Shown here piece after piece: positions 1 through 64,000 of a DNA stretch of 64,000 bases. Position numbers and translations under genes: made by a program. Positions within the stretch are counted from its first letter, which is position 1; each line of letters starts with the position of its first letter. Below the pieces are notes generated by a model, which ran no database searches, was not told where the DNA came from, and was given only the letters and a program-made list of their open reading frames with translations. Source of the stretch: Promethearchaeota archaeon (GTDB lineage: Archaea > Asgardarchaeota > Heimdallarchaeia > Hodarchaeales > Hodarchaeaceae); contig JBHLMN010000008.1 of NCBI GenBank assembly GCA_048938105.1, positions 174,138 to 238,137 on the forward strand. Direction: 5' to 3'.

Positions 1-2661
1 CAAATTCAACAATGATTTATCTTGTGAGTTTCCTTCCACAAATTGCTGCCAAGAGTAACGTGGTTCATTAATTGTCACCATAGGATAATTGAATGATGTT
101 GTTATCGCATCAATGTACTGAATCATCCGTCTACAGAATTGCCAGTCGTCACCAATTTGCTGATCAGATCCTAACCACCAGAAAGCATCACTCCCTTCAG
201 CAATTGTAATATATCGCCATAATGTTTCGTTCTCAGTATCCGTTAATTCTTCCTGATGATTAACTAGGAAGTCTCGTCCTTCCATTATATAATTCCAAAG
301 TAGATTTTCGTCTGGTTCACCGTACCAAGTTGAAGTAGTCCCATCGACCCAAGATCCACCACCATAGGGAGGTGGATAATTTTTTGTATAGCTAAGCTCA
401 GATGAAGTTAGTATTTTTGTTGGAGGAATACTTTGTATAGCTTCCTCTAATGTCGCAGTTTGTATCCACCCGAGTATTTGTGATTCCTCTAAAGCAGTAT
501 ATACATATTCCAATAAATATCGTGCTGATGGGGCTCCCCAGATCATCCAATTTTCGCCATCAGCAGCTATTGTTAATACTCTATCTGAATCGCTTTCTAC
601 AACTTGTTCTTTATAGATTGAGATGAATTGTCCCATTAAATCTCGAGCAGCATCTTCTGCTGATGGATAATTATTATAAGTAAAACCTATATAATTAGAA
701 ATAGTTGTATGTCGGAAAAAAACAACCATTTTCTCCCCTGTGATAGAATCAACAACCCAATAAGGTTCATAAGGTCGATTCCCACCACCTAGGTTCACAT
801 CTGACCAGATAGTGTGGTTTATTCCATTTTTAATCCAATATGGAATGATTGGAGTATTGAAACTCATTTCTGGTTGCCATGCTCCGTGTGGATTATAATC
901 AAAAAGATTTGAAGTTACATCTTTCCCGAGAGACATTTGACGATTAATATCATCCCACCATCCCCAGTTGGCTAGAAGTGCAAAAATTGGATGATTATAA
1001 CCAGAAGTCAGTATTTCTAGTTTTCCATTTCTGCTTTGATTATGCAGAATGTCGTAATGGAGCTCAATTGTTTTATTAATGTTTTCGACCCAATCATATG
1101 TCCAGGTTCCACTATTATTCCATCCGTTTCTGGAAGCTAACCACTGTACTAGGAGGGAGGGTTGTAAATTGATGGTCACTGAAATATTGGGATGACGATA
1201 GAGATCTTCCACATGCCATAAGTAAGGTCCTTCTGTGTGGGCTTGAGCCCATGGCGCAAGAAAGTTGGGGGGATCTGTAAATGGTTCTGTATAGAATGGT
1301 TGATGTTGGTGCCAGACAAAAGATACGTACAATTTCTTCGTTGTCAAAGTTGTATCAACAATATTGAGGTTAATTGTTTTCTCAAAAACGATATTACTTC
1401 CCTCTAACACCTCTACATCTAAATTATATGAACCCATGTCCTTACTATGATTGAATATATGAACCAACGTTAAATTGCTACTGCCTGGGAATGGAAGATT
1501 CGTCCATTGGTAAATAAGTATCCTATCCAGATGTAGGTTCACTGTTACTTCTTTTTGATTCTTAGCTACATTCTCAAGAAAAATAGTTGCATTTATGTCC
1601 TGATCAGTGGTGTAAACAAACCTATCCAGACTTAGAGAACCAATAATTCCAAGCTTTTCTAAGAAGCCAGTGATCCCTGCTTCCTCCATCTCTGAAGTTA
1701 AAGGCCCTCCATATAGACTTAAACTATAAGTCACTGATTCCCCTGGAGAAAGAATCTTTTCAGAATAACACACTCGTGTTTCAATCCCCCATGAAGATGA
1801 CTCCAGTCGAAAATATTTTGTTGTATTGTGATATATCATTCCACCAAATGCTCCTTCCGACAGATCATAAATCCCTGACCATTCCAAGTCGTTCCATTGA
1901 AAGAAATTCCATGAAAGAGTCTGACCAATAGTTGATTGTCCTCCATGACTATAAGCTTGGTAGTCACTACTGTGGTCTGGCCCAATTTTACTGCCCCATC
2001 CTAAGGTATAACCCATTGGATTTCCCGTATCTTGGCCCTCTAAACCAATTGAGGATGCTGTTGGATTAGTAAAGTTGATAGTTAAATTACCCCAATGTTT
2101 ATTTTCAGCTATCTGGAATGTTATGGTAACATTAAGGCCAGCTAAATCCGAAGCAGTTCCCTCATATGTACTATTAAAAACATAGAATCCCTGAATTGTT
2201 GCTATCCCCCCCACTTCCTGTGTCACCAGATCAAATGGTGCGTCCCATAATTCTCCTGTCCAAGGTTGGTTTGTAACCCAACTCCATAATGGATACCGAT
2301 TTGTGATTAAATCTCCACCTGCACTTGACACTCCAGAGTTTGCTGCTAGTTCCGTATTCGAGGTATTATCATACCATTTTACTAACCGAAACCCATAACG
2401 AGTTATCCCAATTGTGACTACTCCAGTATTAATGATATATTCATTCCCTGGAATGTCAGGATTCAGGTCAATTTCTCTTATCATACTTTGTTGTATCTTT
2501 TTATTAAATCCAGAATTAACCTCTTTTTCCGAAAAAGAATGAAAAAGCTTTGTAGAAGACGTAATTTCATTAGAAGACGACATAAACGTCATTTCTATTA
2601 CAATCATGGGAGTTATTAATATTAAAACAACCAATATTCTGCTAAAGTCATTCTTTTTCAT
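1..2661 (-). CDS. Secreted GH57 glycoside hydrolase (amylopullulanase/alpha-amylase-like), 3' end runs off the window; paralog of 2831..6979
   Basis: Absent from the ORF track. I hand-translated several segments of the minus strand in one frame from ATG at 2661: MKKNDFSRILVVLILITPMIV (signal-like), RYPLWSWVTNQPWTGELWDAPF (shared with the paralog), GH57 motifs VWHQHQPFY, GAWQPEMSF (nucleophile Glu), AADGENWMI (acid/base Asp), AEGSDAFWW. The frame is still open at base 1; I did not check every codon in between. Confidence 0.9.
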   Translation of the reverse strand, partial: MKKNDFSRILVVLILITPMIVIEMTFMSSSNEITSSTKLFHSFSEKEVNSGFNKKIQQSMIREIDLNPDIPGNEYIINTGVVTIGITRYGFRLVKWYDNTSNTELAANSGVSSAGGDLITNRYPLWSWVTNQPWTGELWDAPFDLVTQEVGGIATIQGFYVFNSTYEGTASDLAGLNVTITFQIAENKHWGNLTINFTNPTASSIGLEGQDTGNPMGYTLGWGSKIGPDHSSDYQAYSHGGQSTIGQTLSWNFFQWNDLEWSGIYDLSEGAFGGMIYHNTTKYFRLESSSWGIETRVCYSEKILSPGESVTYSLSLYGGPLTSEMEEAGITGFLEKLGIIGSLSLDRFVYTTDQDINATIFLENVAKNQKEVTVNLHLDRILIYQWTNLPFPGSSNLTLVHIFNHSKDMGSYNLDVEVLEGSNIVFEKTINLNIVDTTLTTKKLYVSFVWHQHQPFYTEPFTDPPNFLAPWAQAHTEGPYLWHVEDLYRHPNISVTINLQPSLLVQWLASRNGWNNSGTWTYDWVENINKTIELHYDILHNQSRNGKLEILTSGYNHPIFALLANWGWWDDINRQMSLGKDVTSNLFDYNPHGAWQPEMSFNTPIIPYWIKNGINHTIWSDVNLGGGNRPYEPYWVVDSITGEKMVVFFRHTTISNYIGFTYNNYPSAEDAARDLMGQFISIYKEQVVESDSDRVLTIAADGENWMIWGAPSARYLLEYVYTALEESQILGWIQTATLEEAIQSIPPTKILTSSELSYTKNYPPPYGGGSWVDGTTSTWYGEPDENLLWNYIMEGRDFLVNHQEELTDTENETLWRYITIAEGSDAFWWLGSDQQIGDDWQFCRRMIQYIDAITTSFNYPMVTINEPRYSWQQFVEGNSQDKSLLNL

Positions 2662-2830
2662 ATTTATCCCTAAAGTCCTTTATTCTTGTTATTACGATTT
2701 TTAAAGGCTAGTGTTAAGCTTATGAATAAAAAAACAATGTTCAAAAATAGAAAACCTAGAGCTTCACTTATCGACGACTTTGAAGTTGAAAGAAAGGTGA
2801 CCATCTACCAATATTGTCCTACTCTTGGAT

Positions 2831-5800
2831 TCATATAAACTTAGAGCGTTTACGGATGATTTTAACTAGAAGTAACAATAGAAATAATGATAATGTCACT
2901 TCGAGAGCTAGAAAACCTGGAGCCCTACCTTCTGATGATGTAGTGGTCATACTAGAGGTAGTAGTTGTTGATGTTTCTATTTCAATCTTAAATTCAATCT
3001 GTAATTCCTTTGTTTGGACATTCCCAAGTGAATCTGTGGCTTCAATTTTAAGGTAAAGTGTTTCAGCATCTTGAAATGGCCCTATAATAGCTGACCAGTC
3101 ATTCTCTCCTGTTTTTATCATACTTTTACTTGTCCAATCCTTAGTAAGATCAGTCTTATATTTTAACACAACAATTTGGATTCCTGATGGATCAATCACA
3201 GTTACTGTGAATGTTATCCGATCAGTTGCTTCTGGTTCTTCTGGTGACCATCGTGCATCTTTAATACTAGGGGGAACTTCATCATTAATGAAAATATCAC
3301 TCGTGAATTCCTTTATAACGCTATCATGGAAATAACAGATGATTTTAACAATTTTTTCTCCTCCAATCAATCCTTGAACCTCAAAGTTTATAGTTGATGT
3401 CTCTAAGGCTTGAAATTGAACAGTTTTGTTAACTGGTACAATTGCTGAACCGTTAATTAATATAAGAATGGTTACAGGATAAGAAAGTGTATTTGAAAGG
3501 TTAATTCGGATAATTTTTGGTTCAGTGATATCTAAAGTTCCAACTAATTTGTTGAAAATCAAGATATCTGAACTTGGTATGGCTGTTCTAATTTGGTGAA
3601 TACTGATTACTACATCTTCTGCATTTTCAATTTCTATTGTGACCTTAAGTTCTCCAAACGTGTAAGCATTTACTTCAATAACCCATTCAAATGTAGTCAA
3701 TTGACCAATATCTATTTCATTAATTGTTTTATTATTATCTCCTTGCAACCCTTGTGGCAAATCTAAAAAGACAGTAACGTTAACCGCTTTAACAATTCCT
3801 ATATTTTTCACATTTATACCTAAGATTCCGCTTTTTCCTGGGGAAGCATTTTTAATTCCTAGATCATTGATAGATATTACACTTAATTCTGGTTCAGCTG
3901 CGTGGATAGTGAATGTATGAACTACATCATCTATGTTATCTGCAGAGATTGTTACTGTAAACTGATAAGAACCAACATCAGAGCTCACATCAAAGATCCA
4001 GTTCGCAATGTACATGTCAATAATTCCATATGCCAAGTCTTCTTGGAAAGTTATTTTATCTAAAGTTCCAATGTTGATCGTTGAAGAGTTCAACAAAGTT
4101 AATCCTGGATCTGTACTTATTACTACTCTCACATTCTGAACTGCTTCTCCTCCTCTACTTTGGATAGCGAGAGGAATGGCGAGAGATGACCCTGCTTCGA
4201 TACCATATTCTCTTGGGAGTTCTAAAGTAGCTGCATAGCCAGGATAAACAGTATCCATTGTTTGAAAATTAAAAACAGGTTTTTTAAGCCCACTTTCTGT
4301 TGTATAATACAGTTGAGGGAGTTTTTCAAATCCAAAGACAGGATCAGATAGGAAAGGCCAGAGTAAAGTCCAATCTAGTGATACGAAAGCCTTCTCAAAA
4401 TAACCAGTGATATGATCCGCCCAGTGACGAACTTTAATGAATTGACCTAAATCAGCACCAAACCCTCCAGCCCATGTTGCTTCTTCATCACGACCAGCGT
4501 AAAAAGCCCAATCAGAACTTTCAGCGTTCATAAGCCACCTCCATAGTTTTAATTCTTCTTCAACACTCAAAGATTCTCGCTCTTTATAGAAGAAATCTCT
4601 TGCTTCACTCATGTATTTCCACATATCGTTCTCAACGATTTCCCCCCGCCAATTACTGAAGGAAAATCCTTCCTTATCAGCCCAGGAACCTGATGGAACA
4701 TTTGAAAGGATTGGTGCTTCAATAGTACCATTTTTGATAAACTTCTCTAATTCTGATAATTTTAGCGATTTAATCCATCCTCGTGGTTGTTGTTCTTCCA
4801 AAGCAGAGTAGAAATTGAATAAAAGCTCATGCGCGTTTGGAGAACCCCCCATAATCATCCAATTTTCACCATCTAACGCAATAGGTAAAATTTTATTTTC
4901 TTTACCAAAATCTAACCGCTTACCTAAATAGATATCGATCATATCTCCTAATAGTCTCCTAGCATTCTCTTTCATGTCTCCCTTATTATATCCGAATGCT
5001 ATACGATCTCCAATTGGATCTTCTGCCAGTAAAATGATTTCTTTTCCGGTTTCATGTCTAACTCTATATGGAAGGAGGGGATCATTCATCCCCGAGGCTC
5101 TCAGCATAATTTCTTTATTAACAACTGTGTAAGCTATCCCTGTATCATTCAAAATTGGAATACAGTCCATAGAAAATGACATTTCAGGAAGCCAAGTACC
5201 TCTGACTGTTGTACTTAAGATACTTTCTGTAAAATTCTTCCCCATTTCCATTTGACGGTAAGCATCTTCACTAAAACCAGCTTCTATCAATAGTGGCAAA
5301 ATTGGGTGGGAATAAGGAGTTGTTGTCACTTCTAGCGGGCCATCAGGCTGGGAAAGCTCACTATATTTCTGAATAGCAAGTTTTAAATCATCTGTCGCAC
5401 GATCAGTCCAAGTTCCTGAATCGTTCCATCCATTTTGGGCTATGTACCATTGGTAGAGTAAAATTGGTACAATGTTAATAGATACATGTGCTCCTGGATG
5501 AGCTTCTAGAGCCTCCCAATGTCTTCTATACGCTCCTTGAGTGTGCAAAAGAGGCCACGGGGATGTAAATGTACCACGCCAGTCATAGTTTGCAGGATTG
5601 TGTAAATGCCATAAAAATACTGGATATAGTGTTCCTCCCTTGAAATCAACAATATTTAAGGTAACACTCCTAGGGATTTCTGCAATTCCCATTGTAGCCT
5701 TTAGTTTAAGTTCAGATCTGCCTTCAACCTTCAATACAGAAGAACTAAAAGTGTGCCACTCATTATAAGTTTCTCCTGGATTAATAGTTATATCTTGTTT

Positions 5801-6979
5801 AGTATAGATAACACCATCAGACTCGTTAAGTAATTCAATCTTATCTACCGTTGTGGCTATTGTAGCAAAATTCGTGATAGTATAGCTCGCATTTATTGGA
5901 TCATTAGAACCATAAGCAAATTTATCAATATCTAAAGTGACCCCTACTCCAACACTATCCATAAAATCATTAAAACCCGCATTTTCAATGAGAGTATTAT
6001 TCATTTTTCCTGCATAGAATGTTAATGGATAAGAAATAGATCCATTTGAGGGGATATTTTCTATTTGGAATTCCATTCGGAGCTCATTGCCAAAATCTTC
6101 TGGCCATTCGTCCCAAGATACTGTACTGTTGTGATTTTTAAATCCAGAAGCCAAACCAACTACAGGGTCATAAGTCAATAACCATTCTACATCACCAAAA
6201 TGACGATTATCTTGGTACAAGAGTGTATACCAGGCAAAAGGATCATTACCTCTTTTTTTGTAAGCATAAAAGTCATCATTCGAATCTGGTCCAATCCACC
6301 CACACCAATTAGTTGTAAATCCTATTGTGTTACCTCCGGCATCATATCCATCAAGGTTGATTGAATGGTTTGTTGGATTGATAATAAGGATTTTAACATC
6401 AAAATAAGCCTCATCAGCATAAAAAGTATAGATTTGGGTAATATTTAATCCTTCATAATAGTAATCAGGGATCCCACTCGCTGGATCATAATTTATTCCT
6501 TCCATAATATAGCTATAAGCGAATTCAACGTTTCCTGTATAAGTACCTATTGGATGAGTTCCAAGAATGGGTATAAAAGGCGCCTTAGCTAGCTCACCTG
6601 GCCAGGGTTGTTTCGTCAACCAGTTCCAAAGAGGATACCGATAGTAATTCAATGAGAATCCTGCATCAAAAACACTATGTCCATCTGCAGTAATTGCGTT
6701 AACAACACGGAGACCCTCAGTTGTTAAAGCAAAGGTCACTTCCCCTGTATCAATGACCAATTCATCTCCAGCGACCTTGTCGACTACATTCGACATAGTA
6801 ATGTTAATTGTATTTGTCTGAGAGATAGATGTAATTTTCTGTGTCCCGTCTAGTTTAATAGCTGATTGAGTTTCATTTGTTTCTTCTATAGTATTGTTCA
6901 ATGTAAAATGTGATAAATTGAATAAGATTAAGATTAATAAAACAAATCCGGTAGATCTAATACATTTCATAATAATCAC
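2831..6979 (-). CDS. Surface-anchored GH57 glycoside hydrolase with N-terminal beta-rich domain, C-terminal Ig/CARDB-like domains and PGF-type membrane anchor
   Basis: Signal peptide; WHLHNP, PYSHPILPLL, WLPEM, LDGENW, AESSDW GH57 regions; Thr/Ser linker + APGF + TM + RKRSK tail. Likely start is ATG at 6970. Confidence 0.9.
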   Translation of the reverse strand: MIIMKCIRSTGFVLLILILFNLSHFTLNNTIEETNETQSAIKLDGTQKITSISQTNTINITMSNVVDKVAGDELVIDTGEVTFALTTEGLRVVNAITADGHSVFDAGFSLNYYRYPLWNWLTKQPWPGELAKAPFIPILGTHPIGTYTGNVEFAYSYIMEGINYDPASGIPDYYYEGLNITQIYTFYADEAYFDVKILIINPTNHSINLDGYDAGGNTIGFTTNWCGWIGPDSNDDFYAYKKRGNDPFAWYTLLYQDNRHFGDVEWLLTYDPVVGLASGFKNHNSTVSWDEWPEDFGNELRMEFQIENIPSNGSISYPLTFYAGKMNNTLIENAGFNDFMDSVGVGVTLDIDKFAYGSNDPINASYTITNFATIATTVDKIELLNESDGVIYTKQDITINPGETYNEWHTFSSSVLKVEGRSELKLKATMGIAEIPRSVTLNIVDFKGGTLYPVFLWHLHNPANYDWRGTFTSPWPLLHTQGAYRRHWEALEAHPGAHVSINIVPILLYQWYIAQNGWNDSGTWTDRATDDLKLAIQKYSELSQPDGPLEVTTTPYSHPILPLLIEAGFSEDAYRQMEMGKNFTESILSTTVRGTWLPEMSFSMDCIPILNDTGIAYTVVNKEIMLRASGMNDPLLPYRVRHETGKEIILLAEDPIGDRIAFGYNKGDMKENARRLLGDMIDIYLGKRLDFGKENKILPIALDGENWMIMGGSPNAHELLFNFYSALEEQQPRGWIKSLKLSELEKFIKNGTIEAPILSNVPSGSWADKEGFSFSNWRGEIVENDMWKYMSEARDFFYKERESLSVEEELKLWRWLMNAESSDWAFYAGRDEEATWAGGFGADLGQFIKVRHWADHITGYFEKAFVSLDWTLLWPFLSDPVFGFEKLPQLYYTTESGLKKPVFNFQTMDTVYPGYAATLELPREYGIEAGSSLAIPLAIQSRGGEAVQNVRVVISTDPGLTLLNSSTINIGTLDKITFQEDLAYGIIDMYIANWIFDVSSDVGSYQFTVTISADNIDDVVHTFTIHAAEPELSVISINDLGIKNASPGKSGILGINVKNIGIVKAVNVTVFLDLPQGLQGDNNKTINEIDIGQLTTFEWVIEVNAYTFGELKVTIEIENAEDVVISIHQIRTAIPSSDILIFNKLVGTLDITEPKIIRINLSNTLSYPVTILILINGSAIVPVNKTVQFQALETSTINFEVQGLIGGEKIVKIICYFHDSVIKEFTSDIFINDEVPPSIKDARWSPEEPEATDRITFTVTVIDPSGIQIVVLKYKTDLTKDWTSKSMIKTGENDWSAIIGPFQDAETLYLKIEATDSLGNVQTKELQIEFKIEIETSTTTTSSMTTTSSEGRAPGFLALEVTLSLFLLLLLVKIIRKRSKFI

Positions 6980-7053
6980 ATGGATTGCGGCCTTTTTTGT
7001 GAATCCTTCTAGGAAATCTAAGTATTTTGTTAAACAAAATAAATCTTTAAAAA

Positions 7054-9201
7054 TCAGCTTTTACAGCTTTTCTTCCTGTTCTTTTTCATTTTTACTAATA
7101 TATAAAATATGGTAACAGGAAAAAGGATCTGAATTGTCCAACTAGGGGTTGTAGTGGAGGTATGGCTGATAGCTGACCTTGATGATGTCATTGGGAGAGA
7201 AACTCCACCTGTGATAGTAAAAAAGCCATCAGATATATCTTCTGTTATCAATCCTTCAGAACATGTCGCATTAACCTTGATTAGACAGTTTTCACTATTA
7301 ATCGCAGTAGAAACATCCCACAAGAATAGGGTTCCTGTAAGATTATCTGCTAAAAGGATCCATGAATTCCCCCTGTTATATGAATAGTATAAGGAATAGA
7401 ATACTGAATGATTCAACGTGTCTATTGATTGAGACCAAGTAATTCGAGTAGGAGATCGAAGAGTTTCTCCTCCGTTGGGAAATCGAACAGTTAGAGGGGA
7501 AAGGAGATGATTTCGGATAGTAAATGGAGTATCAGATGTATCTTCTGCAGTTAACCCCTCGATACAGGTTACATTTACTTTAATTAGGTACATTGCTCCA
7601 TTACTAACTGAGGTTGTATCCCATAAGGTTGTAGATACGGTGAGGTTGATTGCAATAGGTAACCAAAATTCCCCAATATTAGGGGAGTAATAAACTGAAT
7701 AATAAAGTGTGTGATTTAAAGAATCCTTAGAAGCAGTCCAAGTGATTGTAATTGATTCGTTAAGAAGGTCTCCCCCATTAGGGAACAGAATTATTGGAGA
7801 AGTTAGTAAGTGGTTATAAATTGTGAAACTTCCGTTGGTGGTATCTTCAGCAACTTGACCATCAGAACTATGCACCACCACTTTAATTATATACCCTGAT
7901 TTACTTGGTATAATCTTTGTATCCCAGAGATATCCTGTATTTGTAAGATTTATTTCGATTTGCTTCCAATGAATTCCCCCATCTGACGAATAATAAAGAG
8001 AATAAGTGAAATTATGTTCATATGAATCAGATCTGACTGTCCAAATAATGATAGATTGACCTGAGAGGATTTCACCTCCATTTGGAATTAAAATATTGCC
8101 TTTAAATCCTCCAGCTGACTTATATGGCTCTGCTATTCTTCTGAGTTTAGTTATTACCCCATGGTGATCAGAAACCTCTCCAATAACCTCTGGGCTGAAA
8201 ATGATTTGAGAGGCGTTAACAATATATGAGTCATTTTTTTTCATGAAAACATAATCAATTCTGCCAGGAAATGATCCTTTTACAGTATCATATTTTGACT
8301 CTTCCTCTGAGGGCTTTTTCTGATTGGCTTCAGGATAGATTTCATAAAATGTGTCGATATAAGTATTATTCTCCATCATGGTTTTGTAGCCATCACTCCA
8401 CGGATCATCACTTGTTGGATTAACATTAAAATCACCACATACAATTGAAAGTACAGGTTCACTAGTTTCTACTTCTTTTTCTGCAACAAACGCCTTGAGA
8501 CTTCTTATTTGAGTGTTTTGTTCCTCATCAGTTTCAGTGGTACGCCAAGATAGATGGGTAGAAAAGATGTTTACTTTCCCGATCAAAGGAACGTCAACAT
8601 TAGCGTGAATGGCCATTCGTGAGGCTAATGGATTACCTTTATCGGTAGAAGTAGATACATAACGACTTTCCCAGTCCAAAATCGGATACTTGCTTAAAAC
8701 CGCTACTCCTTCTTCGTAGACACCAAACCCAATATGAGCCCAATCCCAAACAAAATAATAATCCTTTTGATAGTTTTCCTTCAATCGTTGACAAATAATG
8801 TAAGCCATATTATCAATACGGAGAGTGCTGTTTTCAGTTAATTTTGGTTTATTCCAGCGTTGAGCACATTCTTGTAAGGCAATAAAATCCATGTTTAATT
8901 CAGCAATGGTATCCACAATCATATCAAATTTTATTTCTTGATTTTCTTCCTGATAGGTATGCATATTCAAAGTCATGACGAGAAGTTCGTTATTTCTGCA
9001 TTTGTATATGGTAGAATTAAGACCAGAAATAGGTTCATTTTTAACAATCCTTCTTACCATATTATTTCCATCCGATGTCAAGTTTGAAAATGGCAAGTAT
9101 TCGTTATCAGATAGACTAAAAAATAATAAATCTTGAAAACCTAGTAATATTAGATTAAATGCTAATAATCCCAAAATTAATTGATAGAGTATGTTTTTCA
9201 T
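7054..9201 (-). CDS. Surface-anchored EEP-family phosphatase (MapP/RgfB-like, maltose-6'-phosphate phosphatase family) with three Ig-like repeats
   Basis: TLNMHTYQEENQ, IALQE, AHIG..YEEGVAVLSKYPI, THLSW, GDFN, RIDYVF, SDH; three PNGG repeats; N-terminal hydrophobic leader; TPSW-TM-basic tail. Confidence 0.82.
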   Translation of the reverse strand: MKNILYQLILGLLAFNLILLGFQDLLFFSLSDNEYLPFSNLTSDGNNMVRRIVKNEPISGLNSTIYKCRNNELLVMTLNMHTYQEENQEIKFDMIVDTIAELNMDFIALQECAQRWNKPKLTENSTLRIDNMAYIICQRLKENYQKDYYFVWDWAHIGFGVYEEGVAVLSKYPILDWESRYVSTSTDKGNPLASRMAIHANVDVPLIGKVNIFSTHLSWRTTETDEEQNTQIRSLKAFVAEKEVETSEPVLSIVCGDFNVNPTSDDPWSDGYKTMMENNTYIDTFYEIYPEANQKKPSEEESKYDTVKGSFPGRIDYVFMKKNDSYIVNASQIIFSPEVIGEVSDHHGVITKLRRIAEPYKSAGGFKGNILIPNGGEILSGQSIIIWTVRSDSYEHNFTYSLYYSSDGGIHWKQIEINLTNTGYLWDTKIIPSKSGYIIKVVVHSSDGQVAEDTTNGSFTIYNHLLTSPIILFPNGGDLLNESITITWTASKDSLNHTLYYSVYYSPNIGEFWLPIAINLTVSTTLWDTTSVSNGAMYLIKVNVTCIEGLTAEDTSDTPFTIRNHLLSPLTVRFPNGGETLRSPTRITWSQSIDTLNHSVFYSLYYSYNRGNSWILLADNLTGTLFLWDVSTAINSENCLIKVNATCSEGLITEDISDGFFTITGGVSLPMTSSRSAISHTSTTTPSWTIQILFPVTIFYILVKMKKNRKKSCKS
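7210..8100 (-). repeat. Three tandem ~101-aa (303-nt) Ig-like 'PNGGE' domain repeats inside the EEP protein
   Basis: The Pro codon of PNGG begins at 8085, 7782 and 7479 (exact 303-nt period). Each unit has W..S.D, YS.YYS...G..W, WD, IKV and ED.S.G.FTI. Confidence 0.88.
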
Positions 9202-9309
9202 ATTTTTATCCTACCTAGGATAGGTGAAAAGTGATATTCATTAATACTAATAAGGGTCTCCCTGAGATTCTCACAAGAAATCAAATAATATCAGAAAATT
9301 CTGTATCTT

Positions 9310-9966
9310 TTGAGGAATAATACCATGGCCAATCACCTCCCTCCAAAATTGACTCCTAAAATTATTTTGGAAGGAACCCGTTTAACTCAAAAAACTAGAA
9401 TCGCTTTTAAACTAAATGAACATCCAAAGATTGTTGGGCCAAGAAAATATCGTTATCATTCTCCTGTTATTTCAGCAGAATGGTGTGGTTTTACTAACTT
9501 TCCCTGGGGAAGAGGCCTCATTAATTTTGAACCTTTCGAAGAAAAGAAGGCACTAGAAACTTATCGTACTTGGATTAAACTCCTTGAATTACTCAAATAT
9601 TATTCATGGATTGTTGATCGGTTCCATGTGAGTACTATCGTATACCAAGCTCGTCTGGGTCGTCATTATAACTTTAATTGGCTTGAGAAAAGACTAAAAT
9701 CACTCGGTTTCTGTATAATATTATGCACAAGATCCCCTGAGAGCTTCAAAAGAGCCAGAGACGAAAGAATTAAGATTTCTGGTAATCCTAAACAATATGA
9801 TGATCTTACAGTTTTCATTAATGAACAGGATGAGTTTAGAAGTGCCATTTCTGAATCGATTCTACCACATCATGAAATTGATGTTTCTGATGATGATCTT
9901 GATAGAGTTTGTGATGAAATAGCTGACTGGTTAGCGAAAAATTACCTTTTAGGTCTCTATGAATGA
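9310..9966 (+). CDS. Thymidylate-kinase-like P-loop protein of unknown function
   Basis: IILEGTRLTQKT (degenerate Walker A), WIVDRFH (TMK-type DR motif). GAGGA SD precedes the likely ATG at 9325. Confidence 0.6.
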   Translation: MRNNTMANHLPPKLTPKIILEGTRLTQKTRIAFKLNEHPKIVGPRKYRYHSPVISAEWCGFTNFPWGRGLINFEPFEEKKALETYRTWIKLLELLKYYSWIVDRFHVSTIVYQARLGRHYNFNWLEKRLKSLGFCIILCTRSPESFKRARDERIKISGNPKQYDDLTVFINEQDEFRSAISESILPHHEIDVSDDDLDRVCDEIADWLAKNYLLGLYE

Positions 9967-10038
9967 GTTTGTTTTATCTATGAATTATATCTTCCAATAT
10001 ATCAGTTTAAGTAAAAGCCTGGATCCAGTATCTTCATG

Positions 10039-12087
10039 TTAAGGTGGTAATTTTAACATGTTTGGCAACATTTCTAACCACCATTGAAAATATATTCTTA
10101 ATAATTCTGCAAGACTCCATGCTTGACTTATGGTTCCTCTCGAATGGCCTAATGAATCGTTATCTGACCCGTCTAAAATCTCACCAAGAGTTCCCAATGC
10201 GCCCCGCGTTAAGACTCTTTTAATAAGAACTTCTGTTAAACTTCGTGCTTCCTCAAGTTTCCCAAAACGGATAGCAGCTTCAATAACTGGTCCTGATAAC
10301 CATAACCATACATCACCATTGTGATAACTGAAATCATGGTGTTCTTCTCCTTTTCTCGAACCATAGTCGTGAAGTGGATGATAATTTGGATCATCTTTGG
10401 ATAAAGATCTTATCCCATGATCTGCTAAACAATTGGTAAGCACATCTTCAATAACGCACTCAGCTTGATGTGTAGTGATAAGAGGATTATCTAGTAACGG
10501 AACAGTTATAGCAAAAATAATATTAGGACGTTTTTGAAGATTTGGTATGCCATCTTTATCCAAGTGATCATACAGGGTCTTATTTGAAGAATCCCAGAAT
10601 TTATCATTGAATACTTTTTTCAACTTGTCCATTATTTTCTTCAATTCTTTAGCAAGAGCAATTTCCCCCATAAATCTAGCGATTCTTTGTGCAATATCCA
10701 ATTCAGTAAAAAATAGAGCTTGAATTTCTACAGCACGATTACCCCTGGGAGTAGCAATAACTCCATTCGTTTGGGCATCCATCCATGTTTCACGATCTCC
10801 ATGTGTGAGAAATCCTAATTCGTCTGTTCTGGACAGTTCTCCCTTTATAGCAATTTTTATAGCAGGCCAAATTTCAGATAAAAATTTCTTTTCAAGACTT
10901 GTATATTCAAATAAATCCCAGATCGAGCGAATGAACCATCCTGTTGCATCTGCTGTTTCATAATTTGGATTCGGAACATTAACTTGTAGGATATTTGGAA
11001 CTCTCCCATAGGTTGGACTACTTGAATCTGTATCTTGACTATTAATCATTGTACGAATCCATTCTTCTGCCATCTTGAATTGTCCTGTAACAAGTAACGC
11101 CCCTCGAAAGGAAATGAAACTATCCCGACCCCAATATTCAGGAAACCAGTGTAATCCAGCATAAATTCCTTTCCCCCTTATATTCATTGTAAGGCTATCT
11201 AAGCTTAACACTACCCAATTAAGAGCCTGATCCCAATCATTGTTATCAGATGCAATATATGTATTATTCAATATGTCAATAAGTGGATCAGATGTCTTCT
11301 GCCAAAAATTCTGATAGTTATTCATCCCTTCAACTAAAAGCTTTGTAACCTCATCTATAGTGTTCTCTATCACAATTATAATAAAGACTGGTTCGTTAGG
11401 ATCAATTTCAAAGACTAAGTTTCCAGGTTCATAAACTCCTCTTTCCGGGCTGTCGTCTCCTCTAAACTTATCTTTTCGATATATTCTTTTAATTATTTTC
11501 TCACGTTCAATGAATTTTACTAATTTTGAAACTTTTATTCCAATGAATTTTGGTCCAGAGTAATCTGTGCTTGATGTGGAAATTAGAAGAAGATTAGTAG
11601 ATGGATCGAATTTTAAGCTATAATTGCTTCCAATAGCAGCCCAATCATGCCTCATACCAAATTGAGGCCTAAACCCAACTTCACCAGTGAATTTTGATTG
11701 ATATTGAATGATCAAAATATTCTCATTTCGGACAAGAAAGAATAGTTCAGTAAAATCACCAATTTTTGTCGAGTGTTCGATTTTCACACAATGGGGGTAT
11801 ACTGTTGTAGAAATTACATGTTTAGGATTAGTCTTTTCAAAATACGTATCTAACCAGAAGTTTGTGAGTGTTGTCCATCGGTCTTTAACTAATCCCTGCC
11901 ACTTCCTAGTTTCTTCTTTATTCGTTTCACCAGACCAATGACATCGTTGTCTGTTTGTCATCACATACTCATATTGCTTGGGAGAAGAAACAGTCAATCC
12001 TAGCTTTTTTAGTTGAGGAATTACTTTTAATGGACTCATTGATCCGTTGTGAATATTTCCTAGATGTGAATCCTTTTTGTTTGTCAT
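10039..12087 (-). CDS. Amylo-alpha-1,6-glucosidase (GH133, glycogen-debranching family)
   Basis: YAGLHWFPEYWGRDSFIS, ETWMDA, TPRGNRAVEIQAL, YHNGDVWLWL, SQAWS. Confidence 0.88.
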   Translation of the reverse strand: MTNKKDSHLGNIHNGSMSPLKVIPQLKKLGLTVSSPKQYEYVMTNRQRCHWSGETNKEETRKWQGLVKDRWTTLTNFWLDTYFEKTNPKHVISTTVYPHCVKIEHSTKIGDFTELFFLVRNENILIIQYQSKFTGEVGFRPQFGMRHDWAAIGSNYSLKFDPSTNLLLISTSSTDYSGPKFIGIKVSKLVKFIEREKIIKRIYRKDKFRGDDSPERGVYEPGNLVFEIDPNEPVFIIIVIENTIDEVTKLLVEGMNNYQNFWQKTSDPLIDILNNTYIASDNNDWDQALNWVVLSLDSLTMNIRGKGIYAGLHWFPEYWGRDSFISFRGALLVTGQFKMAEEWIRTMINSQDTDSSSPTYGRVPNILQVNVPNPNYETADATGWFIRSIWDLFEYTSLEKKFLSEIWPAIKIAIKGELSRTDELGFLTHGDRETWMDAQTNGVIATPRGNRAVEIQALFFTELDIAQRIARFMGEIALAKELKKIMDKLKKVFNDKFWDSSNKTLYDHLDKDGIPNLQKRPNIIFAITVPLLDNPLITTHQAECVIEDVLTNCLADHGIRSLSKDDPNYHPLHDYGSRKGEEHHDFSYHNGDVWLWLSGPVIEAAIRFGKLEEARSLTEVLIKRVLTRGALGTLGEILDGSDNDSLGHSRGTISQAWSLAELLRIYFQWWLEMLPNMLKLPP

Positions 12088-12214
12088 ATGAACACTATCT
12101 TGAAAATTTACAAATAGAAAATAATATTGTTGTTTTAGAAGAAATAACTATCAGTAATAATTAATTAAATCGAATTAAGTTAAATTATGAACTAGATATG
12201 TTAGGTTATTATTT

Positions 12215-13351
12215 ATGAACAGTATTAATCCTAAAGCAGGAAAAAAAGTACATTCTTTTCAAAATTTTCTCTCACAGCTAAACAGAATTGATGATACGGA
12301 AAAAGAAGGATACATTCAAGCTTATTTGAAGGATCAACTCCTCCAAGATAACATTCCTATCATTGATGAGAGAAGTTGTACATTCATCTATTATGGTTCC
12401 AATAATAAGGTAGCAATAGAAGGAGACTTTACAGGTTGGGACTCAGAAGAAATGACTAAGGTACAAAACACAGACCTGTGGTTTTTTACGAAAACTTTTC
12501 CAAATGATGCGAGACTTGATTATCTCATTACTATTGATGGGATTTCAACACTTGATTTTGGGAATAGACGTTTAGTTCCAAGCGGTTTTGGTTATAGAAG
12601 TTATATTGAAATGCCACAATATAAACCTAGTAAATCAATTGAATTTAATGACCATATTCCTCATGGAACTGTTGAAACAATTGAAAATTTTAGTAGCGCT
12701 ATTTTTAATAATACAAGAGAAATCAAGATTTATCTTCCTCCAAATTACAATCCGTCTATAGCTTATCCTTGCCTTTTTATCACAGATGGATTAGAATATC
12801 TCCAATTTGCACAGTTTAATAATGTGTTAGATAACCTTCTTTATAACAAAAAAATACGAGAACTACTTGCAATTTTCATTCCTCCTATTAATCGTAATAT
12901 GGAATATTTCATTGAGAAAGAAAAATTCTGTAATTTTTTATTAAAGGAGGTAAAACCGTTTATTGATAAGAAATATGCAATAATAAACAATCCTTCGGAA
13001 TGTGGCTTAATGGGAGCTTCACTTGGAGGTTTAATTTCTGTTTTCACTAGTATAAATAACGAAGATACTCTAGGGTTAATTGCTTCGCAATCTGGTTATT
13101 TTCCAGAAGATTTTATGGGAATTTTCAGTAAAAAAGTTCCTAATGTAAAATTTTACTTTGATGTGGGTGTTTTTGAAACCTCTATTGGCTCCAATTCTAA
13201 TTTTTTACAAATGAATCGTGAAATGAAAAAAATAGTTGATGCAAAAGGATTTAATTATTACTATCAGGAAGTGAATGAAGGACATTCTTGGGGGAGTTGG
13301 CGAGCCCGATTAAAGGATATATTAATGTACCTCTTTCCAATGGAAGAATAA
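12215..13351 (+). CDS. CBM48/E-set + alpha/beta-hydrolase esterase (Fes/CE1-like), cytoplasmic
   Basis: VAIEGDFTGW N-domain, IYLPPNY, GASLGG nucleophile elbow, EGHSWGSWR; no signal peptide. Confidence 0.85.
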   Translation: MNSINPKAGKKVHSFQNFLSQLNRIDDTEKEGYIQAYLKDQLLQDNIPIIDERSCTFIYYGSNNKVAIEGDFTGWDSEEMTKVQNTDLWFFTKTFPNDARLDYLITIDGISTLDFGNRRLVPSGFGYRSYIEMPQYKPSKSIEFNDHIPHGTVETIENFSSAIFNNTREIKIYLPPNYNPSIAYPCLFITDGLEYLQFAQFNNVLDNLLYNKKIRELLAIFIPPINRNMEYFIEKEKFCNFLLKEVKPFIDKKYAIINNPSECGLMGASLGGLISVFTSINNEDTLGLIASQSGYFPEDFMGIFSKKVPNVKFYFDVGVFETSIGSNSNFLQMNREMKKIVDAKGFNYYYQEVNEGHSWGSWRARLKDILMYLFPMEE

Positions 13352-13508
13352 AATTAATATAGTATTATTTATTGGTTAACATCTCCAAAATAGATGGAAA
13401 TTTTCAATAATGTACTAGTTTTTATGCTAGAAATAACGCTATCTTCAATTCCAGAATTTAAATTTGAATATACTTCACTGCAATAAAATAAAACATAATT
13501 TCTAAGAA

Positions 13509-14999
13509 ATGGTCGTGATTAATATTAGGATAGTGACAGGAAAAACGATTATACTGGTTTTATTATGCACTATAATTTCTTTTTCCAATTTTGTCAATGT
13601 TTCTTTAGAAGAACAATTCACATCTTTTCAAGATTTTTTATTACAGGTCAATTTGGCAAATAAAACGGAGAAAATTCAATTAATTCAATCCTACCTAAAT
13701 GATCAGCGTTCAAAAAACAATATCCCTGTGATTGAGGAACGAAATTGCACTTTCCTATTTATCGGGAACCACACTACCGTTTTAGTTGCAGGAGATTTCA
13801 ATGGATGGACTGGTGAACCTTTGTTAAGAATCAATGATACAGAATTATGGTACTTAACAAAGTCTTTTCCTCTTGATGCTAGATTAGATTACAAGTTTGT
13901 GATTGATGGAACATGGACATTAGATCCAGAGAATGACCAATTAATAATGGGTGGTTATGGTAATAATAATGAAATCGTAATGCCAAATTACCACCCTGAT
14001 CCTGCAATAAACCATTATGATAATATCACACACGGGACAATTAAACTAATTAGAAACTTCTATAGTTCAGCTTTTGAGAATTATAGAAACATTCAGGTTT
14101 ATTTACCACCAAATTATAATCCAAACAGTTCTAAAACATATCCTTCTTTATATGTTACAGATGGTTTTGAATACGTTGATCTAGCTAAATTTGCTAATGT
14201 GTTTGATTATCTACTCTTTCATGATTTAGTACGGGAAGCAATAATCATTTTCATTCCCCCTTATCCAGGTGAAAGAAATAATGAGTATTTTTATGATAAA
14301 AATACCTTCCTAGATTTTTTGACTCTTGAAGTTTTACCATATATCGATAAAAACTATCGTACTAGCCAAAATCGTTCTGAAAGAGGAATGATGGGAGCAT
14401 CTTTGGGTGGTTACATATCTTTTTTCGTTGGTTTTAATCGAGAGAATCTGTTTGGATTAATTGCCTCTCAATCTGGTTATTTTCCGTATGATCTAATATT
14501 TACGTTAGGGAGCCGAGTTCCTGATACAAAATTCTATTTTGATATCGGTACGTTTGAAAAATCAATTGCTGGAGGAACGGATCTTTATACTCTCAATAAA
14601 GAAATGAATAAAACGATGACAGAAAAAAAATATTCTTTTCTCTATCAAGAAATCAATGAGGGCCACTCTTGGGGCAACTGGCGAGCGCACTTAGATGATA
14701 TTCTAATATATCTTTTACCCCATGTAGACACTCCTCAAAATACATCCTTGTCATCAAATACCAATGATTTAACCTCAGTTACCAGTAGTATCATCTCAAC
14801 TCCTTCATCTGGAAGTACTGAGAACAATATAACTTCTCATGAAACATCTAGGATAACTTCTTATGACACTTTTAATAAAAAAACTAATACTGTTTCCTCT
14901 ACTCAACCGACAAACCAATCAACAGTATTTCCATTTTTCCTTGGAATTTTAGCAATCTTCGTCTTCTATTTATTTAGAAGAAAGAGATTTAATATTTGA
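13509..14999 (+). CDS. CBM48/E-set + alpha/beta-hydrolase esterase (Fes/CE1-like), secreted and membrane-anchored paralog
   Basis: Signal peptide, VAGDFNGW...YKFVIDGTWTLDPEN, GASLGG, EGHSWGNWR, long Ser/Thr linker, TM + RRKR tail. Confidence 0.85.
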   Translation: MVVINIRIVTGKTIILVLLCTIISFSNFVNVSLEEQFTSFQDFLLQVNLANKTEKIQLIQSYLNDQRSKNNIPVIEERNCTFLFIGNHTTVLVAGDFNGWTGEPLLRINDTELWYLTKSFPLDARLDYKFVIDGTWTLDPENDQLIMGGYGNNNEIVMPNYHPDPAINHYDNITHGTIKLIRNFYSSAFENYRNIQVYLPPNYNPNSSKTYPSLYVTDGFEYVDLAKFANVFDYLLFHDLVREAIIIFIPPYPGERNNEYFYDKNTFLDFLTLEVLPYIDKNYRTSQNRSERGMMGASLGGYISFFVGFNRENLFGLIASQSGYFPYDLIFTLGSRVPDTKFYFDIGTFEKSIAGGTDLYTLNKEMNKTMTEKKYSFLYQEINEGHSWGNWRAHLDDILIYLLPHVDTPQNTSLSSNTNDLTSVTSSIISTPSSGSTENNITSHETSRITSYDTFNKKTNTVSSTQPTNQSTVFPFFLGILAIFVFYLFRRKRFNI

Positions 15000-16934
15000 A
15001 AAGAGGGTTGAACCATATGGTTTTATTTCAAAAATCAACGCTCCATTCTCAACGATAAATTCATTGTCAGTTATCAAGTCATATACTAAACCATTAACAA
15101 GACCAATTTTCCATACTGGAATTTTAACCTCTTTAGCTCTATTGGAGTTATTAAATACTGCAATAATAATTTCATCTTCAATAAATCTAGAATAACAGTA
15201 TATCTTCTGATCACAATAAAGAGTTTTGATGGATCCTTCTTGTAAAGCTTTTGAGTTTCTCCTGATCTTAATAAGGCGTTTATAATTCACCAAGATATCT
15301 TTATTCCACTTATCATTATCCCAAATCATACATCTTCTGCAATCAGGATCTTGTTCTCCCTCTAGTCCTACTTCATCTCCATAATATATCGATGGGACAC
15401 CAATATAAGAAAATAGGAAAGTTATTCCTAATTTAACCTTATTTATATTCATATCTACTAGTGTAATAAATCTTGGTAAATCATGACAGTTTAATAAGTT
15501 ATAGTTAAGCAGTTGAATTTGAAACGGTAGAAGTGAACGGAAATCTGCCATTTGTTGATCCATATCAATGGTGGAATAATTGAATTGGATAGATTTTCGA
15601 TAGTATCTAGGGGGATCATAAATACTAACAATATCCTTCTTTAGAATCCATTTAAGGAATGGTTGGTAAAAACCACGGTAATTCATAACACCATCTAATC
15701 TCGTTCCATTTAACAGGTCAGTTGGATCAAAGAAATGCTCCCCCATGAGATAGCAATCTTTTTTAACATTTTTTACGTTATATCGAAACTCCTCCCAAAT
15801 CTTCTTATACTCTTGGAAATCCTGTTGCCTTCCAAGCATGTTTGCTACATCAATTCTCCAGCCATCAATGTTAAAAGGTTCACTAAGCCAGTATTGAGCA
15901 ATAGAATCTTTTTCACGAAAAATATCATCTCTTACTTTTTTTGATTTATAGTTAAGTTTTGGTAAGGATTTATGGCCTAACCAGCATAAATAATCATCAG
16001 GATGGGTATGAAAAATAAAATATTCATAATATGGACTATTTTTATCGCTCTGTGCACTTTTGAACCATGGATGATTAACCCCAGTATGATTAAAAACGCC
16101 ATCAAGGATTATTTTAATACCATTTTGGTGTAATTCATTAACAAGATTAACAAACTCTATATTAGTGCCTAAATGCTCATCTACATTTTTATAATCGATT
16201 GTATCATATTTGTGGTTTGACAAAGACTTGAAAATTGGATTTAAGTAAAGAGCATTAATACCAATCATTTTAAAATAAGGTATTTTTTTTCTTATCCCTT
16301 CAAGGTCACCCCCATAAAAATCGATGTGAAAACTTCCTGTTTTATAAGACTCAGGCGGTTCCCCCCACTTCTTTAATATAGGTGATCTTCCTCGATACAT
16401 ATACTCATTATTTTTCACGTTCCTTTTTGGATTTCCATCAAAAAATCTATCTGGGAAAATCTGATAAAATATTGATCGTTTAATCCAACTAGGATCTTCA
16501 AAATCAGAAATTATTTTGAAGTCTCTTATATCAGATGGCATATGAGAGGTTAAACCATGTGCATTGAACCAATATTGGTCTTTTTCTGAAATAAGCATGA
16601 ATCTATAATTGAAGGATTTTGTAATTATTTTTGTTTCTGCTTCATAATAAGAAAAAAATTCTTCTTCACTTGACTTTTTCATAAGAATATTGAATTCTTC
16701 GCCTTCTGGTGCACAGCAAATAAAAATCTCTTTGATAGGATTCTTTCTATATAACCTGATCTTAATTTTGATTTTGTCCCCTAAGTCTGGATTGGATGGA
16801 GTTAGGAAATCTTTTGATCCATCAGAGTGAATTGTTTCTTTCCATTTAATATGACTCATTGATAATTCTCTCTTCAAAAAAATAATGGGGGGAGAATTTA
16901 GCTTATTGGGAATATTTAGATTCCTGATAGGCAA
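14970..16934 (-). CDS. malZ: GH13 maltodextrin glucosidase / neopullulanase-type enzyme
   Basis: FYQIFPDRF, GGDLEG, NHKYDT, DGVFNHTG, DGWRIDVA (Asp), MGEHF (Glu), NCHDLPR (Asp), DPDCRR. Likely start is ATG at 16859 (MSHIKW). Confidence 0.85.
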   Translation of the reverse strand: MPIRNLNIPNKLNSPPIIFLKRELSMSHIKWKETIHSDGSKDFLTPSNPDLGDKIKIKIRLYRKNPIKEIFICCAPEGEEFNILMKKSSEEEFFSYYEAETKIITKSFNYRFMLISEKDQYWFNAHGLTSHMPSDIRDFKIISDFEDPSWIKRSIFYQIFPDRFFDGNPKRNVKNNEYMYRGRSPILKKWGEPPESYKTGSFHIDFYGGDLEGIRKKIPYFKMIGINALYLNPIFKSLSNHKYDTIDYKNVDEHLGTNIEFVNLVNELHQNGIKIILDGVFNHTGVNHPWFKSAQSDKNSPYYEYFIFHTHPDDYLCWLGHKSLPKLNYKSKKVRDDIFREKDSIAQYWLSEPFNIDGWRIDVANMLGRQQDFQEYKKIWEEFRYNVKNVKKDCYLMGEHFFDPTDLLNGTRLDGVMNYRGFYQPFLKWILKKDIVSIYDPPRYYRKSIQFNYSTIDMDQQMADFRSLLPFQIQLLNYNLLNCHDLPRFITLVDMNINKVKLGITFLFSYIGVPSIYYGDEVGLEGEQDPDCRRCMIWDNDKWNKDILVNYKRLIKIRRNSKALQEGSIKTLYCDQKIYCYSRFIEDEIIIAVFNNSNRAKEVKIPVWKIGLVNGLVYDLITDNEFIVENGALIFEIKPYGSTLFSNIKSLSSK

Positions 16935-16975
16935 TTATTTGATCTTTTTGACTTGCGGATTCGATTAAGATCACT

Positions 16976-18463
16976 CTAAGCTTCCTCTATAATCAATTTA
17001 TCTGGGAATCTTGTGAAGATTAACAGTGCTATTAACATGGGGATGAACGCAAAAACACCCATTAATAAGATTGGACCTAATGGGTCATAAATATAATAGT
17101 AAATTCCTAATTCTTCAGGATAATCAGGATGGAGGATTTTTTCGCTTACAAATGCTCCCAAAATAACACCTTCAAGAAAAACAGCAACAGCAATAGCCAA
17201 CTTTTCAGTGAATTCTTGGAAAGCATAGTACATCGACTCTCTTCGTAATCCCAATCGTCGTTCTTCATCATCAACTATATCACCAACAATAGTAGGAGGA
17301 AAAATCCATAAACCACCCATTCCAAAACCAATAAGGCAAATCATTAGGAATGCTATGAATAAGTTTCCTGGTGATATAAGAAATAGGAAATTTAGAAGGA
17401 GAGGGAATGTAAATATTACCATCGATAAAATGAATGCCCTTTTCTTTCCAAGAAACCGTGGTTGTGCTAATACTCCCCAAATTGGAAAGCTGATAATGGC
17501 AACTATGATCCAAGGCGCTGTTACGATCATTAGCTCATCGAGTTCAAGAAAAAGTACACTGACTGCAAAGAAGGGCATTACTGCATTTAATATTCGGAAT
17601 GAAAATTGCATTCCAATCTGATTTACTAGATAAATCTGATAAGAATCGTTTTGTAGGCTAATGCGTAATGATTCCATGAGTGGCACTCGTGGTTGTTTCT
17701 GGATGTCATCAGTAGGCATTTCCTCGATTGGTAGAACAGCAACTATAGTTACGAGGACAATGACTCCTAATACGATACTTGTCATTGAGAATCCAATGCG
17801 GTCATATAGAATAGGTGCAATCACTACACCGACAATATTCGCGAGAATAGCAAATATGTTTCCCCATACTGCCAATGTTATGCGTTCTTTCGATGTTGGG
17901 GCAATTTCAGGTAAAAGAGCATAAATTGGTACAAAAACAAAAGTGAATAATGCATCAAAAATGGATATAATAACAAAGAGAAAACCAATAAGTAGGATTT
18001 CTCCCAATCCATTAGGAAAGAGAGTTAACACGAAAAGTGGAGGATTAAACAAAAGAATGAAACTAATAGTCATTGGAACGATTCCAACCAGTACGAATGG
18101 TCGGCGCCGTCCCCATTTTTTCCACCTTGTGTTATCAGACAACCAACCAACTATTGGATTTACAAATGCATCTACTACTCTCCCAACCATTAATGCTGTT
18201 CCTACTAATGCTCCTATGACTAAAGGTTCGAGACTAACACCTGTCATTCCCTCTGTCAGGTAGAAGTATAATACAAATCCCAAAATAGATGCATTGATAA
18301 TCGATATACCGAAATTTCCAGTGGAGTAGAGAAAGATCTCCTTACGTGAGAGTTTTCGTTGTTGAATTATGTTCATCATTAAATCATCTTCGTGAAATAA
18401 GCAATGAAAGTATTTCAACTGGAAGAAATAAGGATACGCTTGTTTAGTCTCTACTTCCACCAA
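16976..18463 (-). CDS. MFS glycoside-pentoside-hexuronide (GPH) sugar:cation symporter
   Basis: About 12 TM segments; DAFVNPIVGWLSD, WGRRRPF, DIVDDEE...RRE. Likely start is ATG at 18379. Confidence 0.88.
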   Translation of the reverse strand: MVEVETKQAYPYFFQLKYFHCLFHEDDLMMNIIQQRKLSRKEIFLYSTGNFGISIINASILGFVLYFYLTEGMTGVSLEPLVIGALVGTALMVGRVVDAFVNPIVGWLSDNTRWKKWGRRRPFVLVGIVPMTISFILLFNPPLFVLTLFPNGLGEILLIGFLFVIISIFDALFTFVFVPIYALLPEIAPTSKERITLAVWGNIFAILANIVGVVIAPILYDRIGFSMTSIVLGVIVLVTIVAVLPIEEMPTDDIQKQPRVPLMESLRISLQNDSYQIYLVNQIGMQFSFRILNAVMPFFAVSVLFLELDELMIVTAPWIIVAIISFPIWGVLAQPRFLGKKRAFILSMVIFTFPLLLNFLFLISPGNLFIAFLMICLIGFGMGGLWIFPPTIVGDIVDDEERRLGLRRESMYYAFQEFTEKLAIAVAVFLEGVILGAFVSEKILHPDYPEELGIYYYIYDPLGPILLMGVFAFIPMLIALLIFTRFPDKLIIEEA

Positions 18464-19124
18464 AAAGGTAGATGAAAATCATTAAAAGCTCTTTGAGTAA
18501 GTAAATTATATCATAGAATAACCATAATGCCATGAGAGCTGGTGAAGAGAACATTCTGTTTTCTAAACGTGCAAAATCAATGAACATGTAAATACTGAAA
18601 ATAGCTGCTCCTAATAAGCTGATTAGTAGGTAAAATAGAGGATCTGCACTGAAAAAAAAGAATCCAAATAAGGCAAGAATGAAAAAACAAATAACCAAAA
18701 TGATTACCAATTTCGTTATTTGACCGATCCTTTTGTATGTATGTCCTGAAAATAGATATGCCGCTAGAATGACGATTGTGGTTGTACCAACAGCTCCAAC
18801 AACTAAGGCAACATCTAGAGCAAGAGCTATATAAACTAGTAAAGAAAGTGTTATGGAGCTACAGACAGCAAAAGTATATAATAAGATAGTAGCAGTAGAT
18901 TCACTGAATTGCCAACGGAATAACGCTGAAAACAACAATATCATGATGATAATGAATTCCCCCGCGCTTCCTACCCAATAGAAAATAATTGGGACATCAA
19001 GCCATAACATTATACCAACAGTGATGGTAGCTAGCATTAACGCAATACCTAGATGCCGATAGGCATCGACTTTAATGTCATAACCAGTAAATTGTCTTGT
19101 TTTGGCTTCATAATAATAAGACAT
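18444..19124 (-). CDS. Bax inhibitor-1 / YccA family membrane protein
   Basis: 7 TM segments; YMFIDFARL and ALWLFYDIIYL (di-Asp motif). Confidence 0.75.
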   Translation of the reverse strand: MSYYYEAKTRQFTGYDIKVDAYRHLGIALMLATITVGIMLWLDVPIIFYWVGSAGEFIIIMILLFSALFRWQFSESTATILLYTFAVCSSITLSLLVYIALALDVALVVGAVGTTTIVILAAYLFSGHTYKRIGQITKLVIILVICFFILALFGFFFFSADPLFYLLISLLGAAIFSIYMFIDFARLENRMFSSPALMALWLFYDIIYLLKELLMIFIYLFGGSRD

Positions 19125-19208
19125 GTTTCACACCTTAAATGATCGTGTTGAGACAAAAATAATTTTGTCTATTAATGCTTGTTATTAAATAATATAATTT
19201 TATAGAGA

Positions 19209-21119
19209 TTACTTTTTACTTATGTCTTTCATTAGTTCAATAGCTGCAGCTACTTCCATGATGCTTGTATCATCTTCGATTGTGCTTAAATCTCCTAATT
19301 TTTTCCCTTCATACACTCCTTTCATAATTCTACGCATAATCTTACCGCTGCGAGTTTTGGGTAACATCTTAACAATTTCGACTCCTTTTGGCGCAGCAAT
19401 GGGGCCTATGTCATTCCTTACAATTTGAATTATTTCTTTTTTCAGTTCTTCTGATGGTTCAATACCTTCTTTCAGAACAACAAAAGCAATAACAACGGTA
19501 CCCTTTATTTTATCTTCTACACCAATACAGGAAGTCTCAGCTACAGCATCATGTGATGAAACTGCTTCCTCAATTTCACGAGTACCTAGTCTATGACCTG
19601 CAATCTTTATTACCTCATCTGCACGACCTAGTACTTTAAAATAACCTTCACTATCTTTAATTGCATAATCACCCGTGTAATAGTATTGCTTATCAGGAAA
19701 TACTTCCCAATAAGTTCTTTTATATCTCTCATCATCACCATAGATAGTCATTAAAGTACCTGGTGGTAATGGTGCTCGTGAAACTAGTGTTCCCTTCTCT
19801 CCAAAAGGCATTTCATTGCCTTGCTCATCAACAACTAAGAGATCATAACCCATTGCTGAAACACCAGCCGCTCCAGGTTTTATTGGTAGATCTTCTATGC
19901 ATCGTCCAGTTAAAATACTCCAACCAGATTCAGTTTGCCAGTAATGATCTACAATTTTTGTACCAAGGATCTCTTTAGCCCAGTAATAAGTAGGTTCATC
20001 TAGAGGTTCCCCAGCTAAGAAAAAATACCGTAAAGATGATAGATCGTGATCCTTAATCCATTTTAATGGAAATTTCTTGAGGATGCGAAGAGCTGTTGGC
20101 GCAGAAAAAACACAAGTAACCCCATATTTTTCCATTACTTTCCACCAAGAATCTGGATTAGGATAAACTGGTGTTCCTTCAAATAGAATCGTTGGAATTC
20201 CCAGAAGAAGAGGTCCATATACGATGTATGAATGTCCAACGACCCATCCAATATCGCTAGTAGAGAAGTATACGTCTCTATCAGGTTCACAGTCGTAAAT
20301 TTGTTTCATTGATGCGTATAATGAAACCATATAGCCACCTGTGTCCCGTACAACTCCCTTTGGTTTCCCAGTTGTTCCTGATGTATAGAGGATGTAACTT
20401 GGATCAGTAGAATCTAATTTTTCTGGTTCTACATAGGACATACTTATTGTTTCTAAGAGTTCTTGCCAATCTAGATCTCTTCCTTCCTGCTTAGGACAAT
20501 CGGGGTTTAGATTGCGGTTGTAGACTAGTACCCGACTTGATTTTTCTTCTGCAATTTCTATTGCATCATCAACAATCTCTTTTAATTTGACAACCTTTCC
20601 ATTCCTGCTCCCTGCATCACATGTTAGAATTAATTTTGGTTTTGCATCGTCTATTCTACCAGCAAGAGATTCTCGGCTAAAACCTGCAAATACTACAGAG
20701 TGAATAGCCCCAATTCGTACACAAGCTAGCATTGCAATTATTGCTTCAGGAATCATTGGCATATAAATGATGATACGATCTCCTTTCTTAACATCAAGAT
20801 TTTTAAGTACTCCTGCAAACTTGTTAACTTCTCTAAATAGGTGATAAAATGTGTAGACACGAGATTGATTTGTTTCTGGAGATTCCCAGATTAATGCGGC
20901 TGTTCCTCTTTTAGATCCTAGAGCGTGTCTATCTACCGCATTATAACATAGATTTGTTTTCCCTCCAACAAACCATTTGAAAAAAGGATAATTTGAATCA
21001 TCTAAGACTTTATCCCATTTCTTATACCAGTGTAGTTTTTCACCTTCTTGTGCCCAAAATTTCTGAGGATCTTCGAGAGATAGATTATGAGCTTCTTTAT
21101 ACGAGGAATATTGTTTCAT
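19209..21119 (-). CDS. prpE: Propionate--CoA ligase
   Basis: YTSGTTGKPKGVVRDTGG, SDIGWVVGHSYIVYGPL, DHYWQTE, PKTRSGK; follows prpBCD. Confidence 0.9.
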   Translation of the reverse strand: MKQYSSYKEAHNLSLEDPQKFWAQEGEKLHWYKKWDKVLDDSNYPFFKWFVGGKTNLCYNAVDRHALGSKRGTAALIWESPETNQSRVYTFYHLFREVNKFAGVLKNLDVKKGDRIIIYMPMIPEAIIAMLACVRIGAIHSVVFAGFSRESLAGRIDDAKPKLILTCDAGSRNGKVVKLKEIVDDAIEIAEEKSSRVLVYNRNLNPDCPKQEGRDLDWQELLETISMSYVEPEKLDSTDPSYILYTSGTTGKPKGVVRDTGGYMVSLYASMKQIYDCEPDRDVYFSTSDIGWVVGHSYIVYGPLLLGIPTILFEGTPVYPNPDSWWKVMEKYGVTCVFSAPTALRILKKFPLKWIKDHDLSSLRYFFLAGEPLDEPTYYWAKEILGTKIVDHYWQTESGWSILTGRCIEDLPIKPGAAGVSAMGYDLLVVDEQGNEMPFGEKGTLVSRAPLPPGTLMTIYGDDERYKRTYWEVFPDKQYYYTGDYAIKDSEGYFKVLGRADEVIKIAGHRLGTREIEEAVSSHDAVAETSCIGVEDKIKGTVVIAFVVLKEGIEPSEELKKEIIQIVRNDIGPIAAPKGVEIVKMLPKTRSGKIMRRIMKGVYEGKKLGDLSTIEDDTSIMEVAAAIELMKDISKK

Positions 21120-21288
21120 TGATCTATACCGCCCTGTTTATATAATGAGAGTTGAGAATTGATTACGAGTCGGTCGTCTCTGGGATTTATAAAGAATTTT
21201 TCTCCTTTAAACTCATAAAACAAAATTCTTTACCATTTTTATTTTGATTCTGATATAAAGAAAAAAGAGGTATGGAAGTTTTATGATC

Positions 21289-22710
21289 TTAAGCTTGAAG
21301 AAACTCCATAAATAGATGAACAGGCATCTGTTCTAATCTTTTCTGATCTTTAAACAATGCTATGAGATCTTCTACCTTTTTTACTGGATAACGAGCTGAG
21401 ATGTTATTATTGAACTTCTCTTCTAATAACGGAATTGCTTCTTTTCTCCTTCTTCTGTGACCTAATGGATATTCAATCATAATTCTATCTGTATTAGTTC
21501 CGTCTTTGAAGAAAACTTGAACTGAGTTTGTTATAGATCGTTTTTCAGGATCATGGTAATCCTTCGTATATTGGAGTTCTTCTTTAACATCCATTTTTTC
21601 CCTTAACATATCGATATGTGGATTAGAAGCAAATTCATCTTCATAATCTTCGTAAACTACATTCCCTTTCAATAATGCAATAGCAACCATATATTGAAGA
21701 CAATGGTCTCGATCTGCAGGATTGTGTAAAGGCCCTTTTTTATCTATGATACGAATTGCTGCTTCATGTGTAATAATTTCTATTTTCTCTATCTCTTCTA
21801 GGCGATTAATAACATTTGGATGAAGCTGAATTGCAGCTTCAACCGCAGATTGACCGTGGAATTCCGCAGGATAACCAACTTTGAATAGAACATTCTCGAT
21901 TACATAAGTTCCATAAGGGAGTTGAAATTTAAACCGACCTCCATCCCATAAACGATCATAAAAGCCCCACTTAGGTGCACTAAGGCAAGTCTTGTAACCC
22001 ATTTCTCCTCGTAATGACTGCATAGCGAGAAAGACACCTCGGCTTGTTGCATCCCCTGCTGCCCAGCTCTTTCTACTACCAGTATTTGGAGCATGACGAT
22101 ATGTCCTTAAAGGCCCTATATCGCACCAAACCTGAGATATAGCATTGATAGTTTGCATCTCATTACAACCAAGCATACCAGCTGCTATAGCAGCACTAGC
22201 CAGTTTAACCAGGATTACATGATCAATACCACGTTGATTAAAACTGTTCTCCAGAGCCATCACCCCTTGAATTTCATAAGCTTTAATCGTCCAGGTGAAA
22301 ACATCCCGTATATTAAGCGGCTCCAATCCATTAGCAATATTTTTACGGGATATATGGTCGGCCAGACTTAAAATCGCTCCCAAATTATCGCTTGGGTGCC
22401 CCCATTCTGCTGCTAACCAAGTATCATTGTAGTCTAACCAGCGAATCAAAATCCCGATATTAAATGCAGCAGTGAGAGGGTCGAGCTCATACTTTGTACC
22501 AGGAACACGAGAGCCGTGGGGGACAATGGTTCCTGGGACGACAGGTCCCAACATTTTGGTACATTCAGGGAATCGTAATGCTAGAACTGCACCACCAATG
22601 CTATCCATTAAACAAAGACGTGCTGTATTATATGCTTCATCAGAATCAGGAGTATATTCCAGAACATATTTTGCCATATCGACCATTTCTTTATCTATTT
22701 TGTTTGACAT
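21289..22710 (-). CDS. prpD: 2-methylcitrate dehydratase
   Basis: RWLDYNDTWLAAEWGHPSDN, RHAPNTGSRKSWAAGDA, PAEFHGQ, NPADRDHC. Confidence 0.96.
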   Translation of the reverse strand: MSNKIDKEMVDMAKYVLEYTPDSDEAYNTARLCLMDSIGGAVLALRFPECTKMLGPVVPGTIVPHGSRVPGTKYELDPLTAAFNIGILIRWLDYNDTWLAAEWGHPSDNLGAILSLADHISRKNIANGLEPLNIRDVFTWTIKAYEIQGVMALENSFNQRGIDHVILVKLASAAIAAGMLGCNEMQTINAISQVWCDIGPLRTYRHAPNTGSRKSWAAGDATSRGVFLAMQSLRGEMGYKTCLSAPKWGFYDRLWDGGRFKFQLPYGTYVIENVLFKVGYPAEFHGQSAVEAAIQLHPNVINRLEEIEKIEIITHEAAIRIIDKKGPLHNPADRDHCLQYMVAIALLKGNVVYEDYEDEFASNPHIDMLREKMDVKEELQYTKDYHDPEKRSITNSVQVFFKDGTNTDRIMIEYPLGHRRRRKEAIPLLEEKFNNNISARYPVKKVEDLIALFKDQKRLEQMPVHLFMEFLQA

Positions 22711-22773
22711 CTTTCAACTACCTTTTTTCTATATTTAAGTTAAATCTCTCAAAGAAATCAGTAAGGGAGCATG

Positions 22774-23916
22774 TTATGCTCTTTCGGAAAGAGGAAGAAC
22801 CTCTCGCTCTTTTGGGCCTATATATTTCGCTGTAGGGCGAATTAACTTATTATTTTCACGTTGTTCCAAAATATGAGCAGCCCATCCGCTTGACCTGCTT
22901 ACAACAAATATTGGTGTAAAGAGGGGAGGATCAATACCTAATATATGGTATACTATTGCAGTATAGAAGTCTAAGTTTGGAAAGAGATTTTTTTCCCACA
23001 TTACTCTTTCAACAGCTTCAGCTATTTCAAAAAGTGTTTTAAACTGGGTTTTTCCTTTAATTAATTCACGAGCTCGTTCTTTAACTACTAATGACCGAGG
23101 ATCATGATCTGCATAGACTGCATGACCGAAACCCATTATTAATTCCTTTTCTCGGAACATACGGCGTACCTCTGTTTCAGCATGGTCAACGTCTTTAAGA
23201 CTTAATAATAATTTGATGGCTGCCTCATTTGCTCCTCCATTGAGAGGACCTGAAAGCGTTCCAATTGCTGTTGCTATACATGAATAATAATCAGCTAGTG
23301 TTGAGGCACAAACGCGAGCAGCATATGTAGATGCTGCATATTCGTGTTCTGCATAAAGTATCAGTGACATATCCAATGTTTGCTTTTCAAGAGCGGTTGG
23401 TATCTCCCCTTTAATCATGTGGAAAAGATATCCAGCCATCGTTTCTTCTGAGGAATCAAGAGGAACTTCTTTGTCATAAGAACTTTGTTTCTTCTCCCAA
23501 TAACCGATGATACTTGGTAGAATACCTAGGATCCGAAGTGCTTGAGGTTTTCCTTTTAATCCTTCCTCAGGTTCAATTGTTCCTAGAGTGGATATAGCTG
23601 TCCGCAGTAGAGCCATTGGATGAGTATCTTTTGGTAAATCATTAAGTACATTTTTCAAAGGTTCTGGTAAAAAACGATTGTTATTAAGTTGCGACGTCCA
23701 TTCTGACAACTGGTCTTTATTCGGAAGATCACCGTGGATGAGAAGGTAGGATACTTCTTCATATGTGCAATTTCTTGCTAAATCCTCAATCAAATAACCT
23801 CGATAAGATAAATGTATCCCTTCTTCGCCTACAGGACAAATTGAAGTTGTGCCAACATCGACACCACGCAATCCAGGATCTATTTTGTAAGTCACTTCCA
23901 GTTTTCTTTTAGGCAT
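22774..23916 (-). CDS. prpC: 2-methylcitrate synthase (His-to-Asn substitution in the GPLHGGANE motif)
   Basis: [37 protein letters not shown]; located between prpB and prpD. Confidence 0.9.
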
Positions 23917-24802
23917 TTTTCTTCTCTCCTAACCTATCAAGTATGTTTTCCCAACGGTAATAGTCTAGTAATTCATACAGTTCCGCACGTGTTTGCATTC
24001 TATCAATTAAAGATTTTTGCGTCCCTTGGCTTCGGAGAATCGAATAGACGTGTTCTGCTGCTTTATTCATTGCACGAAAAGCGGTAAGGGGATATAGAAC
24101 CATGGATACTCCTGCTCCCCTTAATTCTTCTACAGTAAATAGAGGTGTCTTTCCAAATTCTGTAATATTAGCTATAACTGGTACGGATATGGCTTCAGTG
24201 ATGGTTTTATATTCTTCCAGTGATGTGAAAGCTTCAGGGAAAACTGCGGTTGCACCAGCGTCAATATATTGGTGGATCCTATCAATAGCCCCTTGAAGCC
24301 CTTCATTAGCTAAGGCATCTGTTCGAGCCATTACCATAAAGTCAGGATCCCTACGAGCATCAACAGCTGCCTTAATTCGATCACACATCTCTTCTGTTGA
24401 CACTATCTTTTTTCTGGGACGATGACCACATCGTTTTTGGGCTTCCTGATCCTCTATATGGACTCCTGCAACTCCTACTTTTTCTAATGTATTGATTGTT
24501 CGAGCAATAGAAAAGGCAGTCGCTCCAAAACCAGTGTCAATGTCAACCAATAAAGGAAGATCTACAACATCAGTAATACGTCGAGCATCTTCCGCGACAT
24601 TATCAAGGGTAGTTATACCCAAATCGGGTAATCCATAGGATGCATTTGCTACACCTGCACCAGATAGATAGAGTGTACGGAAACCAGCACGTTTTGCCAT
24701 CATAGCCATGAGGGCATTGATCGTTCCCACAATTTGTAAGGGTTTCTCTTGACCAAGAGCTTCTTTAAGTCTTGTTCCTGGGGATTTTGAAGAAACTTTC
24801 AT
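23909..24802 (-). CDS. prpB: Methylisocitrate lyase
   Basis: [40 protein letters not shown]. Confidence 0.96.
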
Positions 24803-24830
24803 TATTAGATGTTCCTTTTTAAAAATTAAA

Positions 24831-24855
24831 TTGATTCGTTACATATTTGAATCAA
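24831..24855. promoter_or_regulatory. Inverted repeat TTGATTC-N11-GAATCAA upstream of prpB, candidate operator
   Basis: Perfect 7-bp arms 29-53 bp upstream of the prpB start; the AT-rich context lowers significance. Confidence 0.3.
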
Positions 24856-25224
24856 ATTTCTTTACACTTTAAAATAAAATGCATCTTAATTATTTTTTGT
24901 TGATAGAATTTTCTCTTTCTTCATAGAATATTTCTGAGATTAAACGAATTGTCTTACAAGTAAAAGCAACGAATGTTGTGATAAAGCAGTATGTCATCAG
25001 AATTTCACGATAAACTGTATTCCATGAGCTTTTATCTCAATAATGATGTTTTATTTATTTGTTCAATTCGATTTTAACTTGCTTTATAGAAAAAATTATT
25101 GAACTATGGAAAACTACACAAAATTTTTTCTATTACAATAGGAATTGAAAGTAAAAACTATTACAAAATAATATTTTCCCAGAAGTATTGCTCTGTTGTT
25201 TTAGGTTTTCGAGAGGTTAGCTAA

Positions 25225-26229
25225 TTGAAGATTAAACTTATTGCCATATCTGATCTTCACCAAGGCAATCCAGTCTCTCTTCCTAGCAATATTAGAGTGG
25301 TTCAACAGGAAAAATTATTGCAAAATCTTATTCAACGTAAACCAGATGCTATTCTAATTGCTGGTGATCTTCAAGACTACTTTTGGAATCTAGGAATGGA
25401 TACGCACCATATTAATCAAATTAAAGACCAATTGAGGAATGACCCAGTATTTAATGCTTTGAACAAAGGAAAAGTTCCAGTTTATTTCATTTGGGGAAAT
25501 ACGGATGTTATGGATTTTGAAAAAGGAAAACCTTACCATGAAACTCCCGTGACTGATGAGTTACGTGAGTGGTTTTGTAATACATTTCCTAACCTTCAAG
25601 ATTGTCATAATAAAGTCAAATATATCAAAGGGATTCCGGTATTGGGATATGCTGATGCGAATAAAACCACAGATGATCATTCTGGAAAATGCTGGGATGA
25701 ACCTGCAATCCTCAAAGACTTTCAACATATGATCCAAGGTTTACGTCCAGAGGAAATCCAACAAACCATCTTTTTCACTCATACCCCCCCTCGGGGTCTC
25801 CTCGACTTTTCTAGTCTGGGAGGGCGTCACATTGGGTCATATTATTTGCGAGAGCTTATTGAAGAATTTCAACCACTTCTTTCAATCTTTGGCCACGTCC
25901 ATTATTGTGGAGGATATTCAGAATATATAAATAAAACCCAATGTATCAACGTTTCGTCCTTTGGACTAGTAGTTTCACACGAAATACTTTTTGGGCAAAG
26001 TGCTTTTGAGCTCCAAATTAATCCAGATAAAGAGGTTACTTCTACAACAATGATTGTTTCACACTATTGGGAAGGAAACCAGAAAAAAGCATTTGTTGAA
26101 TATCGTCATTGCCAAATTTGTGGAAGACACACTCCATTTGCTCGAAAACAGTTCAAAACCTGTCGCGTTTGTCTAGGCGCACGAAGGATAGAGGATAGTC
26201 AAAAGGAAATCACCAGAAATGATTGGTGA
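25225..26229 (+). CDS. Calcineurin-like metallophosphoesterase with C-terminal Zn ribbon
   Basis: SDLH, AGD, GNTD, THTPP, GHVH; CQIC...CRVC; TTG start after GAGAGG. Confidence 0.8.
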   Translation: MKIKLIAISDLHQGNPVSLPSNIRVVQQEKLLQNLIQRKPDAILIAGDLQDYFWNLGMDTHHINQIKDQLRNDPVFNALNKGKVPVYFIWGNTDVMDFEKGKPYHETPVTDELREWFCNTFPNLQDCHNKVKYIKGIPVLGYADANKTTDDHSGKCWDEPAILKDFQHMIQGLRPEEIQQTIFFTHTPPRGLLDFSSLGGRHIGSYYLRELIEEFQPLLSIFGHVHYCGGYSEYINKTQCINVSSFGLVVSHEILFGQSAFELQINPDKEVTSTTMIVSHYWEGNQKKAFVEYRHCQICGRHTPFARKQFKTCRVCLGARRIEDSQKEITRNDW

Positions 26230-26241
26230 TTACAAGCATGA

Positions 26242-27339
26242 TTATTGGAAATTGTATTCATCTAATCTTAGTTCTTTTTGCATTATAAGCATATCTTGAA
26301 GAATTGACGAGTTAATAGGAATACCTGTTTTATGACGATCAATCTCCATTTCATATTCCTTTTCACCAGCAGTATATATCCTAGTTTGACCTGGAGCCTT
26401 TGTAGAGTTTCTTAATCCTCTCACAATATCTCCTGCGATCTTTTGGAAAGTATTGAGCGGAAGGAAGCTCTCGATGTTTATGGCTAGGAAGAAATGACCC
26501 AGTTTATACCCCTTCTCAAGAGTTAAATCTTTCATAAAGGGGCCTCCTGTTAAGGCAGCAGATAATATTTCAACAGCAGTTCCATATCCATATCCTTTAT
26601 GTCCACCAAGGATTTCACCAACCCCTCCTAAAGGAAGTAATGCTGCTGTTCCTTTGATCAAGTCATTTAGTATGGTAACTGTATCTGTAGATGTTTCACC
26701 ATTTTCTTTTATCACCCAACCTGATGGAGTTGGTGTTTCTGTCCTTGCTAGGACTTCTATCTTACCTCGTTGAGTTATTGAGGTAGCACAATCAATAAGA
26801 AAAGGAAAAGGTTCATCTGTTGGGCAACCGATAGTGAGAGGATTAGTACCAAGCATAGGTTCCACTCCAAAAGTAGGAGCAATAGACGGACGAGCATTTG
26901 TTATTGTTATCCCGATCATTCCTTCATTAATTGCCATAAGTGCATAATAACCAGCTATACCAAAATGAGTTGAATTTCTAACTGCAACAGCTCCTGTTCC
27001 ATACTGCTGAGCTTTTTTTATTGCTAATTCCATCGCACGAAAAGCTGCAACATGTCCCATCCCATGACCTGCATCTATCAATGCAGTGGTTTCTGTTTCC
27101 TTAACTATCTCCAATTTTGTCTGGGGGTTTTGAATATTGGCAATAATACGATCATAATACATTTTTAGTCTTTGAACACCATGAGATTCTATTCCTCGAA
27201 GATCTGAACTTATGAGGATATCAGCACAAATTTTTGCTTCTTCTTTTGGCACTTTAAGACCAATGAAAACATCTTGCATAAAACTATGTAAAGTTTTAAC
27301 ATCTATGAATATAATATTTTCAGTCATTAGGTTCCACAC
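26242..27339 (-). CDS. Ldh_2 family (malate/L-lactate/sulfolactate dehydrogenase, ComC-like) oxidoreductase
   Basis: RGIESHG, RNSTHFG, LGTNP, GHKGYG. Confidence 0.88.
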   Translation of the reverse strand: MWNLMTENIIFIDVKTLHSFMQDVFIGLKVPKEEAKICADILISSDLRGIESHGVQRLKMYYDRIIANIQNPQTKLEIVKETETTALIDAGHGMGHVAAFRAMELAIKKAQQYGTGAVAVRNSTHFGIAGYYALMAINEGMIGITITNARPSIAPTFGVEPMLGTNPLTIGCPTDEPFPFLIDCATSITQRGKIEVLARTETPTPSGWVIKENGETSTDTVTILNDLIKGTAALLPLGGVGEILGGHKGYGYGTAVEILSAALTGGPFMKDLTLEKGYKLGHFFLAINIESFLPLNTFQKIAGDIVRGLRNSTKAPGQTRIYTAGEKEYEMEIDRHKTGIPINSSILQDMLIMQKELRLDEYNFQ

Positions 27340-27489
27340 TCATAAAAATTAAAATATTAATGAAGAATTAGTAGTTCAATCAGAATGCTTTAAAGCTTCA
27401 TTGCATTTATCAATTTTTACAGAACAAACATAAAGATTCATATGAACTAATACTGAAAACATAATTATCATTGAACGGGTTGGATTTTC

Positions 27490-28026
27490 ATGAATAACTT
27501 AGCTTTAGTGGTCATTGATATGCAAGTAGGAAATTTTACTGGACTAAATCCTATTTATAAGGGGAAAGAATTACTCTCAAATGTCCTTTCGTTGATAACT
27601 CGAATTCGATCTCTTGATGCCCCAATTATTTATGTGCAAAATAACGGTAAAAAGGGTGACCCTGATGAACCAAGTACTCCAGGATGGGATATTCATCCTA
27701 TTATTGCCCCCATTGAAGGGGATATTGTAATTCAGAAGTCGACACCTGATGCTTTCAATCAAACCTCTCTAAAATCCGAACTAGAAAAGATGAAAATTGA
27801 TAATTTAATTATTGTTGGCCTTCAATCTGAGTACTGTATTGATACTACGTGTCGGAGGGCTTTTAGTCTTGGTTATGAAGTAGTCTTGGTTGAAGATGCC
27901 CATAGCACATGGGATTCCCAGCTTCTTACAGCACAACAAATTATCAAACATCATAATAATACATTAAGTGGATTCTTTGTCACCCTAAGAAAGACTAATG
28001 ACATAATCAAAGATAACAAACTATAA
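27490..28026 (+). CDS. Isochorismatase-family cysteine hydrolase
   Basis: VVIDMQ, K..PDAF, GLQSEYCIDTT. Confidence 0.88.
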   Translation: MNNLALVVIDMQVGNFTGLNPIYKGKELLSNVLSLITRIRSLDAPIIYVQNNGKKGDPDEPSTPGWDIHPIIAPIEGDIVIQKSTPDAFNQTSLKSELEKMKIDNLIIVGLQSEYCIDTTCRRAFSLGYEVVLVEDAHSTWDSQLLTAQQIIKHHNNTLSGFFVTLRKTNDIIKDNKL

Positions 28027-28051
28027 AATGTAATCAATAGTCTATCCAGAT

Positions 28052-29494
28052 TTAATTTAGATTGTTTTTAGCTATTTTATCTAAGTCTCGTTTCAATTGG
28101 TCGTCTATTGGTTGTATGTTAGGACGTTTACTTAATTTCATTGCTATTTCTTTCGCTCTTTTCCGTGCTGATGTTTCACCACTTGCTTTCCATGAATCAC
28201 GAGTTTCTCTGTTTATTACCTGGAAACCATCAATTAGAAATGGAATATAAAGTTCTTTTCTAAATAGCTGCAGTGTTGTGGGGTGTGATAAAAGTGAAAC
28301 GCTAGGATCATAATCCATGAGGACTTCCTGAGCGAAAGGTTCACCATGATCTGTAATTCCTTGAATAAGTCTCTTTACCATACCTGCAATCTCATTATCA
28401 ATGACTACCTTCTCAAAACTCTGGGTCGACTCAAAATCTAACATCCCAGGCCCAGATATCATATTGATTCCTGCAAGTCCTGCTAGAAGAGCTCCCATAC
28501 CTCCCTCGAACCCAGCTTGGGCATCTGGGACTTTGGAATCAGATAAAGTCATATAAGCATGTGTTGGGAGTTTTAAGAACTTCCCCATTTGAGCATCTGC
28601 AATATTTATCATCATTGTTTCAATAGCACCCATTGGAGTTGTACCAAATTTCATATCAAATACAGCTGGGGATCCCCCCCATATAATCGGTGCCTTTCGT
28701 TTTGCAAGTTGAGCAATTACAAGGCCCGCTAAACTCTCTGCTGTATGTTGAGTAACACAGCCAATTAATGAAATAGGGGCGGTTGATCCAGCAAGAGGCA
28801 TACTTACGAATTCGGATGGAATTCCACTTTTTGCTGCATCAATTACGGATTGTGTGGTAAGATCTGACCACATGAGAGGAGGACTTGGACAAGCATCAAA
28901 GATAGCAAGTGGTTTTTCCTCTAACTTTCTATCAGAAGTTCTCATTACTTCTAATAGATCACGCATAATCGTAAAGCTTTCTTTTCGAAAAGTCCCTGTA
29001 ATAACAGGTTTAGAGCAGTTTAATAAAGCGAGATATAATCGGTGCCAATCTTGGGCCTCTGGTGGGACATCTGAATATACAATAGCTGTTGATTGAGCAT
29101 CAAGATAAGTTAAATGCTCAACAACTCTTGAAAACATAATAAAGTCGGATGATAAGGCCTCTCGGATATTTCTTGTTTTTAAATCTTGGATATATATTGC
29201 TGCGGACCCAGGATCAAAATGAATATTGTCTGTGGATAAATGAATCTTTTCTTTCCCATTTCGGTCGAATAAAGTTATTTCAGAAGGAACATGAGCTCGT
29301 AATTTATCGATTAAATCCTCAGGAATGAAGTAGCTCAATCCTTCATGGTTAACGCCCTCTTCTTCTAATAATCTCTGTGCTTCAGAGTTTTCAATCACTA
29401 CCCCTTGAGTATGAAGGATAGATTTCGCTTCTTGAAAGATCTTTTTTATGTATTCATCTGTTAATAATTCGATTTTTGGTCTTAAGATAGTCAA
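28052..29494 (-). CDS. mttB: Non-pyrrolysine trimethylamine methyltransferase-family (MttB/MtgB-like) methylamine:corrinoid methyltransferase
   Basis: PSPPL, GSTAPISL.G, FDMK.G...MGA.E, LSDSKVPDAQAGFE (Leu at the Pyl-equivalent position, no in-frame TAG), GPGMLDF. Confidence 0.88.
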   Translation of the reverse strand: MTILRPKIELLTDEYIKKIFQEAKSILHTQGVVIENSEAQRLLEEEGVNHEGLSYFIPEDLIDKLRAHVPSEITLFDRNGKEKIHLSTDNIHFDPGSAAIYIQDLKTRNIREALSSDFIMFSRVVEHLTYLDAQSTAIVYSDVPPEAQDWHRLYLALLNCSKPVITGTFRKESFTIMRDLLEVMRTSDRKLEEKPLAIFDACPSPPLMWSDLTTQSVIDAAKSGIPSEFVSMPLAGSTAPISLIGCVTQHTAESLAGLVIAQLAKRKAPIIWGGSPAVFDMKFGTTPMGAIETMMINIADAQMGKFLKLPTHAYMTLSDSKVPDAQAGFEGGMGALLAGLAGINMISGPGMLDFESTQSFEKVVIDNEIAGMVKRLIQGITDHGEPFAQEVLMDYDPSVSLLSHPTTLQLFRKELYIPFLIDGFQVINRETRDSWKASGETSARKRAKEIAMKLSKRPNIQPIDDQLKRDLDKIAKNNLN

Positions 29495-29497
29495 AGA

Positions 29498-30385
29498 TTA
29501 TCCTCCTGTGAGTTTATCTATAATAATACGAAGCAATTGTATGTGGGTTGGTCCAGTACCACAACATCCTCCAACAATCTGCCCATCGTGTTTGAGGATT
29601 TGTTCAAGGTCATTAACAAACTCCTGAGGAGTTTGTTTATATACTGATTTTCCATTTTCCAGTTGTGGATTTCCCGCGTTTGGTTTAATTGAGAGAGGAT
29701 ATTTTGGTGCTACAGTTCTCATGACTTGTATCAGTTCTCCGAAATCGTTACTACTTAGAGTACAATTCGATCCAATAACTGCTACTCCAGTCTCGATCAG
29801 TTCAGAAACACAGTCAACTAAAGAATTCCCCATAACTGTAAAGTATCCTTTAGGAGTCTTTTTATAAGTCATACTAGCAATGATAGGCTTATTTGATTCA
29901 ATTTGAACAGCTAGAATTGCTGCTTTCATTTCTTGTATATCAGAGAAAGTTTCAATGTGCCAAGCGTCAATGAAGGGTGAAAGAGCACGTGCTTGCTTTT
30001 GAAAGCCCTGTTTTAAATCATTAATAGATGCCTTACCTACAGGTGGGAGGAATTCTCCACTAGGTCCAATATCACCTATCACGCATTTATTTGGAGGGCA
30101 TACACTCCTTAATATTTCCCCAGAGCTCTTGTTAATATCTTCAAGAAGGTTCTGAATACCATACTTTTCAAGAGCAACACCATTTGCTCTGAAAGTGGCA
30201 GTTTGAACTAAATCACTCCCAGCGTTGTAATATCGTTCAAAAACCTCCCTGATGACCTCAGGACGATCTATGTTCCATTTATCAGGAGCTTCCCCAGGTT
30301 TTAAACCCCTACTCATTAGTTCAGTCCCCATTGCCCCATCAAATAATAAAATCTTCTTTTCCTTTAAGAGAGAGAGTAAGTCCAT
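29498..30385 (-). CDS. Stand-alone homocysteine S-methyltransferase domain (MetH Hcy-binding module)
   Basis: DGAMGTEL, GDIGPSG, GSNC, KPNAG.P, GGCCGTGP (three Zn-binding Cys). Confidence 0.9.
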   Translation of the reverse strand: MDLLSLLKEKKILLFDGAMGTELMSRGLKPGEAPDKWNIDRPEVIREVFERYYNAGSDLVQTATFRANGVALEKYGIQNLLEDINKSSGEILRSVCPPNKCVIGDIGPSGEFLPPVGKASINDLKQGFQKQARALSPFIDAWHIETFSDIQEMKAAILAVQIESNKPIIASMTYKKTPKGYFTVMGNSLVDCVSELIETGVAVIGSNCTLSSNDFGELIQVMRTVAPKYPLSIKPNAGNPQLENGKSVYKQTPQEFVNDLEQILKHDGQIVGGCCGTGPTHIQLLRIIIDKLTGG

Positions 30386-30413
30386 AAAACCTCATCCATT
30401 TATTTTCGTCGAT

Positions 30414-31070
30414 TTAAGAAAGACCAAGAAGTTGTTTCGCTTTAGTTACTGCAGCAACAGCATTTTCTGCAAAACCATCTGCTTTACATTCTTCTACCCA
30501 TTTTGAAGTAACAGGGGCGCCGCCAAGCATAACTTTGAATTTGTTTCTTATTCCCTTTTGTTCGAGTAATTCTATAACTTTCTTTTGACCTATCATGGTT
30601 GTTGTTAATAGAGCGGAAACTCCAATGAGATCAGCTTGATGTTTTTCTGCTTCAGTGATGATAACTTCAGCTTTGACGTCCGCACCCAAATCGATAACTT
30701 CAAATCCATTGGCTTTCAACATAGTAGCTACTATAGTTTTCCCTATAGTGTGGATGTCACCCTCGATAGTCGCCATCACAACCTTACCTTTTGTTTCTCT
30801 CGCTTCAGAATCTTCAAGATGAGGTGTTATAATGTCCACTGCTTCTTGCATTACTTGAGCTCCTCTCATGAGCTCAGGAAGAAAGAATTCACCTGCATCC
30901 CATAAGTCCCCAACCCTTTTAATCCCTACACCAAAACCCTTTTCGATTGCTTCGAGTAAAGGGAGTTGTTCATCTAAAGCTTTTTGAGCGAGGCTTTTTG
31001 CTTTCTCCATATCGAGTTCAACAACACTTGCTGCCATTTCTTCGTAGATTGAGTCCATAATAAGCACCAT
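30414..31070 (-). CDS. Corrinoid (B12-binding) methyl-carrier protein, MttC/MtgC-like
   Basis: Cap domain EFFLPEL; GDIHTIGK (DxHxxG), SALLTTT, GGAP. Confidence 0.92.
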   Translation of the reverse strand: MVLIMDSIYEEMAASVVELDMEKAKSLAQKALDEQLPLLEAIEKGFGVGIKRVGDLWDAGEFFLPELMRGAQVMQEAVDIITPHLEDSEARETKGKVVMATIEGDIHTIGKTIVATMLKANGFEVIDLGADVKAEVIITEAEKHQADLIGVSALLTTTMIGQKKVIELLEQKGIRNKFKVMLGGAPVTSKWVEECKADGFAENAVAAVTKAKQLLGLS

Positions 31071-31220
31071 TTAACTCAGTGATCAGAAATATCATTGATT
31101 TTTAAATTTAGTAGCAAAAGAATCGTTAATATTAGTTATCTATTTAAGTTTTCAAAATCTTTCTTTGGAGTAAAAAATGTGGAAAATCAGGTTTAGCGAA
31201 CAAAATTAAATACTGATTAT

Positions 31221-32639
31221 TTATTGTAATCCTTTCTTGAATTCTTCCATTTGGATGACTCTATTAGTTATTCGCGCTTCTTCTGCCACAAACGCCATTA
31301 AATGACTTTCTAGTGAAGCTTTGGCGCTCGTTAGGGGTTTTTCATGACCAAGGCGTAAAGAATCAAGAAACGCTTTTATCAATCCAGGATCTCCACCACC
31401 ATGCCCGCTTTCAGTATCAAATCGCATTTTTTGATCAATAATGATTTCTTCAGTCTCTTTAAAATGATCATAAAAAACTAATTTTTCTCCTGTGGAAAGA
31501 AACTCTCCGATTAGAGAGCCTTTTGTACCATCAATGCGAATTGTGCGGCCTTCTATATGTGAATGTCCATGCATTGTAAAAGTAGCAGTTGTGTTGTTTT
31601 CAAATTCAATAATAGTTACTTGATGATCTACAACGTCGTTATTAGCAAAATAAACACATTTCCCATAAGGACCTGTTCGCAAAGCTTCCCATTTTCCCTC
31701 TAAAGATAAATTTTCTGTAATGGTAGAAACTGGCCATCCTCGATATTCATAAACTTGTCGAAAGCGAGGAGCGTTCTTTAATTTTGTAAAGAGATGGGGA
31801 TAGTTCAGGGCTATGTTTCCTATAAACTTTGGGAGGCCTGAACCTCCGATTTGTACAATACGAAGTAGAGGAATAATATCAATATATATCCGTGGGGCAT
31901 AATATTTACAGGAGTCAGCTATTGGACACCCATCTAAACATCGTTTCGTTGCCCCTTCAGGGGCTTTTTCTGGTTTAAAATGTGTTAGGCTGCCAAATGA
32001 GCTTATAGATCGTGGTGGGTAACTTACAAGCCAATAAAGAATGTCTAAATCATGACATGATTTTGCTAGAATCATTGGACTCGAAATACTTTCTTTAGCC
32101 CAGTTTCCCCTAACAAAAGAATGGGCCATATGCCAGTAAGAGACGTTTTCTCTGAGATCAATTGTTATAATATCCCCTAATCGGCCTGATCGAATGGTTT
32201 CATGGATTTTAGTAAAAAAAGGAGTATACCGTAACACCTGAGCGATTATTAATTGTTGTCCTGTCTCCTCAGCCTTTTTCACTAAGAGGATGCATTCGGT
32301 AATAGTGGTGGCCATTGGTTTTTCTAGTAACACATGATAACCAAGGTTTAATGATTGTAATGCAGGTTTAGTATGCATCTGGTCTTGTGTACAGATAAAA
32401 GCTGCATCAGCTAGTTTGGAATCACTTAATAAATCCTCCCAAGTTTTAAATTGATATGAAGAAGGAATTTTATGGGCTTGAGCAAATTGTTTTCGTCGGA
32501 TTGGGTGGGGTTCTGCGACTGCAACAATCTGGAGTTCTTCAGGATGATTTAACGCATATTGCCCATAAACTGATGTACCACGATTCCCAGCACCTACTAT
32601 CACGGCATTTATGCACTCTTTTTCATGCAACACTTTCAC
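31221..32639 (-). CDS. Gfo/Idh/MocA family oxidoreductase
   Basis: GAGNRG, LEKP, AKSCHDLD, GHGGGD. Confidence 0.88.
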   Translation of the reverse strand: MKVLHEKECINAVIVGAGNRGTSVYGQYALNHPEELQIVAVAEPHPIRRKQFAQAHKIPSSYQFKTWEDLLSDSKLADAAFICTQDQMHTKPALQSLNLGYHVLLEKPMATTITECILLVKKAEETGQQLIIAQVLRYTPFFTKIHETIRSGRLGDIITIDLRENVSYWHMAHSFVRGNWAKESISSPMILAKSCHDLDILYWLVSYPPRSISSFGSLTHFKPEKAPEGATKRCLDGCPIADSCKYYAPRIYIDIIPLLRIVQIGGSGLPKFIGNIALNYPHLFTKLKNAPRFRQVYEYRGWPVSTITENLSLEGKWEALRTGPYGKCVYFANNDVVDHQVTIIEFENNTTATFTMHGHSHIEGRTIRIDGTKGSLIGEFLSTGEKLVFYDHFKETEEIIIDQKMRFDTESGHGGGDPGLIKAFLDSLRLGHEKPLTSAKASLESHLMAFVAEEARITNRVIQMEEFKKGLQ

Positions 32640-32751
32640 AATCTTTTATAATGCTAGAGAGTCAATACTCTCCCCTTTCTTAGAACTTTATTTAGATTAT
32701 CCTCAAGATTATAATTGTACTATTGGTATATGATTAGAAATAGAAGTGAAA

Positions 32752-33642
32752 TCAAGGAATTCTTCTTAAATAAGTTCTAACAATTATTAGGAGGATAAAT
32801 CCGAAAAATATCATGAACAAATCAAAGCCAGGGGTAGTTTTACCTAGAATTTTATCTAAATCAGTTCTTTCCAACTCTAGATTTAAAGCAAACTCTGCAT
32901 TATGAGATTGTTTGTAACTTCCTTCCATAGATGTAATTATTTCATATGTGAGAAGTACTCCTGTGTCTTTCTCCCAACGAAAACTTGCACTAAAGTCAAA
33001 TTGAAGACTAATTTCCTCTTCTATATTTGTCATGTTCCCTTCATAACGGATCCACATGTGATAATCGTGCTCATTATCTGCGTCATCTAGTTTTAGAATT
33101 GTTTCCATTCCTTCTAATGCTCCTGGGAGAGTAGATTGGTTCCAGATTTGTAAAGGAGAAGACAATAATTTGTCTACAGGTACTAGAAAAACCCAATCAC
33201 CGATAGTGACTCCTGAATTACTGAGTAAGAATTCATATCCAGTGCCTAGGACTCCACGACCTAATGATTCTTGGATTCCATATTCAAATAGTGTTTCTGA
33301 ACTATTAGCTATCACTGAAGTATTCCCCCAGCTGAGCTGGTAGGTTGTTATTTCCAGATTTGTTTTATTAGTAGAAAGAACTGTCATAATTATTTTTTCT
33401 TTTTCAGGAACTAAGTCATCCCCTAAGCGATAACCTTCTGTCGAAGATATAACATCAAATAATCCAGTAGAATATTTGAAATATCGAGATGCTTTTTTTA
33501 CGATGAAAGTCCAAGAATCGTCTGGTTTAACTCCAAATGAATGATTGGAGGCGCTAGAATAAATGAATACCGTACTTAGTAAAATCAAGGAAAAGAGAAT
33601 GCTAGAGACAACCCAATAAAAACGTTTAGATTTCGATCTCAC
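32752..33642 (-). CDS. Surface protein with signal peptide and PGF-type C-terminal anchor
   Basis: N-terminal TM segment; beta-rich body ending WEKDTGVLL; TTPGF + TM + RR tail. Confidence 0.7.
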   Translation of the reverse strand: MRSKSKRFYWVVSSILFSLILLSTVFIYSSASNHSFGVKPDDSWTFIVKKASRYFKYSTGLFDVISSTEGYRLGDDLVPEKEKIIMTVLSTNKTNLEITTYQLSWGNTSVIANSSETLFEYGIQESLGRGVLGTGYEFLLSNSGVTIGDWVFLVPVDKLLSSPLQIWNQSTLPGALEGMETILKLDDADNEHDYHMWIRYEGNMTNIEEEISLQFDFSASFRWEKDTGVLLTYEIITSMEGSYKQSHNAEFALNLELERTDLDKILGKTTPGFDLFMIFFGFILLIIVRTYLRRIP

Positions 33643-33876
33643 CTTAATCGAGATACATCCTGATTGGCCTAACTTATATAATTTTAGAAGAAGGAAGTAG
33701 TTTTATCTTCCATAAATCAATTTATATTTCTTCTGATTGTAGAAGACAAAGAATTCAACATAATTAAGGGAAATGATGGTGAATCCTATTTATTATTATT
33801 TATTGTCATATTTTGCTCCGAATACTGTGATTTAAAGATAAAATGTTTAAATCTTATATTATTAGCTTTTTTTATA

Positions 33877-34332
33877 CTAAGAAGCAGGTTCTATCTTGAT
33901 TTCATAATTAACCGCTGGTTTTATATGTTTTCCAATAATACAATACTTTGGAATCAAATCACAAACCCTTTGCAGAAGAAATACATCTCCACTAATATTG
34001 ATCTTACATTTGATTGTAGAAAATTCATAGTCATTTTTTGATGTATTAAACAGAATTTCGGCTGAGGTGGTGACCTTGAGGGTTTCAGGTTCAGTACGGA
34101 GGCTATCACATAATTGGAGTATTGTACTCAACGTACACGTAGCAACAGCAGCTAGAAACAAATCCTCAGGTGAGGGATGATTGGTACCTCCAAAAACTGG
34201 AGGGCAGCTGAAAGGTAAAGGCTCTTTCCATTCTGTTGTGATAAAAGATCCCTTTCTCTTCTCCTCCCAGGTAGCAACGGTCTTTATGACAAAACTCTTA
34301 GCTTCAGGTTTAATCATGGTTAAAATTTCCAT
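33877..34332 (-). CDS. OsmC/Ohr-like protein
   Basis: PPVFGG, SPEDLFLAAVATC, second Cys in PKYC. Confidence 0.8.
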   Translation of the reverse strand: MEILTMIKPEAKSFVIKTVATWEEKRKGSFITTEWKEPLPFSCPPVFGGTNHPSPEDLFLAAVATCTLSTILQLCDSLRTEPETLKVTTSAEILFNTSKNDYEFSTIKCKINISGDVFLLQRVCDLIPKYCIIGKHIKPAVNYEIKIEPAS

Positions 34333-34468
34333 TTAATTTCTGATTAATTGCCTTGAGGGTTATTGACACATTTATCTTAGGATTTATGTTTTTAGAGTGT
34401 TTTGTTAATTTACTACCTCAAGATTAAAAAGATAGTTAAATAATAGAAAAAAAATGGAATGAGTTAAT

Positions 34469-35284
34469 ATGGAAGAAATGCCAATTAATTCAATCATAAA
34501 CGAAGATTGTCTGATATTCATACCAAAATACATACCTGATGAATCCATTGATATTATTATTACAGATCCTCCGTATGGTATATCATCTGGCAATAAGCTG
34601 TCAATGAAAAATATCAAGAAGCAACAGGGCTTTGGCGGGGATTGGAATATAATGAATGAAGACTGGGATACGTTTTCGTTTCGTGATTATTCTATCTTAA
34701 TTGAGAAAATGTTGAAAGAAAGCTATAGGGTTCTAAAACCAACAGGAACAATATTTGTGTGTGGGACCTATCACAATATTGGAATAATTAATTACTATGC
34801 TCTTCAAACTAATTTTAATATCATAAACGAGATTATCTGGTTTAAACGAAATGCTTTTCCTAATTTGTCACAGAAATGCCTTACAGCCTCTCATGAGAAT
34901 ATTTTGTGGTTAGGTAAATCCGATTCTTGGAATTATAATTATGAGACCATAAAACAGACAAGTTACCCTTTTGATAAATTAAAAGAACCAAAGAAACAGA
35001 TGAGATCTGTTTGGGATATTCCTAATAATAAAGAGAAGGACGAATTAGCTTATCGGAAAGCGTTTCCTGACAAATCATATTGGATAATGTCTCAAAAACC
35101 TCTTCGACTTGTTGATCGATGCCTTGAAATCACTGCTAAACCAGGAGATATTGTGGCTGATTGGTTTAGTGGTGCAGGAACCACCTTACTGTCTACTTTG
35201 AATCATTCGTTATCATTTATTGGTTGTGAAATCAACCCAAATTATGTTGAAGTGATTCGTTGGCGTCTAGACCAGTTAAAGTAA
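34469..35284 (+). CDS. Beta-class DNA methyltransferase (probably N6-adenine), orphan
   Basis: TDPPY near the N-terminus, QKP, FSGAGTT..IGCE near the C-terminus. Confidence 0.88.
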   Translation: MEEMPINSIINEDCLIFIPKYIPDESIDIIITDPPYGISSGNKLSMKNIKKQQGFGGDWNIMNEDWDTFSFRDYSILIEKMLKESYRVLKPTGTIFVCGTYHNIGIINYYALQTNFNIINEIIWFKRNAFPNLSQKCLTASHENILWLGKSDSWNYNYETIKQTSYPFDKLKEPKKQMRSVWDIPNNKEKDELAYRKAFPDKSYWIMSQKPLRLVDRCLEITAKPGDIVADWFSGAGTTLLSTLNHSLSFIGCEINPNYVEVIRWRLDQLK

Positions 35285-36367
35285 ATCAGAGGGATCTACT
35301 TGCCTAGATATGGCTTTCTGAGTCATCCAATCTCTGATATTTTCTGGTGGTTCTGGTTCTAGTGGATCCCGTCTAACCAGATTCAGAGCTTCTTCTGGGC
35401 ATGAAATGGCACAAACACCACAACCAACACACCTTTGGAGATCAACTTCACAAATCTCTTCTGGTACATTTAAAGCATTAAATTGACATCTATCAACACA
35501 AGTACCACACCCTGTACACAACTCCTCATCCACATTCATTATAAAATTTGATTTGATAAATGCTCTAGGTCGATTTAATTCTGTTAACCCTCTTAGGACT
35601 CCACAACAACATGTACAGCAATTACAAATATAATAATGCTCAGTTTGAACATTCATAGAGCAGTGAACAAGTCCAGCTTCCTCTGCTTCACTTAAGAGTT
35701 CTATTGCACGCTCTTTTGTAACAGGCTTAGAGAGTGATTCTTCAGTATAGGCGTTTTCTCTGCTTGAGAAAGTTAAACATACTGTTGTAGGATATTTACA
35801 TGGTTCACCAAGTAATGCTTTCTGTTTTTTGCATATACATTCTCTGATTCCCCAACTTTTAGCTTTATTGATTATTTCCTCAGCCTTTTCATAAGGAAAG
35901 ATTGTTAGTTCAGGTTTAATTACTCGATCCACTGGAATCACTCGAAATATTGGGGGTCCTTTATCAAATACCTCATTCATTTCTGTTGTTTGGTAATATT
36001 CTTCAAAGATTTGAGCAAGTTCCTTATCCATTCTGTTTAATTGCTCTTCATAAATCCCTACAATAAAAGGCATTAGAGCGAATTTTTTTTCCCCTACTTT
36101 CGTGTCTATAACACGTACCTGTCCCTTTTTTGCCATTGATTCAAGCTTGTCAGCTAAACTTTTTATGGGAAGATTTAATCGTGAAGAAAGATCCTCAACA
36201 GTCGCTCCTGTTAATTTCATCTTACTAACGAGATCAGCTTCGTCTTCAGTAAAAATCCACTTGAGGAGTTTAATATGTACACCTTTATCATTTGAAGGAA
36301 AACCATTTGGTATAGTGTTCAGAGTTTCTGCGAGTTTTTCGTATGGATTTAATGTCGTGTTCGTCAT
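35276..36367 (-). CDS. 4Fe-4S dicluster-binding protein with N-terminal HTH-like domain
   Basis: CIC...C...C, CNCCTCCC, two CxxCxxCxxxC motifs. Confidence 0.85.
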   Translation of the reverse strand: MTNTTLNPYEKLAETLNTIPNGFPSNDKGVHIKLLKWIFTEDEADLVSKMKLTGATVEDLSSRLNLPIKSLADKLESMAKKGQVRVIDTKVGEKKFALMPFIVGIYEEQLNRMDKELAQIFEEYYQTTEMNEVFDKGPPIFRVIPVDRVIKPELTIFPYEKAEEIINKAKSWGIRECICKKQKALLGEPCKYPTTVCLTFSSRENAYTEESLSKPVTKERAIELLSEAEEAGLVHCSMNVQTEHYYICNCCTCCCGVLRGLTELNRPRAFIKSNFIMNVDEELCTGCGTCVDRCQFNALNVPEEICEVDLQRCVGCGVCAISCPEEALNLVRRDPLEPEPPENIRDWMTQKAISRQVDPSDLL

Positions 36368-36472
36368 TCTTGGCCCTCTATATCGTTAGTCACCATGATA
36401 AACTCTTAATTATAATTCTTTTTGCATTAAGATTAAAAGAAAAATAAAATAAATGAAAAAAGTAAGGAATAT

Positions 36473-37057
36473 TCATTTTTCACAAGGAAATAAGGCCGCA
36501 TTTTCTTCTAGCCAAGTCTCTATGTCATAATCTAATAAAATTTCTTCGTTATCAGGATTATTAAGAAAGGCTTGAACAGAGAGGAGTTCCTCATAATATT
36601 CGCTTGTCTTACGGATAATTTCGTCCAGATATTGTCTTTTTAGTTTTTTATTTGGAATATATATTGCTCTAGTCAAAAAAAATCTAAAAAAATTCAATAT
36701 TTCTATTCCTACTCTGAATTGTGTTGTTCGGTTCATCTTAGAGACTAAAGCAATAGGTTGATTATATGTCTGCTGCCACTTCCTAATTGCACGCCAAAGA
36801 AATCCTCTGATGACAAAGTCACTGAGCGGCATCATACTAGCAACTTCCTTCGCAATTTCATCAGCTATCTCTCTTTGATCAGGAGTAAGATAGATGATAT
36901 TGAGGTTCTCTTTCGCAAGGGATATCCTTTCTTCGAATGAAACAGGAGGCATTTGAAATTGTGAGAAAATATGCTTAATCTTTCTTGATGCAAGGAAGAG
37001 TTCTAGTGATTTCGTTTGAATTTTCCTAACTTCTTGCTGATATTTCTTCATACCCAA
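36473..37057 (-). CDS. Hypothetical protein (helical, acidic C-terminus)
   Basis: 194-aa ORF with GAGAGG SD before TTG; no recognised motif. Confidence 0.6.
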   Translation of the reverse strand: MGMKKYQQEVRKIQTKSLELFLASRKIKHIFSQFQMPPVSFEERISLAKENLNIIYLTPDQREIADEIAKEVASMMPLSDFVIRGFLWRAIRKWQQTYNQPIALVSKMNRTTQFRVGIEILNFFRFFLTRAIYIPNKKLKRQYLDEIIRKTSEYYEELLSVQAFLNNPDNEEILLDYDIETWLEENAALFPCEK

Positions 37058-37462
37058 GTGTATTGCCTCTCTAAAAGAATCTCTAATTTATCTAAATTTG
37101 AATCTGTCCTATGATTAAGAGAAGTATCCCAGCATTATAATCTACAATTGTGGATGATTGTTAAAAGGTTATCTGTTATCATTTCTCCTCCTAAGGAGCT
37201 TTCTAATAAAATATTACTTTCATATTATATTAATGTCATTTTCTACTTAGTTTTTTACCATTCTTTTTATTCCTTCAGCGATATGATCTTAAAGTATATC
37301 TCAAATCTCAACTTTTACATATTTCCAAGGAGTAACTTGACATTTTCATCTTTATGAAATCAAATGATTTTTAAGTACCCCTAAGATGTGCTTAAAGAGT
37401 CGATAGAGGCTCAAATCTCTCTTTTAACCTAAGAGTTATCCTTCATGAAAATCATAATAATC

Positions 37463-37830
37463 CTATTGAACGCTCTCCATTCCCAGATTAAAGATAATTT
37501 CACGCATAAGAAAGGGAAGTAATCCACTTAAAAGATATACAAAGGTGAGAGGGACGTAGAGAAGTATGATAAAGGTTTTCCAATCTAAAAATGGCCAAGA
37601 TATCGAAATAAAGGCCAGAGTAAGGAAAAAAACCAATTCAATTATCACACAAAAAAAAAGAAATCATCAATAAATTCTTGGGCCAGTTATAAATCATCAT
37701 CTTCTTTGAACTACTGATTTTCATTTATTGATTAGTTTGAAATTTATTAGCAAGGAATGCAAAAACAAAATAATAAATCAATTCAAAGTGACCATCTAAA
37801 GTTCCGATGATTTTCGGTTCCAGTTTATTA
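37463..37830 (-). pseudogene. Decayed copy of the 3' half of the YdjM-like hydrolase gene at 39565..40371
   Basis: Translates to KIIGTLDGHFELIYY...TNQ then a stop (TAA at 37725-37727), a frameshift near the A-run at 37651-37659, then FFL.LAFISI.WPFLD...LLSGLLPFLMRE. A stretch of about 44 nt is identical to ~39600-39643. Confidence 0.85.
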
Positions 37831-37897
37831 TTCTCTAATTCTGCTAATAACGATTTAAATCTTGTTAACACCAGGTTGCTTCCTCTAGAGGAAATTT

Positions 37898-39193
37898 CTA
37901 ATCATAACAACCAACAGTATGACCAACAAGAATAGTTAAAATTGAGTTATTAACTGGAAGGTAGGCAATGATTTGAAAAAATTGCATATCAGAGCCAACA
38001 GTATTATCCATAGAAACGCTCTCTTGTACTAGATAAATCCTGTCTTCAACCCAACTCAATTCTGTTATTAGACCCATGTGTTCGTCTTCAAGTACATGAA
38101 GGCTATTGTTCCAATAACCATACTCGTACTGAAATTCATATTGAACAAGCTGAAGGATTTCGTCCCCTGAAAGGCCATTTTTTTTATAAGCGGTAATTTT
38201 AATGGAAGTTTCTGCTTTGTAGTCCGAGGATAAAATACTATTTATATAGGAGATCCTTTCTGATGCTCCAAGAAAATTGGGAGCTAGTTGGAATGATCCA
38301 AATCCAGAACATGTATCAATGATAATGCCTTGGATACCAGTGAAATATTTACTTATTTCAAGGTCAAGATAAGAATCAATTACTTCTTGGGGACCTTCAT
38401 ACTTGTATTGGATACTATTATTCATTAATCGTGGAGTAAGGAAAGCGAAAATAATAAGGAATGTGAAACAGCCTGTAAAGATAATCTCTGGATTTATTCT
38501 AATTGTACCAATAATATTCTGAATTTTATTCAACATGGCAGTTCCCATTTTATGAGTTGTTTCATTTATGACAAGTAAAAAGGATAACCAGAAAGATACA
38601 GCTACAATGAAGAATCCAGTGATAATGGTTGATTCTGTATAGAAACTGAAAATCATTACCATAACCATTAGAGATAGGAGAGGGCTCATTATCGGAAGCG
38701 CAGCTAGTATTCCAATTACAATGACTAATCTACGGAAAAGTCTATCTGGAGAAATTCTTTTTGTGATATCCAGGTTAAGAGAATCAATATAATTGATGAT
38801 CTGCTCATGAAAGAACTTCCAGGATATGATTATGACAAGTAAAATGATGACTAGCAATATTGAAAATATCAAAAAGAAGTTTCTCAAATCAGATCTAGCA
38901 ATCAGGCCATAAAGAATAGACATAGAGGCAACAAGTATCCAAGGAACCAAAAACCAACATATCAAAATAAAAAAGATGGGATTTTTAGTGTCTTTTCTAA
39001 AGTAGAGGAAACAAATGAAAATTCCTGAAAGTAATAGGGCGAAAAGATCCCAAATGGTTATTAATGAGATTAATGCCCAATTCTGAACAGGAAATATGAA
39101 GCTACTACGAAGAGCAAAGATTAAACCGATGAAAATGACATTAAATGGAATTTTTCGGATTTTAATTTTGGAATTTTCACTTATTGAAGACAC
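37898..39193 (-). CDS. Multi-pass membrane protein with C-terminal soluble domain, unknown function
   Basis: About 7 TM segments then a ~170-aa soluble domain; GGTGAGG SD before GTG. Confidence 0.7.
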   Translation of the reverse strand: MSSISENSKIKIRKIPFNVIFIGLIFALRSSFIFPVQNWALISLITIWDLFALLLSGIFICFLYFRKDTKNPIFFILICWFLVPWILVASMSILYGLIARSDLRNFFLIFSILLVIILLVIIISWKFFHEQIINYIDSLNLDITKRISPDRLFRRLVIVIGILAALPIMSPLLSLMVMVMIFSFYTESTIITGFFIVAVSFWLSFLLVINETTHKMGTAMLNKIQNIIGTIRINPEIIFTGCFTFLIIFAFLTPRLMNNSIQYKYEGPQEVIDSYLDLEISKYFTGIQGIIIDTCSGFGSFQLAPNFLGASERISYINSILSSDYKAETSIKITAYKKNGLSGDEILQLVQYEFQYEYGYWNNSLHVLEDEHMGLITELSWVEDRIYLVQESVSMDNTVGSDMQFFQIIAYLPVNNSILTILVGHTVGCYD

Positions 39194-39564
39194 TACTCCT
39201 CACCTGTCTTCTACTCATTGTGAGAATATTAATAATTAGGGAGTATTTCCTGTTTATTAATTTACCATATGTGGTGGAAATGGAAGCTTTATGTAGAACC
39301 TTTCGGTCTGTTGACGCAAATCTTATAGCTCTCTTTATTTCACACAGCTTGTAAAACTCAAACCTATCGAGGACGGTCTATTTTTCTATGTATTAATAAT
39401 ATATGGTTAAAGAGCCACTAAAAGCTCTAACCCTTCGTTCAAAGTATTAGTATTAGAATCCAAAAGTATTAATCATTTGTAATTGATTATTTGTTGGAAG
39501 AGAAGAGATGGGGGAAATAATTTTTCTCTCTTTTAGAATAGAAGTTATATTTCAAGAAATAGCG

Positions 39565-40371
39565 TTATGAATAACTCTCCTTTCCTAGGTGTGCGATGGT
39601 TTCACGCATAAGAAAGGGAAGTAATCCACTTAAAAGATATACAGGAGTAAGTGGGACATAGAGAAGAATGATAAAGTTATCACGATCTAAGAAAGGCCAA
39701 AAAATTGAAATAAAAGCCAGACCAAGGAAAAAAACTGTTTCAATCATCAAGAAAAATGAAATCACCTTTAATTTCTTTGGCCAATCATGGATAATCATAT
39801 TCCTTGAACTATAACCAATGTTCAATTCTTGATTGGTCTGATATTTGTTAGCTAGATAAACAAAAGCAAGATAATAAATCAGTTCAAAGTGACCATCTAA
39901 AGTTCCGATGATTTTCGCTTCCAATGAATTGTAAGCTGGAGAGAGATCCTCGTAGGTAAATGGAATAAGCTTCGTTCTTTCTCCAATCGGTTGAAAGGGC
40001 CAAAAAAGGGTAACTCCGTCAAAGTAAAACATATCTAATGAGATGTGAATCACCATTCCCGCTATTAGACCAATAATAAATGAAAAATAGGTTGTGTGAG
40101 CACTTTCAAACCGTAAATTAGCAATATAGCCAATCACAAACACCATGAAAATAACCAGAAGACTGTGAGTCACTGAACGATGAAACCCAATAGATAACTC
40201 TTTATCTCTAGTAAGCAAGAAAATTAGAACACTTCCAAGGAGGTCTAGATCTGGTATCACAGAGCCAGCAGCTACTCCGATTCTGATATATTTGTGCTTT
40301 GGATCCAGCTTACTAGCAAGCCATAATCCTAATAACCCATGAAATCCAGTAGGAGCCATAATAAGGTTCAA
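39565..40371 (-). CDS. Membrane-bound metal-dependent hydrolase (YdjM family)
   Basis: H near the N-terminus, PDLD, HRSVTHS, HISLD, LFWPF. Confidence 0.82.
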   Translation of the reverse strand: MNLIMAPTGFHGLLGLWLASKLDPKHKYIRIGVAAGSVIPDLDLLGSVLIFLLTRDKELSIGFHRSVTHSLLVIFMVFVIGYIANLRFESAHTTYFSFIIGLIAGMVIHISLDMFYFDGVTLFWPFQPIGERTKLIPFTYEDLSPAYNSLEAKIIGTLDGHFELIYYLAFVYLANKYQTNQELNIGYSSRNMIIHDWPKKLKVISFFLMIETVFFLGLAFISIFWPFLDRDNFIILLYVPLTPVYLLSGLLPFLMRETIAHLGKESYS

Positions 40372-40523
40372 TCCAACATTTTTTCACAAGAAAATTGGTT
40401 TATGTATCCATCGGAGAATTTTACTAGTAACCTTAATTAAAAACGTGATATCTATCTCAATCAACCTATAGATTGATAAATTCCTATTAAGTCCTTATCT
40501 TAAAAATCTACGGAGAATTCTAA

Positions 40524-41276
40524 ATGACCATTAGAGCAACAGGTCGCGTAACCCGAGTCCTAAAGCAAGCAATTCCACATGGTTTTAGGGGAGTTTATAA
40601 AATTAATATTGTAGGATCCACTGGTGCTGGAAAAACTGAATTCCTCCGATGTTTGTTAGGTGATCTTTTTGAACCTTCCACAGATACTCGACGCCGTTCT
40701 AAAACTGAAAACCTAGTAGATGCAACACATACCTGGTTCCGCATCGGAAAAGAAAGAGAGGAATCAACAACTACTATCTCTCTAAATTCAGTTGGGATTT
40801 TACTTGTACGTACTCTATTTAACTCTATAGAATTTCATCCTATCAAAAAAGTTGATGAGTTACTGTTACGTGACGACATTGAGGAAATTTTGCAGTTTGT
40901 GTTTTTTGATAACGCTGGACAAGAGCGATTCGATTTTATGCCCCAAATTACAATGCGGGGGGCTGATGCTGTCATCGTTCTTGCAGATGGTACGAATATG
41001 GCAAGTATAGAAAAAATTTCTTATTTCTTAGAATTAACTCGAGAAGAAGAATATCGTGCGAGTGATGGAGTAAATCAAATTCCAGTGCTCATTCTTCTTA
41101 ATAAAAAGGATCTAATTGAGCGTGGTTGCTACATTGGTTTAGAAAGTGTTCGTCATATGATAGGTTCCGCAGAAGACTATGTTTTTTATGAAACCTCAAT
41201 GAAAACTGGTGAAGGAGTAGACGATACTATTCGATCTTTGATATCACGACTGTACGAAAAAAATCTTGAAAAGTAA
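40524..41276 (+). CDS. Ras-superfamily (Rab/Arf-like) small GTPase
   Basis: G1 GSTGAGKT, G3 DNAGQERF, G4 NKKD, G5 ETSMK.G.GV. Confidence 0.9.
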   Translation: MTIRATGRVTRVLKQAIPHGFRGVYKINIVGSTGAGKTEFLRCLLGDLFEPSTDTRRRSKTENLVDATHTWFRIGKEREESTTTISLNSVGILLVRTLFNSIEFHPIKKVDELLLRDDIEEILQFVFFDNAGQERFDFMPQITMRGADAVIVLADGTNMASIEKISYFLELTREEEYRASDGVNQIPVLILLNKKDLIERGCYIGLESVRHMIGSAEDYVFYETSMKTGEGVDDTIRSLISRLYEKNLEK

Positions 41277-41302
41277 TAAGATAATTCTTATTTATTAATA
41301 TT

Positions 41303-42508
41303 CTACTCTTTTCTCAATGCCTCTACTGGATCCAATTCAGCTGCTCGCCATGCAGGGTAGAAACCTGCTACCATTGAGAGTACGACTGATAGAACCCAAG
41401 TGAATACAAAGATATGTGGTTCAAAAATGGGAACCATCCCCCATCCTCCACCACCTGATACAAGTTCATTCATAATATGTCCTAGTATTACCCCAAGACC
41501 AAGCCCAATGGTTCCACCAATCACACCAATAATGAGAGCTTCATTCAGGAATAACACCAGAATTTGACGTTCTGTGTATCCTAATGCTTTCAAAGTTCCT
41601 ATTTCTTTTGTCCTTTCCATCATACTTGTATAAAGTGTGGTAATGATACCAACAGCTGCAACCCCTAACGACACAACTGCAATATTATTAACGAAATCTG
41701 CGACAGCAGTACTTATTTGGTTTACAATATCTGTTAATGTTTTAGGATTGAGGATTGAAACATCGTATCTATCATTTATTTGATCTCGAACTTGTCTATT
41801 TAGACTTTCATCCTCGGTAATTACATATAAGCCATCATATACTCCCCCACGATCAAAGAACGCGTTTGCTTCCCGTAAGGAAATAAAACACATATCATCA
41901 ACAGGAACCAACATACCAGAAGAACCAATATAATCCATCACTCCCCGAACATAAAATGACTTCTTAACCACTGTTGTTTTTCGTCCCTCACTCTTCTGGT
42001 ATTGAAGCTTGACTACATCCCCTACATTTGCGTAAGAATTTGGAGATTCTGGACGAACCAGTTCATTTCCAAGAATAACCCCGAAACTATCAGTTTCAGG
42101 AACAATTCCTCCCTCATAAAGAGCAAAAGTTGGAAAAATTAAAGGTAATTTGTTATTGTCAATTCCAACAACAATACTAGTCAAATCTTCTTGACCAGAG
42201 GCAGAAATTAAAATTCCACTTTGGATGAAAGGTATTACTTGAGAAATCCCACTAATTCGAGAAATATCTTCCACTTCAAAATTGGTGAGCTCCAAATCGC
42301 TTGATCGCGGGGATACAACAAGAATATTTGGATTTAATATTGCTAATTGCTTGTCAATATAGACTACTGTCCCCTTACTCATTCCATTCACTGCAATGAT
42401 AAGTGCACTCCCTATTAACACCATTATTATAGTCAAAGATGACCTCAATTTCCTATCGGTCAAAGCTTGCCAGCTCATTTGAAAGAATGAAGTCATTTTC
42501 CTCGTCAC
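41303..42508 (-). CDS. ABC transporter permease, MacB/FtsX family
   Basis: RSSLT..V.IG, ERTKEIGTLKALG, YPAWRAA.LDPVEALR. Confidence 0.92.
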   Translation of the reverse strand: MTRKMTSFFQMSWQALTDRKLRSSLTIIMVLIGSALIIAVNGMSKGTVVYIDKQLAILNPNILVVSPRSSDLELTNFEVEDISRISGISQVIPFIQSGILISASGQEDLTSIVVGIDNNKLPLIFPTFALYEGGIVPETDSFGVILGNELVRPESPNSYANVGDVVKLQYQKSEGRKTTVVKKSFYVRGVMDYIGSSGMLVPVDDMCFISLREANAFFDRGGVYDGLYVITEDESLNRQVRDQINDRYDVSILNPKTLTDIVNQISTAVADFVNNIAVVSLGVAAVGIITTLYTSMMERTKEIGTLKALGYTERQILVLFLNEALIIGVIGGTIGLGLGVILGHIMNELVSGGGGWGMVPIFEPHIFVFTWVLSVVLSMVAGFYPAWRAAELDPVEALRKE

Positions 42509-44064
42509 TTTACTGATTTTCGGCGGAATAATATAAAACCAATCGCTAGGAGGGTACCTCCACCCAATAATAGTGTGAATCCTGACCCAATGATTAGAGA
42601 ATACAAATCGATACCAACAGAGGTACTTGTCGTCTGAGAAAGACTTTCAATAGTAATTGTGAAGGATATTAGTAATTTAAAGACGTTTAATAGGTCATTC
42701 TGGTAATAAACAACACAGTTTATCTGATGCTCTCCAAGTGGAGCGGAAGAATTAATGATTCCACTCACGGAAAATGGGAGAGGGCTATTTGGTTCTAACT
42801 CTCCAAGATAATTTTTACTAGTTGCTGTTTCAAGAAGAATATTATTCTTGGATTGCAGGGAAGCATTAACAAATAAGGCATTTGTGTTACCTGTATTAAG
42901 GAGAGTAGCTGAAATTACCACATTTCCGCCCTGATTAACTGATGTTACAGAAATATCAGAAGAGAAGACCGATACTTTGACTAAGCCATGAATGATAACT
43001 CCTTTTGCTATTGTTTCATAATAGATTGTTCCATGTTTATCAGTAAATTGTATTGTGAATAATACAGACCCTGTATTCCCTATTGCGACTTGAGGGGTGA
43101 AAATTTTCGTAGAAAGAACTATTGAATCATCTTCTGTGACATTAAGAAAGCTCCAGCTTGAATTACCTTGAATTATTAACGGGGATGGAATCTGTAGACC
43201 GACTCCAACTCTTCCCTTCCATAAGTTGTTCGTAATCGTTGCATTGAATTCAGAAGTTATACCAGCTTTTAAATATTGGCTACTAATATCAATCGAGGTT
43301 TCACTTGGAACTTCAGTTTCAATTAACCAAGACCGTGAAATTGTAGTGTTTTCATCGGAAATAAAGACTACTACATCTTGAACACCGACATTTTCTTGAG
43401 ACATGAACAAAAAAGAAGGTTCTGTGATGTTAGCTGGGATATTATCAACCTCCCATGAGTATTCTAATGAATCATTATCTCTATCGCTACATAATATAGA
43501 AAAATTGATTTCTTCCCTGGGTTCAACAACAATGGTGTCTGCAGTAGGTCTTAACCAATCTATTTCAGGTGGAGTATTTGGAATTTTCAATTCCACGGGT
43601 AGTGTAGCGTATGAAATTGAGGAGAGGTCACCACCCGATTTGGTGAAGTAAGACAGTTCTAAATCAGCAAAATAAGATCCTTTTGCTGCCCCATCCGCTA
43701 TATCTAACGCGAAAGATAGTAGAAACGGTTCCCCAGATAAAACTACGAATTGACTTAAGTTAAAATAATAGCTTAATGATTCTCCATAAGCAGTGGCATT
43801 TTTGTCTCCATCTATTGCATCAGTAAATGGATATGAGAGCATTAAAACACCTAGAATTGCTGTTATGGTCTTATTATGGAGATTAGTTACTTGAAGCTGC
43901 ACTTCTGCAGATGTCCCAGGAGCCCTTGAACCAATCCAATCAACTAAATCTAAGCGAAATTTAGCTTCAGGTTGTGCTTGAACTTGAATGAAGTTCTTAG
44001 AAACCATTAAATTGGTTATTAAAACGATAATAACTATTATAATAATGACTTTAGCGTTCTTCAT
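42505..44064 (-). CDS. Extracellular COG1361/S-layer-like Ig-domain protein associated with the ABC exporter
   Basis: Signal peptide, beta-rich domains, LLNTGN..A, YLGELEPNS, C-terminal TM + RRK; overlaps the permease start. Confidence 0.7.
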   Translation of the reverse strand: MKNAKVIIIIVIIVLITNLMVSKNFIQVQAQPEAKFRLDLVDWIGSRAPGTSAEVQLQVTNLHNKTITAILGVLMLSYPFTDAIDGDKNATAYGESLSYYFNLSQFVVLSGEPFLLSFALDIADGAAKGSYFADLELSYFTKSGGDLSSISYATLPVELKIPNTPPEIDWLRPTADTIVVEPREEINFSILCSDRDNDSLEYSWEVDNIPANITEPSFLFMSQENVGVQDVVVFISDENTTISRSWLIETEVPSETSIDISSQYLKAGITSEFNATITNNLWKGRVGVGLQIPSPLIIQGNSSWSFLNVTEDDSIVLSTKIFTPQVAIGNTGSVLFTIQFTDKHGTIYYETIAKGVIIHGLVKVSVFSSDISVTSVNQGGNVVISATLLNTGNTNALFVNASLQSKNNILLETATSKNYLGELEPNSPLPFSVSGIINSSAPLGEHQINCVVYYQNDLLNVFKLLISFTITIESLSQTTSTSVGIDLYSLIIGSGFTLLLGGGTLLAIGFILFRRKSVK

Positions 44065-44075
44065 CAGTATGCCTC

Positions 44076-45209
44076 CTAAATACTCACATTTTCTTTAATA
44101 CCAACATTCTTACCATCTTTTAGAAAATAAATGCGATTGGTTAGGTTCGCCACTTCAGGATCATGAGTAACAACAACAATTGTAACTCCTAGATCCTGAT
44201 TGAGTTTCTGAAGAATTTCCATGACCACAGCTCCTGATTTACTATCAAGATTTCCTGTGGGCTCATCAGCTAATAGGATAGTTGGATCATTCATTAATGC
44301 TCGTGCAATAGCAACACGTTGTTGTTCTCCTCCGCTCAGTGTTCTAGGATACCGATTATATTTATCACCTAAACCCACACTTTCAAGCAGTCTCTTTGCT
44401 TTCTCTTTTCTTTTTTTTGCTCCAAGTGAAGTGACTAAAGCTGGTACTTCAACATTCTGACCAACAAAAGAACGTGAAATAAGATTATAAGATTGAAATA
44501 TGAACCCAATCTTTCGATTTCGTAACCAGGCAAGGCCTTCATTATCCAATTGAGAAATATCAACCCCATCAATGAAAATTTTCCCCTCAGTTGGACGATC
44601 CAATGCTCCTAAACAATTTAGTAAGGTACTTTTTCCTGATCCTGAGGGACCCATGATTGCTACAAAATCACCCCTTTTTATTTTTAAATGAACTCCTTGT
44701 AAAGCATTTACTTTCACTCCCTCACCTAAATCAAAAATCTTCTTTAATTCCCGAATTTCAATCGCAAGGTGGTTTTCCTTTTGAGAAGGTGTAATAAAAA
44801 AGTCTTCTCGAGTTTGTTGTGGTAGGAGAAGAGTCATCCCGCCAACAACTAGAACAGCTACCAATAGAATTTGCATTGTTATAGTAGGTAAAAGCAAAGG
44901 AACAATAGGATTGATCAACAAAGAAACACTTAGTAAGCCTAACTCCGTTAGTGTAGCAAATAAAGCGAACATAATATTGGTTCTTGAAGCAGTTAAGACC
45001 CCTAAAAGTCCTAGAATACCGAAAAAGACCATTATTATAGGAATAATCATTGAAAAGGGGTAATCTAATGTGATAAGAGCAGAGGTGAACATCCCAAACA
45101 TTTCTGCAAATGAGAAAAGAGTCATACTTATGAATAGGACAATAGAAATGTCCTCATGGATAGAAATAGATTGGGAATTCACTTCTTGTTCCATTTTCAG
45201 GTTTGACAT
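44076..45209 (-). CDS. ABC ATP-binding protein (LolD/MacB type) with fused N-terminal 4-TM region
   Basis: [38 protein letters not shown]; ~110-aa hydrophobic N-terminus. Confidence 0.9.
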
Positions 45210-45259
45210 ATCTTTTACCGTTTAAACTCATAACTCTTTGTTAAGTTTAAGACTAAAGA

Positions 45260-46243
45260 TTATTTCGGTTCCTTATAATAGGGATGTTCAGCTTCAAAGA
45301 TGATTCTTCCTATTGTTTTTCGCAAATGGTAGTTCTCAGGATATATTTTAGCATTTTTTGACAGAGTAGGTTTTTGTCCAACTTGTCTTGAGAAAGTAAA
45401 TTTTGTTATTTCCTCTCCTGATCTATCAACGTGTTGTCTTAGAGTTTTAAGATTAGGAAAGTTGTTATTCTCATCAGGAACTCCCTTTAATCGATGATTC
45501 GCAATGTCAACATATTTCTTAACGATTTCACAACCAATAAATCTTCGATTGAAATCTCTAGCTACAATTGCAGTGGTTCCTGAGCCAATGAACGGGTCCA
45601 GTACAATATCATTTGGATCCGTCGTTGAAAGAATAATTCGAGCAACAAAATCTTCAGGAAATTGACAAGGATGTTCAGTTTGTTCTTCATGGTTGTGTTT
45701 GACATTTCTAAACGCCCAAACATCTCCAGGGTTCTTACCTCTTGGATCACTTGTAAACTTTCCATAATCTTTACATTTACGATAATTCTTTTTCTTGGGA
45801 TATATTTGAGGAACACGAATTTCATCCAAATGGAATTTGTAGGTTTCAGCCTTAGTAAACCAAAGAACAGTTTCATGACGATTAGAGAACTTATACTTAG
45901 CATGAGTCCCGTGTTGGCGAATCCAAACAATCCTATTTCTTGGAATAAAGCCTAAGTCAATAAAAATTGGAAAAAGCATAATGTCCCAAGGATAATGAGC
46001 ACCTTTATTACCAACATACGTTCCAACTTGATAAAAAATGGATCCTGTGTTTTTTAGTATCCTTTTACATTCATTCAATACATATTTTGACCATTTCAGG
46101 TAATCATCCAAAGGATATCTTTTTTCGTATTCCTTACCAATGTTGTAAGGTGGAGAAGTGATTATCAGATCAACATATTTCTCTGGGATCTTTTTGGAAA
46201 ATTTAAGAAAATCCTCATTATAGATTTTGTTAAAAATGACCAT
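45260..46243 (-). CDS. Beta-class DNA methyltransferase (SPPY; probably N4-cytosine), orphan
   Basis: TSPPYNIGKEYE, NPGDVW, HPCQFP, DPFIGSGTT, IGCE. Confidence 0.88.
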   Translation of the reverse strand: MVIFNKIYNEDFLKFSKKIPEKYVDLIITSPPYNIGKEYEKRYPLDDYLKWSKYVLNECKRILKNTGSIFYQVGTYVGNKGAHYPWDIMLFPIFIDLGFIPRNRIVWIRQHGTHAKYKFSNRHETVLWFTKAETYKFHLDEIRVPQIYPKKKNYRKCKDYGKFTSDPRGKNPGDVWAFRNVKHNHEEQTEHPCQFPEDFVARIILSTTDPNDIVLDPFIGSGTTAIVARDFNRRFIGCEIVKKYVDIANHRLKGVPDENNNFPNLKTLRQHVDRSGEEITKFTFSRQVGQKPTLSKNAKIYPENYHLRKTIGRIIFEAEHPYYKEPK

Positions 46244-46260
46244 GAGAAAATAATACCTCT

Positions 46261-48006
46261 TTATGGTTCTTCAGTCAAGTTGATTTCAATCCAATTACTA
46301 GTTATTTTTTCTATTCTTCCGAATCCTATTCTCTCAAGTTGGATTAAGTCAGCTTCATTAAATTCTAAAACGGATTTTTCTATATATCCGCTTCTTTGAA
46401 CTAATGAATGGGGATTAATGTCTTTCCCAATATATAAGGGACCAGGAATATTAATATCCATTTCAATACAATAATTAACTGGCACCCACTGGATTTTAGG
46501 AAAATTAAGTGACGGATTAGCATCATATCGTGCTTCTATAACATATTGGCCGCCTTTTAAATCCTTAATTTCATCAATGTGAATATTAACAAGATCTTTA
46601 AGTCTAATTATTTCTCCTAGAGATAAGATTTCTAGATCTCCTTGACTTATGTAAAAATTACCATCATAAGGAATTGTACGACTCCCAAGTTCATTTGATT
46701 TCGGGTGAAAATCAAGTTGTACTTCATTTTCATTTAATCCTGAAACTCTTAGGGTTATTGGATCTAAAACTGCAAAACATCTTTTAGCAATATTATCAAC
46801 CATTTTCCTATTTAAAGCAAGAAGTATTGACAAGTCTACCTCTGACTGTCCTGTACTTAATTGCATTTCAAAGGCTAATTGACGAATAGTTTCAGGAATA
46901 ATACCACGACGATGCATCCCAGAAAGAGTACTCAATCTGATATCGTTCCACTCTGATATAATCCCTTTCTCTATCAATTCTCTTATTTTTCTTTTTTGTA
47001 CAGGTATATCTGATATCCTAAGCCTTGAAAAATGAATGAATTTTGGTGATCTAAGCTTAAGGAGGTCTCTGATGTGATTTTGCAATGGTACTTTTTGAAC
47101 AAATTCTTCTGACCTTAAAACATGCGTAATCCCAAGTAATGAATCCTCTATTGAGACCGCGAAATCATATAAAGGCCAAACGCGATATTTATCACCTTGT
47201 AAGCAATGGGGTGATTCTATCACACGCATTATAGAAGGATCACGCATTGCTGCATTTATATGAGACATATCGATCTTCAGTCGAAGTGCTAAAACCCCTT
47301 CTGGACTATCTTCTAACATTCTTTCCCATAATTCCATGTTCTCAAAAGTTGATAGATCTCGATGATTACATTCTAATTTTTTGGCCCTACATTCCCGAAC
47401 TATTTTTACAGGGCAGCTGCATACATAAGCATTCCCTTCTTTAATTAATTGTTGGGCATATTTATAATAAATAGGTATCCTATCGGATTCATTAACTTCT
47501 TCATCCCATTGGATTCCCATATGACGATAATCATCACGAATTCTGTCATAATACTTCAGTTTAACCTTACGAGGATTAGTATCTTCAAATCGCAGAATTA
47601 ATTTTCCGTTATAACGTTTTGCATAATAATAATTGATGAAACCTGCATATCCATGTCCAATATGCAAATATCCACTTGGCTCTGGTGGTAATCTTGTACA
47701 CACTTTTCCTTCAATTGCTCCTTCGAGAGGAGGTAGTTCAGTCTTTTTTAATTTAATTTTTTTTTCTTTCTCAAAAATTTCTGGATATTTATCACGACAG
47801 GTTTGTTTTATTGTGTTAGCATCAAGTTTGTTAATTAAAGTAACTTTAGAAGCAACTAGCTTTGCCACTTCTTTCACTTGTCCCTTCAACTCTGGATATG
47901 CAGCAATAAGTGCTCCCATGACCGATCCCGTCTTCGCTTTGCCGTGAGTTAAGGCATTTTCGAATACAAATCTATCAATGATCTTTTCAAGATTCAAAAT
48001 TTCCAT
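46261..48006 (-). CDS. gltX: Glutamate--tRNA ligase (archaeal/eukaryal type)
   Basis: PPEPSGYLHIGH, RFEDTNP, CSC..C..C.H Zn site, GITHVLR, QLERIGF; archaeal N-terminal helical extension. Confidence 0.95.
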   Translation of the reverse strand: MEILNLEKIIDRFVFENALTHGKAKTGSVMGALIAAYPELKGQVKEVAKLVASKVTLINKLDANTIKQTCRDKYPEIFEKEKKIKLKKTELPPLEGAIEGKVCTRLPPEPSGYLHIGHGYAGFINYYYAKRYNGKLILRFEDTNPRKVKLKYYDRIRDDYRHMGIQWDEEVNESDRIPIYYKYAQQLIKEGNAYVCSCPVKIVRECRAKKLECNHRDLSTFENMELWERMLEDSPEGVLALRLKIDMSHINAAMRDPSIMRVIESPHCLQGDKYRVWPLYDFAVSIEDSLLGITHVLRSEEFVQKVPLQNHIRDLLKLRSPKFIHFSRLRISDIPVQKRKIRELIEKGIISEWNDIRLSTLSGMHRRGIIPETIRQLAFEMQLSTGQSEVDLSILLALNRKMVDNIAKRCFAVLDPITLRVSGLNENEVQLDFHPKSNELGSRTIPYDGNFYISQGDLEILSLGEIIRLKDLVNIHIDEIKDLKGGQYVIEARYDANPSLNFPKIQWVPVNYCIEMDINIPGPLYIGKDINPHSLVQRSGYIEKSVLEFNEADLIQLERIGFGRIEKITSNWIEINLTEEP

Positions 48007-48206
48007 ACCTCTTCACTAGATGGTGAGAATTCTAGTTCTCATAAAGTGTACTAAGAATTTAGCAGCTTCAATAAATTCATTGGAAGTATCAAGCTCTAAA
48101 TAAAGCTTATCAGAACGAATATGTAAATAGGGCGGTATTATAAATTTTATTAATTGCTAAGGATTTTTCCCCGAAATAGAGTGAATTTAGAGTTAGGGTT
48201 TGTAAT

Positions 48207-48911
48207 ATGCAGAAATTATCCCTTGAAGATATAATAAACGAAGATCTGGAAGAATTTAAGAATTGTCCAAAGTTTCATAATTGTGAGGATTGTGAAAAGC
48301 CAACCTGTGTCATGATAGTGGCAATTGCTGATTTTCCAACTAAAAATGGACATTTCAAAATTGTAGGATTTGTTAATAATAAAGATCGTGAAGAACACAT
48401 TGCAATAATTAAGGGTGATATTTTAAATAAAGAAGGTATATTAACACGTGTTCACTCTGCATGTTTGACTGGAGATGCCTTAGGGTCTTTAAGGTGCGAT
48501 TGTGGCCCCCAATTAATTCACTCTCTTAGTATGATTGAAAAAGAAAAGCTTGGAGTGGTACTCTATATGCAGCAAGAGGGGAGAGGGATAGGATTATTGA
48601 ATAAGCTTCGGGCATATGCATTACAAGATAATGGTTTCGATACATACGATGCAAATGTTGTCCTAGGCTTTGGACCTGACCAACGAGATTATGAGGTTGC
48701 TGGGGAGATGCTTTCTAAATTAGGGGTAAAAAGCATCAAGTTATTAACGAATAATCCAGAAAAAATCAAACAACTAGAGGCTTACATAGAAATCCTGGAA
48801 AGAATCCCAATTGAATTACCTCTAACCAAGTATAATCTTAATTATATGGAAACAAAAAAATTACGATTTGGTCACTATCTATCAGAACATATGAGAAAAA
48901 AATCTCCATGA
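48207..48911 (+). CDS. ribA: GTP cyclohydrolase II
   Basis: RVHSACLTGD, SLRCDCG, QEGRGIGL.NK, LLTNNPEK. Confidence 0.95.
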   Translation: MQKLSLEDIINEDLEEFKNCPKFHNCEDCEKPTCVMIVAIADFPTKNGHFKIVGFVNNKDREEHIAIIKGDILNKEGILTRVHSACLTGDALGSLRCDCGPQLIHSLSMIEKEKLGVVLYMQQEGRGIGLLNKLRAYALQDNGFDTYDANVVLGFGPDQRDYEVAGEMLSKLGVKSIKLLTNNPEKIKQLEAYIEILERIPIELPLTKYNLNYMETKKLRFGHYLSEHMRKKSP

Positions 48912-48947
48912 AAAAAGCAATTTGATTTAACAAGGAAAGGGGTTTCA

Positions 48948-50159
48948 TTGAGTCAAGCAAAACTACCAAAAGAAATTCAATTAGATATTATAAGAGAAAA
49001 ACATCGTCAATTACCATCAATAATGAAAGAAAGCGGAATTGACTGCTGGTTAATTTTTATTCGAGAAACTGAGGCCAATCCAGATCCAATCATGGATTTA
49101 ATTATTGGAGGAGATGTTGTGTGGGAATCAGCATTTATATTCAGTAATAATCATAATGGTTTTTCTAAGGTTGCTATTGTAGGAAATTTTGATGCACCAG
49201 CAGAGAGGAGAAAAGAGATCTGGGATAATGTCATAGCTTACAAGGAAGGGATCACAGAATCTCTAAGAGATTATATAAATGATATTAATCCTCAAAAAAT
49301 AGCCCTTAATTATTCTGAAGATGATGTGGTTTCCGATGGTCTTTCCCATGGCATGTTTTTAAAAATCTCAAGCATTTTGACGAATAAAAAGGAGCAATTT
49401 ATTACTGCAGCACCGATTATTCAGGCGGTCAGAGGAAGAAAAACTAAGACCGAAATAAAATTAATTACAGAGGCCTGTAAATTAACTGAGAAGATTAATC
49501 ACAGTATAACTTCGTTGTTAGAGCCTGGCATGTCTGAAACAGAGATTCAGAGACTATACCATGAGGAAATGGATCGGTTAGGAGTTACTGAAGCATGGCA
49601 AAGGATCTCCTGTCCTGCTATTGATGCAGGACCAGATAAAGAAATAGGGCATGTTGGTCCTTCCCCTGAACATTTTATAAAAAGAGGACACACTTTACAC
49701 AATGATTTCGGTATTAAATTACAAGGATACTGCTCTGATCTACAAAGAATGTGGTTTTTTGGTACAGAGATACCGATTGAGTTGAACCATGCTTTTGAAA
49801 CTGTGCGTGATGCTATCCTCAAAGCTGCTGATTTTATTAAGCCTGGTGTCACGGGGTATTCTGTAGACAGTATAGCGCGAGAATTTATAAAATCTCGGGG
49901 TTACAAAGAGTTTGCTCATGCATTGGGCCATCAGGTGGGGACAAAAGCGCATGATGGTGGGATTATATTGGGTCCACTTTGGGAGCGATATGGTGATACT
50001 CCTAAAGGCCTAGTTGAGGAAGGTAACGTCTTTACGCTTGAATTACATGTTACAACGAAAAATTATGGTACAGTGTCTTTGGAGGAAAATATTGTTATTA
50101 CAAAACATGATTGCAAGTTTCTTGTCCCTCCCCAAGAGAAATTCATATTACTTCCATAA
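48948..50159 (+). CDS. Xaa-Pro peptidase (M24 family)
   Basis: DFG...GYCSDLQR, HALGHQVG..HD, TLE, LEE. Confidence 0.9.
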   Translation: MSQAKLPKEIQLDIIREKHRQLPSIMKESGIDCWLIFIRETEANPDPIMDLIIGGDVVWESAFIFSNNHNGFSKVAIVGNFDAPAERRKEIWDNVIAYKEGITESLRDYINDINPQKIALNYSEDDVVSDGLSHGMFLKISSILTNKKEQFITAAPIIQAVRGRKTKTEIKLITEACKLTEKINHSITSLLEPGMSETEIQRLYHEEMDRLGVTEAWQRISCPAIDAGPDKEIGHVGPSPEHFIKRGHTLHNDFGIKLQGYCSDLQRMWFFGTEIPIELNHAFETVRDAILKAADFIKPGVTGYSVDSIAREFIKSRGYKEFAHALGHQVGTKAHDGGIILGPLWERYGDTPKGLVEEGNVFTLELHVTTKNYGTVSLEENIVITKHDCKFLVPPQEKFILLP

Positions 50160-50211
50160 GAGGACTATGAAATTCAAGGTGTAAAACTAAATCAGCCTAA
50201 TCGGTGATAAT

Positions 50212-51222
50212 GTGGCATTCATAGAGGGATTCATAGACCTTCTTTCACGTCTACTCATTGTGTACTTGATGATTGGACTAGGAATAACATGGCGATTCTC
50301 ACGTTTTTTTAAGCAAGAATATGGAGAATGGATAACGAATGTCATTATTTGGGTATTTTTTCCGATAACTATTATTTCTTCATTTGCTGACATAGAATCT
50401 TTTTCGGGAGAGGTGTTTTTCTTAGTTGTAATTGTTGCTATTTTCGTTCATGGTTTCAGTTACCTTTCTAGTAGATTAATTGTAAGGAAACGCCCTCCTG
50501 AAGAAACTGGACACATAGTATTGTGTTCTACGTTCCCTAATATATTTTTATTTCCATTTCCAATAATTATTGCACTTAATATCCCATCTGCATTAGTTTA
50601 TGCTTCCATTTTCGTATTTATCGCAATGATCATTAGAAATACATTTGGTATATTAATTGGAATATGGCATAAACCTGATCTTCAAAATGATTTAAGCAAA
50701 GAGGAAACTACATTAATTACAAATTATAAACATGTTGTTAGAAATCTTTTCAAATTCCCTCCTTTTTTAGCTGTGATTTTAGGCTTTCTCATTCACTGGT
50801 TAGCTGGTCCTCAGGCTATCAGTTTATCTAACTATCCAGCCATTCAGCCATTAGTTGAAATTATTAAGGCAATATCACTCTATGGATCACTACTTCTTAT
50901 TGGGATATCATTTCAATCATCTAGCCAGCTTCATCCAAGAAAATTTATTTCTGAAGAAGTTCTGCAAGTAGCTTCTTCTCGCTTCATTATTGTCCCCTTA
51001 ATGACCTTTCTACTATTATATGGGGTACAAACAACAGCATCCATAGCGATTCCCCTTTTTATCCAAAGTATGGCTCCTCCTGCTGTTTCAAACGTGATTT
51101 ATGGAAAATTCTTCCATTTTAATGAATCAGAGGTCTCATTTTTGATAACTAGTTTGACTTTGTATGCACTTATCATATTACCCTTGGAATTATTTATCCT
51201 TTTCCTAGTGTTTCCTTTTTAG
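50212..51222 (+). CDS. AEC (auxin efflux carrier) family transporter
   Basis: 10 TM segments in two repeats; FPN..FPFP, KFPP, MAPPA. Confidence 0.8.
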   Translation: MAFIEGFIDLLSRLLIVYLMIGLGITWRFSRFFKQEYGEWITNVIIWVFFPITIISSFADIESFSGEVFFLVVIVAIFVHGFSYLSSRLIVRKRPPEETGHIVLCSTFPNIFLFPFPIIIALNIPSALVYASIFVFIAMIIRNTFGILIGIWHKPDLQNDLSKEETTLITNYKHVVRNLFKFPPFLAVILGFLIHWLAGPQAISLSNYPAIQPLVEIIKAISLYGSLLLIGISFQSSSQLHPRKFISEEVLQVASSRFIIVPLMTFLLLYGVQTTASIAIPLFIQSMAPPAVSNVIYGKFFHFNESEVSFLITSLTLYALIILPLELFILFLVFPF

Positions 51223-51332
51223 CGTAACAATCTTGAAAATGGTGAGTTTCTGAAAAGGGTCTTAAAAAATGAATTTCTTCGGTCTTTTCCTTTTGAATTT
51301 CATAATTCTAACAAATTCTTGGTGAAAAACAA

Positions 51333-52373
51333 ATGATGTTCATTGATGTTTTATCACAACTTCTGACAATCCTAATTGAAGGCTTACTTGGATTATTATT
51401 AGACCTATTAATTATTTATATTATGATTAGTATTGGGATTGTATGGCGTTTTTCAAAGTTTTATAAACCTAAATATGGTGATTGGATAACAACAATAACG
51501 ATTTGGTTCTTCTTTCCAGTTAATATTATTTCTTCTTTCGCTTCAATTGAGTCTTTTGTTGGTGAAATGATAATCATTGTAATAGTGATTGCTGTAATTG
51601 TCCATATTGCTAGTTTTATTACAATTCATTTTATCTCGAGAAGTAAACCGCCAGAGGAGGTAGGTGCGCGAGTTCTATGCAGTACGTTTCCCAATTCACT
51701 GTTATTTCCATTTCCAATAATTTTAGCGATTTTAGGTGAATCTGCATTAATTTATGCGTCGATTTTCGTTTTTATAGCAATGATATTACGAAACAGTTTA
51801 GGGGTATTATTAGGAATTTTATATAATCCTATTAGTGCAAATACTTTGAATAATAATCAAAATATGCCGTTAATGGATATAAAAAAGATCATGATTAATC
51901 TCTTGAAATTTCCACCATTACTTGCTGTAATTGCTGGCTTCTGTCTTCATACTCTTATAGGGCCAGAACCTATAGGTGATTTTTTTGCTCTTCCAGGACT
52001 AAATATTATAAAACCTATTTCATTATATGGAGCTTTAATTCTAGTTGGTATTTCATTCCGAGACCTAGATCAACTCCATCCACGAAATTTATTTTCTAAA
52101 GACGTGTTTCGTGTAAGCTTTGTACGTTTCCTCATTGCTCCTCTCGTCATATTGGTATTTCTTATCATTCTTCAGGTTCGTGAACCAGCTATTGCAATAA
52201 CACTTTTGATTCAAGGAATGGCGCCCCCTGCGGTGATTAATATTATGTATGGAAAATTCTTTCACCTGAAAGAAGATGAGATTAGCTTGTTGATCACTAG
52301 CTTGACAGTTTTAGCTCTCCTACTGTTACCTTTAGAGCTTTTTATTCTTCTAATTCTGTTTCCTATCTCTTAA
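51333..52373 (+). CDS. AEC family transporter (tandem paralog)
   Basis: Same motifs and strong similarity to 50212..51222. Confidence 0.8.
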   Translation: MMFIDVLSQLLTILIEGLLGLLLDLLIIYIMISIGIVWRFSKFYKPKYGDWITTITIWFFFPVNIISSFASIESFVGEMIIIVIVIAVIVHIASFITIHFISRSKPPEEVGARVLCSTFPNSLLFPFPIILAILGESALIYASIFVFIAMILRNSLGVLLGILYNPISANTLNNNQNMPLMDIKKIMINLLKFPPLLAVIAGFCLHTLIGPEPIGDFFALPGLNIIKPISLYGALILVGISFRDLDQLHPRNLFSKDVFRVSFVRFLIAPLVILVFLIILQVREPAIAITLLIQGMAPPAVINIMYGKFFHLKEDEISLLITSLTVLALLLLPLELFILLILFPIS

Positions 52374-52417
52374 GAGAATTTTAAAAAGAAGTAGATAACC
52401 TACGCAAAAAAAGATTT

Positions 52418-53032
52418 CTAGAGAAAAGCCATTAATTGTTCACTTGTATGATCATCAATGAACTTATCTGTACGATAGACTTTCTTGGTTGTTACAGTAT
52501 AAAGGGCTCCTGTTGGCTCGACTTTTTCATCAATCGCTTTTAAAACCTTCACTATTTCATCACTACTTGGAAAATGATCCCATTCAAATGCATAATCATA
52601 ATCACCGATAAGGATAGAAGATTTCAATGTATCCAGAGTAGTTGTAGGTTCCATTTCTTGGATTACCTGTTCAATAGCACGAACAGCCTTTGAGATACTA
52701 GGCCCATGAATACGAATGAATGAGAAAATAGTATGACGCGCTTTCTTACCCATCTCTGCTGTTACGCGACTAGTGTGGCGACTTTCAGTAGTAATAGAAT
52801 ATTTTGTCGGGAGGCCAGTTAAAGCTGTATCAATTTGTTCTAACAACTGTAATAGTGGTTGTGGTTTTGGATCTTTTTGCCAATGGAAGATAAAATCATA
52901 TTTTCCAAAGGTCACTTCTCCTCCAGAAATAGGAAGATAGGTTTTGAGAGAATCAGCAAGGTTTGATAATCGCTCAATGGCCTGGGGAATTCGTGGTCCA
53001 TAAAGTCTGATATTTGATTTCATTAAAATCAC
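52418..53032 (-). CDS. Hypothetical protein made of two internal repeats (ferredoxin/ACT-like fold suspected)
   Basis: IR.[YH]GP.I..A...YD[FY].F.W...P...ID......Y..TT occurs twice. GAAGGTGA SD suggests ATG at 53023. Confidence 0.7.
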   Translation of the reverse strand: MILMKSNIRLYGPRIPQAIERLSNLADSLKTYLPISGGEVTFGKYDFIFHWQKDPKPQPLLQLLEQIDTALTGLPTKYSITTESRHTSRVTAEMGKKARHTIFSFIRIHGPSISKAVRAIEQVIQEMEPTTTLDTLKSSILIGDYDYAFEWDHFPSSDEIVKVLKAIDEKVEPTGALYTVTTKKVYRTDKFIDDHTSEQLMAFL

Positions 53033-53420
53033 CTTCTCGATAATTAATGTCAGATTTTTTTCCCTTAATAATTTTTTACTCTTTTTACTGAAAAGAATTG
53101 ATCCTTTAGATATAGTGTAGTGTTTCGCATCTTGGATACTTATTTACAAATATATATAACCTATAAGAGATTTTAGAAATTCATTGCATACATACTGTTC
53201 CCGCTAAAAAAAATATCAAGTTAAGGATAATCAGCCTAATATTGATCAGGCTTATAGACTTAAAAATAAGAACAAAACTTATAATATTAATAAAAATGAA
53301 TAAATAATCAAAATATTGAAGAAGATAATAGAATAAGGATATAATATTAAGCAAACTAACTACCAAAAACATAAAATGAAAAATTTCCTCAAAAAAGACA
53401 TCTAGTAGCAAAAAATTAAA

Positions 53421-53468
53421 TGACCCCTATGAATAATACGGGTTTAACCTGTATATGCCATACGGGTT
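53421..53468. promoter_or_regulatory. Two tandem 24-bp palindromic boxes, consensus AACCCGTAT-N5-ATACGGGTT
   Basis: 53421-53444 tgacccctat-gaata-atacgggtt and 53445-53468 taacctgtat-atgcc-atacgggtt, in the intergenic region between divergent genes. Confidence 0.7.
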
Positions 53469-53644
53469 CATTTTGCCCTAGCTAAGATATTTAAGCTGAT
53501 CTCTAAGTGTTTTCTTTCCAAGAGACAACAAGTTAAGCATACTGTGGTGCATAAATAACGAATCTAAAGCCATTAAAACCTTTCCTTTAGTATTATCTAG
53601 ATGAGTAGAAGTTCTTTTATTGCAAACTAAAAATAAAATTATGA

Positions 53645-55330
53645 GTGTTGTTTGAAAACATGGCGGACATTAAGGCGATAGCTTCGTTCATTCCCCAAAA
53701 TCGGCTCGAAATACAAGAGCTAGTAGATAATTATCATAGTATGTCCACACTTAATTATAGGGTTGCTTTACGTAAACTTAAGCGGGCTGTTAACCGTTTT
53801 CGGGGAAAAGCCTTAAGTAGTGTTCGTTGGGTATATAATCAACGATTACTTCTTCGAGAAAAAGTAGTTCCTGGCCCCAATGAAGACGCTTTGACTGCAG
53901 GAGTTCAATCGTTGAATTATGCCATTCGTCGTGCTGGTATTCAACCTCATGAAATTGATGCTCTTTTTGTTGTGTCTGAATCTTTTCCCTATGCTGTTGG
54001 CAGCTCAACAAAGATCGCGGGGAAAGTGGGTTGTACTGATTTAAAGTACGGTTCGCGAGGAGAATTTGCCTGTAAACCTTTTGGTGAATTTCTCGACATT
54101 GGAACTGCATTAATTGACGCAGGTCGTGCTAAATATGTAGCGATCACCGCTACTGATGCCAGTCAAGGTGCCCCTGGTGATGATTTGGAATTTTCAGCAT
54201 CATTTTATTCCACTAGCATTATCTTAGGTCCTTGTGATGGAGTAGCTGAAATCAAAGGGCGAACCTCAATTAATTATGATTTTTCTGATTTTATACGCAA
54301 AGAAGGCAGCGATTTTCCTGAGCATGAAGGACAAGGAACAAGTCTTGCATTCCGCGGAATGATACTTTCTACTCTTAAAAAGCATGTGGAACGATATAGT
54401 GATATCAAACCAGAGACACTTCCTAAGAAGACTTGGGTCATTCATTCTCCTAATGGATCTTTTCCCAATGAGGCGCTTAAAGACATTGGGGATCATTTTG
54501 GGATCCCATTAGCTGAAAAAATCTTTGATGACGATGGTAATCTTCTTTCTATTGAACCCCGAGTAAAAATTTCTAATTTAGCTCCTGAAATAGCTAATGG
54601 TTATGCGGCCACAGTTCCCACAGCCCTTTGTGCAGCCATGGAAGAAGGAGAGATGAATGAAGAGATTTTGGCTGTACTTTATGGTTCTGGAGCAGGGTCA
54701 GATGTAATCTCCATCAAACTCAAAGAAAACCACACCCAAATAGCCAACAATGGTGTTCCAACCGTACAAGAACAAATTAATACAAAGCAAAAAATTACTG
54801 TTGAGGATTATTTCCGTTTCAGAGACAATATGGAACAAGCTTCTAGAGATATCGCTTTACTCTCTGTGGATCCGATTGGTAAGGAGTTCTACGAAGTTCA
54901 AGGTTGTCCTAGATGTGGAGCCGTTTACTTTGGGGACTCTTGGACTAAAGAAAACTTCCCTGATTTTTCTCCACCCGAAAAATTCGGCAAATTAGAAGGT
55001 AAATGTCTTAGAGGAATCCAATATACAAGGTTTGATCCAACCAAACGAATTTGTGGAGAGAAATTAGAAAAAATAAAAATTTCAAAACGGGGACGAATTC
55101 GCTGTGTTAAATATCACTCTCCCAAGAAAAAGCTACCAGGCCATCCTGAAAATCCACATTGGGTCATGTTTGATCAGCATTTAGTACGGGGTTTCAACTA
55201 TAATCCCAAAGTATGTTCATTCATTGAGGGGGAGGAAGTTGAAGCAATTATTGGGAGATGGCGACCAGACCCTAAGGACTGGGTTCCCTATCTATACGTT
55301 CCCATGTATCAAGTAGTTAAGAAAGAATAA
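53645..55330 (+). CDS. Archaeal-type HMG-CoA synthase fused to a C-terminal DUF35 (Zn-ribbon + OB-fold) domain
   Basis: SESFPYAV (Glu), EFACK (Cys), QGAPGDDLEF, HSPNG.FP (His), ANGYA, YGSGAGSD; C-terminal GCPRCGAVYF...C...C...ISKRGRI. Likely start is ATG at 53660. Confidence 0.82.
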   Translation: MLFENMADIKAIASFIPQNRLEIQELVDNYHSMSTLNYRVALRKLKRAVNRFRGKALSSVRWVYNQRLLLREKVVPGPNEDALTAGVQSLNYAIRRAGIQPHEIDALFVVSESFPYAVGSSTKIAGKVGCTDLKYGSRGEFACKPFGEFLDIGTALIDAGRAKYVAITATDASQGAPGDDLEFSASFYSTSIILGPCDGVAEIKGRTSINYDFSDFIRKEGSDFPEHEGQGTSLAFRGMILSTLKKHVERYSDIKPETLPKKTWVIHSPNGSFPNEALKDIGDHFGIPLAEKIFDDDGNLLSIEPRVKISNLAPEIANGYAATVPTALCAAMEEGEMNEEILAVLYGSGAGSDVISIKLKENHTQIANNGVPTVQEQINTKQKITVEDYFRFRDNMEQASRDIALLSVDPIGKEFYEVQGCPRCGAVYFGDSWTKENFPDFSPPEKFGKLEGKCLRGIQYTRFDPTKRICGEKLEKIKISKRGRIRCVKYHSPKKKLPGHPENPHWVMFDQHLVRGFNYNPKVCSFIEGEEVEAIIGRWRPDPKDWVPYLYVPMYQVVKKE

Positions 55331-55576
55331 ATCTAATAGCTTCTTTTCATCTTCTAAGAGAATCAGAACACTTCTTTAATGATATTAATTAATTTTTTCA
55401 ATAAATTCATGCGAAAAATAGATTACCTTGACTAGTTCTCTTTTTCTTTCTGCATCAAAAATGTACTATTAATACTGAAAAGAATGTAGAAGCCTCAATT
55501 GATTTTGAGTTATTTTTACTAATAATAGAAGATTATTAGGAACATAAAAGGAAAAAAGCCAATTGGGTTATAAATA

Positions 55577-56110
55577 ATGGATTACATGACAAAAGAAGAT
55601 ATTAAAAAGCTTTTACAAAAGAAGAAAGGTGACCGTGATGAAACTCGGATTGTTGTGAAGATGAGTCTAGTAGGATTCTTCACTATGATCCTGGGGACAA
55701 TATATTGGGTTATTAGTTACTTTTCACGAAGTCCTGATAACTTCCTGTGGAGTTCTTTAGTCATTTTTACTGGGAGTTGTTTATCAGGTCTATCAATTTT
55801 TCTAATATATATAGGCGAATATCTCTATTACCAATTCCACGAACCTTTTCTACCAAGACATTGGTTGTATCAGGGAGTATTGCGAACTTACTTTCAAATC
55901 TTTTACTTTGGTTCGTTTAGCATTACTTTTCTACTTTGTCTACGTTTTTACAATCATTTTGATATTGTTTTTGCTTTATTTTTTCTCTTTCTCTCTCTAC
56001 CAACTGATGTGGGGATCATTTTTGGTCGTATGAATAGAATAAGGAATCTGTTTGAAGACTTTATATCTAATGGGCGTACTGATTCAACAGAAGTACCATC
56101 TGAAGCTTAA
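55577..56110 (+). CDS. Hypothetical 4-TM membrane protein
   Basis: Four hydrophobic segments. Confidence 0.6.
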   Translation: MDYMTKEDIKKLLQKKKGDRDETRIVVKMSLVGFFTMILGTIYWVISYFSRSPDNFLWSSLVIFTGSCLSGLSIFLIYIGEYLYYQFHEPFLPRHWLYQGVLRTYFQIFYFGSFSITFLLCLRFYNHFDIVFALFFLFLSLPTDVGIIFGRMNRIRNLFEDFISNGRTDSTEVPSEA

Positions 56111-56126
56111 GTCAAATTAAATATCA

Positions 56127-56984
56127 TTATTTCTGACATTGAGAACAAAAAAATGAACTTCGGTTTTTTTGAACAATGCGACTGATTTCAGTCCCACAAA
56201 CATAACAAGGCTTTCCTTCACGGTTGTAAACCTTGTGCCATTTTTGAGCGTTCCCAGTGTCACCTGATGGTAGTTCATAAGGCTGAAAAGCCATTGTACT
56301 CCCTTTATCATTCAAAGCCTTTCGTAAAGTTTTCCCTATAGCTAGACCTAATTTTTCTCTTTCATTATTTGAGAGTGTTTCCACTTTTCGGAGTGGATTT
56401 ATCTTTGCTTGAAATAAAGATTCTGTTTTATAGATATTTCCAACTCCTGCTACGAGTCGCTGATTCAATAGAACTTCCCCAATTGGTTTATTAGTAAAAT
56501 TTCTTTTCCCCAGTCGAATTAAAAATTCTTCAAGGGGAAAAGGAGTTGCAAGTCCATCAATTCCTAGATACCGAATAGGGTCGTATTGTATTACTTCTTC
56601 AAAAGAATGGAACACTTTAAACTGGCCAAAATTGCGTGTATCATCGAAAATAGCACTAGGTGGATTTTCCAATATTACTAGCACCTTTACATGGTTAGCA
56701 GTAGCAGGTAGATTCTCCATGTCTATAAAGAAACACCATCGTCCAGACATACCAAGATGGTTCAAAATAACTGATTTAGTATTGTCAAATCGCCAAACAA
56801 GGAATTTGCCAAAACGAATAATATCAAGAATTTTCTTCCCACTAAATTGGTCAAAAAGTGGTTGTTTATCTTTATATTTCAAATATTTTTGAGATAATGG
56901 AGTTAATTGAATTTTATCTACTATTTTGGAAATGAGCTGACTCAGTTCAAGTCTTACATTTTCAACTTCGGGTCCTTCGGGCAT
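56127..56984 (-). CDS. mutM: Formamidopyrimidine-DNA glycosylase (Fpg)
   Basis: MPEGPEV, HLGMSG, DTRNFG, VAGVGNIY, C-terminal CxxC...R...CxxCQ Zn finger. Confidence 0.92.
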   Translation of the reverse strand: MPEGPEVENVRLELSQLISKIVDKIQLTPLSQKYLKYKDKQPLFDQFSGKKILDIIRFGKFLVWRFDNTKSVILNHLGMSGRWCFFIDMENLPATANHVKVLVILENPPSAIFDDTRNFGQFKVFHSFEEVIQYDPIRYLGIDGLATPFPLEEFLIRLGKRNFTNKPIGEVLLNQRLVAGVGNIYKTESLFQAKINPLRKVETLSNNEREKLGLAIGKTLRKALNDKGSTMAFQPYELPSGDTGNAQKWHKVYNREGKPCYVCGTEISRIVQKNRSSFFCSQCQK

Positions 56985-57106
56985 TTTCGGGCTTTTCCAT
57001 AGTCAGTAATAGACAATAATACGGTTAAATTCTTCTTTTTATTTTTCAATTACAATGACTTTATTAAAAGCTCACCTCGGTTCGCTTTTAATCTTGATTC
57101 CTTAAG

Positions 57107-58024
57107 TTGTATTCTAATCAATTGCTGGATAGAAAGACCCTAAGAAAGAAGATTTGCAGAATGAGTAGATTCAAGTTCTCCACTCCAATAGTAGATATTA
57201 TTCCGAGACGATATTCTTGCAGGACATATAATGTAGAGCCAATTGATGATATTATAAAGAGTAATTTAATAGCATTTGTCAAGGCAGACCATATTAGCCC
57301 TTTTAATGGTGAAACACGGTTTGAATTGTTAGAAATCCCAGAACTAGATTTAAAAAAGAAGATGCAACTTGGAACATATGGTTTCATCCAAGGGAGTCAA
57401 AATTTCATTGTTGGTGCAACAAAAGAATCTAAGTATAATCTTGAAAATTTCGGTTATATCATGGAAGAGCTGATTTTATTTGCGACTGATTTAGGTTTAA
57501 ATACGTGTTGGGTAGGGGGAACTTTCAAACGAAACAAATTTGCAGCCCAGATTAACATTAGAGATGATGAAGCAGTCCCCGCCATTACCCCTGTTGGATA
57601 TGCAGCACAAAATCGCAGTAAAGTTGACAGACTTGCACGTTGGGGAGCTAGGTCTCATAGACGTCACCCATGGAAAAATCTTTTCTTTGAAGGAGATCAT
57701 AAACATCCACTAACTAGAGAGAAAGCAGCTAGGTACAATCTTCCTCTAGAGATGATTCGACTCGCTCCCTCAGCCTCTAATCGTCAACCTTGGCGAGTAA
57801 TAAAAGATAGTAAGAACTTCCATTTTTTCATTCTTCGGAAAAAAAGCTTATCTAGTCATTTTCTCTCTTGGCCTGATTTTCCACGATTAGATCTGGGAAT
57901 TGCTGTATGTCACTTCCATTTAACTGCTCACGAACAAGGACTTAGAGGAAGCTGGCAATTCATCCAACCCGAAATTACTATCCCAGCACATTTACAATAT
58001 GTCATCTCCTGGTTTGATGAGTAA
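57107..58024 (+). CDS. Nitroreductase family protein (two-domain)
   Basis: RYSCRTY, LGLNTCWVGG, APSASNRQPW, DLGIA..HF. Likely start is ATG at ~57160. Confidence 0.85.
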   Translation: MYSNQLLDRKTLRKKICRMSRFKFSTPIVDIIPRRYSCRTYNVEPIDDIIKSNLIAFVKADHISPFNGETRFELLEIPELDLKKKMQLGTYGFIQGSQNFIVGATKESKYNLENFGYIMEELILFATDLGLNTCWVGGTFKRNKFAAQINIRDDEAVPAITPVGYAAQNRSKVDRLARWGARSHRRHPWKNLFFEGDHKHPLTREKAARYNLPLEMIRLAPSASNRQPWRVIKDSKNFHFFILRKKSLSSHFLSWPDFPRLDLGIAVCHFHLTAHEQGLRGSWQFIQPEITIPAHLQYVISWFDE

Positions 58025-58130
58025 AATCCAGATAATAGTCTCACTGTAATGATTTAGGTTTCTATCGGCTGTAAATTCTCGATATTTTTCATGAAAAATT
58101 TTTTAAACAAAAAAGATACCTCGGAGTGTT

Positions 58131-60158
58131 ATGTTAAACGCCCAATCGTTAAAAAAATATGTAAACCAATATTATTCAGAATTAGCATTATTGAGTATTA
58201 TATTCTTATTTTTCCTTGAATTAATCTCGGATTTTGTAGAGGCTATTTACGCGCTCTGTCTACTCACCCAATCCTTGAATGAAAATGTTCTTAGTGTTTT
58301 ATTTATGTTATCTCCTATAGTGATAGTTTTTTTTCGAAAAGGTTTTCCCGAGAAATTATTGCTCGTTGTCGGAGAACTGATGGTCGTATGTAGAGTTTTA
58401 GAACCACTCTTAATCGAATACACACAATTTAAAATGATATTAGCTGGCATAGGTGTTTCTTGCTTTCTTATATTTTTCCCTATGTTTCTTCAGCGAAATT
58501 TCAAGCAAGATGAAGAACAGAGTAGTGTGTCACTAGGATTAGGATTAGCTATCGGTCTTGCATTATCAATCCTTTTTAGAGTGATTGGTTCTTCATTTGA
58601 TATTTCCACCTATAGCTGGTTTCAATTGATTGGTTGGATTCTAGCAGTAATCGCAGCTATAATGATCATTGGTATGGTTTCGATAGAGCAAAAAACAGAT
58701 ATAAATAGCTCTGTAAGTCTAGAGGAATCCAATAACACTATCAAGACATTTGGTCTTGCTTTTGGATTGATTGGTATTCTAATGATGATATATTATTCCT
58801 TGGCAAGCCCCACTGTTATAGCTAGGTGGACCGAGGGTGATTATTTCGTTATTGTCCTTTTAGCCATACTAATGCTTACCTTTTTTGTCATTTTTATAAC
58901 ATTCAAACGTGAATTGCTGATAAAATTGGAGCCTTGGCTGATTTGGCTTGGGAATGCCTTATTTATTATTACATTAGTCATGACCATTATGTTGAATCAG
59001 ACACAATTCCCTTCATCTGCTAGTAGTTATCCAATTGATGCTCTTCCAACAACGATTATACATCAACTACCATTAATAATGATGTTAATCTTCTCTCCAA
59101 TACTCTTATTTGATTTTATACTTCTTTCTCGTGAATTGATGAACATTAAACCATCAATAGGTAAATTAACAGCGGGTTTTACTCTTGCATCGTTATTTTT
59201 CTTAATAATGATTTTTGCACATGTATTTACAACGGTATATGACTACATTGACATTGTAGGCCCTCTGTTCAGAGATATGTTCTGGTTAGTGTATTTAGTA
59301 GTGGGTTTAAGTGTTGGATTACCAGTATTACTTGTGGCGAAGAAAGCATTTACTTTCAATAAACCAATTATTGGATTACAATCGAGAATTATATCGACAA
59401 TCATTATTATTATTGCTATTATAACGATCTCGAGTACATTTCTAACCGCCCCTATACTTACAATGCCTGAAACAACAACTTCTATTACAGTTATGACCTA
59501 TAATATCCAGCAAGGGTATAGTGGAGATGGCATTAAGAATTATAATGGGCAATTAAAAGTAATTAAAGCAGTTGATCCTGATATACTCGGTTTACAAGAA
59601 TGTGATACTGCTAGGATCGCTAATGGAAATACAGATGTCGTCAGATATTTAGCTAATAGTCTAAAAATGCATTCATATTATGGTCCAAAGACAGTCACAG
59701 GCACCTTTGGGATCGCGTTACTTTCTAAATACCCTATCCAAAATGCTAGAACATTTTTCATGTATAGCAAAGGGGAACAGACTGCTACCATTGAAGCACA
59801 AATCCAAGTAGTGGACACTCTGTTCAATGTATATGTGACCCATCTAGGCAATGGTGGTCCCTTTCTACAACAAGAAGCTATAATAGGAGAGGTAACTGGA
59901 AAAACGAATGTTGTGTTAATTGGTGATTTTAATTTCAGACCTGATACTTCTCAATATAGTGAAACAATTGCAGTTCTTAATGATTCTTGGCAAATTGCAG
60001 AAACACCAAATATAGACTATTCAGATGATCTCGAATACAATATTAGTAGGAAAATAGACCACATATTTGTATCACCTGAAATATCAATATCTGAATGTCA
60101 ATATATAGTGAGTAAAGATTCAGATCATCCTGCAGTTTGGGTGACAATCGAATTATAA
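58131..60158 (+). CDS. Multi-TM membrane protein with C-terminal EEP phosphoesterase domain, Cwh43/PGAP2-interacting-protein-like
   Basis: About 13 TM segments, then TYNIQQG, LGLQECDTARIANGNTD, YYGP..GTFGIALLSKYPI, THLG, GDFN, IDHIF, SDHP. Confidence 0.8.
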   Translation: MLNAQSLKKYVNQYYSELALLSIIFLFFLELISDFVEAIYALCLLTQSLNENVLSVLFMLSPIVIVFFRKGFPEKLLLVVGELMVVCRVLEPLLIEYTQFKMILAGIGVSCFLIFFPMFLQRNFKQDEEQSSVSLGLGLAIGLALSILFRVIGSSFDISTYSWFQLIGWILAVIAAIMIIGMVSIEQKTDINSSVSLEESNNTIKTFGLAFGLIGILMMIYYSLASPTVIARWTEGDYFVIVLLAILMLTFFVIFITFKRELLIKLEPWLIWLGNALFIITLVMTIMLNQTQFPSSASSYPIDALPTTIIHQLPLIMMLIFSPILLFDFILLSRELMNIKPSIGKLTAGFTLASLFFLIMIFAHVFTTVYDYIDIVGPLFRDMFWLVYLVVGLSVGLPVLLVAKKAFTFNKPIIGLQSRIISTIIIIIAIITISSTFLTAPILTMPETTTSITVMTYNIQQGYSGDGIKNYNGQLKVIKAVDPDILGLQECDTARIANGNTDVVRYLANSLKMHSYYGPKTVTGTFGIALLSKYPIQNARTFFMYSKGEQTATIEAQIQVVDTLFNVYVTHLGNGGPFLQQEAIIGEVTGKTNVVLIGDFNFRPDTSQYSETIAVLNDSWQIAETPNIDYSDDLEYNISRKIDHIFVSPEISISECQYIVSKDSDHPAVWVTIEL

Positions 60159-60174
60159 AGACGAGTACTAACAT

Positions 60175-60561
60175 GTGACAACTATGAAGATGTCAATAAG
60201 AGCTGCTTATAATTTATTAGGATTGACATGTCCAACTAATTTACGAAATGTAAAAATTAGATTTCGTAGATTAGCAAAAAAATATCACCCAGATGTTAAT
60301 GATGATGAAAATGCCTCATTACAATTCCAGAATATTTATATGGCTTATGAAACTATACTGGAATCATTGGGAGAATCATCAAAAACCATTGAATCAGAAT
60401 TCGCAGATGATTTAACTTGGTTCTATGAGTGGCATAGGGATAGACGTATTAAAGCAGATATGGATCCATTTGAAGTAAGATATGAGCATTATTGGATGCC
60501 CAAGATTGCTAAAATGTTAGAAAACTTGAAGAAACAAAAAATGAAAAAGAAAGATCAATAA
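60175..60561 (+). CDS. J-domain (DnaJ type III) protein
   Basis: AY.LLG, FRRLAKKYHPDVN, AYE. Confidence 0.85.
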   Translation: MTTMKMSIRAAYNLLGLTCPTNLRNVKIRFRRLAKKYHPDVNDDENASLQFQNIYMAYETILESLGESSKTIESEFADDLTWFYEWHRDRRIKADMDPFEVRYEHYWMPKIAKMLENLKKQKMKKKDQ

Positions 60562-60579
60562 TCGTCTAGGGGAATTCTA

Positions 60580-60990
60580 ATGATAGACTGCAAATTCTGT
60601 GATATTATCAATGGTAAAGAACCCGGAATTCGTATTTATGAAGACAAAAAGACTGTAGCTATTTTAGATATTTACCCCATTGCAAAAGGACACACGCTTG
60701 TTATTCCCAAAGTTCATTCAAGAAATCTATTTGACATTCAAAAGGCTGACATGTCGGCAGTTGGAATAACAGTCTGTCGTGTGGCTAATGTGTTGAAACA
60801 AGTCCTTCAATGTGATGGGATCAATATTTTTCAAGGAAATGAAAAAGCAGCATTACAAGAGATATTCCATACACATTTTCATGTACTACCACGGTGGTTT
60901 AATGACAACATTGTTTTTGGAGCACAACGAGAAAGACTTAAGGAAGATCCTGTATTGGTATCGAAATTGAAACAGAGTTTCCTTGGATAA
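60580..60990 (+). CDS. HIT family protein
   Basis: CKFC, GHTLVIPK, HTHFHVLPR. Confidence 0.92.
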   Translation: MIDCKFCDIINGKEPGIRIYEDKKTVAILDIYPIAKGHTLVIPKVHSRNLFDIQKADMSAVGITVCRVANVLKQVLQCDGINIFQGNEKAALQEIFHTHFHVLPRWFNDNIVFGAQRERLKEDPVLVSKLKQSFLG

Positions 60991-61010
60991 TCAGAACGAG
61001 GTGTCTTGGT

Positions 61011-62168
61011 ATCTCCGAATTTCAGAACCAAATACTTCATGGAGATGCATTTGAACTTGTTGAAGATTTGTCTGATAACTCAATTGATACTGTAATCACA
61101 AGCCCACCCTACTGGCGTCAAGTAAGATATAGTGAATCTGAAGATGAATTAGGACAGGAAAGTACTCCACATGAATATATAGAGAAAATTTGTCGCCTCT
61201 TCAATAAAATAAAACCCAAGATCAAGGATCATGGATCACTCTGGATAAATGTTGCAGATAATTACATTAGTAATAAATTAAAGAAGAATGGATCTAAAAA
61301 ATCTCTCATACACTCTTTAAGTCTTGCAGCGATTCCTGAGCTCTTTAAAACTGCTATGGTTTATACATATGGATGGATTTGCCGAAATGATATTATTTGG
61401 TATAAACCAAACGCCCGACCAAGTGGTGGGGTTTCTAGTCGCTTTGGAGTCGATTATGAAAGACTATTTTGGTTCATTAAAAGTCCTCATTATTATTTTG
61501 TCACCCAACGTCTCCCTCATGAATGGATTGAAAAAGATAACCTTTCATTAATAGGTAAATCGAGTAAAGCAGAGCTAGCGGAGGGAAAAGAAAGTACAGG
61601 TATGCATGAAGTATTGAGTTTGCGAGGTAAGCCTCGCACAAAAAGATATCACCCGTTAGGGAAATTAATGCGAAGTGTGTGGCCTATTGACGTTCGTTCT
61701 GACGAAAAACCTTTTGTTATCTACCCCACAATTTGGGCAATTAATACTACTGGGTACTCTGGAAAGCATTTTGCTCCGTTCCCTTCTAAACTAGTGTATC
61801 GACTTTTAACAGCTACTTGTCCAAGAAGAGTTTGTATTAACTGTGGAAAGCCAATTTATGATTCTTTAGTCGAGAGGTATTATCCAAGAACCACACACAA
61901 AATCCTCTGTGATTGCGGAACAGCTTTAGATTCCAATAATTCTACTCCAGGGTGTGTTTATGATCCACTCGCTGGAACAGGTACAGTAGCAAAAGCAGCA
62001 ATTGAATGTGGAAGAAACTTCATTGTAAGCGAGATCCTCAAAGACAATGTTCAGCAAATACATAATAGAATTAATGATGCTAAATTCAAAGCATATTATA
62101 TGATGGAATTTTTGGATTATACAGAAAAACTGAAGAAAAATTCATCTGAAGAAAATAAAGGGCTATAA
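61011..62168 (+). CDS. Beta-class DNA methyltransferase (SPPY) with Zn-ribbon insertion, orphan; probable ATC start
   Basis: TSPPYW, IIWYKPN, HFAPFP, CINC...CDC insert, DPLAGTGT. The conserved NQILHGDAFEL segment is in frame upstream of the track's TTG (61068); GAGGTG at 60998-61003 lies 7 nt before ATC at 61011. Confidence 0.85.
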   Translation: MSEFQNQILHGDAFELVEDLSDNSIDTVITSPPYWRQVRYSESEDELGQESTPHEYIEKICRLFNKIKPKIKDHGSLWINVADNYISNKLKKNGSKKSLIHSLSLAAIPELFKTAMVYTYGWICRNDIIWYKPNARPSGGVSSRFGVDYERLFWFIKSPHYYFVTQRLPHEWIEKDNLSLIGKSSKAELAEGKESTGMHEVLSLRGKPRTKRYHPLGKLMRSVWPIDVRSDEKPFVIYPTIWAINTTGYSGKHFAPFPSKLVYRLLTATCPRRVCINCGKPIYDSLVERYYPRTTHKILCDCGTALDSNNSTPGCVYDPLAGTGTVAKAAIECGRNFIVSEILKDNVQQIHNRINDAKFKAYYMMEFLDYTEKLKKNSSEENKGL

Positions 62169-62209
62169 ATTAAAAATAAGACTTTCTCCAAAAGTAAATC
62201 TTCGAAGAG

Positions 62210-62656
62210 ATGAGGTATATGTCTGTAAATGAAGGAAAGTTTATAATTGGTATAGGTGCAATTATTGAACATTTTAAGTCTGGTAAGATACTTCTCCTCC
62301 ATAGAGCTCCATCTATAGATTTTGCGAGTAACCAGTGGGATGATGTTGGTGGGCGTATGCGCCAATTTGAAACTCCAGAAGAGACATTAAAGAGAGAGGT
62401 GAAAGAGGAAACAGGTATAACACATCTGGTTGTTGTTAAACCAATAGATGTGTCACATTACTTTCGAGGAAACAAGCTTGCTGATAATGAAATGATAGTT
62501 ATTACATATTGGTGTAAAACTCCATCTGATGAAATAACTCTCTCTAAAGAACATGATGATTATCGATGGGTTTTTCCAGAGGAAGCTTTGTCATTAATAG
62601 ATGATCCCCCTCTGAAGAATAATATTCTAAGATATATTGAAGAGAGAAAGTCTTAA
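62210..62656 (+). CDS. Nudix hydrolase
   Basis: GG....ETPEETLKREVKEETG Nudix box; LSKEHDDYRW. Confidence 0.9.
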   Translation: MRYMSVNEGKFIIGIGAIIEHFKSGKILLLHRAPSIDFASNQWDDVGGRMRQFETPEETLKREVKEETGITHLVVVKPIDVSHYFRGNKLADNEMIVITYWCKTPSDEITLSKEHDDYRWVFPEEALSLIDDPPLKNNILRYIEERKS

Positions 62657-62715
62657 AGTTCACTAGGAGGTCTAAAATAGATCAAAAAGATAAATTAATT
62701 AGTCTACAGGCTTAA

Positions 62716-63333
62716 TTATGACTCTAAAAACTTATAAATAATTACAATAAGTCCCAACATTGTAAAAGTGAAGCCAAAGAAGATTATAATAACCCCAAGA
62801 AATCCAAGAACATCAATGTAAGGAGGTTTATCCTTACAGATTGTTATACGCCAGCTATCTGCATTGATATCAGAAAGAATAACTTCTAATTGCGTTTCAG
62901 AAGTTGATCTGGGAGTGAAGCTTTCTTTTATGAAATCGCTAACAGGGGAGGGATCTTCTTCATCGTAGCTGTCATCATACAAATATCGTTTAGCAATCAA
63001 CAGATCATTAATATAAAATTCAGCTGTTGCAGAAGTCTTTGTGGGTAAAGATACTCCATCATGATATTCAGAAGCTTCGATCTCTATATAAACCTCGTAG
63101 GTATGATTAACTTCCATTAGAAAAGTAATACTCGTATAAGAACTAGAACCTTTTGATTCATGAACTGTATATTTTGTAAAACTCTCCCCCATTTCACCCA
63201 ACATAAAGAAACCTATTAAGAGAAGAATAATGCCTATAATCATAATAATAGCTGCTAAGATTTTCTTTTGTGAATCACTTAATTTTTCAAATTTCGACCA
63301 TATAGTTTTGAACATAAATAATGAAAGACACAT
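62716..63333 (-). CDS. Hypothetical membrane protein (TM - beta-rich domain - TM)
   Basis: Hydrophobic segments at both ends flanking a soluble domain. Confidence 0.65.
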   Translation of the reverse strand: MCLSLFMFKTIWSKFEKLSDSQKKILAAIIMIIGIILLLIGFFMLGEMGESFTKYTVHESKGSSSYTSITFLMEVNHTYEVYIEIEASEYHDGVSLPTKTSATAEFYINDLLIAKRYLYDDSYDEEDPSPVSDFIKESFTPRSTSETQLEVILSDINADSWRITICKDKPPYIDVLGFLGVIIIFFGFTFTMLGLIVIIYKFLES

Positions 63334-63418
63334 ATTTTTAAAATAGCTTTCTACATCTATCTATGCTGAATTTTCTACTCGAAAAGCATCTTATCGAATT
63401 CAAAGATAGAGTGTAATA

Positions 63419-63892
63419 ATGATGTATTTTCAGATTTATGATGAAATTAATGCAATTTTAGTCTGTCAAAAGAAAAATGTTAAGATTGGGGGTATTTCAT
63501 TAATAATTGTAGGGATATTAGCATTCATTCTCATGCTACAATTTACAGACCCAATTAACATTCCAATTGTCTCAATAATCCCCTTAACAATAGTTTTAAT
63601 TGGCATATTTGTAATCTTTTACAAAACTTTGATTACTGTAGATCACTCCAGTGGAAAAGTTATTCGTCAGACAAATATTCTCGGATTTTATAAATGGGTT
63701 CGAAATGTCTGGGATGTAGACAAGATTGTAGAATTGAAGAGAGAATATTGGGAACCCTATGATGATGAACCAGGATATAATAAGTTTAAATTGAAAATTT
63801 CCGATAAAGAGGATGAAATTACTATTTTTAAATCTCATTTAGAATATGAAAACGTTATCAAGCATTTCAATCTCTATATCAAGGGTTTGTAA
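63419..63892 (+). CDS. Hypothetical membrane protein (2 TM + PH-like soluble domain suspected)
   Basis: Two adjacent TM helices followed by a beta-rich C-terminus. Confidence 0.55.
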   Translation: MMYFQIYDEINAILVCQKKNVKIGGISLIIVGILAFILMLQFTDPINIPIVSIIPLTIVLIGIFVIFYKTLITVDHSSGKVIRQTNILGFYKWVRNVWDVDKIVELKREYWEPYDDEPGYNKFKLKISDKEDEITIFKSHLEYENVIKHFNLYIKGL

Positions 63893-64000
63893 CAGCTGAT
63901 TTGATACTAGGTTTTACTAGTAAAATCTAGGCAAATATTACGAGATTTCTCAGTTAGAAAAAGAAATGTAAACCGAGGAAAAGAGAAAAAAAGAGGGTGA

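What the first reader, a model, noticed from the sequence alone, without database searches (positions are those of the whole stretch)
1..18463. Archaeal cell-surface alpha-glucan utilisation locus with phosphatase and esterases: candidate system for phosphorylated/acylated starch or glycogen
Seen: nine contiguous genes - two secreted GH57s, a surface EEP phosphatase, a P-loop protein, GH133, two CBM48-esterases, GH13 and a GPH symporter. Three carry a signal peptide plus a Ser/Thr linker-TM-basic anchor; the first GH57 has a leader but its C-terminus is outside the window. Established: GH57, GH13 and GH133 act on alpha-1,4/1,6-glucans; CBM48 binds glycogen/starch; starch and glycogen carry phosphate monoesters that impede hydrolases. 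Inference: a PUL-like two-compartment pathway. Outside, anchored enzymes depolymerise, dephosphorylate and de-esterify the glucan; the symporter imports oligomers; cytoplasmic esterase, debranching enzyme and MalZ finish the job. I know of no archaeal locus combining these accessory activities, and no maltodextrin ABC importer is visible in the window.
Basis: partly seen in the sequence, partly recalled or inferred. Interest (0 to 1): 0.82.

Follow-up and report, generated by a model that had tools for sequence, protein, structure and literature searches.

The report
Asgard surface starch-degrading locus with accessories
An uncultured Asgard (Hodarchaeota) archaeon carries a real gene cluster for digesting starch- or glycogen-like sugars at its cell surface, and the cluster includes a tethered sugar-phosphatase and glycogen-binding esterases whose link to such sugars recurs in bacteria but has never been tested.

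Summary
All nine ORFs exist with the stated domains. Four proteins (both GH57s, the EEP phosphatase and one esterase) have a leader, a Ser/Thr linker, a hydrophobic anchor and a basic tail, and carry 3-4 times more N-glycosylation sequons than the cytoplasmic ones.

The GH57s are amylopullulanase-like with an intact catalytic dyad. The EEP domain belongs to the MapP (maltose-6'-phosphate phosphatase) family. It nests among secreted Bacteroidota/Spirochaetota homologues, some of which sit directly upstream of secreted GH13 amylases. The secreted esterase's CBM48 keeps the glycogen-binding Trp/Lys/Trp triad of AMPK-beta; the cytoplasmic copy has lost two of the three. Homologous esterases are embedded in GH13/GH77 operons in seven Bacteroidota genomes.

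Among 60 Asgard relatives, EEP co-occurs only with the giant GH57s (2 genomes) and the orthologous esterase only with GH133 (3 genomes).

Corrections:
- The 'P-loop' gene is a passenger.
- The locus continues left of the window into a GT-C protein and an ABC/OPT machine.
- EEP and esterase are separable modules in bacteria.

Substrates (phospho- or acyl-glucan) remain inferred. Other notes of this scan had already flagged the MapP likeness and the esterase twins on this same DNA.

The parts
1..2661 (-). GH57a, N-terminal 887 aa of a 1342-aa surface-anchored amylopullulanase-like enzyme. Order of parts: leader, ~400-aa beta-supersandwich N-domain, GH57 catalytic domain; the Ig-like C-region, Thr linker and anchor lie left of the window.
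   Evidence: Pfam GH57 136.6 bits. Full ORF L176:271-4299:- with the C-terminal anchor. Best solved relatives are the amylopullulanases 7E1Y and AaApu (PMC12106739). Motifs HQHQP, WQPE, DGENW and AEGSD are present.
2831..6979 (-). GH57b, a 1382-aa paralogue with the same architecture. Its C-terminus reads Ser/Thr linker, PGF, hydrophobic segment, KIIRKRSKFI.
   Evidence: Pfam GH57 86.1 bits; WLPE and DGENW motifs; hydrophobic segments at 1-28 and 1352-1377. The N-domain model (pLDDT 87) has a galactose-mutarotase/YidC-P1-like fold.
7054..9201 (-). Surface-tethered MapP-family EEP phosphatase: leader, catalytic domain (~res 70-355), three ~101-aa Ig-like PNGG repeats, Ser/Thr linker and anchor. 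It is the first gene of the EEP-GH57b-GH57a same-strand run (gaps of 74 and 169 bp).
   Evidence: Pfam 55.6 bits. 32% identity, E 1e-29, to the Enterococcus EEP gene that follows the PTS IIBC gene. 3TEB is the only close solved relative. Canonical EEP catalytic positions are invariant. The tree places it among secreted bacterial homologues.
9310..9966 (+). 218-aa dTMP-kinase-like protein with a degenerate Walker A; probably a passenger and not part of the system.
   Evidence: Sub-threshold Pfam hit; no PDB match. Its orthologues in G004 and G017 lie on other contigs. The Atlas look-alikes are bacterial hypothetical or 'putative dTMP kinase' clusters.
10039..12087 (-). Cytoplasmic GH133 (amylo-alpha-1,6-glucosidase-type) debranching enzyme, divergent from the esterase pair across a 127-bp spacer.
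   Evidence: Pfam GDE_C 228.5 bits; no hydrophobic segments. Adjacency to the esterase is conserved in G004 and G015.
12215..13351 (+). Cytoplasmic CBM48-like plus CE1-type esterase. It is a derived duplicate without leader or anchor, and two of the three CBM binding residues are lost (L104, S111).
   Evidence: Pfam Esterase 93.3 bits. Closest solved structures are CBM48-CE1 feruloyl esterases. The GxSxG Ser269 and His357 are invariant in the family. It is 51% identical to its neighbour.
13509..14999 (+). Surface-anchored CBM48 plus CE1-type esterase: leader, CBM48 with the Trp/Lys/Trp triad, catalytic domain, ~80-aa Ser/Thr linker and anchor.
   Evidence: Pfam Esterase 88.6 bits and AMPK1_CBM 26.8 bits. 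The CBM's best PDB match is the AMPK-beta1 glycogen-binding module, with FNGW/YKF/DGTW aligned to FNNW/YKF/DGQW. The orthologues in G004 and G015 are of this secreted type.
14970..16934 (-). Cytoplasmic GH13 maltodextrin glucosidase (MalZ-like); the real start is probably the ATG 25 codons in (about 16859).
   Evidence: NF008051 586.4 bits against a cut-off of 568. Pfam Alpha-amylase 227 bits plus the N- and C-terminal domains.
16976..18463 (-). GPH/MFS_2 cation:sugar symporter, the candidate importer of oligosaccharides; the real start is probably at the MMNII methionines (about 18382).
   Evidence: Pfam MFS_2 191.9 bits. TIGR00792 gph 149.8 bits, below its cut-off. 74% identical orthologue next to the esterase in G015. 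MFS_2-type transporters also occur in the bacterial EEP/GH13 and esterase/GH13 clusters.

Best explanation
This is a cell-surface alpha-glucan (starch, glycogen or pullulan-like) utilisation locus of a Hodarchaeota archaeon.

Outside the cell, three kinds of membrane-anchored enzymes act:
- Two giant amylopullulanase-like GH57 enzymes cut alpha-1,4 and alpha-1,6 bonds.
- A MapP-family EEP phosphatase, held on a three-repeat stalk, removes phosphate monoesters (most likely at C6) from the glucan or its fragments.
- A CE1-type esterase is aimed at the glucan by a canonical glycogen-binding CBM48 and removes an ester-linked group of unknown nature.

Fragments are imported by the GPH symporter and perhaps by the conserved ABC/OPT machine upstream.

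Inside the cell, a duplicated esterase without a working CBM, a GH133 debranching enzyme and a MalZ-like GH13 complete the breakdown to glucose.

Shown: gene content, topology signals, family membership, catalytic residues and synteny. Inferred: the substrates of the phosphatase and the esterases, co-expression, and the import route.

The EEP gene, and probably the esterase, came from bacteria, where homologues are secreted.
For: Family membership and catalytic motifs: with the GH57 motifs read against PMC12106739.

Topology: leaders and anchors on four proteins, and 1.6-2.4 sequons per 100 aa against 0.4-0.7 in the cytoplasmic proteins.

EEP:
- 32% identity, E 1e-29, to the Enterococcus EEP gene in the PTS-IIBC/GH65/pgmB arrangement described for mapP (PMC3737437).
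- JGI names its ~50%-identical bacterial relatives maltose 6'-phosphate phosphatase.
- It sits inside a 95* clade of secreted Bacteroidota/Spirochaetota proteins.
- In Lentimicrobiaceae and Paludibacter the homologue directly precedes a T9SS CBM48-GH13, flanked by MFS and LacI genes.
- GH13 is the commonest enzyme family among the neighbours.

Esterase:
- Its CBM matches the AMPK-beta1 glycogen module best, with Trp/Lys/Trp kept.
- 7 of 79 bacterial loci embed a homologue among several GH13 genes. One operon reads MFS, GH77, GH13, MFS, esterase, GH13, GH13, GH13.

Phyletic pattern in 60 relatives: EEP with the giant GH57s in 2 of 2 genomes, the esterase orthologue with GH133 in 3 of 3, none elsewhere. 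Synteny in G004 and G015.

Precedent: the EEP-fold phosphatase BT3783 in a yeast-mannan PUL (PMC4978465; structural hit at rank 6).
Against: - No enzyme activity is known for this EEP clade or this esterase clade.
- Most bacterial homologues sit among unrelated or housekeeping genes.
- EEP was not found in five bacterial genomes whose esterase lies among GH13 genes.
- The three archaeal genomes are congeneric, so their synteny may count as a single event.
- MapP itself is cytoplasmic and acts on a PTS product, not on a polymer.
- The EEP protein carries no recognised starch-binding module.
- I know of no natural ester-decorated starch or glycogen.
- The closest solved esterases are xylan feruloyl esterases.
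- No shared promoter motif was seen, so co-regulation is untested.
Confidence: 0.55

Rival explanations
1. This is a plain starch/glycogen locus with passengers. The GH57s, GH133, GH13 and the symporter form an ordinary alpha-glucan catabolic set. The EEP serves general phosphate scavenging or acts as a nuclease or phospholipase. The esterases act on unrelated esters and merely happen to lie here.
For: - EEP is found in only 2 of 60 Asgard genomes.
- Bacterial homologues of both proteins mostly have unrelated neighbours.
- A clear passenger, the kinase-like gene, sits in the middle of the locus.
- After 3TEB, the next PDB relatives of the EEP profile are sphingomyelinases.
Against: - EEP is much closer to MapP (E 1e-29) than to sphingomyelinases (E 1e-8, partial) or nucleases (E about 1).
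- Both accessories sit next to alpha-glucan enzymes independently in bacteria.
- The esterase carries a glycogen-type CBM48.
- EEP heads a same-strand run with the two GH57 genes, and this run is conserved in G004.
Confidence: 0.25
2. This is a surface-glycan building or remodelling system rather than a feeding system. Together with the adjacent GT-C/Glucodextran_C glycosyltransferase and the membrane machine, the extracellular GH57s would act as transglycosylases that build or reshape an alpha-glucan layer of the cell's own. The EEP and the esterase would trim carrier-linked or decorated intermediates.
For: - The block of GT-C with a glucodextranase-type binding module, the OPT-like proteins and the FtsX/ABC proteins lies directly upstream and is syntenic in G004.
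- The GH57 N-domain is also found fused to GT-C membrane domains in other organisms.
- The GH57 family includes branching enzymes and glucanotransferases (PMC12106739).
Against: - The closest solved GH57s are hydrolytic amylopullulanases.
- The locus holds cytoplasmic catabolic enzymes (a MalZ equivalog over its cut-off, and GH133) and a sugar importer.
- The bacterial counterparts lie in catabolic GH13/GH77/LacI clusters.
Confidence: 0.1
3. This is a xylan or other decorated-glycan esterase pair recruited next to starch genes by chance. The esterases would be CE1 feruloyl or acetyl esterases acting on hemicellulose.
For: - The closest solved structures are CBM48-CE1 feruloyl esterases (6RZN, 8BBP, 6MOU, 7B5V).
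- CBM48-esterases also deacetylate capsular polysaccharide (PMC11556721).
Against: - No xylanase or arabinofuranosidase family appears among 104 immediate neighbours of homologues, nor in this locus.
- The CBM matches the AMPK glycogen module (E 1.3e-6) better than the feruloyl-esterase CBM48s (E 0.03).
- Adjacency to GH133 is conserved.
Confidence: 0.1

Closest known systems
MapP, maltose 6'-phosphate phosphatase of Enterococcus faecalis (EC 3.1.3.90; Mokhtari et al. 2013, as cited in PMC3737437)
   Same: Same EEP subfamily: 32% identity over the whole catalytic domain, with shared motifs TLNxH..EE, HIG..YEEG.A.LSK.P, GDFN.NP, RIDY and SDH.GV. Both are linked to alpha-glucoside catabolism.
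   Different: MapP is a ~270-aa cytoplasmic enzyme encoded after a PTS gene, and it acts on a disaccharide phosphate made by the PTS. The archaeal protein has a leader, a three-repeat stalk and a membrane anchor; there is no PTS context; the presumed substrate is external.
Uncharacterised secreted EEP(+PKD) lipoproteins of Bacteroidota and Spirochaetota (P0006-P0120; loci L019-L067)
   Same: 45-55% identity, the same clade (95* support) and an extracytoplasmic location. Some sit beside secreted GH13, MFS and LacI genes.
   Different: The bacterial proteins have a lipoprotein Cys and an N-terminal PKD domain. The archaeal one has a C-terminal Ig-like stalk and a TM anchor. No member of the clade has been characterised.
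BT3783, the mannosyl-6-phosphatase of the Bacteroides thetaiotaomicron yeast-mannan PUL (PDB 3MPR/4C1R; PMC4978465)
   Same: An EEP-fold phosphatase encoded in a polysaccharide utilisation locus that removes sugar-6-phosphate decoration so that glycosidases can proceed. It is a structural match at ranks 6 and 43.
   Different: Only ~14-15% identity, and it is not found by sequence search. The glycan is mannan and the organism is a bacterium.
Plant and animal glucan phosphatases SEX4, LSF2 and laforin
   Same: The proposed role is the same: removing starch or glycogen phosphate monoesters that block amylolysis (PMC13666283).
   Different: Those are dual-specificity (CX5R) phosphatases with CBM48 or CBM20 that act inside the cell. 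This protein has an EEP fold, no CBM and sits outside the cell. It is an analogue, not a homologue.
CBM48-CE1 feruloyl esterases of xylan PULs (wtsFae1A/B 6RZN/6RZO, DmCE1B 7B5V, Bacteroides intestinalis 6MOU)
   Same: The same two-domain architecture and catalytic Ser/His. They are the closest solved structures (E 6e-18 to 7e-11).
   Different: The context here, and in seven Bacteroidota loci, is alpha-glucan and not xylan. The CBM resembles the AMPK glycogen-binding module more closely.
GH57 amylopullulanases of Thermococcales, Staphylothermus (7E1Y) and Aquifex (AaApu)
   Same: The catalytic domain, the conserved regions and the Glu/Asp dyad. Large archaeal members with a Thr-rich C-terminal anchor are known (my recollection of Thermococcus hydrothermalis Apu, not checked here).
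   Different: A rare ~400-aa beta-supersandwich N-domain precedes the catalytic domain; it has only 36 representatives in 1.84 billion proteins. The host is a mesophilic Asgard archaeon.

Membership tests
GH57 (amylopullulanase type) | GH57 catalytic domain over the Pfam threshold | tested here: met
   PF03065 scores 136.6 and 86.1 bits against a cut-off of 21.2.
GH57 (amylopullulanase type) | Five conserved regions with the nucleophile Glu (WxPE) and the acid/base Asp (DGENxW) | tested here: met
   GH57a has HQHQP, GKLEI, WQPEMS, DGENWM and AEGSDAFWW. GH57b has HLHNP, GPLEV, WLPEMS, DGENWM and AESSDWAF. These were read against the AaApu motifs in PMC12106739. GH57b departs in region 1 (N for Q).
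GH57 (amylopullulanase type) | [quoted passage not shown] | not testable with these tools
   Needs an enzyme assay. The closest solved relatives are two amylopullulanases.
MapP (maltose 6'-phosphate phosphatase) | EEP fold with the catalytic Asn/Glu/Asp/His set | tested here: met
   PF03372 55.6 bits. N79, E111, D257, N259, D316, D345 and H346 are invariant in 27 homologues. The model has pLDDT 79.7 and its top hit is 3TEB with TM 0.85.
MapP (maltose 6'-phosphate phosphatase) | Specific sequence kinship to mapP genes | tested here: met
   32% identity, E 1e-29, to the EEP gene downstream of PTS IIBC and beside GH65-pgmB on Enterococcus plasmids. That this gene is mapP is inferred from its arrangement.
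MapP (maltose 6'-phosphate phosphatase) | Cytoplasmic enzyme coupled to a maltose PTS | tested here: not met
   The protein has a leader, a stalk and an anchor, and there is no PTS gene in the locus.
MapP (maltose 6'-phosphate phosphatase) | Activity on maltose-6'-phosphate | not testable with these tools
   Needs an assay.
Glucan phosphatases (SEX4/LSF2/laforin) | Dual-specificity phosphatase domain plus CBM48 or CBM20 | tested here: not met
   The EEP protein gives only EEP hits, with no DSP or CBM family. It can be a functional analogue only.
CE1-type esterase with CBM48 | PF00756 alpha/beta-hydrolase with a GxSxG Ser and a catalytic His | tested here: met
   93.3 and 88.6 bits. S269 and H357 are invariant in 31 sequences.
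CE1-type esterase with CBM48 | CBM48 with the Trp/Lys/Trp carbohydrate site | tested here: met
   Met for the secreted copy, by alignment to AMPK-beta1. Not met for the cytoplasmic copy, which has L104 and S111. Mapping of the residues to W100/K126/W133 rests on my knowledge of AMPK-beta1.
CE1-type esterase with CBM48 | Xylan context and feruloyl esterase activity | tested here: not met
   Context only was tested. No xylan-active family appears among the neighbours of 52 homologues or in this locus. The activity itself is not testable.
Bacteroidota-type PUL | SusC/SusD pair | tested here: not met
   No SusC or SusD family is found in the window ORFs or upstream. The system is 'PUL-like' by logic only.
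PGF-CTERM / archaeosortase sorting | PGF motif plus TM plus basic tail, and an archaeosortase in the genome | tested here: not met
   Only GH57b has a PGF motif. The best PF09721 hit in the genome scores 23.3 bits, under the 25.7 cut-off, and has an in-frame TGA.
MalZ maltodextrin glucosidase | NCBIfam equivalog score over its cut-off | tested here: met
   NF008051 scores 586.4 bits against 568.
GH133 debranching enzyme | GDE_C domain; archaeal gde equivalog | tested here: inconclusive
   PF06202 at 228.5 bits is met. TIGR01561 scores 169 bits, below its cut-off of 364.

The most novel reading that the evidence does not exclude
A surface-tethered EEP-family (MapP-like) enzyme is an extracellular alpha-glucan or maltodextrin 6-phosphatase, and CBM48-targeted CE1-like esterases strip an as yet unknown ester decoration from alpha-glucans. 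Together they would define two unrecognised accessory activities of microbial starch and glycogen breakdown. These activities would be shared by Asgard archaea and Bacteroidota and acquired by the archaeon from bacteria.
Probability: 0.3. Interest if true: 0.75.

Novelty: new variant of a known kind. Interest (0 to 1): 0.6.

Why it matters
Microbial starch and glycogen degradation is usually described with glycoside hydrolases, binding proteins and transporters only. Phosphate removal is known only from intracellular dual-specificity phosphatases of plants, algae and animals, and a 2026 review notes that laforin is lacking in prokaryotes (PMC13666283).

If this reading is right, a secreted MapP-like clade that is widespread in Bacteroidota and Spirochaetota, and a glycogen-binding esterase clade, would be new accessory enzymes for decorated alpha-glucans. 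That would bear on carbon turnover in sediments and on processing phosphate-rich starches.

It would also show that a member of the archaeal group closest to eukaryotes assembled a surface-anchored, PUL-like digestive system partly from bacterial genes.

Tried and rejected
The contexts of database homologues (for example the Hodarchaeales esterase P0124 and the JGI esterase P0123) therefore could not be read; I used the search for related loci instead.
- The primary MapP paper (PMC3633101) is not held. MapP facts are cited second-hand from PMC3737437.
- Archaeosortase search: nothing over the cut-off, so I dropped the PGF-CTERM idea for the anchors.
- Shared promoter or operator motif: the intergenic regions were inspected by eye and nothing convincing was found.
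- P-loop gene as a 'glucan kinase': rejected. It has a degenerate Walker A, no PDB relative, and lies at other loci in G004 and G017.
- Obligate coupling of EEP and esterase: rejected. EEP was not found in five bacterial genomes with GH13-embedded esterases, although two MAGs carry both (record titles) and one Zixibacteria contig has them adjacent.
- Consistent starch context for all bacterial homologues: rejected.
- The EEP fold search does not discriminate substrate. Nocturnin, Tdp2, sphingomyelinase and BT3783 all score alike behind 3TEB.
- No statistical enrichment test was made for GH13 adjacency, because whole-genome GH13 baselines for these MAGs were not computed.

Full report
**Where it lies.** The window is G000:C49:174138-238137 of a 5.85-Mb assembly. 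The syntenic contig of a congeneric genome is titled 'Candidatus Hodarchaeota archaeon isolate YT2_004', so this is an Asgard archaeon. GC content is even (0.30-0.40) across the region.

**Observation.**
- There are two GH57 genes, an EEP gene, a GH133 gene, two PF00756 esterases, a GH13 gene that passes NCBI's maltodextrin-glucosidase equivalog cut-off (586 against 568 bits), and a GPH/MFS_2 symporter.
- The 218-aa 'P-loop' gene has only a sub-threshold thymidylate-kinase hit and a degenerate Walker A.
- To the right follow a Bax1-I-type membrane protein, acetyl-CoA synthetase and the methylcitrate genes. These are unrelated to the locus.
- To the left, outside the window, GH57a continues to 1342 aa and ends in a Thr-rich linker, a hydrophobic segment and a basic tail.
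- Further left come a GT-C protein with a glucodextranase-type C-terminal module, two OPT-like proteins and a MacB/FtsX ABC system.

**Topology.** GH57a, GH57b, EEP and the second esterase each have an N-terminal hydrophobic leader and the linker-anchor-basic tail. They carry 1.6-2.4 N-X-S/T sequons per 100 residues, against 0.4-0.7 in GH133, GH13, the first esterase, the kinase-like protein and the symporter. No archaeosortase was found over the cut-off, so I read the anchors as plain C-terminal membrane anchors.

**GH57 enzymes.**
- Their best solved relatives are 7E1Y and the 477-aa Aquifex enzyme. PMC12106739 identifies these as the Staphylothermus and Aquifex amylopullulanases.
- That paper's conserved regions (HMHQP, WPPEAS with the nucleophile Glu, DGENCW with the acid/base Asp, AEGSDW) are matched in both proteins.
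- The ~400-aa region in front of the catalytic domain is rare, with 36 representatives among 1.84 billion proteins.
- It almost always precedes GH57, and in two cases follows a GT-C membrane domain.
- It folds with pLDDT 87 into a galactose-mutarotase/YidC-P1-like beta-supersandwich plus an Ig domain. This is a common accessory fold of glycosidases.

**EEP phosphatase.**
- The only close solved relative is 3TEB, a structural-genomics entry of unassigned function. Sphingomyelinases follow far behind (E 1e-8, partial), and nucleases do not match.
- The catalytic domain is 32% identical (E 1e-29) to a 274-aa EEP gene on Enterococcus plasmids. That gene follows a PTS IIBC gene and lies beside GH65, pgmB and an epimerase. 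This is the malT-mapP arrangement described for MapP (PMC3737437).
- The canonical EEP catalytic positions are invariant.
- The closest relatives (45-55% identity) are hundreds of ~410-aa bacterial proteins with a lipoprotein Cys and a PKD domain. JGI names many of them maltose 6'-phosphate phosphatase.
- On a tree rooted on the Enterococcus genes, the two Hodarchaeota sequences sit inside a 95*-supported clade that is otherwise Bacteroidota and Spirochaetota. Only 2 of 60 Asgard genomes have the gene, so a bacterial origin is the simplest reading.
- The neighbours of the bacterial genes are heterogeneous, but GH13 is the commonest enzyme family among them (5 of 125 neighbours; further GH13 within 10 kb).
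- In Lentimicrobiaceae and Paludibacter the gene directly precedes a T9SS-tailed CBM48-GH13, with MFS and LacI genes alongside.
- Bacteroidota lack a need for PTS-product dephosphorylation in the periplasm (my knowledge), so this secreted clade must see external phosphosugars.
- A precedent for an EEP-fold phosphatase that clears sugar-6-phosphate decoration in a PUL is BT3783 (PMC4978465). It is also a structural match.

**Esterases.**
- Both keep the GxSxG Ser and the catalytic His, which are invariant in 31 homologues.
- The closest solved structures are CBM48-CE1 feruloyl esterases.
- However, the CBM of the secreted copy matches the AMPK-beta1 glycogen-binding module best (E 1.3e-6, against 0.03 for the feruloyl-esterase CBMs). 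FNGW/YKF/DGTW align to FNNW/YKF/DGQW. These are the W100/K126/W133 positions as I know them from AMPK-beta1.
- The Lys and the second Trp are at least 90% conserved in the family. The cytoplasmic copy has Leu104 and Ser111 instead.
- The single orthologues in G004 and G015 are of the secreted, anchored type and keep the triad. The cytoplasmic gene is therefore a derived duplicate that lost its leader, its anchor and its polymer-binding residues. This fits an enzyme that meets imported oligomers.
- Outside Hodarchaeales the nearest relatives (35-39% identity) are T9SS-secreted CBM48-esterases of Ignavibacteria and Bacteroidota.
- Their immediate neighbours are mostly housekeeping genes, and no xylan-active family appears.
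- In 7 of 79 bacterial loci the esterase lies among several GH13 genes. One tight operon reads MFS, S9-propeller-like, GH77, GH13, MFS, esterase, CBM48-GH13, GH13, GH127-like, GH13.
- A Heimdallarchaeota homologue follows a Glucodextran_C protein, and a Zixibacteria contig has a T9SS esterase directly followed by a T9SS EEP.

**Co-occurrence in relatives.** Four patterns hold among 60 Asgard genomes.
- The giant-GH57 N-domain is found only in G000 and G004.
- The EEP orthologue is found only in the same two genomes.
- GH133 is found only in G000, G004 and G015.
- The esterase orthologue (at least 47% identity) is found only in those three, always divergently adjacent to GH133.

The gene order in G004 is DUF6785, OPT, GT-C, GH57c, GH57a, GH57b, EEP, GH133, esterase. 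In G015 it is GH133, esterase, GPH, Bax1, ACS, PrpD. The kinase-like gene lies elsewhere in G004 and G017. These genomes are congeneric, so the pattern is not independent evidence.

**Limits.**
- EEP was not found in five bacterial genomes with GH13-embedded esterases, so the two accessories are separable modules.
- I found no paper describing a CBM48-esterase or an EEP phosphatase in an alpha-glucan locus. The library is partial.
- No natural ester-decorated starch or glycogen is known to me.
- Co-regulation is untested, and no shared motif was seen in the intergenic regions.

**Verdict.** The locus is real, and its core function (surface amylopullulanases plus cytoplasmic finishing enzymes) is well supported. 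The accessory phosphatase and esterases are genuinely tied to alpha-glucan genes in two domains of life. That makes 'decorated alpha-glucan utilisation' the best reading (about 0.55). The specific phospho-glucan and acyl-glucan chemistry remains unproven. I class it as a new variant of a known kind: a PUL-like system with accessory de-decorating enzymes.

Noticed in passing
L009 about 5930-9446 (G015:C1:155412-157439 and downstream): The GH133 orthologue of G015 lies in a 1171-aa open frame. Its 3' part hits the Glucodextran_C-like region of the neighbouring GT-C protein. This may be a fusion of GH133 with a binding module.
   Followed up: no
P0268, P0271 (residues ~410-643): The rare beta-supersandwich N-domain of the giant GH57s also occurs C-terminal to a PMT_2 (GT-C) membrane domain in other organisms. 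This parallels the GT-C plus Glucodextran_C gene just left of the window.
   Followed up: partly
L007:4898-7837:+ (G004): G004 has a third, shorter (979-aa) GH57 paralogue with the same N-domain. It lies on the opposite strand between the GT-C gene and GH57a, and it is absent from this window's genome.
   Followed up: partly
L147:138-3070 (Zixibacteria contig): A T9SS-tailed CBM48-esterase is directly followed by a T9SS-tailed EEP homologue (29% identity). This is the only bacterial case seen with both accessory genes adjacent.
   Followed up: partly
L168:1659-3257 and 12989-14965 (Bacteroidota): The GH13/GH77/esterase operon also holds a prolyl-oligopeptidase-N-propeller-like protein and a GH127-like protein. 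Their role in an alpha-glucan operon is unexplained.
   Followed up: no
window 9310-9966 (+): A 218-aa dTMP-kinase-like gene with the degenerate Walker A GTRLTQKT. Its look-alike clusters are bacterial. It is found in three congeneric genomes at different loci, which suggests a mobile passenger.
   Followed up: partly
G000:C39:7848-8051 (L177): The only exosortase/archaeosortase-like hit in the genome is below the cut-off (23.3 bits) and contains an in-frame TGA.
   Followed up: no
window 14970-14999 and 18444-18463: The apparent ORF overlaps (esterase/GH13 3' ends; GPH/Bax1) come from the longest-ORF calls. The TTG-started GH13 and GPH most likely begin at internal ATGs (about 16859 and about 18382).
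   Followed up: partly

What the first reader, a model, noticed from the sequence alone, without database searches (positions are those of the whole stretch)
28052..31070. Three-gene corrinoid / homocysteine-MT / non-Pyl MttB operon: folate-independent methionine synthesis from methylated amines
Seen: corrinoid protein, stand-alone Hcy methyltransferase (all three Zn Cys) and MttB-family gene, separated by only 28 and 3 bp. There is no in-frame TAG and no pterin-binding or CoM methyltransferase in the cluster. Established: non-Pyl MttBs demethylate quaternary amines (glycine betaine, carnitine, proline betaine and others) onto a cognate corrinoid protein, usually feeding THF or CoM; the MetH Hcy module takes methyl from methyl-cobalamin. 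Inference: methyl flows amine -> corrinoid -> homocysteine, so this MttB is biosynthetic rather than evidence of methylotrophic energy metabolism. I recall a similar betaine-linked arrangement in marine Alphaproteobacteria but not one described in archaea.
Basis: partly seen in the sequence, partly recalled or inferred. Interest (0 to 1): 0.7.

Follow-up and report, generated by a model that had tools for sequence, protein, structure and literature searches.

The report
MttB-type split B12 methionine synthase, Asgard
Three tightly packed genes of this Asgard (Hodarchaeales-like) archaeon look like a vitamin-B12 methionine synthase whose folate-binding part is replaced by a trimethylamine-methyltransferase-family enzyme. 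The same cassette is conserved across Asgard archaea and many bacterial phyla, was proposed for bacteria in 2022, and has never been tested.

Summary
On the minus strand lie a corrinoid protein (30414-31070), the genome's only homocysteine S-methyltransferase (29498-30385) and a non-pyrrolysine MttB (28052-29494), with gaps of 28 and 3 bp.

The linkage is not chance:
- The order recurs in all 30 best Asgard loci.
- 48 of 80 loci from many bacterial phyla that carry this MttB clade also carry the homocysteine methyltransferase. There a MetH-type SAM activation protein usually joins them.

The best reading is a folate-independent, B12-dependent methionine synthase: methyl-X to corrinoid to homocysteine. 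The donor is unknown. The four glycine-betaine-binding residues of MtgB (Y97, R312, H348, F356) are S, H, S, E here, and that signature is nearly invariant in the clade.

This genome has no pterin:corrinoid methyltransferase, no MtrH and no activation protein. It does have one RACo/RamA-type activase and a MetE-like pair beside metK. Across 33 Asgard genomes the activation protein and the activase are almost mutually exclusive, which suggests the reactivation module was swapped.

Williams et al. 2022 (PMC9324843) already proposed the cluster and this idea for bacteria. MtgBCDE (PMC12478193) is the closest tested system. This scan has noted the cassette before on other DNA (230 findings in at least 198 genomes), including Asgard genomes.

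The parts
30414..31070 (-). Corrinoid (B12-binding) carrier protein, MtgC/MtbC-like: cap domain plus Rossmann B12 domain
   Evidence: PF02607 and PF02310. TIGR02370 at 218.7 bits against a cut-off of 215.3. DxHxxG (D105, H107, G110), SxL (S152, L154) and GG (183-184) are invariant in 38 cassette homologues. It is one of only two methyltransferase-type corrinoid proteins in the genome.
29498..30385 (-). Stand-alone homocysteine S-methyltransferase (MetH Hcy-module / MtgE-like), the proposed methyl acceptor module
   Evidence: PF02574, E 5.5e-61. The best solved match is the Hcy domain of Thermotoga MetH, 1q7m, at 158 bits; BHMT scores only 55 bits. The zinc ligands C208, C274 and C275 are invariant. 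It is the only PF02574 gene in the genome. A complex model with the corrinoid protein gave weak support: ipSAE 0.53 against a best control of 0.00.
28052..29494 (-). Non-pyrrolysine MttB-superfamily methyltransferase, the proposed methyl-donor module, substrate unknown
   Evidence: PF06253, E 4.8e-73. Leu317 (TTA) sits at the Pyl position. The pocket signature S97-H312-L317-S347-E355 is nearly invariant in the clade. It groups in an Asgard clade with 99% support, beside the bacterial cassette clade. The TTG start is preceded by GGAGGA.
31071..31220 (-). Upstream intergenic region with an A/T-rich TATA-like box about 30 nt before the ATG; putative promoter of the three-gene transcript (inference only)
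   Evidence: Read directly from the sequence. No Rfam riboswitch was found at 26000-34000 at E<=1.

Best explanation
The three genes encode a three-component, cobalamin-dependent methyl-X:homocysteine methyltransferase. In effect it is a methionine synthase built like MetH, with an MttB-family TIM-barrel enzyme in place of the methyl-tetrahydrofolate module.

Proposed cycle:
1. MttB takes a methyl group from a still unknown small methylated compound. This compound is not glycine betaine of the MtgB type.
2. MttB passes the methyl group to Co(I) of the corrinoid protein.
3. The zinc-dependent homocysteine methyltransferase moves it from methyl-Co(III) to homocysteine, giving methionine and regenerating Co(I).
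4. Accidentally oxidised Co(II) is probably repaired by the genome's single RACo/RamA-type ATP-dependent reductive activase (contig C31). This lineage has lost the SAM-dependent activation protein that sister lineages keep in the operon.

The system works beside a MetE-like enzyme, not instead of it, and it salvages methyl groups directly into the methionine/SAM pool.

Shown: gene content, motifs, conserved linkage, genome inventory. Inferred: direction of flow, the donor, the reactivation route.
For: Anatomy and motifs are documented.

Conserved order:
- Corrinoid-HcyMT-MttB is kept in 30 of 30 Asgard loci down to 47% HcyMT identity.
- Families f4 and f7 have corrinoid-HcyMT-activation-MttB. 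The extra gene hits PF02965, carries an RxxxGY motif and matches Thermotoga TM0269, 1j6r.
- A sub-lineage of the same genus has corrinoid-HcyMT-MttB-activation.
- Of 80 bacterial loci with the same MttB clade, 37 are CEAB and 48 in all contain the HcyMT.

Own genome:
- The only Pterin_bind gene is DHPS: TIGR01496 at 197.7 bits against a cut-off of 162.6.
- No MtrH and no PF02965.
- One RACo activase.

Activation protein versus RACo in 33 Asgard cassette genomes:
- 13 have only the activation protein.
- 17 have only RACo.
- 3 have both; none has neither.
- The split also occurs inside one genus.

13 of 20 bacterial cassette genomes also carry a long canonical MetH ORF, so the cassette is an additional synthase using a donor other than methyl-THF.

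Published support: the hypothesis for the bacterial cluster (PMC9324843), and genetics showing that one corrinoid protein serves both an MttB-family enzyme and a Hcy module in Ruegeria (PMC12478193).
Against: - There is no biochemical or expression evidence.
- The donor is unknown.
- No transporter or substrate-producing gene is consistently linked.
- The genome also has a MetE-like pair with an HxC...E...C zinc site beside metK, and an MTHFR. The cassette is therefore not needed for methionine prototrophy.
- Five URO-D-family genes elsewhere could be other acceptors for methyl-corrinoid.
- The RACo activase is unlinked to the cassette. In Lokiarchaeia it may serve the Wood-Ljungdahl corrinoid protein instead.
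- The complex model gave only weak support, and likeness to solved MetH structures could explain that pass.
Confidence: 0.65

Rival explanations
1. Catabolic hub. MttB and the corrinoid protein are mainly a demethylase for growth on a methylated compound. The methyl-corrinoid goes mostly to another acceptor (a URO-D-type MT2 or an unknown carrier), and the homocysteine methyltransferase is only a side outlet, as MtgE is in the MtgBCDE system.
For: - In Ruegeria the shared MtgC serves both catabolism and methionine synthesis.
- The genome has four MttB paralogues and a non-Pyl MtmB homologue, but only two corrinoid proteins.
- It has five URO-D-family genes.
- Some Lokiarchaeia loci place extra MttB paralogues next to the cassette.
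- Bacterial relatives of the same MttB clade occur as RamA-corrinoid-MttB without the HcyMT.
Against: - No pterin:corrinoid methyltransferase or MtrH exists in the genome to feed a C1 oxidation pathway.
- No URO-D gene is linked to either corrinoid protein here.
- The HcyMT is the acceptor that stays glued to the corrinoid gene across Asgard and many bacterial phyla.
Confidence: 0.15
2. True split MetH on a pterin. This MttB clade binds a methyl-pterin (methyl-THF or methyl-H4MPT) rather than an amine, so the cassette is a housekeeping methionine synthase drawing on the central C1 pool.
For: - The cassette is single-copy and very widely conserved.
- It has no linked transporter.
- Its pocket lacks the aromatic and arginine residues of quaternary-amine enzymes.
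- The genome makes a methyl-pterin (MTHFR) but has no known pterin:corrinoid methyltransferase.
Against: - 13 of 20 bacterial cassette genomes also have a full MetH with its own pterin module, which would make the cassette redundant.
- To my knowledge, no MttB-superfamily member is known to bind a pterin.
- A MetE-like enzyme is present for the pterin route.
Confidence: 0.08
3. Independent enzymes. The homocysteine methyltransferase works alone, like BHMT, MmuM or Phaeobacter Bmt, using betaine, DMSP or S-methylmethionine directly. It is merely co-regulated with an unrelated MttB/corrinoid pair.
For: - Phaeobacter Bmt, a homologous stand-alone Hcy module, made methionine directly from DMSP and betaine in vitro (PMC12366255).
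- NCBIfam's 'betaine--homocysteine S-methyltransferase' model scores 179.6 bits, below its cut-off of 338.
Against: - The protein is closer to the MetH Hcy domain (158 bits) than to BHMT (55 bits) or MmuM (49 bits).
- The HcyMT gene is nearly always immediately next to the corrinoid gene.
- In most lineages a cobalamin activation protein joins them, which makes no sense for a cofactor-free enzyme.
- Genetics in Phaeobacter and Ruegeria show the homologue needs the corrinoid protein in vivo.
Confidence: 0.07

Closest known systems
Four-gene cluster of Williams et al. 2022 (Ca. [quoted passage not shown]
   Same: It has the same three core genes. The MttB belongs to the same clade as the bacterial cassette loci, with the same S-H-L-S-E pocket. 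The hypothesis is the same: corrinoid-dependent methionine synthesis from an unknown donor. That cluster also sits beside another methionine synthase.
   Different: Here the host is an Asgard archaeon. The cassette has three genes, without the activation protein. The second synthase is MetE-like, not MetH. Reactivation is probably by a RACo/RamA-type activase.
MtgBCDE of Ruegeria pomeroyi / Phaeobacter inhibens / Sinorhizobium meliloti (PMC12478193)
   Same: Separate MttB-family (MtgB), corrinoid (MtgC) and Hcy-module (MtgE) proteins share one cobalamin carrier. A RamA-type activase is used.
   Different: No pterin module (MtgD) exists anywhere in this genome. The MttB lacks the glycine-betaine residues. 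The genes form one tight operon, whereas mtgE is usually unlinked in marine bacteria. The organism is anaerobe-like and archaeal.
Cobalamin-dependent methionine synthase MetH, including the split Thermotoga form (TM0268 + TM0269)
   Same: It has a Hcy module with a Cys3 zinc site and a cap plus B12 domain with DxHxxG/SxL/GG. In sister lineages there is a stand-alone TM0269-like activation protein.
   Different: There is no methyl-THF (pterin) module; an MttB TIM barrel stands in its place. All modules are separate proteins, and this genome has no activation domain.
MtgB/MtgC/MtgA glycine betaine:THF system of Desulfitobacterium hafniense and the MtgB/MtgC/MtaA system of Methanolobus vulcani
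   Same: A non-Pyl MttB-family enzyme methylates a cognate corrinoid protein encoded next to it.
   Different: The acceptor module is a homocysteine methyltransferase, not a THF or CoM methyltransferase. The substrate residues Y97, R312, H348 and F356 are replaced. Similarity to MtgB is only about 175 bits, no closer than to Pyl-MttB.

Membership tests
MttB superfamily (PF06253), non-pyrrolysine branch | Full-length match to the MTTB profile | tested here: met
   PF06253, E 4.8e-73, profile positions 29-490 of 500. Solved MttB and MtgB chains match at 175-182 bits.
MttB superfamily (PF06253), non-pyrrolysine branch | No in-frame UAG; an ordinary residue at the pyrrolysine position | tested here: met
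   The ORF is uninterrupted. Leu317 (TTA) aligns with Pyl of 7xcl.
MtgB (glycine betaine:corrinoid methyltransferase) | Glycine-betaine-binding residues Y97, R312, H348, F356 (PMC13080624) | tested here: not met
   The equivalents are S97, H312, S347 and E355. As a column check, a close MtgB relative (P0257, 501 bits to 9yce) reads Y-R-L-H-Y in the same alignment.
MetH-type cobalamin-dependent methionine synthase (split form) | Homocysteine module with three zinc-binding cysteines | tested here: met
   PF02574. C208, C274 and C275 are invariant in 38 homologues. The best PDB match is the MetH Hcy domain.
MetH-type cobalamin-dependent methionine synthase (split form) | Cap plus B12-binding domain with DxHxxG, SxL, GG | tested here: met
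MetH-type cobalamin-dependent methionine synthase (split form) | Pterin-binding (methyl-THF) module | tested here: not met
   The only PF00809 gene in the 99%-complete genome is DHPS, beside a CofE-like gene.
MetH-type cobalamin-dependent methionine synthase (split form) | SAM-binding activation domain (PF02965) | tested here: not met
   No PF02965 hit, and no tblastn hit below E 0.08 with eight cassette activation proteins. The domain is present in the operons of families f4 and f7 and of a sub-lineage of the same genus.
MtgBCDE (Ruegeria-type dual GBT methyltransferase / split methionine synthase) | Bidirectional pterin module MtgD | tested here: not met
MtgBCDE (Ruegeria-type dual GBT methyltransferase / split methionine synthase) | MtgB + MtgC + MtgE homologues and a RamA-type activase | tested here: met
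   DUF1638 was not searched.
Williams 2022 MttB-HcyMT-corrinoid-activation cluster | MttB homologue of the uncharacterised clade, linked to HcyMT and corrinoid protein | tested here: met
   The MttB is in the same clade, with the same pocket signature, as bacterial CEAB loci. I did not place the Electryoneota sequences themselves; the paper's supplement was not available.
Williams 2022 MttB-HcyMT-corrinoid-activation cluster | Activation protein in the cluster | tested here: not met
BHMT / MmuM-type cofactor-free homocysteine methyltransferases | Direct use of betaine or S-methylmethionine without cobalamin | not testable with these tools
   Only relative similarity is available: MetH Hcy domain 158 bits, BHMT 55 bits, MmuM 49 bits.

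The most novel reading that the evidence does not exclude
The S-H-L-S-E pocket clade of MttB uses a methyl-donor class not yet known for the superfamily. The donor would be a non-acidic or non-quaternary N-methyl (or other) compound handled without pyrrolysine, possibly tied to the cysteine-hydrolase (isochorismatase-family) gene that recurs next to the cassette. This would define a third kind of B12-dependent methionine synthase, spread through Asgard archaea and more than ten bacterial phyla, in which SAM-dependent and ATP-dependent reactivation modules are interchangeable.
Probability: 0.35. Interest if true: 0.75.

Novelty: new variant of a known kind. Interest (0 to 1): 0.45.

Why it matters
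If the reading holds, many Asgard archaea and uncultured sediment and soil bacteria make methionine, and hence SAM, directly from an environmental or metabolic methyl compound, without folate or methanopterin. That would alter several things:
- how MttB genes in metagenomes are read, since they are now routinely scored as trimethylamine or betaine methylotrophy, or as methanogenesis potential;
- estimates of B12 demand in these communities;
- reconstructions of one-carbon metabolism in the closest archaeal relatives of eukaryotes.

The conserved pocket signature and the activator swap give concrete handles for the first biochemical test of a hypothesis that has stood untested since 2022.

Tried and rejected
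- **Glycine betaine or another acidic quaternary amine as donor:** rejected at residue level.
- **Methyl-H4MPT entry through MtrH, or methyl-THF entry through an AcsE/MtgA/MetH-type module:** no such genes in the genome.
- **Riboswitch or other Rfam element upstream of the operon:** none in the window, and none in 14 bacterial loci. The PYLIS_3 hit inside mttB is coding-sequence conservation.
- **Substrate hint from flanking genes of 48 bacterial loci:** no recurrent transporter. Only isochorismatase-family genes recur (11 of 45 downstream ORFs, essentially one lineage), followed by peptidase M49 (5 of 35).
- **Isochorismatase as part of the Asgard system:** not conserved within the genus, so it is kept only as a lead.
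- **Contamination as the origin of the cassette:** rejected. Neighbouring genes are syntenic with same-genus genomes, and the nearest MttBs are from Hodarchaeales MAGs.
- **Supplement of PMC9324843 (Table S4):** not held.
- **Complex model of HcyMT with the corrinoid protein:** weak support only. ipSAE was 0.53 against a best control of 0.00, partner pLDDT at least 79, and runs agreed in at least 60% of contacts. At 0.60 or under, only 7 of 80 solved complexes passed, and so did both passing mismatches of 110. The pass may also reflect likeness to solved MetH.
- **CdhD search:** gave only partial hits, so the presence of a Wood-Ljungdahl corrinoid protein was not settled.
Full report
**1. Observation**

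The window is G000:C49:174138-238137 of a 5.85-Mb genome that is 99% complete and 7% contaminated. Three minus-strand ORFs lie exactly where stated:
- 30414-31070: 218 aa, B12-binding_2 + B12-binding; the 'methyltransferase cognate corrinoid protein' model is passed at 218.7 bits.
- 29498-30385: 295 aa, S-methyl_trans, E 5.5e-61.
- 28052-29494: 480 aa, MTTB, E 4.8e-73.

The gaps are 28 and 3 bp. The TTG start of mttB sits 8 nt after GGAGGA, and the HcyMT start follows GGATGAGG. The corrinoid protein has DIHTIG, SAL and GG. The HcyMT has Cys208, Cys274 and Cys275. MttB has no internal stop, and Leu317 (TTA) aligns with pyrrolysine of the Methanosarcina enzyme.

The nearest relatives of MttB are annotated as coming from Hodarchaeales/Hodarchaeota MAGs. 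The flanking genes are syntenic with same-genus genomes. The cassette therefore belongs to the Asgard genome and not to a contaminant.

**2. The linkage is conserved far beyond chance**

A homologue of the HcyMT occurs in 161 of 399 genomes of the phylum. In all 30 best loci (own genus and a large second family, apparently Lokiarchaeia by the names) the order corrinoid-HcyMT-MttB is kept. This holds although HcyMT identity falls to 47%, while MttB stays at 60-80%.

In two further families of the same class, a gene of about 215 aa lies between HcyMT and MttB. That gene:
- hits the MetH activation domain, PF02965, E 4e-8 to 5e-10;
- carries an R-x-S-P-G-Y motif, which from my own knowledge is the RxxxGY AdoMet signature of MetH;
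- has a C-terminal CxxC...C motif;
- weakly matches the stand-alone activation protein of Thermotoga, 1j6r.

A sub-lineage of the window's own genus has corrinoid-HcyMT-MttB-activation.

Outside the archaea, a scan of one genome per species with an alignment of this MttB clade returned 80 bacterial loci. The record titles name CSSED10-310, Zixibacteria, Krumholzibacteriota, Acidobacteriota including Aminicenantes and Thermoanaerobaculia, Ignavibacteria, Myxococcota, Gemmatimonadota, KSB1 and others. Their architectures:
- 37 are corrinoid-HcyMT-activation-MttB, and 48 in all contain the HcyMT.
- The rest are RamA-corrinoid-MttB, corrinoid-activation-MttB or similar.

Metagenome contigs show the four ORFs overlapping by a few bases.

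In a FastTree phylogeny the Asgard cassette MttBs form one clade (99% local support), beside the main bacterial clade. The four-gene forms branch at its base and the three-gene forms are derived. The window's cassette is thus a form that has lost the activation gene.

**3.

- HcyMT: only this copy.
- Full MetH: none.
- Pterin_bind: a single gene, which is DHPS (TIGR01496 197.7 against 162.6), next to a CofE-like gene.
- MtrH: none.
- Activation domain: none by profile, and none by tblastn with eight cassette activation proteins.
- RACo/RamA-type reductive activase: one, 633 aa, on C31 beside a ferredoxin-like gene.
- MetE: a divergent two-gene MetE-like pair immediately upstream of metK. The C-terminal protein has HTC...E...DCGL, the pattern of the MetE zinc site.
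- MTHFR: present.
- MttB paralogues: four, and only this one has a corrinoid gene beside it.
- Methyltransferase-type corrinoid proteins: two. The other is paired with a non-Pyl MtmB homologue.
- URO-D-family genes: five, all elsewhere.

No route from methyl-corrinoid to a pterin is visible, and homocysteine is the only acceptor encoded with the carrier.

**4. What the donor is not**

Picking et al. 2026 (PMC13080624) showed that MtgB binds glycine betaine through Y97 and F356 (cation-pi) and through R312 and H348 (carboxylate). They also showed that R312 is conserved in all characterised members, whose substrates are all acidic quaternary amines.

In the phmmer alignment to 9yce (chain numbering = native minus 2), the equivalents here are S97, H312, S347 and E355. 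In a MAFFT alignment of 132 family members:
- 79 read exactly S-H-L-S-E at these columns plus the Pyl column, and most of the rest of the clade differ at one position, whatever the operon architecture;
- the genome's other three paralogues read differently;
- a close MtgB relative reads Y-R-L-H-Y, which validates the columns.

The clade therefore shares one conserved pocket that is unlike MtgB. The glutamate where MtgB has its cation-pi phenylalanine would suit a cationic substrate without a carboxylate, but this is speculation.

Methyl-THF is unlikely as donor, because 13 of 20 bacterial cassette genomes also have a long canonical MetH ORF. Flanking genes give no transporter signal.

**5. Reactivation**

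Across 33 Asgard genomes that carry the cassette:
- 13 have the activation protein and no RACo;
- 17, including the window's genome, have RACo and no activation protein;
- 3 have both, and none has neither.

The contrast recurs inside the window's genus. Five genomes with corrinoid-HcyMT-MttB-activation (synteny verified in four of them) lack RACo. All twelve genomes of the three-gene type have it.

These genomes are related, so only a few independent events are involved, and in Lokiarchaeia RACo may serve another corrinoid protein. Even so, the pattern fits interchangeable repair modules. It makes the C31 activase the likely partner here.

**6. Protein contact**

A complex model of the HcyMT with the corrinoid protein, each given as an alignment of 38 rows, scored ipSAE 0.53 against a best control of 0.00. 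Partner pLDDT was at least 79, and the runs agreed in at least 60% of contacts. The verdict was 'weak support': at 0.60 or under, only 7 of 80 solved complexes passed, along with both of the 110 mismatches that passed. Solved MetH structures may also explain the pass. I give it little weight.

**7. Comparison with what is known**

- Williams et al. [quoted passage not shown] Electryoneota and 'diverse bacteria'. They proposed a novel corrinoid-dependent methionine synthesis from an unknown donor, beside a normal MetH.
- Mausz et al. 2025 (PMC12478193) showed genetically that in Ruegeria one corrinoid protein serves an MttB-family betaine methyltransferase, a bidirectional pterin module and a Hcy module.
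- The present cassette is the archaeal, three-gene, pterin-free and activation-free form.
- My literature searches found no description of it in archaea. The Asgard wetland paper discusses a different MttB-like/MtbC/MtrH neighbourhood.
- This scan has noted the cassette many times on other DNA (230 findings in at least 198 genomes), including Asgard and Hodarchaeota genomes. I reached the same reading and the same 2022 paper independently, before that look-up.

**8. Verdict**

The feature is real and strongly conserved, and it is most likely a folate-independent B12 methionine synthase with an MttB-type donor module (confidence 0.65). It is wrong or unsupported on the donor class. The claim that no archaeal case had been described held up in my literature searches, though this scan had already noted Asgard examples.

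No function has been tested for any member.

Noticed in passing
window 27490-28026 (+); also L116:5977-6630, L148:5981-6640, L109:5984-6736 and others: An isochorismatase-family cysteine hydrolase ends 25 bp from the end of mttB, in convergent orientation. It is one of only three such genes in the genome. A distant member of the same family (21-28% identity, same weak NCBIfam profile: PRK11440/BiuH/RutB) lies in-operon directly after mttB in 11 of 45 bacterial cassette loci, mostly Krumholzibacteriota. It is not conserved within the window's genus. This is a possible hint that the donor or its product is an amide or ureido compound.
   Followed up: partly
window 28447-28546 (-): An Rfam PYLIS_3 ('pyrrolysine insertion sequence mttB') match at 52.9 bits against a gathering score of 38, E 7e-9. 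It starts exactly at the Leu317 codon (TTA) that replaces the UAG. A similar hit occurs in a bacterial cassette mttB, L093:5476-5575. It is most simply conservation of the coding sequence, not a working recoding signal.
   Followed up: partly
G000:C27, L033:7107-9158 (-): The genome's second methyltransferase-type corrinoid protein (221 aa) abuts a 461-aa MtmB homologue with no gap between the genes (PF05369, E 6e-97) and no in-frame stop, that is, a non-pyrrolysine MtmB. A non-Pyl MtmB homologue was recently tied to tetramethylammonium and choline use in Methanococcoides (PMC13044021, title seen).
   Followed up: no
G000:C52, L013:6397-10006 (+): A two-gene MetE-like pair (357 aa with a weak Meth_synt_1 hit, then 423 aa Meth_synt_2 with HTC...E...DCGL) overlaps by 4 bp and is followed by a bacterial-type three-domain SAM synthetase.
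   Followed up: partly
L075:2833-8892 and L078:4435-10619 (Lokiarchaeia-type genomes G168, G147): One or two extra, distant MttB paralogues (26-30% identity, different pocket residues) sit directly beside the corrinoid-HcyMT-MttB cassette. In G168 the order is MttB-corrinoid-HcyMT. Several donors may feed one carrier.
   Followed up: partly
L071:4318-4977, L070:5893-6537, L176:4097-4615 and bacterial homologues: The stand-alone activation proteins of the cassette end in a conserved Cys motif (CxxC, then a third Cys 4-5 residues on, followed by basic residues) that I do not recall in the E. coli MetH activation domain. It may be a metal or redox site.
   Followed up: no
window 31221-32639 (-) and 26242-27339 (-): A 472-aa GFO/IDH/MocA oxidoreductase lies 150 bp upstream, and an Ldh_2-family dehydrogenase lies downstream, both on the cassette strand. 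Both flank the cassette in several genomes of the genus but not in other families. This is probably local synteny only.
   Followed up: partly
G000:C6, L009:6879-9965: The best-scoring MttB paralogue of the genome (510 aa, 339 bits) keeps Arg at the R312 position (pattern H-R-C-N-G). It lies back to back with an MFS_2 transporter and has no corrinoid gene nearby. It is a better candidate than the cassette enzyme for an acidic quaternary amine.
   Followed up: no
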